A stretch of DNA of 64,000 nucleotides, taken from NCBI GenBank assembly GCA_905178155.1, contig CAJINV010000007.1, forward strand, positions 4,110,265-4,174,264, read 5' to 3'. The translations under genes were made by a program, and so were the position numbers. Shown in pieces: positions 1-64,000 of the stretch (position 1 is the stretch's first letter; every line of letters starts with the position of its first letter). Source of the stretch: Amoebophrya sp. A120 (lineage: Eukaryota > Protista > Dinoflagellata). The notes below the pieces were generated by a model. It was given only the letters and a program-made list of their open reading frames with translations. It did not search any database and was not told the DNA's origin.

Positions 1-183
1 CCCTACAAGCTGGCGAAGTTGAAGGACTTTTCCCAATGCTCCCTCAGCGTGCACGCGCGAAATTTGCGGACGGCAAAAGAGGGCGAAGTGGGTCCTGGGG
101 GAATTTTTTACTCTCTCAACATGATGCAGAACTTCGTGAAAAAAATGTTTCTCGGCAGCGGACAGGACAAAGACGAAGGGTGA
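1..183 (+). CDS. 3' end of a protein-coding gene entering from the left (PYKLAKLKDF...GQDKDEG*)
   Basis: Frame 1 is open from base 1 to TGA at 181-183, with GC3-rich codons like the other exons. Confidence 0.55.
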   Translation, partial: PYKLAKLKDFSQCSLSVHARNLRTAKEGEVGPGGIFYSLNMMQNFVKKMFLGSGQDKDEG

Positions 184-1375
184 GAAGGAAGATGCTGGAT
201 TAGGTGAAGGAGGAAGGCATGGTAGGAAGCTGAGGAGCCGCGCTACCTTCTTGTTTATCGATTCAAAATAGTGGCTGTTTAGCTGATGTCCAAGTTGTAA
301 GGCAAAAAATGAGTTTCCGTTTCGAAGCGACAACTTGTAGACTTTTTTTCAAATTTTTCAAGGCCGAAGCCTTAGTACTCGTCGAAGTCGACGTCCAACG
401 AGGATCAAACAGTTCAATATGAAACGACTTGTCTTCACGACACAAAGAGGTTTCGTCCTAAGTTTAGCCAAGTATTTCTACGCACCTTACTAATATCAAA
501 AGGAAAAGCAAAAGCACTATCGTATCGACGGCCGTCGATACTTCGTCACTCCCAAGGAATATGTCGTTGTAACTTGGAGGGGGTTCACAAGCCCAAGTAA
601 TAGCACAAGAAACATTTTCAAGTTTATTGCTACGGCTACGCGACAGGAGCAGGACGACAATTCGTTTGGAAACGCTTGTTTTGTAAATAATGTGGATGAA
701 GAAAGCCAATATCTAAATCTAACCGGGGAATGCCCTGTATAAATGGAGAAAATGTTGCGCCCCTCTCTGTAACTTCGTTCAAATATCGACGTAAGCAAGA
801 CGGGTCGTCGTGGTCGGAGAGGCCCGGCGGGTCTGAATTTTCGATGGCGTTGACGCAGACGATTTTCAACTGCGTCTCCTTTTCCACAAACGGTACACGA
901 TCAATGAATGGATATATTTATGTGAATTACCTGCTTTATCGTTGAACGTAGCTGCGTATTTTTCGGTACCTTGTTGTACTAGGCCATCGGTTCGCGTTTG
1001 TCGTTGTCGCTATCGAAATCGTCTTGATCGTTGAGGAATTTGTCGTGCCGGGGAAACCAAAACTACACAGACCGGGTCAATTTTCGATTACACCATCAAG
1101 TCGGTCAGAATAGCCTTGTCGTACTTGCTCTTTCAAGAAAGAGCACAATCGTACTAGAGATCCCATATTTATATATTATTTTCATTCTGCTTTCGTTTCG
1201 TATTCGTTCATCTCCAACAAGGAAGAGGTTCAATTTCTCATATGGCAAGAAGAACCACTTTCACGGAGGGAATGGTACGTAGAAGATGGAAATAAACCAA
1301 AGCTAGACTGAGCAGAAGCTGCTGTTGTTGCTCCTTAATATAAGGAATTAAGTATACCACATACCACAATAAAAG

Positions 1376-3897
1376 ATGTACCAACAGACGGCACACCACG
1401 ACGACGAGCATGCCCGCGAAAACCGCCCGGGGTGGATCATCGTCACGGTCACGCGCCTGCTGCTGCAGCTCGCAGCTTGCGCTGTGCAGTATGCCGTGAT
1501 TCACCTGTTGTTTCTTTCCAAAGCCGGCCAGGACGTGCAGAAAAACAAGATGGACAGATTCTTCTATTACGGCACCGCGGTCGCGGTTTGGGTCACCGCG
1601 CCCATCGTCTGCCTGATCGCGCACAACGCACACCAGATCCGTTGTTGTTTCTTGCTGAAGCTGCTGACCGCGATGATGGCGGCCCTCGCCGTGGCCTACG
1701 AGACGGAGTGGCTCGGCACTTGCTTGAAAGACGCGATCAACAGTATGGGGGCGTCAACGTTGTATTTGCCTCAGACCGTAAAAAAAATTCTGCGCGCATT
1801 TTTTCGCGGCGCAAAGCTAGTAAACCTGTGCACGCTAGTGAGGGGCTGACTTGAACGCGGTTTGTTTTACCTAGCTTGTCAGCAACAGTGCTCTAGTAGG
1901 TAAGTGGGTATTGACGCGAAGGAGGGCGGGGCGCTGGGGGTTCTTCTGTGGCTGATGTTTTCACCTAGAAAACGCCGGGCGCGCGCAATATTTTGCTCCG
2001 TTTTCCGGATTCGATTGCTCTCTCCGTGCAGCTATTTGCCGCTATGGCCTGGGTCAGCGTGTGAGGCTGGAAACGCCCCGCGAGATGTCTACACAGGCCC
2101 CGGCCTCGTCGTCTCTAGCAGGCACCACGCACACACGTTGGCCGCGAAGGCCCTTCCGGAGCCCTTCCAAAAAGGGGGGGCCGGAGGGGTGCCCGGAACC
2201 CTAAAAAAAAGCCTATTGCTTTTTCTTCGAATCACGATGGTGCTACCCCTCCCCAAAAGGGGCCCCGGAACCCCTCTGGGAACCCTTCCCGAAAGGCTCT
2301 CGGGCTTTTCGCATTTTGCCGAAAAAGCCGCAAAGGCAAAATGCGCGCGCGCCTGCCGGTACACGCGTGCACAGCTGCGCGACATTAGAAACAAGGGGAG
2401 GCGCAGCCGCGGCCGGTTCCGTTTGCGCCCTCGACTCCGACCGACTTGCACAGAGTGAGGCCCATTGTCTAGCGGCTGGACTGCAAGAGGACCTGCTGCA
2501 GCACCTCCAGGCTGCAGGGGCGCTCCGAGGCAAGTCCGCGGAGCAGCAGCGCCGGATAGCTCCGTCTTTAGGCACTGAGAAGCGCTGCGAATAGGCTAGC
2601 TAGTTCATTAGGTGTGCAACATAGTGGGGGGCTATACGTGTGCAATATGATGGATATCAAATACAAAAAAAGGCGCGCGGAAAATTTTTTACAGCTTGAG
2701 GCAAATACAAGTTTGAAGGACGCGATCAACACGGAGCGAATGAAGGCGGCGATCGTTGCGAAACACAAACTGGAGGACGCCGGGGCATCGGTTTTCAACG
2801 CGACCCGGCCCTTCGAGATTTTCACAATCATTTTGGAAATCTTGACCATCATCCAGATCACGGTCGCCGCAAACTGCGGGTACCGCGACAAAATCCACGA
2901 TCTGCGGATATGACAGTGCACAACTCCCCCTCCCCCTCATTTCTATAGCATGAACGGCAAGACAAGCATCAGCAAGAATGCGGGTTTTGCATGACAAATT
3001 TACGACTGGATTGTAGTGCTATTTTGGTCACCTTCACCAGAACTTGTCATGCAAATAGTGCCATAAGGCAGCGACTGTATTCGGGCTTTAGCTGCGCAGT
3101 CTGTTAAGCATGACAAATGAGGGGGAGGAGCAGGAGTTGTGCAGTCTCATAGCGGAAACACGACGGGTACAAGGGGGTGTACGTTTCCGGTGCGCAACCG
3201 AAGCACGGGTTTAATCCGATCTTGTACTACGGGGGAAATGAATATGGATGTGTCAGAGTGGCAATCGACAAAGTTGAAATAACTTGTAATGCATAAAATC
3301 GATGCCAGTTACAAGCCCAATTTCTAAGCGGCGCATGACAAATTTGAGTAGAGCCGAAATCCAGTTTGTAATGCTGTTTGGGTAAGGGAGAAGCCTTTTT
3401 CCATGCTACTTTAGCAGCTCTATTTCTCCCCCGAAACAGGCTCACGATCTGCCTCCCTTGCCTATTCTGCAAGACAGGCATTTTCTGCGTTGCATTTTAT
3501 GCATGACAAACTATTTCAACTTTGACGATTTCAAAACTGACACTCCCATAATGGAAATCTGGATGAATTTTCAGACTCGGATGACGAGTATGAGGAAGAC
3601 GAACCGCAGGAAGTCAAGATTCTGATCAATAAGAACACGATAGCGAAGAAGAATCTGAGTCAACACCAAGGAGCTCCTGCTCGGGTAGAACTTCTTGCAC
3701 AACACCAGAACATCCACTCGGAAGATGTTGTTGATCCAGCTGATCATGCGCTGAAAACCTGCAGCACCGGGGGCATGCCGATAGCGCGCGCCGCACCGAA
3801 AAAGACGGTCTCGTTTGCAAGGAGGATTGCGTCGTGGAGCAAGGTGCGTCCAGATGAGGAGGTTGACCCTGCCTTGCTAGTCAGTCCGGAGCTGTGA
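1376..3897 (+). CDS. Multi-exon membrane protein of unknown function with an acidic C-terminal tail; exons ~1376-1761, ~2709-2908, 3157-3242, 3556-3897
   Basis: Hydrophobic ORFs 1376-1849 and 2614-2913. Removing the TIR inserts at 2909 and 3243 gives continuous ...HDLRKHDGYKGVY...YYGGNENLDEFSDSDDEYEE...SPEL*. Confidence 0.65.
1763..2707. mobile_element. ~945-bp TIR insert/intron with a GC-rich interior
   Basis: TATTTGCCTCAGACCGTAAAAAAAATTCTGCGCGCATTTTTT at the left pairs imperfectly with AAAAAAAGGCGCGCGGAAAATTTTTTACAGCTTGAGGCAAATA at the right; no clean 5-bp TSD. Confidence 0.7.
2909..3151. mobile_element. Introner family A (TATGACAGTGCACAACTCCCCCTCCCCC TIR)
   Basis: ~33-bp TIR; TSD GCGGA at 2904-2908 and 3152-3156; removal restores frame. 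Confidence 0.9.
3243..3550. mobile_element. Introner with a long (~55 bp) imperfect TIR
   Basis: TATGGATGTGTCAG...AAAGTTGAAATAACTTGTAATGCATAAAAT pairs with ATTTTATGCATGACAAACTATTTCAACTTT...CTGACACTCCCATA; TSD ATGAA/ATGGA. Confidence 0.85.
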
Positions 3898-5271
3898 AGC
3901 GGAGACAGGGTCGTGGTCGAGTTCTTCTCCAAGTAGTGGTAAGAAGAGTTATGGTTCAAGGACAACAGCTGGCTCGTATTTTTCAGCCCGGACTTAGCTT
4001 GCTTCTAAGAAATTAACGTGACTGTACAGTAGAGCTGCCGCAAGACAGAGGCAATCAATCGAGGTTGCCAGCTGACTACAGGCAATCAAATTCCGAAAAT
4101 CTCTTGTTGCACTCGCTGAAGAAATTAAGTTGTGTCTGACAACAATGTCTATCTATGGCCTGTATTCTAATGTTTGTGTTTTTGAAAAGTTTTCAGCAAA
4201 CAAATTCTGTAAGTTCACCTTCATCACGCACCGCCTTGGTAACATCTTTTTGCGAAATTAGGAAGGAAATTAGAAGCTTGTACATAGTTGTCACTTCTGG
4301 CATTGACGGTCTCGGCAGCCAAGAAATCATAATCAAACTGTAACTCTAATCTTTGCTGGCGTGATTTGATCCATTGAAATTGGTATACGAAAAACTACAA
4401 CTACTTGTCGCGGCGCAAAACGGTTTTGAGCGATATCGAGCGTCAAGATTTTGAAGGAGTTTCCTGATGCTCGCACCCATGTTCCTCATCAGAAAAGACG
4501 ATATAGCGTTTTAGTCGTGCTTACGAATATCGCTTCTCGTTCAACGAAAAATATATACAAGTCGGTTTGAGGTCGTACAAAGCCAATGACTCTGTGGCCA
4601 GGTTTTTTCGTACTTAACGGAGGATTTTTCGTGCAACAAAAGCAGACAGAGAGCTGAAAAAAAGACCACCCAACTATGCGGAGGTTAAAGCAGTGTCAAA
4701 AAATCGGCAGTACCAACATGAACAAAGCTGCGTATCTATGAACCACCATGTTCATCAGTAACAGTATCACACCAGAAGTTGCAACGAATAAACCACTTGA
4801 AAATAAAACCACGACCACAGGACTCGCAATCTTTGATCCAAAGCCCTTGGCTACGCCCCCCTGCATGCGACAGAGCTTCTTGTTCCTTTTGAAACTTAAC
4901 GGAAAAACCTACGCTTATCAAGACCGCGATCTCCGCGATCCGCAGAAAAGTCTAATTCTCAACAACATCCGAACTATTTTCCTTTGCGCTGTGTCTTCTC
5001 GTTAAACTTAAAACTTAATTCTAGTTCTGCTTTTCGCTTTTGCGTCTCTTTTCGACAACTTCTTCGAAACCGTCTCGAACCCAGTTCGACCTCAAAAAAA
5101 ATCCGCCAACCAAAACAGTAGCCTTGTGGTGAAGTACATTATTCTTCTCGCAGTGCGCTACGGTACAACTGTTCTTGATATTCTACTTCGCTGCATAAGA
5201 GTTCTTGATCGTCTCACCAGTAACACCACATAGTATAATCTTGTTGCAACATCGAGTGTAGTACCTCCATC

Positions 5272-8200
5272 ATGCGAACTTCCCGTCGACTTTTTATGCT
5301 TCTGTTTCGCCGATTATGTTTGCTCCTTCACATTGGGCGGGTCGCGATACTCTTCGCACTCGCACAGAGCAACATCGAGCAGCAGATGGGTTTTCTGTTC
5401 CAGAAAATCATGGTAAGGAGTTCTCGCTTTTTATTTCTTCATTTTTGATGACCTTCGTTCCTGGATCAAGAACAAGGATCTGTGAATCGAAACAAGAAAC
5501 CATGTTGACGTCCAAAGCAGGATGCAAACGAGTAAAAGATAAATCCAAACACATTCCTCTTTACTTCTTCCAGGTCTCCATGCAAGATTTCGAGCGCGTG
5601 AAGCCTGGGCTTTTCCAGGCACAGCAGAAGCTCCAGTCCGCGGGGGCACAGCTGCAGCAGCTGGTGCAGTCGAACAAGGTTACGCCGGAGCACATAAGAC
5701 TTTTGAACGGCGAGGAAAGTGAGAAGTTCCACCTGGAGTTCCTCCGGTTGCAAAAAATCGCGCAGGAGCTCGCGGAGAAGGGTGTAAACAACAACAACGG
5801 GCCGAACACGAACAACGACGGGCCGCAAACGGCCCAGTACATTCAAGACTTGGAAAAGTACAGCCACACATTGTCCGACCACGTGCGGGCCGTCGAAAAT
5901 GCGGTGCGAAGCGTGGACCAGGCGGTGGCAGGTGGATCTGGCTCAGCGTCCAGCACTGCCGGAAGGTCGTTGCAAGGGTCGATAATAAACGCTGGAGGCG
6001 GTGCTGTAGTGCAAGCACCTCCACCACAAGCTCCTCCGTCTTCTAATGGCGGCATTGGCATCGGTGTCGGGGTACCCATTCGATTGCCCGGACAGCAAGG
6101 TCTTCAAGGTGGACAAGGACAACAGCAGCAGCAGCTGCCAAATGTCCAAATGCAGATGCAAATGCCTTCCGCCCCATCTTCACAACCAAGCACGATTTCC
6201 GGCATCAATACACCTGCCATGTTTTCAACATCTGGCGGAGCTGTTGGAGGAACACCACAGCCTCCACAACAACAGCAGAACAGCTACCGACCAGGTAGTT
6301 TCGCCGCTTCTATGGCAGCAAGCCAAACAGCTGCAGATACACAAGCAACTGCAAACTCTGGCTCTGCGTCTCTGTTCCCAAAAGGCGAGGACAAAATCGC
6401 AGCGAAGCCCGACATCGAGATGTGGAAAGCCCAGCAGCTGATGGGCAACATGGCCGTGCCGGCAGGACCACAAGGCGCGGCGGGAGGTGGTCTTTCGAGT
6501 GGGCAAATGCAGCAGGGGATGATGGGAGCAGGAGGACCGAACGGCCAGAAAATGTCGAGATTGGAATTCCTGTTTCTTGATTTGCAAAACGGAATGTCCG
6601 ACTTTGAACAATTAAAACCTCTGTTCGCAAAGATCGACCACACGTCCGCACAAATCTCCCGCATGGACCTGAACGACCGAAGAATTCTGCAGGGCATCGA
6701 AGCGGAGGAACTGAACTACCGCATGCAAAACATCGAAAAGCAAGCGCAGAAGATCGAGAGTAGAATGGCGCAGCTCGGCCCGGCGGAGGAGAAGCAGTTT
6801 TCGGAAGAAGTGGAGCAGTTTGTGAAGGATATGCGGAAACACACGGGAAGAGTACGTGAGTTGTTCACCACTGTCGTTTTCAAAAATGACAAGACCGTCA
6901 CCATCCCGAAGGAATTACCAAAACTGGACCCGAACGCGAAACTGGACCCGTCGTCCCCGGAGATGCGGAAGATCACGGTGATATTCGCAGAAATCCAGTC
7001 CAACATGCAGATTTTTGAACGAGAACTGGCGCCAAGATTCGCCGCGGTGACCCCGCAAATTCTCCAGTCGAGGACCAATTTGGACGAGAAAGGAATCATG
7101 ACGGGGGAGGAGTCGCAAAAGCTACATGTGCGCTTCGTGTCCTTGCAATCCCGATTGCATTCCGAGCACAAAGAAAAACAATACCTCGAGGAGTTGACGC
7201 AGTTCAGCAACGACTTGCGGACCCACGTGAACGCCGCCCTGAAATTGATGAAGGACGATTTGAAAATCGAGAAAACCGCCATGCCGGCGATGGGAGTACA
7301 ACCGGGTGCAGCACGAGGAGGGCCTGGAGGACCAACAGGCGGGCCGATCGGCGGTACACCAATTGGAGGACAAGCGATGCCAACAAATCAGCCGCAGCTC
7401 CGCACGGTGTCGGGAGGCGCCAACGCAATGCCGACCCCGGCGAACTTTGCCGGTGGCGGTGGCCGCCCGATGGACCCAATTTCCAAACAGATCAACGATT
7501 TGTTCGAAAAGGTGGACAAACACATGCAGAGATTCGAGGCAAACGTCAAGCCGCTCTTCAAAAATGTGCCGGCGCCACAGGTATGATATTAAATTATTTA
7601 TATTAATTCATCTCACTACACTCGAAGCTGCGGCAGCTGGTGCCATCATGCATGACTAAGCCTGTGCCTGCTGTGGTCTCTGCAGCAGCAAGAATAGAAG
7701 TACACACAAACACCGACCTGTCGTGTACCTCCATGTCGAATCTATGGAAAAACTTCTAGATGCATTTTTTATACAACCTTACAAAGCAAATAAATAAACA
7801 AAATCAGGTACTGATGAACAAGCTGGAGGACAAGCAGGAGCTGAAGATTGCGACCGGGCAAGCGTCCGAAGAAATCCACCGGCGTTTTCTGTCCATCCAA
7901 ACCCGGGCGAACTCCCTGAACCAGCAGCAAGGCCCGGCGATTCAGGCCTTCATCCTGGACCTGGAGAAGTTCGAGAAAGACCTCTCCGAGCACGTGCCCG
8001 CCGCGGAACTCGTCATGAAAAAAGCAAGCCAAATGTCGCAGGGGTCCACGGAGGCGTACAAGAAGCAAACGCCCGAGTTTTCCGAGAAGGAGCTGGACGA
8101 CGAATTGTCCAAAGTGGAGCAAGACATGCTGGAACAGGACCGCCGACTTCCCACCACCCTCCGCAACTTGAAGGAGCGCATGGGCTCCCAATTGGGAGAA

Positions 8201-9709
8201 TTTACCCAATCGAACAAGGAGAAACTGGTGGAAAGAGAAGTGAACAAAATGGCGCACATGCTTGCCGCGATCAAAAACGCGGCGCTCGAAATCCTGCGCG
8301 AGATACGACAAGGGTTTCAAGGGAAGCGCCCGCTCAAGGAATTGAACGAGCTCTTCTGGGACGACTTCGCCACGGAATCGCAAAGGTATAGATGATGCTG
8401 TACTGAAGTAATGTTCAGATTTTTATGATGAGGATGAGCGTTCTTGTCTTGCGCAGTTTACATAACTCCATAAACTGTAACCATCTAGTACCTGATAGTC
8501 GGTGATGTAGCTTGTTTTTGTCATGATGCGGAGATGAAAACATAATAAAATATTAATTTTTCACAGTGGATAAGTACATTTCCATTTATTCCAATATGAA
8601 AAAAAGAATCACTGATTCACACTTATGACAGATTCCTCGCCACTATCCGGGATCTGCAAAAGGAGGAGATGCAAGCCTCGCGAGAATCCGGCGGCGACAC
8701 CAACATGGCTGAAAACATAAACATGCCGGGCATGAAGCTAACCGGGAACATTCTTGGTATAGTATGCTTGCAAGAGTATTATTAGGAGATTCCAACTGAT
8801 GTTGTTAGGGATGGAAAATGTAGAAAAGTTTCATACCTATAAAGTACTAGCTAGCACGGTCGGGCACTGGTTACGAGCACGATGGCGATCATTCTTTGCA
8901 TTTTTTGGCGTCCCCACTAGCACGGTCGGACCGTGTTAGTGGGGACGCTAAAAAAAGCAACCCAGCTGGTTGCCGCGCGCTTTTAGAACCTCTGCGGGCG
9001 AAAAAGTGAATATATATCCAAAAAATGAGCCGCATATTTCGAAACTGGCCCGCATAGGTTCCAAAAGCACGCGGCAACCAGCTGGGCTGCTTTTTTTGGC
9101 GTCCCCACTAGCACGGTCGGACCGTGCTAGTGGGGACGCCAAAAAAAGCAACCCCGATGTTTGCCGCGTGCTAGAAGTGCCTATGTTGACCAATTTCGAA
9201 AATATGCGGCCCATTTTGAAAATATGCGGCCCATTTTTGGGGTATATAGGTATGAAACATTTTGCAGTTTTCCATTCATAGATGTTGTGTGAGATATTTA
9301 TTGCATTTGCAATCTCAGGCATTGCACTTGTAAGCCTCTTGTTACGTCGATTGGGCGGCCCGACGTACAGGCGCGTGATGGAGATCGAAATCACGATGCT
9401 TTTTGTCAGCACCTGAAGACCACCAGATTTTTTTTTTATGCAGTGAAGAAGATTTCGTGCTGATAATGATATGCCTCTCATGCATACGCGGCTGCACCAT
9501 GACAGATTGCTTTGCAAAAAGGGACCGAAAAAAATCATGACCCAGGTACTTCTGGCGTCACAAGCAAAGCGTTGGAGAACAGTTCTTCAACCAGCTACGT
9601 GTCTCGTGGCATGGTCCAGGGCGGGGCGCAGAGTGGCACCGCAAGCAGCATCGATGGAAACAATGACGATCAAGGGACTCTGAATGCTGCCGCGGCTGGG
9701 GTACAATAG
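5272..9709 (+). CDS. Predicted secreted/membrane-anchored protein with four helical repeats and G/Q/P-rich linkers; GT-AG introns 5413-5573, 7581-7807, 8386-8631, 8757-9318; ends at 9416, or at 9709 if an AT-AC intron 9390-9541 is spliced
   Basis: Hydrophobic N-terminus MRTSRRLFMLLFRRLCLLLHIGRVAILFALA; canonical splices join ORFs 5316 and 7760 in frame; C-terminal hydrophobic stretch NILGIALVSLLL. Confidence 0.75.
8806..9280. mobile_element. Foldback/MITE-like element inside a GT-AG intron, with an 8-bp TSD
   Basis: TIR TAGGGATGGAAAATGTAGAAAAGTTTCATACCTATA vs TATAGGTATGAAACATTTTGCAGTTTTCCATTCATA; GATGTTGT at 8798-8805 and 9281-9288; internal nested palindromes. Confidence 0.8.
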
Positions 9710-12689
9710 TTCTCATAGTCGTGTTCTTTGTGCCAGGGAGTCTATGCATTCATCTTCTGCTTCTTCATCTTGCAGGGAAATTCATTGGATTGCTGTCATC
9801 CTGAATTTTGGTTTGCGTTTGCACCATGTTTCATCTTTCTACTGCTCGATGTGTAAATCAATATGGAGAAACAGGAAATAATCAGAGTGTATGAACAAAA
9901 CTCCCGCCTTACAGGTTGCGAACATGCAAGGACCGGGTGGCCACGGCGGGTTCGGCGCCGGCGGCATGGCAGGGCTCGCAAAGTTGCCGAAGTTGCAACT
10001 GTAAAAGCAGCGGCAAATCTTGTCGCGGAAAATAAGAACGGCGCTAGAAGGAGGGAGGCATATGGTTTTTTTTCAAAAACGAACATCTAGAAGTTTTGTT
10101 TCGAAGTAATTTTTCGAGGAATTTTTAAATGGCGGAGATGCGCTTTATTATCTACAGCAGGTTTGGATCTATCGAAACACCTGGCGACCTCCCTTGGTTG
10201 AGTTCTACTGCTCTCATTGGAGCCGCAAGAATTCCCGATGGGTTGTGATATGGGTTGTACTTCCTCGAGATAGATTTGCTCAATTTGTGGTAACCTGTAG
10301 TAGAAGTAGTACTTCGCCACAACTGATTCCTTTGTTTACTTCAGTAGTTATATTGCATGCTCTACAGCACTCAGTGAAATGGGTAAAGGACTGTGAATAG
10401 ATAAATACAACTATAATAGATACCAGAAAACTACTATACTTGTACGTCTCGTCCTGGAAAACGTACCATAGCAACAGCCAATATGTAATTTGCAGTTTCG
10501 AAAATCGGAAGCGGAACAAGAAAGGAAGAACTCGACAGCAGACAGCCTAATGCTGCGTCAGACACAGAAGTGCCAAAGAATGTACGACTTTATTTGATGC
10601 CATGCGGCCTTTGCTTTTTCTTCTGCTAGTTTCCGTGGACAAATGCAAGAAACCAAAATGTACTTATGACGGAGTTACTTCTAACCTCCGGGCTGTGGTA
10701 CAGACGAGCAGACAGAGCTTCAGTTTTTACGATATCGATCAACAATCGCCAGCACAAATAAACCAAAGAGAGAACAAATGGTATCAGAGCCCACGACGTC
10801 AGATTTTCAGTTCTTAAAAAGCCGGCGTCAAAGCTATGCCCGGTTGTTTCTTCAATTAGTGTTGATTTGGAACAAAAAGAATAAACAGAAAGCCCATGAG
10901 CTGTCGTGCTGCCTATCTTGGTCAGCCGTCCTCTCCTGCCTTGGCCAGCCGCAGGCCGTGTGTTCTTATCTTCCGTCTTCGCGCGCCGCACTACCTCGGT
11001 CCATACAGTATGCCTAAAGTTTTGCTGACCCCGTGCTCGAGGCATGTCGGCGAAGATACAAATCGCAAGAACCAAACCGAAACTATCCGTATGATCTATC
11101 GTGGCCCGCCATTGCTGGTCACTCGTAGTACTACTTCGTATAGTAGGTAGAAGCTATTCTCGGAGTCTGAACAGCAGCACCAGTTTATCGCTTGGTCGCC
11201 TCTAGAGCAGGATGAGAGGATGTGCCTCTACAATGCATGGAGCTCTTTGAGCTTGAGCGACGAGAGAAACTAGATAAGCAAGCGAACATGATTTCGTCGG
11301 TTCGAGGACCAGATAGCGATCGCGTGGACAGTCGATATTCTGACCCGATTGTTCGCATGATATTAATTTTACATCCACAACAGAACAAGGTTCCCTAATT
11401 TCGAAAACGTTCTGTAGAAGTGGAGCCCATTTGTAGATAGATGTGAGGTCATCTCGTAAGTTTTTTGATATATAAAGCGGGAAAATTTACACAAGAAAAA
11501 CGACGTTGTAGAAAAAAGATAGCGTTTGCTCTTCCTGTTTGGCGCGATTCTGCTGGGCGGTTTTTTTCTCCACTAGCCGCACCACCGAGGCAAAGAAGCA
11601 CCATAAGAGGTGCAGAAAACTACACCTACAGAAGTAAGAGCCCACCCCTCGTCGTCCAGGGCGTCGGCGTCCCACTAGTTGTAGTCGTTGTCTGAGGTGG
11701 GCGGCCGCGCGGCCTGTTAAAAATCGTAAAAACCAGCCAGCATTACGACAAGTAGCATCCGCCGTCGGCTGCGACAAGGACAGTCTGAAGGTGTGGCTGG
11801 CGGACGACGAATCCCTACAAAAAAGGTTGTACTAGTACTTCAGCCTGTTACAACAACTTCATCCGCCAGGCCTCTATCACCACTACCCTTAATTAAGTAC
11901 ATGGATCACCACAGGGACGTACGACTGGAGCGCGCATCTTAATAACGGCCCATATTATTTTCACCTAGAGGAGTTTGCTGTCTTCTTCTTCATCGACGTG
12001 GGTTTCATCTTTCTCCAGTATCTTCACCATTTCGGTCGTGCCGTAACACTAACATCTTCGGTGGTAGCGGTTATTTACCTATTAAGTTAACAAGACGCAT
12101 CTACTTCTTCAAAACGGACGAGAAGGATCTTCGCAGAAGCTAGAAATAACCGTTGACGACAAGAAAAAAAGTTTCCGGAAAAAGTCACGAAGAGGAGTGC
12201 GTTTATTGCTACCGCGTAGTTCTACAAGCGCACGCGCAGCACAACGACTTGGTGGAAAATAAAGGTCGCTGGGTAGACGTAGAGACAGAAAAGAACAAAC
12301 GAAACCAACACCGGCAACGACAAAATGCCAATCGAGCCAATAGGATGCCACTACGCCGACAAGGCGCCGGTAGGAGGGAGTTTTTACGGAAACTATTTCC
12401 AGAGAAATCAAGCATATGAAGGTACGACAGTTTCTTGGACGATAATTTTATCATCATTTCGGTTCTTGAAAATCAAAATGGAATTCAGCATTTAAGTACA
12501 CACAACATATTACAATCAGCTACTAAGAAATCTAGGTTCCTATCATGAAGACAAACATGTCGTCTACATCTACTCGCATTTTTACTTTTCTGTCGCTCTA
12601 GCTCAACATCAACTAGGATGTGGGGACGACAAATCGACATTAAGATTCGTGTATCGATAAGATTGCACGGAATTATGTCATCACAGGTT

Positions 12690-15230
12690 TCGTGTATTCC
12701 GTCCGAGAGAGGGAGATCATGCCCAAGGACTACAATGCTCCCGACCATATCCGAACGAACCACTACCAGAGGGAAGTGGGTAGAAGGGAGAAAATAACCC
12801 ACGAGCGGTTCAACGCGCTCGGCACAAGCCACCACAGCGAGAAGCTGAAGGAAGAGCCCACGTTGACGCCCAAGCAGTATCCACTGCAATAAAAGTATAA
12901 TGTTCGGCGCTCGTAGTACTAGTAGGTGTAGGAGTAGCTGCAGTCTGGGATGATCTTCATGACAGAGCAGCTTATAATCTCTCTGCTTGTTTCCTCGGCA
13001 TTACGTACATTTTTCATTTTTTGTGGCAAGATCTACAGCTCGCGCGACTATACTTTTGCAATGCATAAACGGCAGGAAGAGTTCGCGAAGACGATGAAAG
13101 AGCCGCTTTACAAATTCGACTGGTATCCAGGAAAAGAACTGCGTTAGTGTAGCTCCTCTGGGGATAAACAGACAGCATGTGAATATACAGCAAAAAACTT
13201 GTCATGCGCAATTCGTAGTACATGAAAGATCGTGTGAGACTAGCGCTTGCTGCATGTGCATGTCCAGCTCCTGCATGACAAGTGGTATATTCGTGTTTTG
13301 CGTGTTTCAGTCAGCATTATCTGCAACACAAAGTCAGACTTTTATTCACACAGTTCTCTCCTTGCATAGCTGGACAGACAACTTCAAAGACCCACATTTC
13401 ATCGTCCTACCCACTGTGAATGTGTCTGGGTCTGAAATCTTGTGAGGCGACTGTGTGCATGAGAATGAAACAACCTCCAACACAGCACTGCGCACGAAAA
13501 GTTTTCTGCGGGAACCGCATGACAAATGCAAATCGCTTTTTTGCATGCACGACAATTTTTTTGGATTAAAATGACTTTCTGAGTCCTGTCGTCCAATCAC
13601 GAACAAGTTCCAGAGTACCTGGACATATTTGCATTTGATAGCGCCCAGGAAATAACAAAACAGCGTACTTTTTTAGTGTTTTCCAATGAAATTATTTTTC
13701 TCAGTAGAAGATAGCAGCTAGAGCAAATTATTCCTATTCAGCAAATAAGAAGATTACAGGGACGAAAAAGAACAGGAGTAGGTCGCGGGACAATCTAGGG
13801 CTTAGAGTCGAACAGATTACAATCATCAGAAGATAGCAGTAGCGCACCTGTGCATTGGCTGGATGTTCTCGACGATGGTTGCTGAAAAAGCTGTGTGAAA
13901 CACGTAAATGCTCTTTACTGTTGTCACTACAGATACAAAGCGCAATGGCAATACAAGACGCCAGCGGACCTGATTCCCAAACCAGACTTGAGCAAGATGA
14001 AGATGATATCCGAGGGCACGACTCCCCCTTCGTTTTCCACGTCGAAAACAGAAATATTGAATGGTTTGCCTCTTGGCACTTTTTCGGAACAAGTTATTGT
14101 CTAGTGCAAAGACGACCACGACGACGACGCTCCTGCAGTCGTGCGAATTCGTCATGCAGAAGCGGCAACTGCTTGTCGACGCTGGCTTGTATTCATTTTG
14201 CTGTTCTTGTTCATGCCCTACTATAGATAAGGGGGGCGAGGAGGGGGGGGAGTTGTGCCCTTTCATAGATGAAGCCGCAATACTACCCAAAAAACATGCT
14301 CGAGATGAACCTACCAAGAGTGAAACTGTACACGAAGATATGCATATGTTTTGCTTTTGCTTTTGTTTTGCGATGTAGTCGTGAAAAACATGCGACCATG
14401 ACGACTACACTTTCTGTACTCTTTTTGGAAAATTTGAAATATTGTTGATAGAGACTGGGACCTTCGAGTGGAGCACTCTGCTAGAGATGCTGCAACAGGA
14501 GGTCTTCATTATTTTGAAATACGTAAAAACTCAGCTACGGTATCGACCCAGTACACTACGACAATCCGCAGCACTTCGACATGAAAATACGCAATTGCAA
14601 CCTGCTTCTGAGGCTGAGACATCACATCAATTGCGCAACCTGATTTATCGAAGAAGAAGATTACACGTATATCCGTGTGTGGAATTTGATTTTTTCATTC
14701 TTGCATGACTGAAGCAGGCGTGAACGACGATCGGTCTTTGAATCGTGCAACTATGATCATTTTCGTTGTCGCCACCCTCATCATAGGATACCTGTGATCT
14801 TCGTACTTTCTTGGGCTATCAGATGATCCTTTTGCCTATGGAGGTTGATTTTTGCTTGTGCATAGAGAAACTTTTACGGTGCGGCACCTGCTCCGCCCAA
14901 GACCGTAACAAAGTCAGCGCTGAAGTGGACCAGTGAAGAGCAATGGAGTACTTACTTATAATTTGTTCGTGATAAAAAGTTGTTCTTATTTTTTATCGAT
15001 GTTATTTTGACGCAGAGCCTGCAGAGCACAATCAAAGATGGAGGATGGCGACAAGAACTCAAAAAAAAAAAAAAACAGATAACCCGTTTAACCGCAGCAC
15101 GTACAAGATAACTGGGAAACCGATTGCCCGGGAAGAGCGGAGCAACAATCTGCCACCTCTGTAGAGGCCGACCACACGAAATTAATATCCGGAGTAAGTT
15201 TATTCCGATTCGTCCCGTTCGGTTCCCGTA
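12690..15230 (+). CDS. Fragmented multi-exon gene of unknown function; true start and end uncertain, probably begins further upstream
   Basis: Removing introners joins ...EEPTLTPKQ|QEEFAKTMKEPLYKFDW|TDNFKDPHFIV|PGNNKTA and ...PDLSKMKM|KPQYYPKNMLEMNLPRVK. Confidence 0.5.
12878..13067. mobile_element. Introner family E, degenerate
   Basis: TATCCACTGCAATAAAAGTATA...TATACTTTTGCAATGCATA; diverged TSD AGCAG/AACGG. Confidence 0.65.
13124..13368. mobile_element. Introner
   Basis: TATCCAGGAAAAGAACTGCGT...ACACAGTTCTCTCCTTGCATA; TSD ACTGG/GCTGG; flanks read GTAT...ATAG. Confidence 0.75.
13408..13640. mobile_element. Introner family C, degenerate
   Basis: TACCCACTGTGAATGTGTCTGGGTCTG...GGACATATTTGCATTTGATA; TSD CGTCC/GCGCC. 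Confidence 0.65.
14007..14267. mobile_element. Introner family A, diverged
   Basis: TATCCGAGGGCACGACTCCCCC...GGGGGAGTTGTGCCCTTTCATA; TSD GATGA on both sides. Confidence 0.8.
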
Positions 15231-17261
15231 GTACAATGCCTACAGATAGATACAGGATCTGTTCTACAGTTGCGGTGTCTGGGTCTGTCACATTGAAAGC
15301 TTGTCTCCACCAACTCCATCAATCCTATTCAGCATGAAATTACATCGTGACAAGCTGACGCTAGAAGCTGAGAAAATTTGTGATGCTTGTACGTGTCGCA
15401 GTGCGGTACCACGGGACTAAATTTGTATTGCATATATCTGGTGGAAACTTCCAGGCATCCAGGGGAGCAAGATGTGCACCAGTTTCACTTTTCAATTTAG
15501 CTTCCATTCTCTGTTTTAGCAGGACCGCTATGCAAGGCAAAAGCATCGCACTGGTAAAAGTCACATGATGTTGGCGTTGTTGACTTTTCAAAAAAACAAG
15601 GTCTGAAAGATCTCGGAAAAAGAAGATGCATCCATATAATACCAGTGCGATGCTTTTGCACTGGATAACCATTTTTACCGTTTTTACATTTCATAGGACT
15701 TAGATTAACAGAATGCACAAATGAAGCCTTTCTTTGGGCTGCACTCTCATTTTAGCGATTTAGGCTGTTCTGCGTGCCTTCGCTACGATGTCATGTGAGG
15801 ATGATGAATTTAACAGTGCTTGAATGTTTAAGATTATGTTTCTTCGCCGCCGCGAATGTTTATGTTTCTCTCTTTCTCTTGTGTTTCGAGATGGTCATGG
15901 TGCTGTCACGATGAAAATGCGAATATAATCACCAGTACAGCAACTAGGTCTAGGTGCACGACGACGACCAGAGCAAGAACTGCAGCTCCAGATAGAACAC
16001 ACTGGAGCTCTTCGGAAGTGTTTCATCTTGTCAACAGCAAAGCCGACCTGGCTCTCTGGAGATGACCTGGTTCTTGCTCGACTAAGTAATAGAAGAAATG
16101 ATATACTTATATCAGAAATGTACATATACTGTGAGGAGCAGGAACGATGGTGCTCCTTCTTCAGATTTTGATTGTATCTAAAACTCGCAAAGATGAAACC
16201 ATCACCGTTGTAAAATATTTGACGAGCTTAGATTACCATGCCGCATCAAAAACGAAAAACGTCGAGGCAGCCGTGGTTATCTTTCTCATGTCACCAGGTG
16301 GGGGTCCGGTGCTCCCGCGGCCGCTCCAGCACGGCATGGTCGATTTAACGTGTGATGTCAACAAAACGCAAGTGTATAGTATCGTGTTCGCGCATTGTCG
16401 TTTTTCGTTTGTGCAGCTCGTGCATTTTCCCATCGGAATTTGTTTTTTTTTGTTACATGACGCCGCTGGTGAGCACACAACGATTTTGGTACAGCCACTC
16501 GGTTAACGCGATGACCGAGAAGCAGTCTTTCCGCCATCATGATCAAAGATCCATGTAGTACGTCGCGCTACTTGAGTGGTTCTGGTTATCTCGAGCGAAA
16601 AGTACGTAGTGGGGCAGGAGTTCTTGCGAATGTTACACGACCGTAGTATGTTCTCGCGTACTACCTCAAGTGAAGGAAATGCTGTTTTTTTTTTCGAGTG
16701 ATTTTGTTTCACGGAGGACTTGGACTTTTTCACCTTACTGGTGACCACATAAAAAGGGCTGACAGGAGCGAGGGGCGATTTTAGCACTTCCGTTCGCAAG
16801 TTCAATCATTATCATCCGCATTTCTTCGTTCGTTGAATTGCCTTCGTGTTTAGTCTTGGTTCTACCAGTGCTAGTGGCCACGCACCGCCGGGAAGGTCGT
16901 GGCTCTTCCTGACGAACGAAATTTTTTTACTTTACGTACAAAGCGGAGTAGCAATAAGTCACTTTCGCTCAACATGTCTTGAACTCGAACTCGTAGAGTT
17001 CTTCTTTGCGTAGAGGGATTTTTATTGAAATACCGCTAAAGAAAAAAGGTGAGTAATCGCGTTTCCACCTTGCCGCATGTCTACAAACAAACAAAAGAAC
17101 AACTCGTAGAGTCAAAAACAACATGTGGCGATTCCTTTGCCAGAGGATGCGAGTAAAAGAACTTAGGAATTGATATTATAAAGAAAGATGCTGGATGAAT
17201 ACAACAGTTGAGTACCTATTATCCAGTTTTTAACAAGACGAACCCCTGCTGCATCGGCGCT

Positions 17262-20200
17262 ATGGCATCGCAAAGCTCGTTATGCGTTGCAAATATGTGT
17301 TGGTCTGGAACAATGCTAATGCAACTTTTCATGCTCCTAAATCTGGAGCATGCAAAAATCTGTGTTGCATGATCACCAAAAGCTATCTACTTTTGACCAA
17401 GTTGAGGGAGTTTCGCAACATACAGGCAGGATAGACATGCGAGGGGCATCTTCTCAGTCCTCTCACAGTATCTGTTTGTTATGCTATGTCGTGCATTCCA
17501 GATCTCATGGGTCATGCAAGAAGAGCTGCATGGCACCAGACAGAGACACGTTTGCATTTGAGACTCGTGGGAGCCGCTACTCCTTTCCGACACGCCGCCT
17601 CCACAGGAGCCGAGATGTCCAGAGGATCGTAATGTTTTTATAGTAGTTCTAGTTTTGGATACTGGGACGAGTACATGAAGATTTTCATTTACGCAATCAA
17701 GTTTTTCCCGAGTGGTTCGTTTCTGAGATCTACTTTGCTGCATGAGTCGCATGTCTTTTCTTCACAACAGAAACGGGCATGAAACTGAAAAAGAAATAAC
17801 TGAGATAATATACATCCATAAAAACCAAGTATAGAAAATGAAAATTGGAAATGATGATCCATCGGCCATCGCAATACTCCCGTAGCTAAGGAGTTCAAGT
17901 TGAGAAAATTTCACGAAAATTTCCCGATGCAGATGTCAATCAGGGTGTATCAACTGCAAACATGTCTGGACCCGGAAGTAGAAATCGACTTGATGTCATA
18001 CTCCGCTAGCATGAATCTCAAGCCTGTCATGCACGTCACCCAAACGCCCCATTTTTCTGCCATGATGCAAAAACGCAGCTTCCCATGCAGGATAGTTAGA
18101 CAATGACAACACTGACAAAGCACCTCAGAGCCTTGTCATGCTGGAGCGTGAATTGTGGCAGGAGGCGTCCTCAAGACTCGCCAACCAGCATCACGAGTTT
18201 CCAAACCCAGACGCTTTTGCATTTGATAGGGAGATGGGGGGCCAGTTGATTTGTTATCCGACCGCCGCATCTCGCCATAATTGCGCAAACGGAACCCCTT
18301 GCTGCATCTATTTGCAGAAGAAACCGGACCTTCGCTTCTGGAGTCACTGTAATTATAACCACCGCTTTTGCATGGAATCACAATCAATTGTTCCTCAAGA
18401 GGAACTTTGTCTTGTAAAAAAACGGCAAAAAGTTCCTGGAGCGATCATGACGATTTTCCACAACTCGACAGCGGTTCTTATGGCAGTCTCAAAGGCTACA
18501 CCCTCGACTACCATACGACTTTTCATGCAAGGCTAAGTTCATTATCGTTATCCACAACGTGAAGGTGGCTCGCATGACAAATTCTTGAAGGGGTAAATTA
18601 ATAGCATGGAAATCCGTTCCAACTTTGTATACGCAACAAGAAAACATCAAAACTGAATGCTCCCGGCCAATATTTCTATCCTTGTTGCGCCACAAATTCA
18701 TGCAACAGTTGAAAGTCTGACCTTTGAGAATCCCATAGCTCTCGGTCTCAGCGAAGCTTGCAAATCTGCAGCTGGTCGAAGAGGTAAACATAGCTTTTTC
18801 ATGTTCTGCTTCTGATAAATAAAAGCGCATAAATCATAAATATTACGTAACTCGCCGATCATAATTGTAGTACTACACGTTCTTTCCAAGAGGACCCTCA
18901 TTTGGATATGTGCATGCCTGGTCATGAAGATTCCGCATACTCATTGCAAAAGTATCTCTATCTTCGTAGAAATAACACTATGACTCCTACGGAGATTTCA
19001 TCTTCAAGTTGAAAAATCTCATACGTCATTGATTTGCTTTGCTGGATGATGGCAGGGCATGGATGATTGAAGCTGTATTCGTCTTCATGCAGTTATTCCA
19101 TCTAGTGGGAACTACCGGAACTTACTACGATAATATTAATAACGGTGACGATATTACTTTCCTCGCAGTTGATCATACTGCAAAGAAGGCGGCACTTTTC
19201 TGCAGGCCGAACGACGCGTGGAGCGCGCGGAGCAGGGCGCACAGGAGAGATTGGAGCGATTCAAAGAGGAGTATCGTGAGAAAGAAGTGTTTCATTGTAA
19301 GGATTTTGATGCATGATTTGCATTACAAGTTCGCTACGCATGACAAAGCAGACTTGAAAACACGTTTTAAAGCACAATGTCTTACATATGGAGCAAGACA
19401 AATAATGCGTCTGTGAGTGTTGCACTTTCATATGCATCATGATCATAAGTTTCCAGCGAAGCATTTTTTTCTTCCGATAAACCGCAGCTTCTCTCGAAAA
19501 GATGCAGCCACGCAAAGTGCTCATCTTTTCAACTTTGCAAGCTATCAAATTTTGAAAAGATGCTGCTTCTGCATCTTTTCAAATTTTGATAGGTGGCTCC
19601 TCACTCTCCAAATTTTGAAAAGATGCTGAAGGAAACATCTTTTCAAAATTTGACAACCCGAACAACGCAAGTATCAAATTTTGAAAAGATGCTCTTTCTG
19701 CATCTTTTCAAATTTTGATAGGTGGCTGCTCACTTTCCAAATTTTGAAAAGATGCTGAAGGAGACATCTTTTCAAAATTTGACAACCTCAACAACACAAG
19801 CACTTGCTTTGTTGAGGTTGTCAAATTTTGAAAAGATGTCTCCTTCAGCATCTTTTCAAAATTTGACAACCTTTTTGACAACCCCTTCGATGAGGTTAAA
19901 AAAGAGCTCATTAACTTAAGCTATTCCCCACGGTATGGTGGATTTTGATAAACCTCTTTGACAACCCCTTTGATGAACCTAGACAGAGAATTGCTGACGA
20001 GAGTCCAAGGCTTTAACTTGCGCTCCTGCTGGCGGGTCGCCAGATGATAAGCAAGGCCGTGCCTCTGGCGACACCTGTTTGCTTGCCTCTTTTGTGGCTC
20101 CGAAGATTGCGAAGATGCCCCCTCGGCAAGTTTGCGAATTTTGAAAGCCACGCAGAAGAGTAGGCTGCTCACCCTTTCCGCGGCTGTCGAAATTTGAAAA

Positions 20201-23200
20201 GATGCGTTGGTAGCATCTTTTCAAATTTTGGAAGCCACAGAAGACTGAGCTGACCTCCCTTTGCGTGGTTTCTCAAATTTGAAAAGATGCTCCCTCGGCA
20301 TCTTTTCAAATCCTGAAAACCACAGATCAGCCAGCTGCCCTCCTCGTCTGCGGCATGTCAAATTTGAAAAGATGCTCCTTCAGCATCTTTTCGAATCTTG
20401 GCAACCTCAGGACAGAAAACGGATCGGCTCTTCTGCGGCTTCGAAGATTGAAAAGTTGCTTCTTTAGCATCTTTTCAAATTTTGAAAACCACAGACGAGT
20501 AAGCCGACCCCGTCTTCTGCGGCTTCAAAAATTGAAAAGATGCTCCTTCAGCATCTTTTCAAATTTTGAAAAGCACAGAAGAGCAGGCGACCCTCCTCTT
20601 TAGGGCCTTTTGAAATTCGAAGAGATGTTCCTTCAGCATCTTTTCAAATCCTGGAAACCACAGAAGAGTAAACTGCTCGGGTCTCTTGTGGCTTCGTTAT
20701 GGAAAAGATGCTCCTTCAGCATCTTTTCAAATTTTGCAGGCCAAAGGCCACGCGCTTCAGATTTGACAAGTTGCTGAAAGGGCATCTTTTCAAATCTCAA
20801 GAACCACAGGAGAGCACAGCAGCTTTTTCGTCTGTTGGTTTTCAGATTTGAATAGATGCGCCCCGAGGCATATTTCCCCGCTTCAGCCGCATCCACATTT
20901 GAAAAGGTTGCGCCATGAAACACGAGCCACCTCGTCAGGGGTTGCTCGCTCCTCAGGTCTCCCGGATCTGTCGACCCCTTTGGCTTCTCGGACAGCTGTG
21001 GTCTGTGCGCGCCTCCCTATTCTACCGAGACCTCCCATTCCAGTTGACTTTTCCGAGTTTCCCAGCCTACGCCGCCTGTCCTCATTTTATTGGGTGCGCG
21101 CCAAGTCCTGAACCGCTAGGGGTTTGGGAAGCTGCGCAGAAGATGCGGCGGGCGTTGTTTCCGAATCAGGCCCAAGCCAGGCCGGGGCTGATAAGAGGGG
21201 AGGCGCAGCCTTTCGCTTGGCTGCGCCTTGTCGAAGGTAAATTGGCCAGGGGCATTTTCCGCGTTTGTCGCTATTGCCGGGCGCCTTTCCTTACCTGCGC
21301 AAGCAGAGGCGCGCTCAGGGTCCATGGCCTCATATGATTGGGAGGCCCGTTTGGGTGGATTTTCTCTTTGGGGTGTTTGGCTTGCGTTTCTGCCCCGGGC
21401 CTCGGGGCAGAAATAGAACAGCCCGGCTTGGCGCGTTTGCAAAGGCGGACGCGCAGCCGCCATCGAAGAGGCGCTACGCGATAATCGGCGAGGGCGCCGA
21501 GCAATCAACTGGCCAAAATTTGAAAAGATGGGCGAAAAGGTGGATATTTTAGGGCCTTCACATAAGTTTCCAGCGAAGCATTTTTTTCTTCCGATAAACC
21601 GCAGCTTCTCGGTGGGCGGCGTCTGGCCTTATGGACTTCTCAAACGTTACATTGTCAACTGTAGTTACACGATTTTGTCGTGATTCAAAATCACTATCAA
21701 CATCGCCACGATCTTCAAGCTACTTCGCATGACAAATTTTCGACGCGTTAAATAGCACTAGAATCCGCGCCAAATGTGTAATGCAAGACACGCAAGGACG
21801 AGAAGGAAAGGATCTCCCTCTCAGTCTAGCCTGTGCTATTCTTGCATGACAAATCATGTAACAGTTGAGAATGTAACGGTTGAGAACGCCATAGGCCTCG
21901 AATTGCTCTTCGGATCGTGGGCCACTGAAAACCGTTATGACAGTGCACAACTCCCCCTCCCCCTCATTTCTCATGCAAAATACCCAATCCTCCCATTGCC
22001 TCTTGGCACTGTTTGCACTACAAGTTTTGATAGCCCAAATAGCACTACACTCCACGACTCCAGTGCAGCTTTGTCATGCAAAACCGGCATTCTTGCTGAT
22101 GCTTGTATTGCCGTTCATGCTATACAAATGAGGGGGAGGGGGAGTTGTGCACTGTCATAACCGTCTCCGTCGGCGGGTACGGTTCCACGAGACCGATGTA
22201 CGTATTCCCTGAACATTAACCATCCCCATCCAGTTTGTCATCGCAAAACTGCATGTAGTAAATTCAATGTGTGTAGTAGTCATGCAGAAAATGGATGGAG
22301 GTGGTTGATTTTCAGGGAATAGTACGCGCATGACCCGTATGTGGGCATGTCTGCCAACGAGAGACTGGACATAATGACCCGGAAGATCGCCCACGCAGTG
22401 GGATCCCGCCCAGCGAGGGAATACTCCTGGGAGACCAACAGCGAGAATTCGCAGGGAATGTTTGCACCCTCGGAGTCGGAACGGAGCAGCATACACCGCG
22501 AACCACCTCGACAGATCGCGTCCCATCGGAAGCAGCCGCGCGAGATGGTATGGGAAGAGGGCATATGGATTGCAAAAATGTCTGGGTCTGGAAGAATGCA
22601 GATGTTTGTCATGCTGCTTTTGCATGACATAAATATAGAGATGAAAAAGGTGATCTTCCCGCGTGTTCTTATCCCTAAGAAAAATCGCGCCATACCGTCG
22701 CGATTCGTGGGCTTTTTTTATTCTAGGCAAGGCCTGGCCTGTCTGAGGCTAACAAAAGCGCCACCGCCCAGGGCTATCCAAAGCCTTCGCCGCGCATCAT
22801 CCAGAGGGTCGCGCTTTCGTGCTTAGCGCAGCCCCAGCTCATGCGCCAGGGAACGCTCTGCACACTGACAGAATAACCGCCGGCCACTGAGTCCAAGTTC
22901 GCGCGCCCGGGCGCGAGCTGATGCCCCACCCAAAGAGCCCCCCCAAGCCGGGGCTACGCCGGCGGTCGCACCGGGCCGCGGCAGTGAGTGTGCGCGCCCA
23001 CTCGTCTCTCTTTGTGTCAGGCAGCAGATGATGGCCCCTCCGGTGTTGTCTTTGGTGCCTGCGCCGTGCCGTCGGTCCTAAATTAGGACCGGTGGGGCGC
23101 TGGCTCCATAAAATGATACGTATATGGCTATGGGACCACGTCCACGAAGCAAAGACGGTGCTTCAGCTGCGCACGTTCCCGCTCGTGCATAGATAAGAAC

Positions 23201-26200
23201 ACTACTGCAGCGACCTGCTGTGGTGTTTTGGGATGAAGCCGAGTTGTAGCTTCGGCTCCAAATGTTCCCGTTCTCGTTTTCTGTTGTTCTTATCCTCCAA
23301 CTCCGTGCATAGATAAAGAAGTTCTCATCTATGCACGGAGATGATTGGACGATCAGAATTGAAGCTTCTCCTCCAGATGTTCCCGTTCTTTCAAAATTGT
23401 TGTTCTTATCCCTCCTGTTCGTGCATAGATAAGAACACCATTTTTAGGTCGTTACAAACATGTTCTTATCTATGCACCATTTGGAGGATAAGAACAGCAC
23501 TTTTGCGAGAACGGGAACCTCTGGCGCAGAAGATGTCATTCTGCTTCGTGCCAGCCACCAACTTCAGGTCGTTACAAACGTGCTCTTATCTATGCACGGC
23601 GTGGAGGATAAGAGCAGCAGTGTTCGAGAACGGGAACATTTGGCGCAGAAGCTCCAACTCTGCTTCATGCCAAAACATCAATGCCAGGGCGTTGCAGTAG
23701 GTGTTCTTATCTATCTCTCCGAAGCGTTCAAACGAGTACCAGGCGGGAAGCTTTCAAGGTCTTCTGCCAGTGCGTCCACCATCGCCGCGAAAGCGGTGCC
23801 AACGGTGAGTGAGTGGGGCGGTGGGTGGGAGATTGGGTTGCGCTTGAAGAGTTCCAAGGGTTCACGAGGGGCCTGCGCACCAAGTCCGCACGAGCCGGCT
23901 TGCGGCCTTTTTTGGGTTGCGAGTACGTAGGGCCCGGGGCCGCGGAAAAGATGCTCGCCTGCGCCGGATGGCTGTGTTGTGAGTGCCCGTTGGGCGCGTC
24001 GATCTGCGCAATGGGGGGGCCTCATTAGTCTAGGTCTAGGTTCGCCGGGGTGCTGAAATGCCTGCTGGTTCCTCTAGAACGACGCCTGGGCCGCGTGCAA
24101 AAACCCACCAGGGGAGGCAACAGCACTTCTACGCAGGCGCGACCATAAAAACTGCAGCGCCTGCTTTGGCGCAAAAAAAAAGGCAAATCCCGACGGTATG
24201 CTGCGAATTTCTTTAGGGATAAGAACAATGCTGAAGATCACCTATTTCGTCTCTATAATAAAATAAATATCTGCCATGGAAGCTCTAGCATCACAGATTT
24301 CGAGAAGCTTCCGCTTTGCTTAATCCGCATGACAAATCCCCCACTTTGGTTACAGGAAATGGGCACCTTTTGCTGCCTATGCATGAGAGATTTGTCTGTG
24401 CTGTGAAATGCGCATCACAAGTTCGCATCCTTCCAGACCCAGACACTTTTGCATTTGATAGGGCAGTGACCACACTTACCGCAGCGGTCAAAGTAGCCAA
24501 ATCGAGGACCACACGCGCGACCCGTTCAGCGGCCCACTGACCAGCCAAGTTCCCGTGGGGGGATTCAGAACCAAGTACCAGGCTCTGGGGTCCGTTTCCG
24601 ACGTGGACGCGGCACTTGCCACTCAGGGAGACCTTGATATGGGACTCTCAAACCTTACGCTGCTCCTGCTCCTGCTCTCCACTGTAGTTTTTACATTATT
24701 CATTGCAATGTAAAAGTTTAAGTTTCATCAGATATTAACTCTAACAAACCGTACCGCAGGCGAACTGCGAGGGTTGGTGATGCTTAGCCCCTGGTCTTTT
24801 TGGTTGAAGCGAAGAAAACACCATTACAAACGGAAGCGAGCGCCAGCTAGAATGGGTGCGGCGCGTGAGTGGATACTTCTGCCCGCGGGGTCCTACACAG
24901 CGGACGGCTAAGACAGGAGCGCCCCCCCGACCTAGAGACGCTGAATCCTTCCACCACATACTAGGTGCTCGTCCCACCTAGCTGGCAATAAGTAGGTCGC
25001 TCGGTGGTCATGGTCAACGGCCCCCGCAGGTACCGGGTCACTGTTAACCGACTATGCACGCATTTCCACAACCTAGATCCTCTTCCGTATTCTACAGCCA
25101 TAATTCATCGCCACCCATGCAGAATTACGATCAGCATCGACACGATCAGGCTACTCTGTCTCATATAATGTCGACACTGGATCACTCTGCTGCTTTGGGC
25201 TTTGTCGCGCTTGTCTAGTTGGCTGTGCTTTATTGGCCGGGTGTAGTGGGTAGTTCCCGACTGGTCAGCCTTTTTCGAGGCGAGTGATCGAGGTAGCGCT
25301 CGACTTTGTATGTTAAGGTCCTCGCCGAAAAAAACCGCTTTATATCATCCTCGCCGAAAACCCAAGAAGTTGAGTGTGTGGTCCTTTGACGCTGGGTCGT
25401 TGATCCTTGGCCTTTGACGCTGGGTCGTGAGGGTTTCCTCAACTACATGATGACGAGGCTTCCAGTTCGCATGACAAATTATCAAAGGGCCAAACAGCAA
25501 CAGCACGGAGATCTTCTGTGCCAACTCTGTAATGCAAGTAGGCGCTGGTGATCCGTCGTGGTCCACCCTTTTTTCTTCATTCTTACTTTATTCTTGCATG
25601 ACGAATTGATGTAACTACAGCTGGGAATGGTGTAACGCTAACGCTTGAGAGTCCCATAGCTGAGCGACAGCGGTCCGAAGACCTGGCGGGGCGAAACCGA
25701 TTGGGTACTCATTTTTTCAGAAGAGCATGGATTCAATACAGTTTTGAGATCAACATTGTCTTGGTCGTCCTCGTCTTTCTCGTGCACCAGCACTTGGGGG
25801 ATACTTCTGAGTACACTGTGGCAAAAATGTTTTACTTCTACGGAAAAGTGTTAAACTTGAAATTTTTGATCTCACGAGCCGGTCTGGACTCTGCATGAAA
25901 ATTTTGTTCTTTTTTCTGGTTTCTTTCCCCATCCACTGCTTCACGACACCTCCACATCGCATTTGAAGGTGATCCGCTCCAGCCTCTCCAACCACCGCTG
26001 CCGACGCTGGAGGAGATAATCCAGGAGGAGGCAACGAAAACCCAGTCCATATGCATTGCAGCAAAATTATCGTACTAGCAGTAAAAATTGCAGCATGATA
26101 TTTTTTTTTCAATTTCAGGATGATAAAACTTTTTGTACCTATAAGAATGAATTTAAAATGAATGTAATGCGTGCCCCTGTTCTATGATAGAGATAGTAGA

Positions 26201-26912
26201 TTACTACGAGCAGATATGCACAGAAAAAAGTGTTACAGTTACACATTTGTTGTCAATTCAGCAACGCAAATTTATCTGCATGAGAAAGAAAACTTGCAAT
26301 GCAGAAATCCTACGGGAAAACACCTAGGAAACGAGGCTGCTATGCATATCCGGCATGACAGAGCTTGTCTGTCTTGCTTGGCCTGCAGCACAATGTGTAA
26401 CTGCAACACTCTTTTCTCGCGATAGCCGAAGTCGTGCGATACTTTTGTAATGAATAATGAATCCCGCTCGAAGATTACTCGGTGGAGAGGGTGTACTTTA
26501 ACCATGACCTCGGAAACCGGCTTTTGCAGCAAGAAGAGTTGCGACAGAGTCAACTGGTATCCATTGCAAATACGTCATCTGGGTCTGGATAGGCATAGGA
26601 GCCAACATGCTGAGCCTTGCATGGAAAATCCAAATGATCCGCCGCACGTATGGCCGCATGAGCGCATTGATTTTTACAACAAGTTTCTCGGGCCATCTTG
26701 TTATCGCGAGTTCAACATTCGTATTTAGTATGACAAACTGCCACCTTTCAGCACGACAAAATAAAAAACTGGGTAAAATAAATCCTCTTCATAATGCAGT
26801 ACAGATCCTGTTGCCCACTTCCACATCACGCATCAGAGGACATATTTGCAATGCATAACTGGCACAGCAGCAGCAGGAGGGAGGAGACCCACAAGTGGGA
26901 CAGCAAGACTGA
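17262..26912 (+). CDS. Hypothetical protein gene with ~14 introns (about 10 TIR introners plus GT-AG introns 17671-17885, 18784-19105, 19271-21566, 25705-25968)
   Basis: Manual removal of the inserts gives one frame: MASQSSWEP...MSIRV|MGGQ...STAVL|GLSEA...SDSKR|ISSEAFFSSDKPQLLGGRRLA|SNCSSDRGPLKTV|SVGGYGSTRPMY|AHDPYVGMS...WEEG|SDHTY...QGDL|ERQ...QSQL|AQQQQEGGDPQVGQQD*. The junction at 26050 is uncertain. Confidence 0.65.
17281..17563. mobile_element. Introner family C
   Basis: TATGCGTTGCAAATATGTGTTGGTCTGG...CCAGACAGAGACACGTTTGCATTTGAGA; TSD CTCGT. Confidence 0.8.
17948..18228. mobile_element. Introner family C
   Basis: TATCAACTGCAAACATGTCTGG...CCAGACGCTTTTGCATTTGATA; TSD GGGTG/GGGAG; flanks read GT...AG. 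Confidence 0.8.
18479..18737. mobile_element. Introner family B, diverged
   Basis: TATGGCAGTCTCAAAGG...CCTTTGAGAATCCCATA; TSD GTTCT/GCTCT. Confidence 0.75.
19494..21560. mobile_element. 2.07-kb insertion of palindromic tandem repeats plus a GC-rich segment, flanked by a 50-bp direct repeat
   Basis: 19444-19493 is identical to 21561-21610; about 14 copies of TTTGAAAAGATGC-n-GCATCTTTTCAAA inside. Confidence 0.75.
19545..20910. repeat. Array of palindromic AAAAGATGC...GCATCTTTT units, period ~84 bp from 20190 to 20730
   Basis: Units start near 19550, 19612, 19678, 19740, 19825, 20192, 20277, 20361, 20447, 20531, 20615, 20698 and 20761. Confidence 0.9.
21630..21893. mobile_element. Introner family B (TATGGNNTTCTCAAACGTTACATT TIR)
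   Basis: ~35-bp TIR; TSD GGCCT at 21625-21629 and 21894-21898. Confidence 0.9.
21936..22159. mobile_element. Introner family A, in the opposite orientation to the 2909 copy
   Basis: Perfect TIR of ~34 bp; TSD ACCGT. Confidence 0.92.
22203..22321. mobile_element. Introner family D (119 bp, CCATCCCCATCC TIR)
   Basis: TATTCCCTGAACATTAACCATCCCCATCCA...TGGATGGAGGTGGTTGATTTTCAGGGAATA; TSD GTACG creates GT...AG. Confidence 0.88.
22564..24460. mobile_element. Introner family C carrying a nested 1.6-kb element
   Basis: TATGGATTGCAAAAATGTCTGGGTCTGGAAG...CTTCCAGACCCAGACACTTTTGCATTTGATA; TSD GGGCA. Confidence 0.9.
22634..24257. mobile_element. 1.6-kb non-autonomous TIR element nested in an introner
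   Basis: ~65-bp imperfect TIR TATAGAGATGAAAAAGGTGATCTTC...GAAGATCACCTATTTCGTCTCTATA; TSD ATAAA at 22629-22633 and 24258-24262; internal inverted array of GTTCTTATC/GATAAGAAC units at 23180-23720. Confidence 0.88.
24638..25658. mobile_element. Family B-like introner enlarged to ~1 kb
   Basis: TATGGGACTCTCAAACCTTA...TAACGCTTGAGAGTCCCATA; TSD CTTGA/GCTGA. Confidence 0.75.
26050..26456. mobile_element. Introner family E containing a nested element at 26215-26424
   Basis: Outer TATGCATTGCAGCAAAATTATCGTAC...GTGCGATACTTTTGTAATGAATA (TSD not recognisable). Inner TATGCACAGAAAAAAGTGTTACAGTTACACATT...AATGTGTAACTGCAACACTCTTTTCTCGCGATA with TSD GCAGA/GCCGA. Confidence 0.7.
26558..26857. mobile_element. 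Introner, family C-related
   Basis: TATCCATTGCAAATACGTC...GACATATTTGCAATGCATA; TSD ACTGG. Confidence 0.82.
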
Positions 26913-28934
26913 ATGTAGGCGAATTTGAAAATTTTAAGGTGATGAACAGAAAATAAAATTCATCCACTCGCTAGAAACCTGAACCAAACAAGCTTTACAT
27001 TCTTTATGACTAAGATGACAAAATCAGAAGAGTTAGAGTACTAGCAAAAGAAAAGCAAGGGAAAGCCAAAATAAAGCTAGCGAACGAATGCAGTAGTGAA
27101 AGAAGGTAACTCGAAGGAAAAACGAAAGAAAAAGTAAGAGCTTCGCTTTTGTCAAATCAGTAAATGTCAAAGAAGTCCTTGATAGTTGTTAGTAGCGCTG
27201 CTAGAGGAAATCCATGAGTATCACTATGTTGTATCAGGCGGCTCCTCATCGATCATCTTCATTTGAGCCGGGTGGAATTATGATTGGAATTTGATTTATC
27301 GAGAAGGAGATGAATTAAGGCTGACCTCGTAGTAGTTACGTTAGGCTTACGCAAAGTGAAGAATTCACTTCGCCGCGGATTCACTGTAAGGATTTTGCCA
27401 CGACCTACGGAGCTCCTGTTTCTTCAGTTTGATCGATCCAGGCATATCATGTTTCGTGGTGCTGTAAAAGTAAAGGGGAAGAACGGCACACGGACGGCTT
27501 TGTGTCGCGTCGTCCGAACATCACGCTAGCAAAAGTAGATGAGACTTCCTCATGTTCTTCTTCTTGCAAGAAATAAACATTATGATGTGCTCACTTAAGG
27601 CGCGGTTGTCTCGTCTCTGCTCCTCGCGACCTATAGGAGAAGAGCTCGACCAGATAAATAGCGACTCGAGTGGTCCAACACAGATAGAGCATCCAAACAC
27701 TCACCCTCGTACTTCAGCGTGGTTGCAGTAGAGGAGATAAACATTAACATACATCACGGCCTAGCTGCAGCTCACAGATCGAGTGCAATAGAATAAACAT
27801 GCGATGTAAAAAAATCTCAGCGAAATAATCACATTGATGACGAAGATTTTGCTATCGTTCGTGATCGTGTCCACAGCAGCCTGATCGATCATGTGTGTTT
27901 CCTTGTAGTGTATGTGTTGTGCATATTCGCGTCGGTTTATCTTCATCTCGTCCAATAATTATGGAAAAGTGCGGCATCTGCCATCTGGTCCATCGTTTTT
28001 AGAAGTCCACTTCAGGAGCATCGTATTAATGGAGATCGAGGTGGCGTCGAAGGTCGTTATATCTTACATGGGTGGGTCGTTTTCACCATCGTTACCGTCA
28101 GGCACACTTAATGCAAAGAAAGAGGAACCAACCAAATAGAAGAAGAAGAACAAAAATATAGATAGATATACACGGTATCATCTAGTTGCTCTGGGCCCCA
28201 CGAAAAAGGCGGCTTTTCGTTCTATTTCTTTCCGACACGACACTGCTCATACGATCGAGGACGTCCTCTTCCGTCTTGATGTTCTTCCACGTCAATCATG
28301 ACCTGCTCCGCGGGCTTGTGTGCGCGGCAAAACGAATATAGTAGACAACTCTAGCGCATTTTGTGAAGCGATGGTGACTTCTCATCTTTTTTTTTCAATC
28401 CAGCCCTGTCACTTGTATGATTTTCTCGTTTCGGGTCGTCGACGTCGTCTAACCACCTCGTGACGTTGTACTAAGTAGTTGTTCAACAAGGAGGTGTGAC
28501 TTACTATCCATTGATCATATGGAGGATCTCGTTTCTTTTCGCGAGAAGCAATAGTAATCCACGACCTGCAAGGTTTTTTGGTTCGAATATTCCTGGGGAA
28601 GGCGCTCCACACGTCACCATCTTGTGGGGGCCGAACGAAGGTTCTGGAAAGAAATAGCTGCGTAGTTCTTGCAGCTACAGCAAGAAAAACACGACAACAG
28701 AAAAGATTTTTTGTGCCTTGGGGCCTTGTCTTCACAATCACAATGGGGACAAGTAAGGGGAAAAGCTAGAGGACAATAATTTGTTTCGCTGCTGTTCTGC
28801 AATGTTAATATCCTCAAGGAAGAACAACTTAAAACCGCCGCAATCAATGCGTCCTTCAGAGCAAGTCTTTTGTTAAACCGGCAGGAGACAAGTTCAAGGT
28901 GTAACTGCAAATCGAACCAGACCATAGACAAGTC

Positions 28935-31900
28935 ATGACGGAACTCCAGCCACCGGACCTTCTCCGGTTGGGCGAGGAGCATGTGCGGAGGCATATGAGG
29001 TTCTCAAACGTTACATTCTCAACTGTTGCGTGAATTTGTAATGCAAGAATGGCGAAAATGAAAGAGGTGATCTTGCGCGTCCTCTTGCATGACAGGTTAT
29101 TTGACAAAGATTCTCAGCCTGTTTGGCGAATTTGTCACGCGAAGCAGCTAGGTTGTGTCGATTGCGATTCTGATCGTAATTTTGCGTGATAGATCATGTA
29201 ACATCAGCTGAGACTGTAACACTTGAGAACGCCATAAGGCAGCAGATGGTGGTGGACGGGCACGACAGTAAGGACGCGGATAAATGGTTCAAGAAACAGT
29301 TGATTTCGAAGCTGGAGAAGCAGTTCAACCGAAAAATTGAGAACGTGCCGCAGTCAAAACTGCCTTTTCTAGTCCGTCAGTCCCTCACCGGTGGCTTGGC
29401 CCTTCTCCGACAGGCAGAGTCGTTAAAGGCAAACGCTGCGAGGAGGAAAAAGGAGGTTGAACATAGAAGGTACGACAAATAACGACGATGAATAAAACTT
29501 GACAGAGATGATTTTTCGGCTGGAGGGTCGTGCTGGACAAGTAGAAAGGGACTGATTTGAAATTATTTTTCGGCAAGAAGTTTTTTTTTTTTAAATACGG
29601 AACACCGGGAATAGGAAATTGAAGAAAAATTCTACTAATATTATACAGATTCGACCGGGGCTTTTCCACGACGTCCACGCAGGGTTTTGTGGAAACTTTG
29701 AAAGGGAAATACATTAACGCGGTCCGCGGTTGGCGCGTTGCCTTCCAGGACGACGTGCTCGAGCACATCGGCTTCCAGCAATTTCTCATTGGGTGCAGAA
29801 GAATCGGCTACACTGGGAACATCAAATCGCTCTGGAATCTGCTCGTCTCCCAGCCCGACCCGTCTATGGGTGTAAACAACACCGGGACAGTTGCCGTGGC
29901 CGCGCAGCGGCAGGTGAGCAACAAAAACGCAACAAGCTCCCAGCTGGCGTTGCAGAACAAGCGGCAGACCATCAGCTATTTCGACGTGGACCCAACCGGG
30001 GTCCGGAAACTGCACTCCTTTGCGTGCATGGTGGAGGAAACCGGCAAAGAGGAGGGGGGTCTAGACTTTGCGAGGTTATGGAACAAGTACGCGAACGCGG
30101 GCGGAGCCATGCGTTACGAAATGTTCTACGAATTTTTTTGCAACTGCGCAGAGACGTTTAACAGGAATAGAACGGCGGCGAAATTTCAACGGGGGAGCGG
30201 AGGAGCCAGGGTGGAGGAGGAAGGTAAGCGTAAGCTTGATTTGAGGAAGTTTGATACATGCTAATTTTGTGCTGGTACCAAGTGTATGGCAAGTACACGT
30301 TGACAAAAACAAAGTAGGAAAACGTCGTCCACGGTTTGTTTCATCGGGTGATGTTCTCCTTGAGAAGCCACAGCATTGAAAATCATGTTTCAACACCACG
30401 TAGTACTAGTGGCTCATAATCATCCTAACTGTAACTCGAACTCCTCCTCCTCCTATATAGATTACAACTTACTACACAACTCCGACCCGCAGGCGGAGGG
30501 CAAGACAGCTTACAGCACCACTCGGACGATGAACACGAGGAAAATATTAACCAGCAGATGAGCGCCGCCTTTCTCGAGGATCCAAACTTAGTCCCGTTGA
30601 CGGACCTATGGGGTTCTCAAACGTTACATTCTCAACTGTTGCATGATTTGCCATGCAAAATGACCATGACCCGCCAGACGATTAGACTGCTGCGCGTGGC
30701 AAATTCTCGGACGGCTGAACAGCACGTGTAAAAATCCGCACCAAACCTGTAATGGTGCCAGACGCGCAAGGTTCTTCCTCTCACCTGTGCTAGTCTTTTC
30801 ATGTAACTGTTGACAATGTGACGTTTGAGAACGCCATAGCACCCGAAGTTGGATTCGAAGGTAATTTTCGGGGCCTTGAACTTCGAGTATGACTGTGTCA
30901 TCGCGACAGACGAGTTCATGTACCTCTTGAAGTTTTTGCAGTTAAAACGGCACAAGCACAAGGAGCCGCACAACCTCCACGCATTTCGCCGGACCGAGTC
31001 ACTGCAGATGCGGAGAAAGAAGGAAAAGGACTGGTAAAAATAGTTTAGTACTCAGGCTCACAAGAAGATTCATATTTACATGCATATTCTTGTTGCAATC
31101 GGTATCAGAAGATTCATATTTTCAAGAATTGCATGTGCAGCCCCATAATATGATCAAGTACTTTTTTGTTTTTCTAACGTCTGCACATGACTACTGCATG
31201 ATGCACAAGTAGATCAGTAACAAATCTAGCTGTCGAAAACGCACTCCTGCACAGGTACCTGGAGTCACAGTTCAAGAAAATGAATTTTTTCGTGCACAAA
31301 GTCGACGACTTTTTGGCGGCTTCGCTGAAGAAGCAGTTTCAGCAGCTGCTGGAAACCCGGTGCGGCTCCGTCACCATCGGCTGGCGCGTGTATTTGGACC
31401 CCGAATCACAGGGTTTCATCTCCTACGGCGAATTTCTCGCCGGGTGTCGGCGACTCGGGATCTCGGATATCCAGAAAAAAACACCCATCCCCATCCAATT
31501 TGTCATGCAAAGGCATGCATAGTTTCCAGTGTTTGTCATGCAAAAAATGGATGGGGATGGGTGTTTTTTCCTGGATCTCGGAGAATCTGTACCTGATCTG
31601 GTGCGACGTGCTGGGGATCCAGCACATGGAGGATATCGCGAAGGGGCTGCCCCCGAACGCGATATGAGACTGCACAACTACCCCTCCCCCTCATTTGTAA
31701 TGCAAAATACCAAACTCGCACGTTGCTCGTGAGCACTGTCAGCATGACAAGGTTTGGACCCTCAAATAGTACTACAATCTGCATGCAGATTTGTCACGCG
31801 AAAGCCCCTTTTCTGCTGTTGCTTGTGTTGCTGTTCATGCAATACAAATGAGGGGGAGGGGGAGTTGTGCACTCTCATACGCGAACAAGCACAAGCACAA

Positions 31901-32988
31901 GGAGCAGATGTCGCCGACCGAGAAATTGAAGACGATGCTGGCCAGCCCGCTCCCCGTGCGGAACGTGCAGCCGGACCTGAGCCCGCGGATGCGGAACTGC
32001 GGCAGCAGCATGTCGCCGAGCCGGTTGCGGCAATTACCGCACTTGAACGGCACCGGCACTACTTCCGCGAACGACGACAAGATGAAGTCGCCAAATTCGT
32101 CCCCGAGGAGTTTCTCCCCCTCCCCCCCGGGGTCCCCCCCGAAGCTGTCCGACTTGATGTACCAGCTCAAGTCGAAACACTCCCCGCTGGACTCCATCGA
32201 ATTCAGCTCCAAGCACGGGAGCAGCAGCCAGTTCTGGCTCGGAGTGGACATCAAGTCCAACGACTTCCGCAAGAGGAAAAGGTACCTGGACAAGCACAAC
32301 AAGGCTTTGTCGCTCATGCTCTACCACCTGGACGAGGAAGCGGATTTTCTACTCACCCGGTTGTCAGAACTAATCCGGGAATATTCGCTGGAGGATGTCT
32401 GGACGGTGCTGGACCCGAACAATTTTGTCTCCATTTCCTCCAAGGAGTTTCAACACCAGTGTCGGGAGCTGGGGTTCACGAAATTGGAGGGGAAGCGCCT
32501 GTTTGAAGCCTTAGACGTGCACGCGTCGGATTTGCTCACGGTCGAGGAGCTGCAGTTTTTGGAGAAGTGGAATTTCCCCCGGGAACAGGAGGAGCAGGAC
32601 GTCGCGCGGGGCAACGTGACGCAGCACTGCTACAAGTACACGCAGCAGCGACACATCAAGCAGCGGAGAAGAAACATCCACATGACGTATTTGAACCTGC
32701 AAGAGTCCAAGCACAAAAACGTGCTCGCGACCTACTCCAAGGAGGTGAGCTATGCATTGCAAAAGTAACGTACTAGTATAAATTGCATTACAAATTTTGG
32801 CAAGAAAAAAATGGAATTTGTAATGCTGTTTTACCTTATGAGGAAGATTTTTCATGCGTATTTGCAATTAGTACGAGTGCGATATTTTTGCGCAGCATAT
32901 GAACAGTCCGACCGCGATTTCGCAGACGAAAAGCCCCTTCACGGAGCGGCAACTGGAGTTGCGGAAAAACTCCATGCTGCAGGACTGA
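28935..32988 (+). CDS. EF-hand-like repeat protein; GT-AG introns 29470-29648, 30224-30492, 31034-31254 plus five introners
   Basis: Loops LDPESQGFISYGEF, LDPNNFVSISSKEF, LDVHASDLLTVEEL and LNFEYDCVIATDEF; repeated GWRV...F(L)xGCRR(I/L)G motif; all joins stay in frame. Confidence 0.75.
28994..29236. mobile_element. Introner family B
   Basis: TATGAGGTTCTCAAACGTTACA...TGTAACACTTGAGAACGCCATA; TSD AGGCA. Confidence 0.9.
30607..30838. mobile_element. Introner family B
   Basis: TATGGGGTTCTCAAACGTTACATT...AATGTGACGTTTGAGAACGCCATA; TSD GGACC/GCACC. Confidence 0.9.
31468..31577. mobile_element. Introner family D (110 bp)
   Basis: TATCCAGAAAAAAACACCCATCCCCATCCA...TGGATGGGGATGGGTGTTTTTTCCTGGATC; TSD TCGGA. 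Confidence 0.88.
31663..31879. mobile_element. Introner family A
   Basis: TATGAGACTGCACAACTACCCCTCCCCC...GGGGGAGTTGTGCACTCTCATA; TSD CGCGA. Confidence 0.92.
32751..32899. mobile_element. Introner family E
   Basis: TATGCATTGCAAAAGTAACGTACT...AGTGCGATATTTTTGCGCAGCATA; TSD TGAGC/TGAAC. Confidence 0.8.
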
Positions 32989-34425
32989 GGGGCCAATGGG
33001 AGCTGGAGTTAAGTCGTGGCTTTTCTTTTTATATCGTGATACTCACTTCAAATTCGATGGATTTCGCCGAGGCGGGGGAACACGAACCACGATAGACTTT
33101 GTACTTTTTCTCAGCTTGCTGGTCCTCGTGGACGAGATATTGCAAATGCTTGGAACAACACAACAAAGACAAACAATCGTAGATTCTAAATTATACACTT
33201 CCTTGCTTTCAGTCACAAGAAGAGCATGATAATTGCAGTCACGAGAAATCCAGAAGTAGAAGTCGTCCTCAGGTCTATTGTTTTGTTGATTCCCAGACCT
33301 CATACGCACGTCTGTGGGTGATATGTCTGATCTTCCGTTTCAAATTTATCTTTTTTCAAATTTTAGAACAGCACTTTGTTATTCATTTATGCGTGTAATT
33401 TCGCTATTCATTGACAGCAATAGTGCAGTAATTCGCACTGGTTTATTTAGCTTTGTTTTCAGTTTGCAATTCTTCGACGAGAAGATCTAGTGTCTTTCAT
33501 TTGTATTTCATATTCGACCACGACGGAAAACTCTTTTCATAGTGTACATTGTTTTTTGCCAATTCAATTTTTTGCTTTCTTGATTTGATTTCCTAGGTTT
33601 CGAGCTTCTCGCAAATGTACCATATTTTTGACCCCGCAGCTGGGTACTGACATCGTTATTATTTCGTGGCGAAAGTTCTTTGTGACGGATTACGCTTACC
33701 CCGGGAGCGGTCATGACGCAGTCACAACGCACCCGGGAGCGGTCATGATACTCAAATGACTGCTGCTTATGGCGGATTGTGGTCACTTCTATCCAGCAAG
33801 CCGGTAGACATGTTCCCTCCCGGATTACTCTTCCTGCAAGCAACGCTGCAGCTTTTCAGGAGGTGCGCATGGGCATGCGTCACGTCGCCGGCGGGAATCA
33901 CAAACTGTTGCTTTTGTGAGTGTCGTGCATTCCATCTTCTAAGAAGATAGAATGTTGAACAACTACAAGACGCGTCACCTTGTCTTCCTAGCTAGCAACG
34001 CTTTTTTCCAGTTTCGGTTTTCATATTGGCATCGTTGTCGTGGGTGGGTCGTTCTTGTCGTTGCTGATTCCGATGTCGTTTTTCTCGGCATATAATTTTT
34101 CCCCTCCCCGTGCCTTTGTTCATCAGTAGCACTATTAGCATCTTATATATCGTTCTAGTATTGTTTTCGTAAGATCTAGATCGACATTTCAACCTTGGTC
34201 AACATCTGCCGACCCTTGTCTTCTTGTTCTGCAACAGATTTTAGCGCTGCGGCAGGCCGCGTTCGCGCAGTTCTCACTGTGCGTATAGCGACGGTGTAGG
34301 CGGAGCTGGTTTTTTGGAGAGTGTTTTTTTCTCCGTCGCACAAAGCATTTTTGTCAACTCGCTTGTTGAAAAACTCGGTATATCCATCTTTTTTGTTGAA
34401 AAACTCACCACCTTCAACATTCATC

Positions 34426-35401
34426 ATGGCTGCTCCCCCGTCGGGCGGCGCAGCAGGAGGTGAGGGTCAACCAGTCGACCCAACCGACCCCGACGCCCCC
34501 AAGGTCCTGGACGAAACCCACCAGCACATTGACGATGCCACCCGGCACATGAAGCAAAAGCTCGCGATCGTGATGCAGGGCGGAAAAGAGGAAGACGAGC
34601 AACACGAAGACGACCACCCAACGGACAGCGCGCGCTCTGGCTCGGATGTCGAGGCGAACAGAACGGCGAAGAAGCCGCTGCTCGGGAGTTTTGAGGACCG
34701 GCACGGAATCGACAACGGGGACGAGGATGACAGCGATGATGAAGACAACGACGCAGCTCACGACCGGGATTACCACACGCTGCTGCAGTTAGCGCAATCA
34801 CAACTAGCCGCAGAGGTGGTGTTGAGCGGTATAATCTTTATGTTGAATGTTGAGCTTGAGCTTTTTTTGCAAACCTGCATGCCAGATGCGCGTGACGAAA
34901 CAGCATATGCTTTATTCGACGAAAAAAACAAAAATAATTTATCAAATTTATGTACTTACTGTACTATCAGCCGAATCTGCAGCCTCCCCTTCGCAAGACG
35001 ACGAACCTGAGCTCCCAACCTCGCCAAGCTCTCCCTCTCCGTCAGCTGCAGCTCCAAAAGCATCAGCCAGTGGGGCTGCGAAGCAGGCGGGCTCACAAAG
35101 TGCGGCGAAGAGAACAAAATCGAAGAGGCCTGAGTACGAACAGGCGATGGAAAGGGTTGACTCGCTGAAGCAGCTCGCGGGCGCGAGCCCGCAAATAGCG
35201 AACATCCTCGGGGCGGAGGGAGCGCAACAGCCCATGAGCAAAGTGGAAGCCATGGCCGTGGCGGCACGAATGAAAAAGCGACTTGCGGCCGAATGTGAAA
35301 GCACGATGGATTCCGCGGAGGGGTTGTCGTTGGCAGAGAAGATGGCACTGCAGAATCGGATTTTCAGGTTGCGGAATGATTACGATCTGGCGGGGAGCTG
35401 A
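34426..35401 (+). CDS. Hypothetical protein, tandem paralog 1; GT-AG intron 34829-34970
   Basis: Shares QHIDDA..H...KLAI.MQ, L.S(F/Y)EDR, DAA.DRDYH.LL and EK...QN.I(F/W)RLRN.YDL with the next gene. Confidence 0.8.
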
Positions 35402-36172
35402 GCAGCGGCTTCGTCGGGTGCGCCGAATCTTTTGAGTTTGACATAGTGCGTTGTATTATGTGGCTAGTACTAGCTGCGAGATCGAGATGAATTTCTTGGT
35501 TTTACTTGTTACAACAACGCTCGCTCGTTTGTTTTTGCAGAGTAGGGTGGAAAAGGAGTGCGCAATCGTGTACAATTTTTGGCTTCGCGTTGAAGAAGCG
35601 ATGTAAAATTTTTGTGATTTGACTAGTGTCAATGAATTAAATGGGATCTTCTGCGAAGGCTGCAACGACCCACCGTAGAGATGGAGAAAACTTGTCCGAC
35701 GACGGTGGTGCAAGAGGGCTTTGTTAGGACACTCGGCGTTCTTAACCAAGTCGAAGCTAACCTCATCAGATATGCCACAGCACCAGCTGAACGAATGAGT
35801 CTTGAGCAGCTGCTCTTCTTTATCGTTTCCGCATTTGCAGTGCGTGAAAGGGAATAGTACGATCAACGTCCTCGGTGTCCTCGTATCGATAAACGGTATT
35901 GGGGTCGCCCGCGGGGGAACTACTACCAGCTACATTCATAGTATCTCCAGTAATCTCGCATCGTGATTCATTTCGTGCTGATACACACTCACATCGTGCC
36001 CGTTCGGTGTCGTTTATGTTTTTTAATCGCCTCTTCGTGTCGTCGTTGCATTGCTTAAGAGGCCTCTGTCTCCTTTATCAGAAATTTTCATTTTCGCGAA
36101 GCGTCATTCTCATTTAGAATCAGGATCGAGATCAAGATGTAGTTTTGTATTCTCTGCACTTGATTAACCATC

Positions 36173-37303
36173 ATGCCTGAGTCAGACAACTCCCCGCCAC
36201 AAGGCGGCGTTGAAAGCTCTGACACGACCGTGCTGGCCGAGCACGGAAAGCATCTCCATGGTGAGCCCACCGTGGCAAACACAAACGTCGAAGTAGAGAA
36301 TGTCGCAGATAACACTTCCGGAGCCCAGGCCCAGCACATTGAAGACGCGAAGCGGCACGCCAGAGAGAAACTTGCCATCATCATGCAGAAGCCACAAGAC
36401 TACGACGAAGACGCCGAGTTACAGTCCTCCTCGACTTCGAGTGAGGAAGAAGCTGCACCAGGAACTGCTGGTCATCATTTTCGCCACCATCACCACAACC
36501 GGCCGGCTCTCGCGAGTTACGAAGACCGATACACAGTGGGAAACGGAGACTTTCTGGACAGCAGCGACGAAGACATCGATGCTGCTTACGACCGCGACTA
36601 CCATGAGCTCTTGGCGAAAGCGCGGGCCGAGCTCTCCGCGGCGGAGATGGGTACTATGGTTTTGTACTTTTTTTTTATTTGCAGCAACTTCTCCGGGATT
36701 TTGATTTGCCACCTTGCTTGGAGTTCCTAAACCGGTTTTGGCGTGAACCTGAACAATTTTCAAACTCACACCCCGCGTGGTCCCAATTATCATACGCGCA
36801 AAGCACACACAGAACTCGCTGCGGAGCGGACGCAAGTTGATGAAGATGGCAATCCGGTGCAAGATCCAGCTTCTCCGTTCTCCGCTGCGGGGTCTCCCGC
36901 TACCTCACCTACAGCGAGGTCTGCTGGAGCTGCGGATAAATCGCAAAAGCTCACACGGGCGAAAACGATGAAGGTGCAGGGAAAAGAGCAGCAGGGAACG
37001 AAGAAACCGAAATTATCCTCGTATGAGAAGGTGATGGAAAAGGTTGCTACGCTGAAAGACCTCGGCTCGCCCAACGGCGGAAATCGGAAGTTCATGAACC
37101 TACTGCGCACCGACGGCGCCGATGCACCGCTGAGTGCGCCGGAGGCGATGAAGATTGCAACCAGGGTGAAGAAGCAGTTAGCTACGGAGTTTCAAGCGAA
37201 CATGGATCTCGGCGATGGCCAAACCATGTCGCTGCAAGAAAAGATCAAGATGCAGAATCAGATCTGGCGGCTCAGAAATGAGTACGACTTGAAAAGTAAC
37301 TAG
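36173..37303 (+). CDS. Hypothetical protein, tandem paralog 2; GT-AG intron 36651-36812
   Basis: Same motifs as 34426-35401, with a phase-1 intron at nearly the same position. Confidence 0.8.
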
Positions 37304-38239
37304 AGACTTGATGTGCAGACACGATATTTGTTTTGCTTACTCAAGCAATATATAGAAGTGACTTCTCCAATTTTCTGTCGAAAAAAATGTATATGTAGCA
37401 TATTCTCCTATGCAATAGATGTAGAGTTGCAGCTGTCTGTAAGCATAAACTTAAACATTTACTTACCTATCTTCGTTGATGTTTTTTCTTTACCCTTGCC
37501 GGTGAAGTTCTTTCGCAAAAAATATACGACGAGTTTACTTGTTTCGAGTCTGTATGTGATTTTAGCACCACTGTACAAACTTGTTGTTGGATTGAAATTT
37601 TTCAAGGATGCTGTACAATTTTTGATTTATGTTGGTCGAACAAGTACAAGAGGAAGCGACAATTTGCAGCTGTCTCAAAAAAGGATAATCAAAGTACGGA
37701 ACGCAGAAGAAAATAAGTACTATTGTAGCGGCGCGCGGGCGCCTTGCAAGTTGTACTAGAAGGCACGTGAACAAAATGCGGATAATCTACATGATATGAC
37801 TCTGCCTCGTACAACAAGATCGGTCATAAAAACATCCTCACAGATCAGCAACACGAGACTCAGTCTACACCCTTTCGTGTGGTGATCTTCACTTGTTGTG
37901 TCGTCAGCCACGAAGGTGATGGAAGATGCGACTGGATCCAGTTTCCGGAGCGATGTTTAGTTTTATTTTGCTTTTAGCGAAATGCAGGAACTACAACTAG
38001 ATCTAAAACTGTAGTGCCACATAAAGAAATAGCGAAAGAGCTGCGCACCTGCGCACGGCTCGACTTTCTCTAACAGGCATCCGCTAGTACTTAACGTATC
38101 CTATTTGTACTACGCGTTTTGTTCTATGCATATACTATATGCTGAGTTCTTCAATCATGTTCATTCATATCCTCGCGACAACTTCACATAAATTTACAGT
38201 TCCTTCCTGATTTGGTTTCTTCGAACAAACCATCTCAAC

Positions 38240-41200
38240 ATGGGTGCAGCAGCTGGCAATGCGGATGGTTGGCCATCTCGTGGCATGCCTCGGGAACAGG
38301 CGCAAAAGGACCGAGGCCGTCTGGAGCCCACCAGCACAACCGACTTCGAAAAATCAACGACAGCATCAGATTTGTCTAATCTCTCGCCCACTCCACCTGC
38401 AATTGTAGTCGACGCTGGAAGTCAGGGTGAGGGTCAGCTGAAAAACGAAGAAGCGAATGTAAAACTACTAAGCGGAGATCATGACTGTAGTCCAGTAGAG
38501 GAGCCTGAGGCATTAGGTTTTTCAGAAACCGAAAGCACAACAGGAATAGATGTACCACGGAAGTCGAGACCGCGGACGTCGTTAACGTTATTTGATGACA
38601 CATCCGAGGACCGCAGGAGCGCGAGGACCGCGTTACATGAAAATTCTTCACGAGGACCAAGCTTTTCCTCGTCCAGACAGTACACCGAGATCCGCTGCTT
38701 CACCTTCACCTCGAAAAACCTGTACAACCTGAATTGCGGGTCTATCGAGCTGATCGACCGAGACGCGAGAATTTGTGGCTTTCAAGAACTGGACGAAAAA
38801 TTCCGCGAGTTCCTCAAAACCGATTGCTTTCTTCTCCGGCGGAACTGCGTGAACCTGAAGAAAGTCTTTCTCCGGTTGTTTCACAGAAGCCGGCACGTGG
38901 AACGGGAATTGCAGTGTCTGGCAACGTATCCTGTGCAAAAGTATCGTACTCGTATGAATTGCAGGTATGCATGACAACTCTGGTTTCCTACCCAAATCTG
39001 CATTACAAATTCCATTTTTTATTTTTTTCCTAATAAAATTTGTCATGCGATTTGTACTAGTACGATACTTTTGCAATGCATACAACGTTTTTCTTCTCCG
39101 ACGTGGAACTGGTGACGAGCAGGAGGCTTATATCTTCGCAGCTAGAACAACCTGCTGGTGTAGTTCTGGTAGCCGCGGCCGCGCCGAAACTACACGACCG
39201 AGAAGAAGGTGGTCAACATAAGGTTTCTAGTACTGCAAGTGAAACAACTTCTGAAGCAGGTGCTCAAGATGTTGAGCACGAGGACAAGAAAAACTGCTCG
39301 CCCGAAGAAGAAGAAGATGAAGAACAGGCACTGATCTGGGAGCATTCGCATCGGTACAGAGAGATCGCGGAGGGGTTTCAGTCCGCGAGGGGCGCCACGC
39401 GGGCACTCGCGGCGTTCCGGGAGCTGACCAAGGCGATTTGTTGCATTCACAGGAGTCCGACGCTGGAAGCCGCGGGGGAGGAAGTGGCAAAAGAGAAAGA
39501 CGAGGAGGATGAACATTTAGCAGTCTATTTTTGTGCTGGCCGCGCACTCAAAGACGAAAACCCTTGCACTGCGATTTTCGACAGCCTGCGGCACAGCTTG
39601 GACTCGATACGGTCGCAGATAGGAGTTGAGAACTATACAACAGAGCCACAAGAAAAGGAAAACCGAGACAACGAAATAAAGCGTGACGCCAGCGAGGTAG
39701 GTACATCAGCGCCACTTTATCTACGACAGGAGGAACGCGGCGCAATTATATCAGAGCGGCCGATGAAAGTAGAAGAAGCGATGGCAAGTGGTGTATCTTC
39801 ACTAGAAGCCCAACCGATTCTGAAGGAACTCGCGCACACTAGAAGAGCTCTGGTAACGGTTTCCGATGGTGGGAGAAATGTTGACTTGCAGAGAGCGGAG
39901 CATGAACAACAGACGTATTCTATCCCTTTCGATGAAAACTTTTTCTGCTGGGATTTGGACTTAAACGAGACCGGCTTCTGTGGAGATCCTGAAGGGCAGC
40001 TACGTGGGACAGATTTTCGGAATCGGCATGAGCTCTTCACCCATCACGGCCAGCAACATCCGTTACAAGCACTCAACCTTCTCCCACAAACCGCCTCGTC
40101 TGAAGTCCTTTTCGAACTAACCATGCTGCAAAAGAGCTTGGTCGCGCGCGGCGCTTACAAGGCGTGGCGAATACGAACGTATCTTCTAGAAGCGTGCCTG
40201 ACGTTACTGCTATTGCGGGACAAAAGCAGAGAGTTGCTGCGCGTTTTGGAGAAGGAGCTTCAGGCCATTCGTATGCAGGAGGAGCGGCTGCTGTTATCCA
40301 AGTCCGACGGACATAATTCTAACGAAAAAATCGACTATCGGCGGCACCACCTGCTCAATCGCTATCGATGTTGGCTCACTGGGTTTTGTGTCGCGTTCGA
40401 GTCTTTGACGAAGAAAGTGTTGGAGGTTGCAGTAGCAAAGAAACGGATTTACAGCGGTGGCGACGAGGGAGATGGCAGCAACAGTTTGTTTTACAGCAAT
40501 ACTGGCCAGACGAGTCATTTCTCGCCTTCGAACGCCATTGCGTCTCGTCGTGCAAGAGCAGCAGCGTCATGTCATCCAAACGGGGACGAGGCTCTTGACA
40601 TATCTTCCTTCCTCCTCAGTAAAGCCCGTTTGGTCGCGAAGCGCAAGCCTGAGATGCTCGCCGTGGGGAAGCAATCGCGTTGCAACGCGCACGGAGTACA
40701 GGCGACAAAGACTGTCTGCGTGGAGCACAATCACACAAAGGTGAGCCGCAACCAGTGTCACCAGTGCGAAACACCATTGCCGGACTTCCTTCTGACGAAG
40801 CAGCTGATATGTGTGTGGTGCGAAGACCAGATACGGAGGGAGTACGAGGATTGCCCCTTCTGCTTCGTGCAGCAGAAGATACGCGCTCGGAAGGAGGAAA
40901 TAGCGGCAACATCAAACAGAAAAAGAAGGAGCAGCAAAACTTCATCTGAACTGCCAAGCCCAGCAAGGGAACAAGTGGGGGCGGATTCTGCTTCAATCCA
41001 GCACACCAAAGAGGCGAAACATCGTCAGCAGTTCCTGTACTGCGTTCATCAGCAGAAGTGTTGCAAATGCGACTTAGATTTTACCTTCTGCGCACAGTGC
41101 GGACTCGGGCGAGGGGATGGTGATGACGTGCGAAATTTGGTGGAAAAATTATCCGATTGCAAAGCCGCCACGGTGTGCTCTTCAGCAACAGAAACGGATG

Positions 41201-41901
41201 GTGCTTGTTACCTCGTCGAGAAAAGAAAAACCAGAGATTGCGACTTCAGCACTCTATTTTTCGACTTCGACCGGACCGTGGCAAGTACGAAGTGTGGACA
41301 GAACCCTCTGCCACCCCAGAGAAGAACCGACGAGGAGAACAAGCAAGAATACATTGTCGACTCTGTCTTGCGCGAGGTCGCAGCAAGCTTTCTTCAGGTA
41401 GCAGGTGGCGCGCAGGAAAGTCCGGCGCTAGTAGAGCCAGGACCTATAGCCGAGCATGGCGGTGATTCCACAAGCAAGAAGACCAGTATTGGCAGTGGAA
41501 CACGAAGACGCGTCGTCATCCTGACCCGGAACAGCCACAAGCAGGAGATAGAGGAATTTTTGCGGCTGAAGGAGTTTCCGTTTTCCGAGGTGTGCGTGGT
41601 TCCGAAGACGATTTCGAAGTTTGCGGTGATGAAGGACAAACACGGTTACAGTTGGTCTGTCGATAATTTGCCTGTGCTTCCTGGTGATGACGAGTATGGA
41701 GGACGGGTACTTGCGCCAGCTGCAACCAATAGCAGCGAGAAAAATGACGCCGATGGTGAGGCCCAGGCATTCGCATTGTTGCCGGAAGCCGGATCTCCAA
41801 GTTCCGCAGCAAGCTGCTTCACTAGCCTTTTGGTAGATGATAGCGCAGCAGAGCTGCTTTTTTCCGACCCAGCAATTGCGCGGGTTTTGTTTGCGAGATG
41901 A
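38240..41901 (+). CDS. Large protein with a Cys-rich (zinc-finger-like) region and a C-terminal HAD-like domain; one introner
   Basis: ORFs 38240 and 39076 join when 38927-39087 is removed; CxxC clusters; FFDFDRTV (DxDxT), VVILTRN and LLVDDS match HAD motifs I, II and IV. Confidence 0.7.
38927..39082. mobile_element. Introner family E
   Basis: TATCCTGTGCAAAAGTATCGTACT...AGTACGATACTTTTGCAATGCATA; TSD CAACG. Confidence 0.9.
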
Positions 41902-44525
41902 AATCTGAAAGAAACTGGCGCTGCGCGTGATTTTGTGGACGTACGAACGAAGAACGCAACAGGAAGATGTGAAGACAGACTTCTTTGATTCGAACATATA
42001 AAGGGACGGCCCCAGCATTCCGCGCTCCTGATGTCTTGTAATTGATAGTTGAAGTCGACGCTCTTGTGTTCATCTCGATGCGTCAAGTTTTGTTTTCTTA
42101 TTTTCCGGGACGCCTGGTCTTGCTCTTGCGTGAAAGTGGAAGTGCTCAATCATGTGGGGAGCTTTTCGATCGTCAAGAGTATCGCCATGCTTCGGATTGT
42201 TGTGGTGGGGGTGGGGGGCGATAAGGCCGCGCGCATTATGCCGCGGGGCCGACAACTTCCCGCCTTCAGCATTGCGCCGGGAGATTTCGGGGGTGGCGGA
42301 GAGGAGTGGCGCAACGTGTGCCCCGGCTGTTTTGTGAAGTTCGCCATCGCCGCCAAAGCCCCAGCAATGTTTCGGAGATGGCGGGGGAGCCAGGCCGCAG
42401 CCTCTCCGCCTTCCCCGAGGCTGAGTGCCCAGGCCCATTGGCCGCGGGCTTTTGCAGCTTGCTGCGCCGGGGGGGCAGGCGCGCGGGAATCCGAAGGAAA
42501 GGGGGGGGCAGCGGCCGCAAGCACCATGCTGGCCAAGGGAGCGCGATGGCGCAGGAAATCGGGCGCCATGCCCGGGGGTCAGCCGTCGGCGCCGTATGCC
42601 GGCCCTTGCCGGCGCTTTGCCCGGGCCCCGGCCCGGCGCGGGCAGCTAGTTCAGTCCAGTACTAGCGCGAAAGATTAGCGCCGTGCGATTCCTGCGGCCG
42701 AGCCGGCCGAGGGGCGAGGTTGTAGCGCGCCTGCAGCAGTCAAGCACGAGGCGGGGGCGGCCCGCGTCGTCCACGTGTCTGGCCGAGCCATGGCGCCCGC
42801 ATTTTTGCGATGGCGCAGGGAACGGGGGCGCCGGGTTTCCCCCGGCTGCAAATCTTCCGCCGGCGGGCAGCTCCTGCACGGAGTTCCAGGGTTTCGCTTT
42901 CTGCTGCCCCAGGAAGCGAGCCGGAGATGGACGAGCCAACGCCTGAGGAATAGGGAACTTCGCGAAAGATCTTCACTCCGCCGAAGCTCGTCGAGCCGCA
43001 CGCGGACCCCCGCCGCCGCGTCAACAAGGAGGGGCTTTGGAATAGCCGACGAGGGCGGTCAGCATCCCAACTCCTGGCCCGAGAAGGGGGGAATTGCGAA
43101 AGCGTGCACCCAGGGCCGCGGGGAGTTCGTGCGCAGCTTCGCTATCTATTCGACCCAGGGGGCGCACAAGGTGCGTCGATTTTTTGCGCAGTTTTGTAAT
43201 TCGCCTGCTCGCGGCGCCCCCGCGTTGCTTACAGAAGTGCCCTGGGGTTGTTAGGTGTCGGGCACTTCCGCGGCCGGGCTGCTTAGTTTGGTTGCAGGGT
43301 CGGGGCGTGCGCGCCGACTTCGACGGGAGGGGCCGGCCGGGGTTTTACACGCGCAACGCTACGCGCTCCAGCGCGATGACGCGGGCAAATCCCGAGTATG
43401 GCCCGGACCCGGGGGCCTTCGCGCGGTGGCGCTAGCTTGTCGGCCGGCGCGCGGCGGCGGGGGCGCCCGGCCAGGCGGTCTTTGGCTTGTGTTGCTTTGT
43501 TCTTTCGCCCCCCGTTCGGAACCGGGCGCCGGGGGCCTTGCTCGGGGGCGGGCCGGCCTGTCGCCGCTCGCCCCCCCCCAGGATGCGTATCTCCTGAGTG
43601 GCGTATCAGCAGGGCCGCCGGCTCCGGGGCCGCGCCCGCGGAGGAGCAGAAGAGAAGACGCAGGATGGAGAGCGCAAGCCGGCGGCGCCGCCTGCTATCT
43701 ACCTGCCCCCCGGGGGAGGGGGGCGGGAGTTGCCCGGGCCGCTCGCTGATTTTGTCTGTGTGTTGGTTGTGTGTGTCCGCGGCCGGCGCGCGCGCGGCCA
43801 GCCGCCTGGCACCAAGCGCCGGCGCCGACGCTTCCTTGCTTGGCGCGCGCCAGCGGGCTTTGCTATTTTTCGCCGCTATGCATACAAGCGTGGTTGTCTA
43901 TCATTGGCCTTCGCCCAAGACGCAGCGTAGCCTTGCTTTGCTGGTTTGCTCCACCACAGGGAGCACTGTTGTTCCCAGAAGCCCGGCCGGCCCCCTGCTG
44001 CAACAACGAACCGCACCGGCGAAGGCCGGGCTGCATCTTACTTCTTGATGAAACAGATGCGACGCGCCACCGTGTGTGTGTGTGGGCTGATACAACACAT
44101 CGCATAGAGCTTGGCTTGGTGTTGTTTGAGCTTGAAGCGAGACAGGTGCAAGCGGTTCTTGTTGTGATGTGGTTTGTGTCGTTCTTTTCTGCAGGTCCAT
44201 GAGCATTGGGTCGGGATTCGGATTCAGTCCGTGCTCTCAATGCCTGTTGGTTCAGATTAACAATCTATTCGTGTATCTGCATGCCTGTTGTTTTCCATGT
44301 GCGCGCCCAAGCACTGCCTGGCTACGCAGTCCGTCGTTGATCTTGATCTAAGTGGAAGCGTAGGTAAATATCATTATCACGTCGAAGTTGTGTGCTGTAG
44401 TGTGTGCCATGGGTGTGTTTGTAAGTGTATGCGGCAATCCAATTGGCCACGACTGCTATGGCGTATTGTCGAAGAAATCGGCCGTGTTTTAGTTTCGCAC
44501 TCCTGTCGTCAGCAACGAGCCAGAC

Positions 44526-46650
44526 ATGCTTCCCCCACGAACAAGCGGAGCGGCAAATCCGGCACCAGTCTCGGGACCAACCGAAGATGTTAGCACCGCC
44601 AAATCACAGCCAAACGTCGAGAAGGACAAAAATGCCACCACGAGTATCCTCTTTTCCCTTCTCACCTCACTCTACGACCTCCCACAAACGTCTTCCTTCC
44701 TTTCCTTGAAACGCGAAGCGGAGGAGCGGGGGAACCAGTTACAGCTGTACTTCACGAAGTCCGAAGCTCGGGACAAAACCGCGCGTTTAGTGCAGTACTT
44801 TTGCAAGGCGCTCACCGGATTCTGCACTTATTTCCTGAAAGAACGGCCGGAGAAGCTTACCGAGTTAGTCTCTTCGCTTCTCCTCCAGCGGTGGTTTTTG
44901 TTCCTTTTCTCGTCCCCGTCGTGGTCCGAGGTTTTTTCATCTTCTACCGCGAACGACAATTCTAGTACTGCCTCGATTACATCACTAACCGCTGAAAATG
45001 TCGCACTCTCATCTGCGCTCAAAGCCTCCTTCGAGCAGATCAATACGAAGGCGAAATCGGTGCAAACCGCGATGTCCGACGCGAGGCGGACGCACCGGTG
45101 GGCCAAGGAGTTCATTGTGTTGTCGAAGGTGAAGCAGATTCATCTGAACGCGCAGAAGGACTGGATCGAATTCGTGAATCTGATTTCGAAGATGCTGCTC
45201 GCGGTGTACCTGGTGAAGGATCATCACGTTTGGCTGTGTAAGGTGAAGCTGCTTTCCCACGACCCCAAACCGCTGATCCAGTACAACTTGCGGTACATGA
45301 TCGGCGGGAATGTATTTTCCGCCTTTTACCAGTGCTGCCTCACCCTGAGACACCACAAACAGTTGCGGAAGCTGGAGAAGGAGATGGCATTTTTGGAAAG
45401 GGATGCGATGTTCACGGAAAAACGAGTTCTGGACGAAATGCTTGGCGGGACAAATAAACCGGATATCATCTCCAGCGAGCGGCGTGCTAAGTCCAAGGAC
45501 TCCACGGCGCAAAGCGCCACCCCGGATGCCGGACTAAATAACACCAAGCTGTCGACTCCGAACACGAAAAAGATCACGGAACTAGACGTGATGCGGCTGG
45601 CGGACTACTCCGCGGAGCAAGCAAAGTTGGCGGCTTTCACCGGGAGGATCAGCGGAGGACAGCCGGTTCTTGGGGGGAAAGTAGTTGCGTCCTCTGCGAG
45701 TTCTTCGAAAAACAAACCACCGAGGAAAGGGAGCTTGGACCTGCCGCCAGCGCTCGAGAGGAGAAGGTTTGATGTGTGCTTTTCTTACCTGCTGCATCTG
45801 ATACATAGTGACCTCTGTTCTTCATGATGCAATTGCCTGCCCGGGAGGAGGAGCAGAGTCAGGATTTACCCCTACCTCTTGTCTTCTGCTTTCTGCTTCC
45901 GCCCTCGATTGGATTTTTTCTTCAAGAATGAAAAGTTCCACCACGACATCTATCACAGCATCAATCTATCGCAACAGGGGCTCCTCCCACACGGGCACGG
46001 GGGGTGGTGGCTACCGGACTGACAGCGAGGTCGGGTCCGCGCCCAACACGCCGCGCGACCAGCGCCAGCCGATTCCCCTCCTCAAGCGGTCCCCTTCGAT
46101 CGGAAGTCGCGGCCGCGCTAGCTCCATCATCTCCAGCTCCCGGGCGGGCAACAACCAGAGCAGCAAATCTAAACAAAAGCGGGAAGAACGGGAGTCGCTC
46201 GCAAGACTCCAGCTGCACCGCCGGTCCCTCGGGCTGTTGTCGAACGACAGCGCATCCGTGCCAAAGTTGAAGCCGGCGGATCTCGGTCCGTTCGCGTCCT
46301 CCGCCGCCGTAGTCGGCCAGGATGACGACCTGGACAACGCACCGTCGTCGGCCCAAGACGACAACCAAGACGAGCTTTTTGTCGAGGAAATCCGGTCGGC
46401 GCCCACGGAGGACGCGCGAAACGATCTGTTGACGATGGACAGACAAGAGGAGCTACGAAAGCAGATGCTGTTCCACCGCGTGAAAAGGCGCGACTCTTTT
46501 CTTCTCTTCTTAAAGTCTCTGTTGCTGATCGCGCAGGGACTGCACAATTCCGGCTTGCACACTGTGCACGATTTTCCGATCGGGCTGCTGGGCGTGGTCA
46601 GCAGCATGATCGACATGAGAAATCTCTGGCCACCGAGACAGGCGGTTTGA
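44526..46650 (+). CDS. PEX11: PEX11-family peroxisomal membrane protein with long insertions; one intron at ~45772-45958
   Basis: FTKSEARDKTARLVQYFCK, MSDARRTHRW and C-terminal IGLLGVVSSMIDMRNLWP resemble Pex11 conserved blocks (recognised by eye). Confidence 0.65.
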
Positions 46651-47583
46651 TGCAGTAAATGTATATTTTCCACCATCACGATAACTCTTTCATCGTGGCT
46701 AGCCGTTGATCGGTTGTTCTTTCCCGCATGCAGTGTCGCCCACGGGCCACGAACTTTCTTTCATGAAGTAAATAGTGAACAAATAAGTTTTCCGAGCTGC
46801 TTGTGCTACCGCCACGTCATACAAAAATGCATATAAGGACTCCACTTCCAATTTTGCTTTTGCCCGGTCGGAAATCGATGAATCGAAAACGCCGTGTTAC
46901 CTGTAGAGACGTCACTAAACAGATGTTCATAGCACGAGTTCCAAAACATGATACGAACAACTATTTAATGTCAGCAACCACGAGCTATGTCTTGGTACGT
47001 ATACTGTCTCCTGAGCAATGTCGGTTCGTGCAAATTGGAACCAGGTCGGTTCGGTATTGCTGGAAAATTGTCGCTCAACAAATGGCGTCGACTTTTTTCT
47101 TTTATGTCTATCAAGTCTGAACAAAAACGCTCGAATCTAAAAAACCGACGCTATCGTGTTTTCGTCCTTTTTGGCTTCCGTTCTCTCGTCCTTATCTTAT
47201 CGTTCAGTCGTGGAGGTTTATCTCGTTATGGTGTTGCTCCTGATTTTCCGTTTCTCGGGCATTTTCTTCTTCTCAAGTGTCAGTTACGCGATTTCTCCAT
47301 CGTACAGAGACCTACAGGAACCACAACCACGGTACCCAATTCCCCCCGAAAAATCTAGTGCCACCTACTCGATTTGTACGCGTTTGACCACGTACTTCTA
47401 CCTGATTACTTTCGCCTACCCTCAACACTAGTTGAAGCGAAAGAGTCCAGTTTTGTTCGTGCTCCAGCTGCGATCTTCTTTTCGTCGGCATCACCATCAG
47501 CAAGAACCTACCCAAACATAACACCTCGCCAACAATCCCCTTGGTTAAGAAAGACCTTTATCAACATCCGTCAACTCACCAAA

Positions 47584-48867
47584 ATGCAGCTTACCGCTTC
47601 CGCGTTCACTCGTTGGGAGACCAAGTTTGACGGTCTCCACCCGACCACCGTCGAACTAGCCGACGAGGACGACCACAAGGCGATTCTGCAGGTCCACGCC
47701 ATGGTGGGGAAATCCCTGATCGAGCAGCGGAAGAAGCAGGAGCGGAGGAAACAGCAGGAGCAAGTCCGGAACTTCCATGACCTGCACGGGATTCAGGCGA
47801 CCATGCGGAAGCACTTCCAGGGGGTGCGGAACCCGAACATCAATCCGGATGGGACGAAAAAGGTCCTCGACGTGGAGGCGACGTGGCGGAACTTCCTGGA
47901 ACGGCGGAAGGAGAACAAGTTGAAAAACTTGCAGGCGAAGAAGGAGGTGCTGCAGAAGGCGCAGGAGGAGCTCCGGCAGCACAAACTGAAGCTGAAGCGG
48001 GAGCGGGAAAGGTTGTTTCGGAAAACCTTTATCCCTGACGAGTGGAACACCATGACCATCTACGAGCGGCACATGAAAATCCAACTTCCGCGGAAGGAGG
48101 AGTGGCACCAGGCGGTGAAACAAGCGGTGCGGGAACAGGAAAAGGAGTTCGAGGCGCAACAAGGCCATCTGCAGATGGAAACGCACAAGAACAAATCGGA
48201 CTATTTGCCAACGCGAATGACCAAGGAGTTAAGCGATGAGTTCGCGACGTCGCAGAGAGAATGGCTCACGATGCGGGACCAGGCGAGGCAAGAGGCGATG
48301 GAGGCCCGGAAGGAGGAAAATATCGTGCAGTTTCCGTTCTCCCCGCAAATCAATCCCTACCCGTTCAACTATTTGAAACGCGCGGTCAGAAAGGGAGACA
48401 AAATTTTGCAGAAACAGGCCATGAATTGGGCGAAGTGGGAAAAAATGAACGTACTTTTTCGTGGCATAACGTTTTTCATGTTGCTGCTTTTCTACTTTGT
48501 TACGCAATTATTGCAATCAGTGGTGACAAAGACAAAGACATGAAATTGAAATGATTTCTCTACAGAATAACACTCTCAAACCAAAATTATGCATCTTCAC
48601 GCTCATTAAAAAAAACAGAAACGCGCCAAAGAGGACGTCTTCACGCGAAAGGACAAGAGCGTGCAGACTGGAGCAGGGGCAGTAGACCAGAAGGAAAAAG
48701 ACAAGGCGGCGCAAGAGCAGGATACTCAAGACGACCAAAACGACGAGAACAAGCATTCCTACGCGGAAGAGACCGCCCCGGCGGTTACCTACGTTTCCGT
48801 GCAGGATCCATTCTTGAAGCGGGTGCTCAGTACCATCGACACCTTTGCGCACCCGGTCAAGGACTGA
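47584..48867 (+). CDS. Coiled-coil hypothetical protein; GT-AG intron 48451-48618
   Basis: K/E/Q/R-rich ORF; the splice joins it to ORF 48661-48867 in frame. Confidence 0.75.
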
Positions 48868-50771
48868 AACTTTTCAGCGAAGGTTGGGGGTTTTTCTGTT
48901 GTGATTACACGCAGTTGTAGAGAATTGCTTCTTTAGCGGTGTACTTGTACTTTCATGACAATGAATCTATCGTATCAGGCGAGCGTCTTGACTCAAATAG
49001 CTGTGTAGCGTAGTGGTAGTCTGTTGTTTCCGTGCATAGTTCACATTCATAGCATGTCACTCTGAAATCCAAGTGGGAAAAGTTTGGGAGATGGTTCCTT
49101 GCAGGGATCAAAGTCCAACTACAAAAGTGTTTTGAATGGATGTGACGTATGCGATATTTTCTTTGACGAACACGAGTGCTGTCGTGTCCAGGGCTATAAA
49201 TATCTCTACTTAGTGTTCGATCGCACCAGCCCTCGTTGCTTCTTGACGAGAAGAGGACGCTCCTGGTACGGGTCCTCGTGAGTCCCGGCGAACGTGACAT
49301 GAATTTCCGAGGTTAGCGAATCAAAAAACACACAGAGGAGGCGCCACGCAAGAAATAGCGACGCACGTTATTACCTGCCACTGTCTGAATGTCAATGTTG
49401 AGTATAAGACCAAAAACGGACTGAGAGCACCGAGGGAAGTGTAAGTCGAAGTCATGGCATCTTCCAAGATGAATGTGCTGAATCGACTCCATGATGTCGG
49501 TCACAAAACTGATCTTCATCAAGTGCCTTGATCGTCTTTTTCGTCTAGCCTAAGCAAGGCAGCACATAGTGGTGAAGTACTTATTTGCCCACCGCAGGAA
49601 ATGCTCGAGCCTTGGCGCAACTCTAGGCGATGGACTTCCTGGCCTTTCTGAGTGATTTCTTCAGACCGTGCCACGCCTTCGAAAAGCCTGGCAACGCTCC
49701 TCGCGGCCAGTGTGATGGAGGTGCGACCTGTTATCCGGCCGCGACCGACGCACCCACCCGGGCGCTGGACGATAAAGAGCAGCACCGCAATGCAAGCAAC
49801 TGTGTTGCGGCGATCGCCAGCGGGGAAGTAGATCTCGATCTTCGTCTTCAAATACATAGAGGCAGCGTCGGACTTCATAGCGCCGCGGCCGGCCCGTCTG
49901 CGCAGGGACGTCCCCCGAGCTTTTCGGCAAACATACCAACGACCGCCCGCCGCCGCCGCCGCCGCCGGGGGGCGGGCGACGTCGGCCACCTTGGCGCGTC
50001 ATTCCGGGCCCGGCCGGGCCCTCGGGCCCTTGTCGCAGCGCACCCTGCTCCCTGCCCCCCGGCTCGCGCCGCACCGGCGCGCGCCCCTGGCGCTTTGGCT
50101 TTTGTTACGCCCGCAGCCCAATAGGGTGCGTGGCGCCCGCTCGGCCTGTGTATGGTGGGGGCCGGCGAGGGGCATTGAAGGTGGGCGCGCGAGCGGGGCG
50201 CCCCCGTGTCGCGTGGTCCTTTGTTTCGTTGTGTTGTATTATATTTGCCCACTTTATTGTAAGCGCATGCCCGTGCTTTCTGAGGGCCGGAGACGTACGC
50301 GCAGGCAGGAAGAAACTCGCTACCTTTTGGTGTTTGGTCTCGTGCTTGCGAATGATTTCGAAGAATGAGAATTCATCCCTAGCGAGGGGCGCGGCAGTTG
50401 ATCTGGAGGCGAGGCAACTAGTGAGAAGAGAGACCTGCCAAAGATCTGGCATTGAGATTCAATAGCTGCAGGACTACGAGTACGCTTGGATGAGCTTGAG
50501 TTTTGCCTTTGTCCTGCATGGCCTCGCGCAGGGGCGCGCAGCTGCATTACGACGTCAATTCATCTGCGAAGCAAAGAAGTTTTTCCTTGTGCTTACTTAT
50601 CTGAACTCAAAGGCAATAGGGTCTAGACGAAAGCGAAGTTCCTGATGCAGGGTTGTCTTCGCGTTACCACGACGAGATCGCACTGCATGCCTCCAGGATA
50701 GTGCAGCTAGCGCTCGAGGGCAGCGCCAGCCTGCTCTCCTTTCGAGGCCTATACCAATTCCCCATCAAGTC

Positions 50772-53700
50772 ATGTCAGCCCCACCAGCACCATCACCGGC
50801 GAGCATCGCCGCCCAATTCGTCCCGCCCTCGACCAGAAGGTTCTCCGCTTTGATTCCCAGTTCTGCAGCTGGAGGGCAGTTTGAAAATAGTACTCGAGGC
50901 GCCGATCGTCATGGCACCTCCACCACCAGTCCGAGCGTGCGGGCCGTGCAGCTGCTCAGCAGTCCAGGGCGCAAGGAAGCCAGCGGCTTTGGTGGTTTCT
51001 TCCGCAAAAGCAAGAAATCGACCAAAAATGAACTTCCAGGACTGTCCCGCATCGATTCAGCGGGGGGAAGTGGTGCAAGTGCAAACAGCGATATTAACGG
51101 ATCGAGCGATAAATCTTTAGCCATCAAGAAATACAGCAGCTCTTTCGGGAAGGTGCTGAGTGAGATATCTAGGCGCGGTCGAAATGTGTCCATTGTGGGT
51201 CGGCGTACCACGCTGGGAAAACTACTGGCCCGAGCAAAATCTTTGGGCCGCCGGCCCAAGCGGAAAACGCTGAGCCAGCGGTTGCAGGACGTAAAAGACT
51301 ACCTGGACGAATTTCCGGTGATCACCTTTTACAGCAACGAGAACAAAATGATCGATCGGGTCTTGATCTTCACGGTTCTCCTGCTCGCGATCCGCGTGCC
51401 CCTCGCGCTCGGCTTCGGCCCGGCGCTGCCCTCCCTGGTCCACCTGTTTGGCAACGGGGCGCGGAACAGCGGGGTGGTGGCAGGGGAGGAGCTCGGCGAC
51501 TACAGCACTTTTTTCGAGGTCTTTGTGTGCGACTTGGTGTACCTCCTGTACATGCCGCTGCGGTTTTTCATTTCCGTTGGTGATTTGACTAGTGGTAAGG
51601 AGATCGACCGCAAAACACACATCCTCGAGTACCAGTTTTTAAACCCGCTGTTTTACCTGGACTTGCTGTCCCTCTTTCCGGTGGTAGTCAACTTCACCAC
51701 GCCGCCCGAGGACCCCTCGCAGAGCGTGGTCTACTACCTCTTGGTGCTGAAGCTCCTCCGCTTCCACCGGTTGATCATATTACCGCAGTCGCATTTTGAA
51801 CTCCGCTACAACCAGGGTGTCCAGTTGGTCCGCATGCTGATGTGGATGGTTCTCCTCTTCCACATCCTGGGCTGCTACTGGTTCTACATCCTCTTTTTCC
51901 GCGACAAAGTCGGCGTCTTGATTTTGGACGAAACGGCGGAGTCGACTGCTGCTGGGACCACTTCTTCTGCTGGCGCGACGTCGCTGCTCCACCGCGACCT
52001 CTTCCGGATGTACGTGTACTGCTTTCGCGATGCGATTTACCTCATGAACGGCGAATCCCGGGACCAGAATCTGTACGAAAACAACAACGAGCTGGTGTTT
52101 ATGGGCATCGTGGGAATGTGTGGCGGGCCGTTTTTCGCCGTGGTGTACGCGCACATGACCATTTTCCTGGAGCGCATCGGCTCGCTGGCGAACAAACACA
52201 CGGAACAAATGTCGCTGATCCGCGCGGCCATGAAGTCCCTGTCGGTCCCGAAAGACCTGGAGCAACGGATCACGAAGTACCACACTTTCTTGGCCATCCA
52301 CCACAACTTGCACGCCTACAACACGTTGATGCAGGGGCTGTCCGTCTCCTTATTTGTGGAACTCAAGGCGTTTCTGTTCCGAAAACTGTTCGAAAACGCG
52401 CCCTTCTTCCGCCACGCCCCGCTGGAGTTTGTGCACACGCTGATCCTGGTGCTAGTGGAAGTGACATTTTCGCCCGGAGATTTGATTGTGCGACAGGGCG
52501 ACATCGGCGAGGAGATGTACTTTATCATTCGCGGGACGTGCGATGTGTTGAATGCGGAATGGGATACGGTACTATAATTTAGAGGAAATGGTTTTGGTGA
52601 ATGATCAACGTGCTCGAGCATAGAATTTCAATTTCCTGCTTCGTCTATCGCGGTAGAGAGGTGGACATCAGCTATGTCAATTACGAAACCCCGCTAGTTA
52701 TACTTCAGCCCAACTACCCCCGCTAGTTGTACTTCGGCCCAACAAATACAGGTCCGCAACCTCCGCGAGAACGAGTATTTCGGCGAGATTGCGCTTCTGG
52801 CCCAAACCCCCCGGCTGTGCTCGGTTCGCGCGTCCACGTATTGTCTGCTCGCGGAGATCACAAGGGAAAAGTTTCTGCCGATTTTGGAACAATTTCCGGA
52901 GCAACGGGAGGCGATAATCGAAAATCTACGAAGGTACATCATCGTCGGCAACAATAACAAAGAAGAGCATGAACATGATGTGCGGGAGGACGACGAGGCG
53001 GGGGAGAAGGACGATGGTCTTCAAATGAACGATCACCAAAGTTGTACACTACCGGCGCCGCTGGCTGAACAGGCTTCTTTCCGACCATCCGCCGCGCAAG
53101 CAGCAAACAGTCGCGTCACTGTATGCACGGAAGATGAAGAAAAGCGTGTGCTCCTTACAACTTACGTCTCAGCTCGTAACTTTGTATTTGTTCTTCCGCC
53201 CCCGCGCAGGGATGCGTAATTCCTCTTGAAGCGATCATGCTCATACTTGGTGATGTCTACATAACATGCCTTCGCTTGTTGTTCTGCACTTTTTTGCATC
53301 CGGAATTTTTTTGCATCCTGCTCAAAGCTGCAACTCTGTGCCTGTGCGCTGCAATACTGGAAGAAAGAGCTGCGCAGCACATTTTTCTACTCCGGGATAC
53401 GTTGCCGCTCCTAGCATGTCCATGCCCCTGGGCGCTGCGAGCCGAGTGACTAAGAGTTCGACATCAGGTCCTCCGATCTACGACCTGGAGCTGGATCCCC
53501 CTGGTGCCGAGGGAAGAAATAGCAAGCGACCCACTGGTGCTGGCGCGCCGCAATTCTTTTCCGCCAGAGGGCTAGGAGGTGGAGGCAAGCAGCGCAACAG
53601 TCAAAATGTGCGCTCCAGACGGGATTTGCTGACCGGCTTAGTGGATATCCCATGTGGAGTCACCTCCTACTTCACTCTCATTTTTTTGCAAAAAATGCTC

Positions 53701-56700
53701 CGCTCATGCGAATCGCGATAGAAGCATTCACAGCAGGCATGCCAAAGAAATTCAGGACCTCTTTTCAAAACAATAAATGCAACTACATAGAAGTTCTTCC
53801 TGAAAGTAATTGCGTCGAGGGTGAAGATTTTCGCTAGCACATTGGAGACCGTCGATGCTCAAGGAAATCGGATCGATCCACGGCAGCAGTTTGTCGACTC
53901 ATGTCATCGCGACAAAAAACACGAGGATCTGGTAGACTACCATAGTGCGGATGACGACTTCGACGAGTTTGAAAATTCCAACGCGACTCACCACCAACAG
54001 CAGGGCCTCTTTTCTCGCTTTAAAAAGAGCATCTGGAATCCGTTTCTTGCAATACCATCTTCCTCGAATCCAAACGAGAGCAAAGATGGGAGCAGTGGTG
54101 CTGCGTCAAAGGCTGGTGCTTCATCTGGGAGTGCTGGGACTACGATGTTGAAAAGCAACACGGCCAACAGCAATAAAGGTGGGATGAACAATCGTGGTTC
54201 CAGACAAGAACCCGCTGCTGGCGCGTCGCCAGAGGTTCGCGCGACCAAAGACGCGATCGCGCAAATTCGGGCGAAATCAGGAGTAGGCCTGGCTGTGCAC
54301 CACCAACATCCCCCGAGCCAGAACACCGGCCTGGGGGCGATGTTTCCAAAGACCGCTTCGGAAGCCGCCCAGGCCGTGCAGAGAGCGGCCGAGTCAAACG
54401 GAGGTGGTCACGAACTCATCCTCTTCACAAAAACCAGCACGGAAGGCCAAGAAACGTTAAGCAGGGTTCCTGTTGACAAGAACACCTCTGCTGGTCCTAG
54501 CACTTCATCCTCATACGACGGCTGTGAAGTAGATCTGCATCTTCACCGACGCAGCAGCCCTGGAGGGAAGATGTTGAGCAAAGGAGCTTCTCCTGCAAAG
54601 GTAGCCCCCGCTCCGATAGAGACCAGCAGCAGAGGAGATCATGCCCACAACAATCAGAAAACAGCAAGCCCGAATGCTAGTGGTAGTGATCAAATGGACA
54701 ACATGGAGCGGCGCCCACTTTCGCCGCCTCAGGGGCCCCCTTCACCCCAGCAGCCACGCCTCCTTCAGTTCGGCGCGCCCGCGGGCGTGGCAGCTCCGGG
54801 ACATACTAACAACCCCAGTTCCACCGCGTCGTCCGGCACATCTACCACGAAAGAGCAGAAGCAAAAAAAGACAAAACCGGCCTCGCGCCAGCTGGATCCA
54901 CGAGGCACGGTTCAGGTGGCGGGCGGCGCTACGATTGCGTTTAACCCGCACATCTCTTTTGACAGTCGAGACTACATCGAACAGGAGGCGGAAACAAGCA
55001 TCAACGCCATCGAGGAGGGCGGGCCGGAAGAGGAAGATCAAGATTTTAACAAGAGCGCAAATAGTGTTGACTCTCCGACGTTCCGCGATGAACAACATGA
55101 ATTGCGAGAAGAAAACAGGAGCGTAAAAAGCCACAGCCACAACTCGGCGGGAGGTGGAACTACAGTAGCCGGAGGCCCTCCTCACGAAGGACCTATGCCA
55201 GCGAGCCCGAGCAGTAAGACCTCTGGAGGTGGTGGTCCACCTGTCGCTCAGCACTACAACAACCTCCCTGTCTCTCCTACTTCTTCCAGTTCACACGGAA
55301 TAAATAAGCGACCGACGTTGATTCCCCGGGGCGCGCAGTCCTTCGGAGGTGGTCCGTCGAAGTCGGGCTCTGGGAACAATTACGCGCAGCCGGTGAGCAG
55401 TCCTAGTGGCGGTAATGTGATGCCGCTCCACCAGACTACAGCGACTACATCTCCCACGGGCGGGGGTGCAGCTGGCGGGACGAGTCCTACTGGGGGTGCC
55501 GCGAATGGATGGATGGTGAACAAGAAGAAGTCCTGGCGCGGCGGGGCTAGTGTAGTCTACCCCCCGCAGTGTTTAGTTTCGAGGAAATCCCTCTGCACCA
55601 CCGGCACCACGGGGGATCAATTTCTAGCCGCCCCGCGGCCGGGACGCAGTTCGCGGGCCTCACTCTCCGGGGAGGTAGGCAAGGAGCTGAGTGCAACATC
55701 TGGCTCATCTGGGGGCGCGGGGCCGCGGCGAGGCTCCTTTGGAATGGCGGATGAGGTATGAGCTACAAAAATATGTTGTATGCCTTGAGGATCACGATCA
55801 TCGGAACGTCACGTGCTATTTTTTGACACGCGGCTCCTCCCTAATAGGAAGACTTATGCTATTCATCGTCTCTCATGCAACACTCGCAGCACGACAAATA
55901 AGAAATGCAAAGAACACGGCATAATTCTTCCCGTGCTTGACTCATGAAATAGGTCGCGCCGGCTCTGGATGACATTGGCGCGCGGGTGCGGGCGACGCTG
56001 ACACAGGCAGCCGTTCAGGCAGTGAAGTCCGAGGGCTGGAAAAAGGGCAAGAGCAATCTCACCATGGCCTTCACACAACAGAGGGCCACGCACCACGGCA
56101 TGGAGGTGGCTTCTGGGAGCGGTGGACCGTCTAATCGTATCTCTCAAGCTGCTTTTTTTTTTAAGCTTCAGTGCAGCTTTCATCGTAGAAATCTAGCAAG
56201 CAAGGTATGGCGAGTTTTCTTCGCAATATCAGACAGTCTGCATTCCTTGCCTGCCGATCCTTGTTCTGTGTATGTCCCACTATTAATAGCGCAAAAATAT
56301 AAATATCTTCACCAGCTGACATTGGCAAACGAAGTTCCATCGCCTCTGCCATCGCTCTGGTGCGCCGACCGTCCACCACACCCGGCCTGCAGCGGATGGG
56401 AAACAGCACGGTGCACTACGCCGCCCCGTTTTCTTCCTTGAGTAATCTGCAGGGTGAATCGCGGCAGATCGCGGACAGCATCCGGCAGGTGCTGCGCGAC
56501 GAGCTGTGCAAATTGGTGGTGGACCAGCGCCAATGCACCGAGGAGCTGCTGTCCACGTTCTTCGACGATTTTCTTTTCGAGATGCGGGACCTGTTTCAAG
56601 AGCATTGTCACGTTACCGAAGATCTTCATCCGTCGAAGCAATTACAGCAACACACGACCACCACAACGAGCACGATGGAACTGGTTGTTACCCAATCGTC

Positions 56701-56854
56701 GCTACCTGGGACGACTACAAAGATGACCGCGTCGGGCGGTATGCAGTCAGGAGGGATAGAAGAGGGCGATGAGGAAGAGGAGGACGAGGACGAACTCGAG
56801 GACGAAAATTATGAAAACTCTGGTGCACAACAACCACACATGCCTGCTGGTTGA
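50772..56854 (+). CDS. Cyclic-nucleotide-binding-domain ion channel (CNG/HCN/KCNH superfamily) with a long low-complexity tail; intron 52569-52751 and further downstream introns
   Basis: TM segments, FYLDLLSLFP, S4-like LKLLRFHR, a C-linker, and CNBD FSPGDLIVRQGDIGEEMYFIIRG...YFGEIALL..PRLCSVRA; downstream exon joins are uncertain. Confidence 0.8.
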
Positions 56855-58072
56855 GAACATTTAGGTGGCTCTAAACCAAATCCTCCGACCATACCGGCGA
56901 GATCATCGCTCTGACGAAGCTAAGTACGATAATACGCCGGAAATTTTTATGTACTTATTCCCAGCACTGGAATAAAATTAGAATTTTGTGTCGAAATAGT
57001 CATCACGCATGTATGCGTATACGTTTTTTTTTCAACATTTAGCATCGATGCGAAAGTGCTTCTTCTTTGCATTTTCGCGGTAACTTTTTTCTAACATAAA
57101 CCAGTCGGGGTACAGAAGCATAAGTCAGCAAATGACAATGAATACAACTTTGAAGCAAAGACAGAGGTCCTTTGAGCAAATCAAATAACGCCTTCTCATG
57201 CTAGGCCTAGTACCGTAATTTTCGCAAGTTGAAGTTAGTTAAAGTGAAAAATAAAGCAAACTTTTACGTTGTATGTATGTAAAATACATGCGAGAAGAAG
57301 TACCAAGGTGCATTTTGCGAATGGAACAACTTTTACGTATACGTTACACGTATATTACTATCAAACACGCACTAAGGTCCAAAGTCACTAGAGTCGAAAA
57401 TACGACGCGAGTGAAATAGCAGGCGCGGCTTTTTTAACGCACTATACCAGGCGACAGTTTCGAATTTCATAACGTACGATCTTCGAAGTATTTGTTTCTT
57501 GTCACCGTTCGCGTTCGTAGTTGGATGGGCAACATCCTAAACCTTCTTCGTCCTTCATGGAACTACGACGAGACCCGGGCTAGGCTCTTTGTCGTGATTT
57601 GTGTCGCATTTTGTTCGGAGTCCGTTACTGAAGCTTCACAGTCACGACCAGGATAGCGCGCAGCGGTAAAAAGGCTAAGGGGTAAGGCCATACTCATCTC
57701 ATTTTCATCTATCTTCGTCATGCTACGAGCGTTAGGGTTAGAAAGACCGTTCTTGCATAGCTCTTGTGCAGCACACGCAAAATAGCTATGTTGCAACAGA
57801 AGACCACTGCGTAACCCGCGAGACGACCGAGCAGCTGACTAAATGCGAATTAGCGAAAAAAAATTTGCGAGTTCTTCATCATCTCGGCAGAAAGCGCAGA
57901 CGTGTCGGTGTTGATCGTGTGCTGTGTATACTTACCTACATCACCTTATCTGTGCCTCCTCGTAGAGCTTCTCGTTGTCGTTGAAGCCTTGTAATTCTAA
58001 AAGACCTTCTTCTTGTTGCTGTTGAGCACTTGACTTGTACCACAAAAAAAAAAAATCGTCACGTGAATAAAA

Positions 58073-58872
58073 ATGACCGCAAGCAAAGAGACATCCCAGG
58101 CCTACATGCAGGTCGTAGTGCCCAAGAATTGCAAACCCGGCTCTACCTTCAATGTCAAGACACCCGACAAACAGTGGATGCAGGTACGTAGCTTTTCGCT
58201 TCTGTGCTTCAGGAGGACTTGGAAAAGGCCAAACTTTGTGGTGAAATTGCAAAATCATAAATCAAAGTTTATCAGCAACAGCTAGTACAGCTTGCTGTGC
58301 TTCGACTTATATTTGAACAGGAACCGCAATAAAACAAGTCCGACCGCAGTTGGTACCACTACAAAACATGCTTGAATCTTTTTTCGCACGAACAGGTCAC
58401 CGTTCCAGCGGGCGCCAAGCCCAAGCAAAAATTGGTTATGGCTTACGAGCCACTGAACAGCAATGTGACGTCTTCTAGTTCCTCCAAAAGTACAACACCC
58501 TCCGCCCGCGACGACAACAAATCACAGAGTTCATCTTCCGCCCGCTCCAGGTCAAGGTCCCAGAAATCTTCTGCCGGTGAGCGAAGTACAAGTACTAGCA
58601 CCTCTCTCCAACATAAGACGACCAAAAAGCAAGCCGCGAGCGACGAGTTTCTCGAGGAGCAACGATTGGCCTACGAGGCACTTCAGGACAAGTACATGCA
58701 GAAGCAGAAGGAGTCTGTGGTGGTGGAAGTCCCGGTAAATGCCAAGTCGGGGGATTTGGTGCAGGTGAGGGTCAGAGGGGGGCAGTTACTGCAATTTCCC
58801 GTGCCGGAGGGATTGGACAGGGAACAGAGGTTTGTGAACATGGAATACGAAAGTCATGTCAAGAAAATTTGA
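58073..58872 (+). CDS. Small protein with two V-x-VP..K(P/S)G....V....VP repeats; GT-AG intron 58184-58395
   Basis: The splice joins ORFs 58073 and 58372 in frame. Confidence 0.7.
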
Positions 58873-59624
58873 CGCAATCTTCCAGAGAGATGAGGAAGAA
58901 GACCAAATTTCGAAATGAAATCTTTGATGTTTCGCATGATTGGAAATTATAGCAGGGACGCGTCTCGTTTCCGTGCGACCTTGCTCGTGCATGTGAGTGT
59001 CCGCAGAGTAGATGCGCTGTTGATCGAACATAACGAATAAAAGATAGAGCCAGCAGCTGCTTCTGCGATGAATAGAGGTTGTGACGTAGTTAATTGTGTC
59101 ACTGTGTTTTCCGTATCTGTATCCTATCTCTGTGTTTTCCGTTTAAACAACCGACGATATTCTCACTCGACATTACTAGCATTTTTCGGGGTTTTGTTGT
59201 GGTCTGCAGTCGGAGTCGCAGGTAAAATCGTGTGTCGAGAGCTGCATTAGTTCTGCTTTCGTATCGCTTCGTATTCGTGTAGTCGCTTTGAACGAACGAA
59301 TTCATTTGGAGAAACAAATTTTCATTATTTTTTTTTTCGTTTTCGCATTTTCATTGTCTTCCTCGTTGTCGTCTTTCTCTTCGCAATTTTTCCTGGTGTC
59401 CCCCGTTGGTGTTGTACTTAAGTATTTTTTGTTCCTTAATAAGCTCAATTTGAACTCAAAGCTAAAAAATAAAAAAGTCGTCGCTTCAGCCAGAATGGAA
59501 GCACTTACCGTTACAGTGTTGAAGAAATCGCAAGTCATCCTCATGCGCACGACATCTTCCACATTGCTGAGATACTTCCACTCCAAAGCTAAAGCATCGT
59601 CGTACAAGTAAACGAGACGTCTTC

Positions 59625-62150
59625 ATGACGACATCTGACAAGTGCTGCAAAATGGGGCATTTCGCAAAGCGCCGTAAGAGGATCAGGCTTTTTTTGGAGT
59701 TCTTCTGGTGCCGCAAAAGAAAAACTATCCGGCTTTATCTTCTCGCCGCCGGAATTCTGTTCTTCTTAATCTTTCCACCACTACAGCACCACAAGCATCC
59801 ACGTCAGAGGACCTGCTTCGTACAGGGACTAGACCCCGCAAAGACTGCATCCGCGGCTGACCCGGACAAGAGTGTAGTGGCGGGCGACGACCACGATGGA
59901 AGATCCGTGCAAGAAAATCTAGCTGACCTTCGGCCATCGCGATCACAAGCAAGTACGCGGCAAGAAGCAAAAAAGATAAAGGAAGAAGTTGTACCGCCAG
60001 ATGCTAGCACTACAGCAACGCGCGGGCTGAAGTCTTCACAGCGAAGTAGTAGATCCCTGCAAGAGAAGATACAGATGGCTAACGCCACGATACAGCTAGA
60101 CGCAACTGCCGAAGTTGTAGCTTCTCCTCGTGCTCCTGTTGATAAAAATGCTGGTTCCACCTCATCTCACGACCCTTCTTTCTCCGCATTCTTGGTGCGT
60201 AGAGAGAAAAAGGAAGACGGTGTTCTTTCGACGTCGACCCATGATCTTCACAAGAAACAGAATCAACCTGCGGGTTTTGTCCAGCAACGACCACATGAAC
60301 TTCTCCGCGCGAGGACGAAAACGGCTTTCAGGATGAAACCCGATGGAGGAGTAACATCATCCCCAAGCTCTTCGAGTGGATCGTCAGCACCAGCCCAAAA
60401 TGGCACAAATACTATGACGACCCTCCAAATATTAAACTCTCCTACAACATCCAGCAACGAAACAGACGCTACCATAATTCCCGGTTCCGAAAACGATACT
60501 ACCTCTGTTCAGTCACCGGGCGGCGCAATCGCCAACGGCACCTTGGACTCCGCGCAAGCCAAGGCGGCGGGGGAAAAATCAGCAGCTTCTGCTTCTGCCA
60601 ACAACACGACCCTTCTGATCGGCGTTGGCGGCGTTGTGTTCGGGATCTTGATCGGGATTTGTTCCAACCGCGGAACGGCTGCGAAAGCAGTAGAGAAGGA
60701 CCCAGAGAAGACTCCGGAGTCGCCCGTGATCAACAAGAGCATGCGGAATTTGAGCTTCGTGGAGGGCGGGATCTTTTCAAGTAACGCCAACGCTATGGGT
60801 TGCGAAAATGTCTGGGTCTGGAAGATTGCAACTTGTCATGCTGTCCTTGGATTCCAAAAAAATCTGTATTGCGTGACCAACAACAGGAGTCCAGTTTGTG
60901 TTACGCGGAGACGGCATTTCTCATGCGGAACAGGCATCAGGAAGCCCTCTGAAATCCTGTGGTGCTAGATCATGCATTACATGCGTCACGGATCATTCAA
61001 AATATGCATCACAAGTCCCGGAATCTTCCAGACCCAGACATTTTTGCATTTGATAAACGCGTCGCTAGTACAACCCGCCGGGGCGAACGAATCGTCTTCT
61101 GGGTCAGAGGACCAGCGGTCACCTCGCGGCCCGCAGGAAAGACGATCTGTGAGAAGTAGTCCGGTGGGAGAGCAAAGAGGAGGACCTCCAGCGGGGCCTT
61201 CTGCAGACAGTCCTCGTGGTCCTGGCTCCGCAGGAGCTGCTCCCAGTCGACGTAATAGCACAACCAGTGCCACCAGCTCCAGTCCCCACACGACACGCAT
61301 CAGGCCGCCGCGCGGGGGCGGCAGTGCCGGTGTAGAGGGTGAGCGGCAAGCGCCAAATCCGGTAGTTTCAACGACGGGCGGACCATCATCGCCTCGTAGT
61401 CCCAATGCAGCAATCAATAGCGCCACTACGGCTATTCCGGACCCAGCGAAAAGTAAAGCAGACGTAGGAGGCCGGCGTGGCGCCGGCGCGGCGATGCTTG
61501 GCGGCGGGACGGTGGGCATGGGAACCATGATGGGAGGTCCTCTTGGTGGTGCGGCAGGAGCAGGGAAAATTATGACGGGGACCATCACAGGCGGAGGCAT
61601 GTTCTTCGGGGGAAAGAGTCCAAGTTCGGCTAAATCGAAGTCACCGGGAGGGTTTCCTGGTGCAGCAGCTACAGGCGGGGTACTCTCACCGCCCAACAAA
61701 AATACGACATCAAACGCGGCCGGCGGCAAAGCAACGGCGACAAGAAAAAGCGGAAGCAGCGACGAAAAAAAGGTCGCTGCGCAGGGGAACGACGGAGAGT
61801 TTCTGATCGGGGAGGATGATGGATATGATTATGAATACGGTGACGAAGATGATGATCTTATCGGGGGCGTTGACGACGAAGAGGACGAATTTCTTGGCGG
61901 GGGCAGTACGAACATGCCGGTGGTGGCTCCGCGGACGACACCCGGGGGGATCGGCGGTTTTGGCGCTGCAGCATCGAAGACAGGAGCGGCATTCGTTGCA
62001 TCCCCTTCAGCTGCGTCCAAGAACTTCGGCACCGGGAGCGCCTTTATGGGGGGCAAGAGCGGCATGTTCGGCGGTCTTCAAGGGAGAACGAAGCCTCCTG
62101 GTCCTGTTTCGCCATCAGCGCCGAGCTATCGTGCCGCAAACAGTTCTTAG
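59625..62150 (+). CDS. Low-complexity membrane protein with two hydrophobic segments and a G/S/P-rich tail; one introner
   Basis: ORFs 59625 and 60972 join (SSNANA|SLVQP) when 60794-61060 is removed. Confidence 0.7.
60794..61055. mobile_element. Introner family C
   Basis: TATGGGTTGCGAAAATGTCTGGGTCTGGAAGAT...ATCTTCCAGACCCAGACATTTTTGCATTTGATA; TSD AACGC. Confidence 0.92.
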
Positions 62151-62418
62151 TGCTGCCGCCTCTATATCTGTCAATACCAATACAATAGTATTTTGAAAAA
62201 GAAAATGGAGATGCTCAACAAGCTCATGGTTATGCAGCAGCTGATGCTGCATGAGCAGCGGCTCTATTGCATGATTGTCCACTCTTGATGCCACCGCGTC
62301 CAATACGTCGACGTTAAAGCATCAAAAGAACGAGCTGACTACTTTAGCTTTACCTCAGAAGATGCATGTGGTGCATGGAGATGAACAGCAGCACTGCAAA
62401 TTGTCATTGACAGCAAAG

Positions 62419-62877
62419 ATGGCAGCGCTAGGCTACTTGAAATTTCCGACCGATACAGTCAACTTTGTTGGCAAAAAACCGCCCGGTGCGGCTTTCGGAG
62501 GTGGTGGAGATTTGATCCCTGGCAGCATCATCCCTGGCAGCGTCGTTCCCGGCACCGTGGGAGGTCCGAAAGGTGGACGCTTTTCAACAGCAAAAGCAGG
62601 TCCAGCTCCTCCGAAGGCGCTCGCGACCGGTGTGGGTCTGCAGGGCATCAACTTGAAGGCCCGGCCGAAAAAACGCATTTTGAAGCGACCTGGGGACCCC
62701 CCGAGCCCGAAGAAGCGGATCAGTTGGCGCGACGGAGCGCAGTCGATGCGAATCGTCCCGGACAGGGTCCAAGATGGAATGCAGTTGCTCGGGGTCGAAG
62801 CCCAGGTCGCCGCGGTGGAAGAGAGAAAGAACAATGAAGCCGGGGGTGGAATGATAGACGGAGAGTATGACGAGTGA
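62419..62877 (+). CDS. G/P/K-rich hypothetical protein, or a terminal exon; start uncertain
   Basis: Open frame 62275-62877 with coding-like composition; KKRISW resembles an RVxF/W PP1-docking motif. Confidence 0.5.
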   Translation: MAALGYLKFPTDTVNFVGKKPPGAAFGGGGDLIPGSIIPGSVVPGTVGGPKGGRFSTAKAGPAPPKALATGVGLQGINLKARPKKRILKRPGDPPSPKKRISWRDGAQSMRIVPDRVQDGMQLLGVEAQVAAVEERKNNEAGGGMIDGEYDE

Positions 62878-63755
62878 AAATGATGATGTGATGAACTGTC
62901 GTTTCGTCCCTGAATTGGACTTGCATTTTTCGGCTTGTGCTCAACGCAGATTGATATTAACTATCTCGTCGACGTCATCGAAGATGGTGTGTCATTGAAG
63001 ATGAAAAAGGAAAAGCTGGATCTCGTTGTTCATCATGAAGCAGCGTCGGTGTTGTTTCACCTTTGACGTCGTTTAGTTTTGGCTCCGATGATGTACTCTT
63101 CATGTTCATGTCAAGCTCCTGAACAAAGTTGAGCAGAGCTACTGTAGATGATTCAGTCCGCGTGTCGATTATTTCCTAATTTTTAGGATAAAAGAACAAG
63201 GACAAGCACACCATTGTACTAGTACGTAGTTCGGTGACGGAGAGCGAGGCACCCAGTTGATTTCTCTCGGTTTTTTCCCCTCCATGACGTTGTCGATTCT
63301 GTTTTGCTCGGTTCGGCCAGCGTTGGTAGTTCATTGTCGGTTAGTTTTGCTGTGAAGAAATTCTATCTGCTTTATCTGTCGGTGCTGAAGTGAGCGACGT
63401 CTCCGGTTTTTTCGCAAGAAAATTTATTTTTTTCCGGCGTCAGGAACAAGATTGTGATTGACGCAGCGCATTCGGTTTTGTTTATTTGTGAATCTCTCTC
63501 ACATCGTGCAGTGCTGGTGCTTCTGATCTCCTCGCTTTTGTTCTTCCTTGTGCCAGTCTTGAATTTTACTCTTTGAATTTGCTCTGCGTAAGAACAGGTT
63601 CAGTTTTTCTGAGTTTCTTTTTCATCCCACTACAACATGCAATAGTACCCCGCAACAAAGACAAATTACCGCCCTGTAAAAATGCCTAATGGCTCTCCTG
63701 TACTAGGACAATACTTCCTCTAAGAGTCCCACGAGGAACAACGAACTCCAGCATC

Positions 63756-63889
63756 ATGGTCGACACCCTCCCCGACCTGATAGTCGAGGTTCCCGTGCAG
63801 GCGGCCTCGCTCCCGGAGGGCATCCTGGACGGCCGGTACAAGCATCTGAAGCAGAAGGTCAACCACAAAGATTGTTTTTTCTGTTCCGC
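63756..63889 (+). CDS. First exon of a gene running off the window (MVDTLPDLIVEVPV...)
   Basis: GC3-rich frame interrupted by an introner at 63890. Confidence 0.55.
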
Positions 63890-64000
63890 TATGGATTGCA
63901 AAAGTGTCTGGGTGTGGAAGAATGAAACTTGTGATGCTGCATTTGGAGTCCAAAAAAATCTGTATTGCATGAGCAGCAGAGGGAAGGCAATTTTCGCTAC
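63890..64000. mobile_element. Left end of a family C introner, truncated by the window edge
   Basis: TATGGATTGCAAAAGTGTCTGGGTGTGGAAG matches the left ends at 22564 and 60794. Confidence 0.85.

Follow-up and report, generated by a model that had tools for sequence, protein, structure and literature searches.

TAT…ATA inverted-repeat inserts with 5-bp duplications, and a motif they share, in coding frames of Amoebophrya sp. A120

Inserts in the 64-kb window

The window, by which we mean the whole stretch of 64,000 nucleotides analyzed here (Amoebophrya sp. A120, contig CAJINV010000007.1), carries 27 complete inserts and one that is cut off. An earlier note, made from the sequence alone, had listed more than 20 inserts in coding frames. 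All 21 of its listed starts are real elements, and those at 3243, 13124, 15529, 19272, 22634, 26215 and 26558 had been missed. The features are given below in window coordinates, with a strand for the host gene; TSD is the flanking 5-bp duplication (x/5, positions at which its two copies agree), TIR the terminal inverted repeat, and the motif the nine-letter GCATGACAA.

2909..3151, family A, 243 bp, exact TSD, in a + strand gene; orientation opposite to 21936 and 31663
3243..3550, further family, 308 bp, TSD 4/5
12878..13067, family E-like, 190 bp, TSD 3/5, exonic; no motif copy within 1 mismatch
13124..13368, element, 245 bp, TSD 4/5
13408..13640, decayed family C, TAC start, TSD 2/5, three motif copies
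14007..14267, family A-like, 261 bp, exact TSD
15529..15667, family E-like, 139 bp, TSD 3/5, without motif; outside any reconstructed frame
17281..17563, family C, AGA end, exact TSD
17948..18228, family C, TSD 4/5
18479..18737, family B, TSD 4/5
19272..21596, element of about 208 bp, in which a 2.1-kb insert, bearing a 50-bp direct repeat, has doubled the right end (19479, 21596)
21630..21893, family B, exact TSD
21936..22159, family A, exact TSD, TIR perfect over 22 nt
22203..22321, family D, 119 bp, exact TSD
22564..24460, family C, 1897 bp with nested element, exact TSD; frame back after removal with one TSD copy
22634..24257, nested element, 1624 bp, TAT..ATA, exact 5-bp TSD, without motif
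24638..25658, family B, 1021 bp, core largely single-copy, TSD 3/5
26050..26456, decayed family E-like, 407 bp, TSD 2/5, host of nested element
26215..26424, nested element, 210 bp, TSD 4/5
26558..26857, element, 300 bp, exact TSD
28994..29236, family B, exact TSD; junction gap-free against the A25 orthologue
30607..30838, family B, TSD 4/5; junction gap-free, orthologue residue agrees with the 5' TSD copy
31468..31577, family D, ATC end, exact TSD; junction gap-free
31663..31879, family A, exact TSD
32751..32899, family E, 149 bp, TSD 4/5; skipped in an RNA-like contig
38927..39082, family E, exact TSD; without the element, open stretches of 245 and 937 codons become continuous
60794..61055, family C, exact TSD; without the element, open stretches of 407 and 363 codons become continuous
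63890..64000, family C, left end, truncated by the window end
28935..32990, + strand, host gene with a weak EF-hand match; 814-aa frame once five elements and three GT/GC-AG introns are taken out

The ends TAT...ATA are intact in 24 of the 27 complete elements, so that the earlier description of the ends holds for most of its list but not for 13408, 17281 and 31468. A 5-bp TSD had been claimed as well; it is exact in 14/27, while in the other 13 the copies agree at two to four of the five positions. The size range of 110–310 bp given for most inserts leaves out 24638, 26050 and 22564, the last of which reaches its length because the 1624-bp element, with its own TSD, is nested inside it, just as 26215–26424 lies within the 26050 element. 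Interruption of coding frames is general, with 15529 as the exception, and exons are entered in both orientations.

A strict scan (TAT..ATA, TSD with at most one mismatch, TIR score of at least 9) returned 20 matches in the window and none in each of 30 block shuffles. One of the 20, at 7595–8552, looks like an AT-rich chance pair. In an unbiased scan (all 64 trinucleotides, 60–600 bp, three repeat regions masked), TAT was the start in 10 of the 14 matches with a 5-bp TSD, and there were 2, 2, 0 and 0 matches at TSD lengths of 6, 7, 8 and 9 bp. TSD mismatches by position (4, 6, 4, 7, 1) suggested conservation of position 5 (p = 0.048), which was not replicated in a larger set (19, 13, 11, 6, 12; p = 0.13). 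The pair at 1763–2707 was excluded, since its TIR runs past TAT and no 5-bp TSD fits there. At 8806, inside a GT-AG intron, lies a TA-ended element with an exact 8-bp duplication and without the motif.

Families in related contigs and a shared motif

The earlier note had asked for a genome-wide TIR/TSD census; ours covered 528 kb of related contigs. Of 297 inverted-repeat inserts flanked by a 5-bp duplication, 280 begin with TAT; the same search gave no match at 6 bp and one at 8 bp. Among these inserts are at least 12 families of two or more members, whose interiors are dissimilar; the TSD is 5 bp in every family and has no fixed sequence. This fixed length, together with the TAT ends and the absence of shuffle matches, bears out the transposon origin that had been proposed. 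Insert lengths modulo 3 are distributed as 100/101/79. An orientation bias of family C was considered and rejected on the count (55 vs 40, with 17 ties). The related loci include none overlapping the window exons, so host genes were compared through protein orthologues. They also yielded no long repeated element: a 2459-bp pair in L047 was set aside as a likely chance pairing, enclosing a low-complexity frame with no Pfam match. The family A end was not found in viral contigs.

The families had been described as mutually dissimilar. Their interiors are indeed unlike, but an A-run at positions 11–15 is common to them, and 278 of the 280 inserts, drawn from at least 12 families, carry the motif GCATGACAA. 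Its positions peak at 31–32 and 39–41 nt from the element ends, and all 23 exact matches in the window fall within elements. We find no mention of this motif in the literature searched, and it constitutes a new, testable cis-signal in a known system, one that probably offers a way in to the machinery by which the elements are moved or removed. The motif shows no bias to the gene strand (439 sense vs 459 antisense matches; 42 elements have it in antisense only), which excludes a branch point or any other signal read on single-stranded RNA. Nor is it required by every TAT/5-bp element, because the multi-copy 1624-bp element (DNA-run depth about 460–500 vs about 27; no Pfam match in the five overlapping frames scanned) has the ends and the TSD without it.

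What does the motif do? With copies some 32 and 41 nt in from the ends, it is likely to be a subterminal transposase binding site, and the ten-base spacing of its peaks suits DNA binding by a transposase. That spacing would serve equally well for a host or domesticated factor that binds double-stranded DNA or paired RNA and recruits a cutting machinery, the motif being then mainly a removal signal. Persistence of the motif in the decayed elements 13408 and 19272, its absence where an element need not be removed on its own account (nested 22634, intronic 8806, non-coding 15529), and the lower rate of single-copy changes in its GCAT core (36/2874, 1.3%) than in the interior (814/24788, 3.3%) all speak for such a role. 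Against it stand the lack of strand bias, the fact that in folds just 36 of 148 sense copies find an antisense partner, the equal rarity of motif-less elements among strand-called (3/276) and uncalled (3/120) inserts, and the exonic element 12878, which has no good copy. On balance we regard a primary role in removal as possible but rather unlikely.

The earlier note had attributed all families to one transposase lineage. This is plausible: shared ends and the shared motif favor it, but the motif-less 1624-bp element, and the lack of a transposase among the frames scanned (see below), do not. Several unrelated transposases might instead have converged on TAT ends under selection by the removal machinery, as the number of families with unlike interiors, the 1624-bp element, the 8-bp duplication at 8806 and the assignment of A120 introners to diverse classes in the dataset of Gozashti et al. 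2025 (PMC12130899) would allow. However, it is the transposase that determines TSD length, which is 5 bp in all multi-member families, and the motif is common to all 12, so that we consider convergence improbable.

Probable removal from RNA and retention in DNA

The gene at 28935..32990 has orthologues P0001 and P0002 in Amoebophrya sp. A25, its nearest named homologue (56%). In A25 the corresponding elements begin with TTA. The gene's 814-aa frame shrinks to 32, 378, 489, 499 or 792 aa if any one of the five elements is kept. Removal of each element with one TSD copy (the all-+5 phase) is only the sixth of 243 combinations by frame length alone, and the phase is therefore fixed by RNA and orthologues. 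The three conserved junctions (28994, 30607 and 31468) are gap-free against A25, with no residue added. Likewise, at a conserved SNF2 junction, +5 removal is gap-free against six of six homologues, whereas +2 removal gives a one-residue insertion. Elsewhere, use of the distal end (21596) of the 19272 element keeps the frame open through later exons; a homologue search with the 39091–41898 frame gave no match.

Transcript evidence comes from assembled contigs of run X1, which is RNA-like and presumed to be RNA; none of the runs found to contain this sequence is recorded as such. One contig skips 154 nt at the 32751 element (32750–32903 or 32751–32904), that is, the 149-bp element plus 5 nt; the skipped stretch ends CT..AA or TA..AC, without GT-AG. 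At the 26558 element a contig departs from the genome at 26857, and at the 31663 element a contig piece begins at 31879, both as clean removal predicts. Thus one junction is directly seen to be removed with one TSD copy and two more are implied, in agreement with the orthologous proteins and with the earlier proposal of removal from RNA without GT-AG. The raw RNA runs X8 and X9 place just 3 and 2 reads on the window, too few to inform. A codon-likelihood test for the retained TSD copy was null (25/49), a hint that the register of removal may slide, and an Rfam search gave no match. Of 90 elements folded, about 70% are predicted to form a terminal stem; the remaining 30% or so, including 12878 and 17281, have none.

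Could these be ordinary spliceosomal introners of the Micromonas/Aureococcus type, which draw GT/GC and AG from the element ends and the TSD and often add one codon? GT-AG introns are present in the same genes (run X1 also skips two that can be placed as GT-AG), and a G before TAT with a G after ATA would yield GT-AG in 28 of 276 elements. Yet just 3 of 27 elements in the window, and 19 of 276 with a strand call, could use GT/GC-AG, in line with the earlier note, by which most inserts lack GT-AG; the observed junction has other ends, the residue that +2 removal inserts is lacking in homologues, and, read on the gene strand, neither TSD position 1 nor position 5 has a fixed base. This explanation is largely refuted and very improbable. 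Excision from DNA in some life stage, as with ciliate eliminated sequences, followed by copying of the repaired gene into RNA, would share the geometry of element plus one repeat copy, but is hardly likely at all: contigs of DNA run X5, a single sample from one stage whose contigs drop rare variants and give just the best-supported joints, cover the 26558 and 24638 elements entire and pass both junctions of 32751 unbroken. X5 contigs from other loci lose the match at ATA (21893, 22159, 24460, 26857, 31879, 39082) or regain it at TAT (30607, 38927).

Affinities, mechanism and implications

With their TIRs, fixed-length TSD, small size, many copies and lack of a detectable transposase, the elements are non-autonomous TIR DNA transposons (MITEs). 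No transposase was encountered in the 36 frames scanned from the window, nor among the longest 100 of the 415 from the related loci. A P-element HTH match (E = 0.044) was weaker than the cut-off, lay in a host exon and was rejected.

The signature had been called unfamiliar. It is not alien, because the ends resemble those of IS3EU/GingerRoot and the TSD length that of hAT5. TA-type termini are also known in hAT elements. IS3EU/GingerRoot elements have TA..TA termini, with TAYGG..CCRTA in fungal IS3EU, much like our family B, but their TSD is usually 6 bp (PMC10045372, PMC6839031, PMC12730594), a length with no match in the 528 kb. Their TSD, like the one here, lacks a fixed sequence; none of the scanned frames encodes an integrase-like DDE transposase. 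Ginger1 and Ginger2 end in TG..CA (PMC6839031), unlike the TA..TA found here. Their TSDs are 4 bp and 4–5 bp, respectively (PMC10045372), the latter range including ours, although Ginger2 is given 6 bp in PMC6839031. hAT5 makes 5-bp TSDs, according to work cited in PMC12730594, but no hAT transposase was seen in the scanned frames. The most likely source is the integrase-like IS3EU/GingerRoot/Ginger group, at about an even chance; some other group is less likely, and a hAT5-like one less likely again.

The system is likely one already published, the A120-type introners. Farhat et al. 2021 (PMC7789003) described A120 inverted repeats that begin with TAT and an A-run, direct repeats of 3–5 nt (a 5-bp example is displayed), many families, non-canonical junctions and a mean non-canonical intron length near 240 nt, all of which resemble what we observe. 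They treated the direct repeats as variable, found no family-specific motif in the inverted repeats, and made a case against transposases as general drivers of mobility in A120 (PMC7789003); here, in contrast, the TSD is fixed at 5 bp, removal leaves no scar and the families have an internal motif in common. In the dataset of Gozashti et al. 2025, family 38 (row 580) is annotated "Ginger; 5-bp TSD, TA/TA termini", a TIR DNA element of about 808 bp with a Copia/Gypsy-like coding remnant, and most other A120 rows examined carry the label "TIR DNA, Unknown" and TSD lengths of 2–6 that were called automatically (PMC12130899). Our elements share the TIR, TSD length and termini of family 38, but none of about 808 bp was found here. 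Euglenid nonconventional introns, likely of MITE origin, also have a TIR hairpin that joins the ends, TSD-like repeats and no GT-AG (PMC11282704), in an unrelated lineage with another end consensus, where excision yields circular RNA and no lariat.

Taken together, we think it probable that the inserts are non-autonomous inverted-repeat transposon copies, likely A120-type introners, which integrate with a 5-bp TSD and are removed with one TSD copy by a GT-AG-independent machinery. A trans-acting DDE transposase would make a 5-nt staggered cut. In the transcript, pairing of the inverted ends may then place the two TSD copies side by side, where a cut inside them in a staggered register, by either a modified spliceosome or a separate nuclease-ligase, might restore the pre-insertion message. 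A symmetric signal of this kind would tolerate either orientation, which would explain mass exon invasion. It is tempting to go further and hypothesize that a single, undescribed integrase-like transposase lineage made all TAT..ATA families, and that a derived or co-evolved factor reads GCATGACAA on double strands and directs a non-spliceosomal, orientation-blind RNA removal that undoes the 5-nt insertion; we offer this extended version as speculative and, as it stands, unlikely.

These findings bear on how Amoebophrya removes its non-canonical introns, which number in the tens of thousands, in the apparent absence of a U1 snRNA (PMC7789003). The reported variety reduces to one rule: TAT..ATA ends, a 5-bp TSD, and removal of the element with one copy, in either orientation. 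The rule and the motif can serve as bait in pull-downs, as a probe for autonomous elements and as a guide to re-annotating these genes. If the extended hypothesis is true, the motif-reading factor would amount to a general eraser of transposons, at work on introns in the tens of thousands.

Ends, duplications and families of the elements

The window holds 27 complete elements, named here by start position, and one truncated by its end; these are the 21 of the earlier note and seven further ones. The claim that more than 20 inserts interrupt this stretch is thus borne out, as is the signature proposed for them: TAT...ATA ends are intact in 24 of the 27 complete elements, and the flanking 5-bp duplication (TSD) is exact in 14. 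When the window was scanned with every terminal trinucleotide allowed, 5-bp duplications gave 14 matches (10 starting with TAT), and each duplication length from 6 to 9 bp gave at most two. A relaxed TAT scan gave 20 matches, one of which is probably a chance AT-rich pair, versus none in every one of 30 shuffles. Two elements are nested (22634 within 22564, 26215 within 26050), three are enlarged and now measure 1.0-2.3 kb, and no TAT...ATA element was found by the window scan between 39083 and 60793.

Does the same rule hold beyond the window? Probing the metagenome collection with a 30-nt family C end gave 130 matching stretches, every one on a JACKZZ01 contig, and we examined 129 loci (528,567 bp in total). 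No locus overlaps the window exons, and the loci may come from the window's strain or from a different one; a SNF2 protein encoded there is 55% identical to P0004 of Amoebophrya sp. A25. Of the locus inserts that carry inverted repeats, 297 have an exact 5-bp duplication, and 280 of these start with TAT; about half of the 280 (136) are selected because the loci were chosen by the TAT-starting family C pattern; the other 144 fall outside the family C cluster and are unselected. Inserts with 6-bp and 8-bp duplications number 0 and 1, respectively. The duplicated 5 bp have no fixed sequence, and insert lengths are distributed over all three phases. Together, locus and window elements form 30 clusters, 12 of them with at least two members. 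Contigs of the DNA run X5 that belong elsewhere in the genome lose their match at ATA and regain it at TAT, a pattern in support of ends that are fixed genome-wide; summed X5 depth at element ends is not a copy number.

A shared motif and other inserts

All 23 exact window matches to the 9-nt motif GCATGACAA lie inside the 6.7 kb of elements, with none in the remaining 57 kb. In the loci, 687 of 727 exact matches fall within element-masked DNA, and 278 of 280 elements carry the motif within one mismatch, commonly in 3-4 copies with positional peaks 31-32 and 39-41 nt from the element ends. Every one of the 12 multi-member families has it, and it is under constraint. It is weak in the exonic element 12878 and was not found in the multi-copy 1624-bp nested element, in 15529 or in 8806. 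The simplest reading is that GCATGACAA is a putative transposase binding site. It may instead be a signal for removal that is recognised on double-stranded nucleic acid. Counts on the two strands relative to the gene are 439 versus 459, without bias, and it is therefore not a single-strand RNA signal.

Other features of the window (window coordinates)
1723-2732: foldback insert with a TIR element of at least 945 bp, flanked by an imperfect coding direct repeat of about 20 bp
8806-9280: TAG...ATA element bounded by an exact 8-bp duplication, with inner hairpins, that lies within an apparent GT-AG intron
19444-21610: palindromic satellite insert, 2.1 kb, between the copies of an exact 50-bp direct repeat
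25700-25965: apparent intron whose 3' end, by eye, resembles a decayed family C end and terminates in AG
34426-35401 and 36173-37303: a pair of similar neighbouring genes, both expressed and GT-AG-spliced in run X1 (RNA status guessed)
42000-44100 and 49850-50250: islands of high GC content, up to 69%
44493-46650: PEX11 gene
50646-56854: gene for a cyclic-nucleotide-binding membrane protein

The 50-bp repeat of the satellite insert provides a second copy of the 19272 element's right end plus some exon, and the 19272 frame reads on once all sequence as far as the distal copy is taken out. The foldback insert lacks the motif; the 8806-9280 element, likewise without it, is hAT-like by TSD length. 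The intron at 25700-25965 may be an introner turned canonical. The GC-rich islands have no Pfam match in the scanned frames and no match in the loci.

Probable removal from RNA

The earlier note had proposed that the elements are removed from RNA, and the available junctions agree. A contig of X1, a run whose RNA status is a guess and which lacks two introns placeable as GT-AG, links 32749 to 32904; the missing 154 nt equal the 149-bp element at 32751 plus 5. Two X1 contig pieces, of which the downstream parts alone are displayed, start at 31879 and 26857 with zero mismatches, the positions predicted by loss with one duplication copy and not by removal of the element plus 2 nt. DNA contigs retain these elements. 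The raw RNA runs X8 and X9 placed 3 and 2 reads on the window, too few to inform.

The host gene at 28935-32990 yields an 814-aa frame once five elements and three ordinary introns are taken out, and retention of any single element shortens this frame; by frame length alone its phase ranks sixth of 243. Its product matches A25 at 56% over the searched exon and the orthologue P0001 at 66%. Three junctions, all in conserved sequence, show no gap in these alignments; two more fall in variable sequence. At a conserved SNF2 junction in locus L005, removal of the element plus 5 nt is gap-free against 6/6 homologues, whereas plus 2 leaves one extra residue; three further L005 junctions fall in variable sequence (two) or outside the frame (one). 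By frame evidence only, 21597-25895 is open across a 1.9-kb nested and a 1.0-kb element once these are removed.

The removed segment at 32751 has the ends CT...AA or TA...AC. As claimed, most inserts lack GT-AG: GT/GC-AG is possible at any register in just 3 of 27 window elements and in 19 of the 276 strand-called elements of a relaxed locus census (396 elements, 120 uncalled). Strand calls were consistent within a locus for 241 of 247 elements, and 3 of 13 confident window cases were called wrongly. Family C lies in genes in both orientations (55 versus 40, 17 ties), and a terminal stem is predicted for roughly 70% of the 90 elements that were folded out of the 276. The 5' TSD copy is kept in three cases, 32751 (RNA) and 30607 and L005 (orthologues); a codon test of which copy is kept was null (25/49). 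Mismatches between TSD copies in the loci are synonymous in 33 of 61 cases and never create a stop, and the synonymous ones exceed expectation for one free copy (p up to 0.044 over 12 sets of parameters). It may be that both copies enter mRNA.

Relation to the published introner system

The earlier note did not recognise the signature; it is in print. The parts of Farhat 2021 (PMC7789003) available to us put the repeated introns of A120 at 29,850, describe inverted repeats with a TAT start followed by an A-run and direct repeats of 3-5 nt, including a 5-bp example, and argue against general transposase mobility. In one dataset of Gozashti 2025 (PMC12130899), A120 family 38 is Ginger, with TA/TA termini and a 5-bp TSD, and most other families among 32 of its 58 A120 rows are TIR DNA elements of unknown superfamily. 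The window elements most likely represent this published system, and the window itself most probably derives from Amoebophrya A120 or a close relative. In the relevant sections of PMC10045372, PMC6839031 and PMC12730594, IS3EU/GingerRoot have TA...TA ends with 6-bp TSDs, and hAT5 has 5-bp TSDs. Euglenid and Fritillaria introns are treated in PMC11282704 and PMC12005148, excerpts of which limit such elements to part of the genus.

Scans of 36 window frames and of the longest 100 among 415 locus frames with at least 150 aa, a small genome sample, detected no transposase, so the superfamily is inferred from ends and TSD only. That one integrase-like transposase lineage lies behind all families, together with a motif-reading, non-spliceosomal, orientation-blind eraser acting on RNA, is a bold reading that we consider improbable. 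No paper dealing with a subterminal motif or with a transposase of A120-type elements emerged from the portions of text that the literature search covered. GCATGACAA is absent from the text of the introner papers that the search listed; figures, including Farhat's logos S19-S25, or Roy 2023 could show it.

What is added here is a single rule that covers every family, removal that is scar-free whichever way the element lies, and the shared motif GCATGACAA, through which mobility and splicing, both open questions, become testable.
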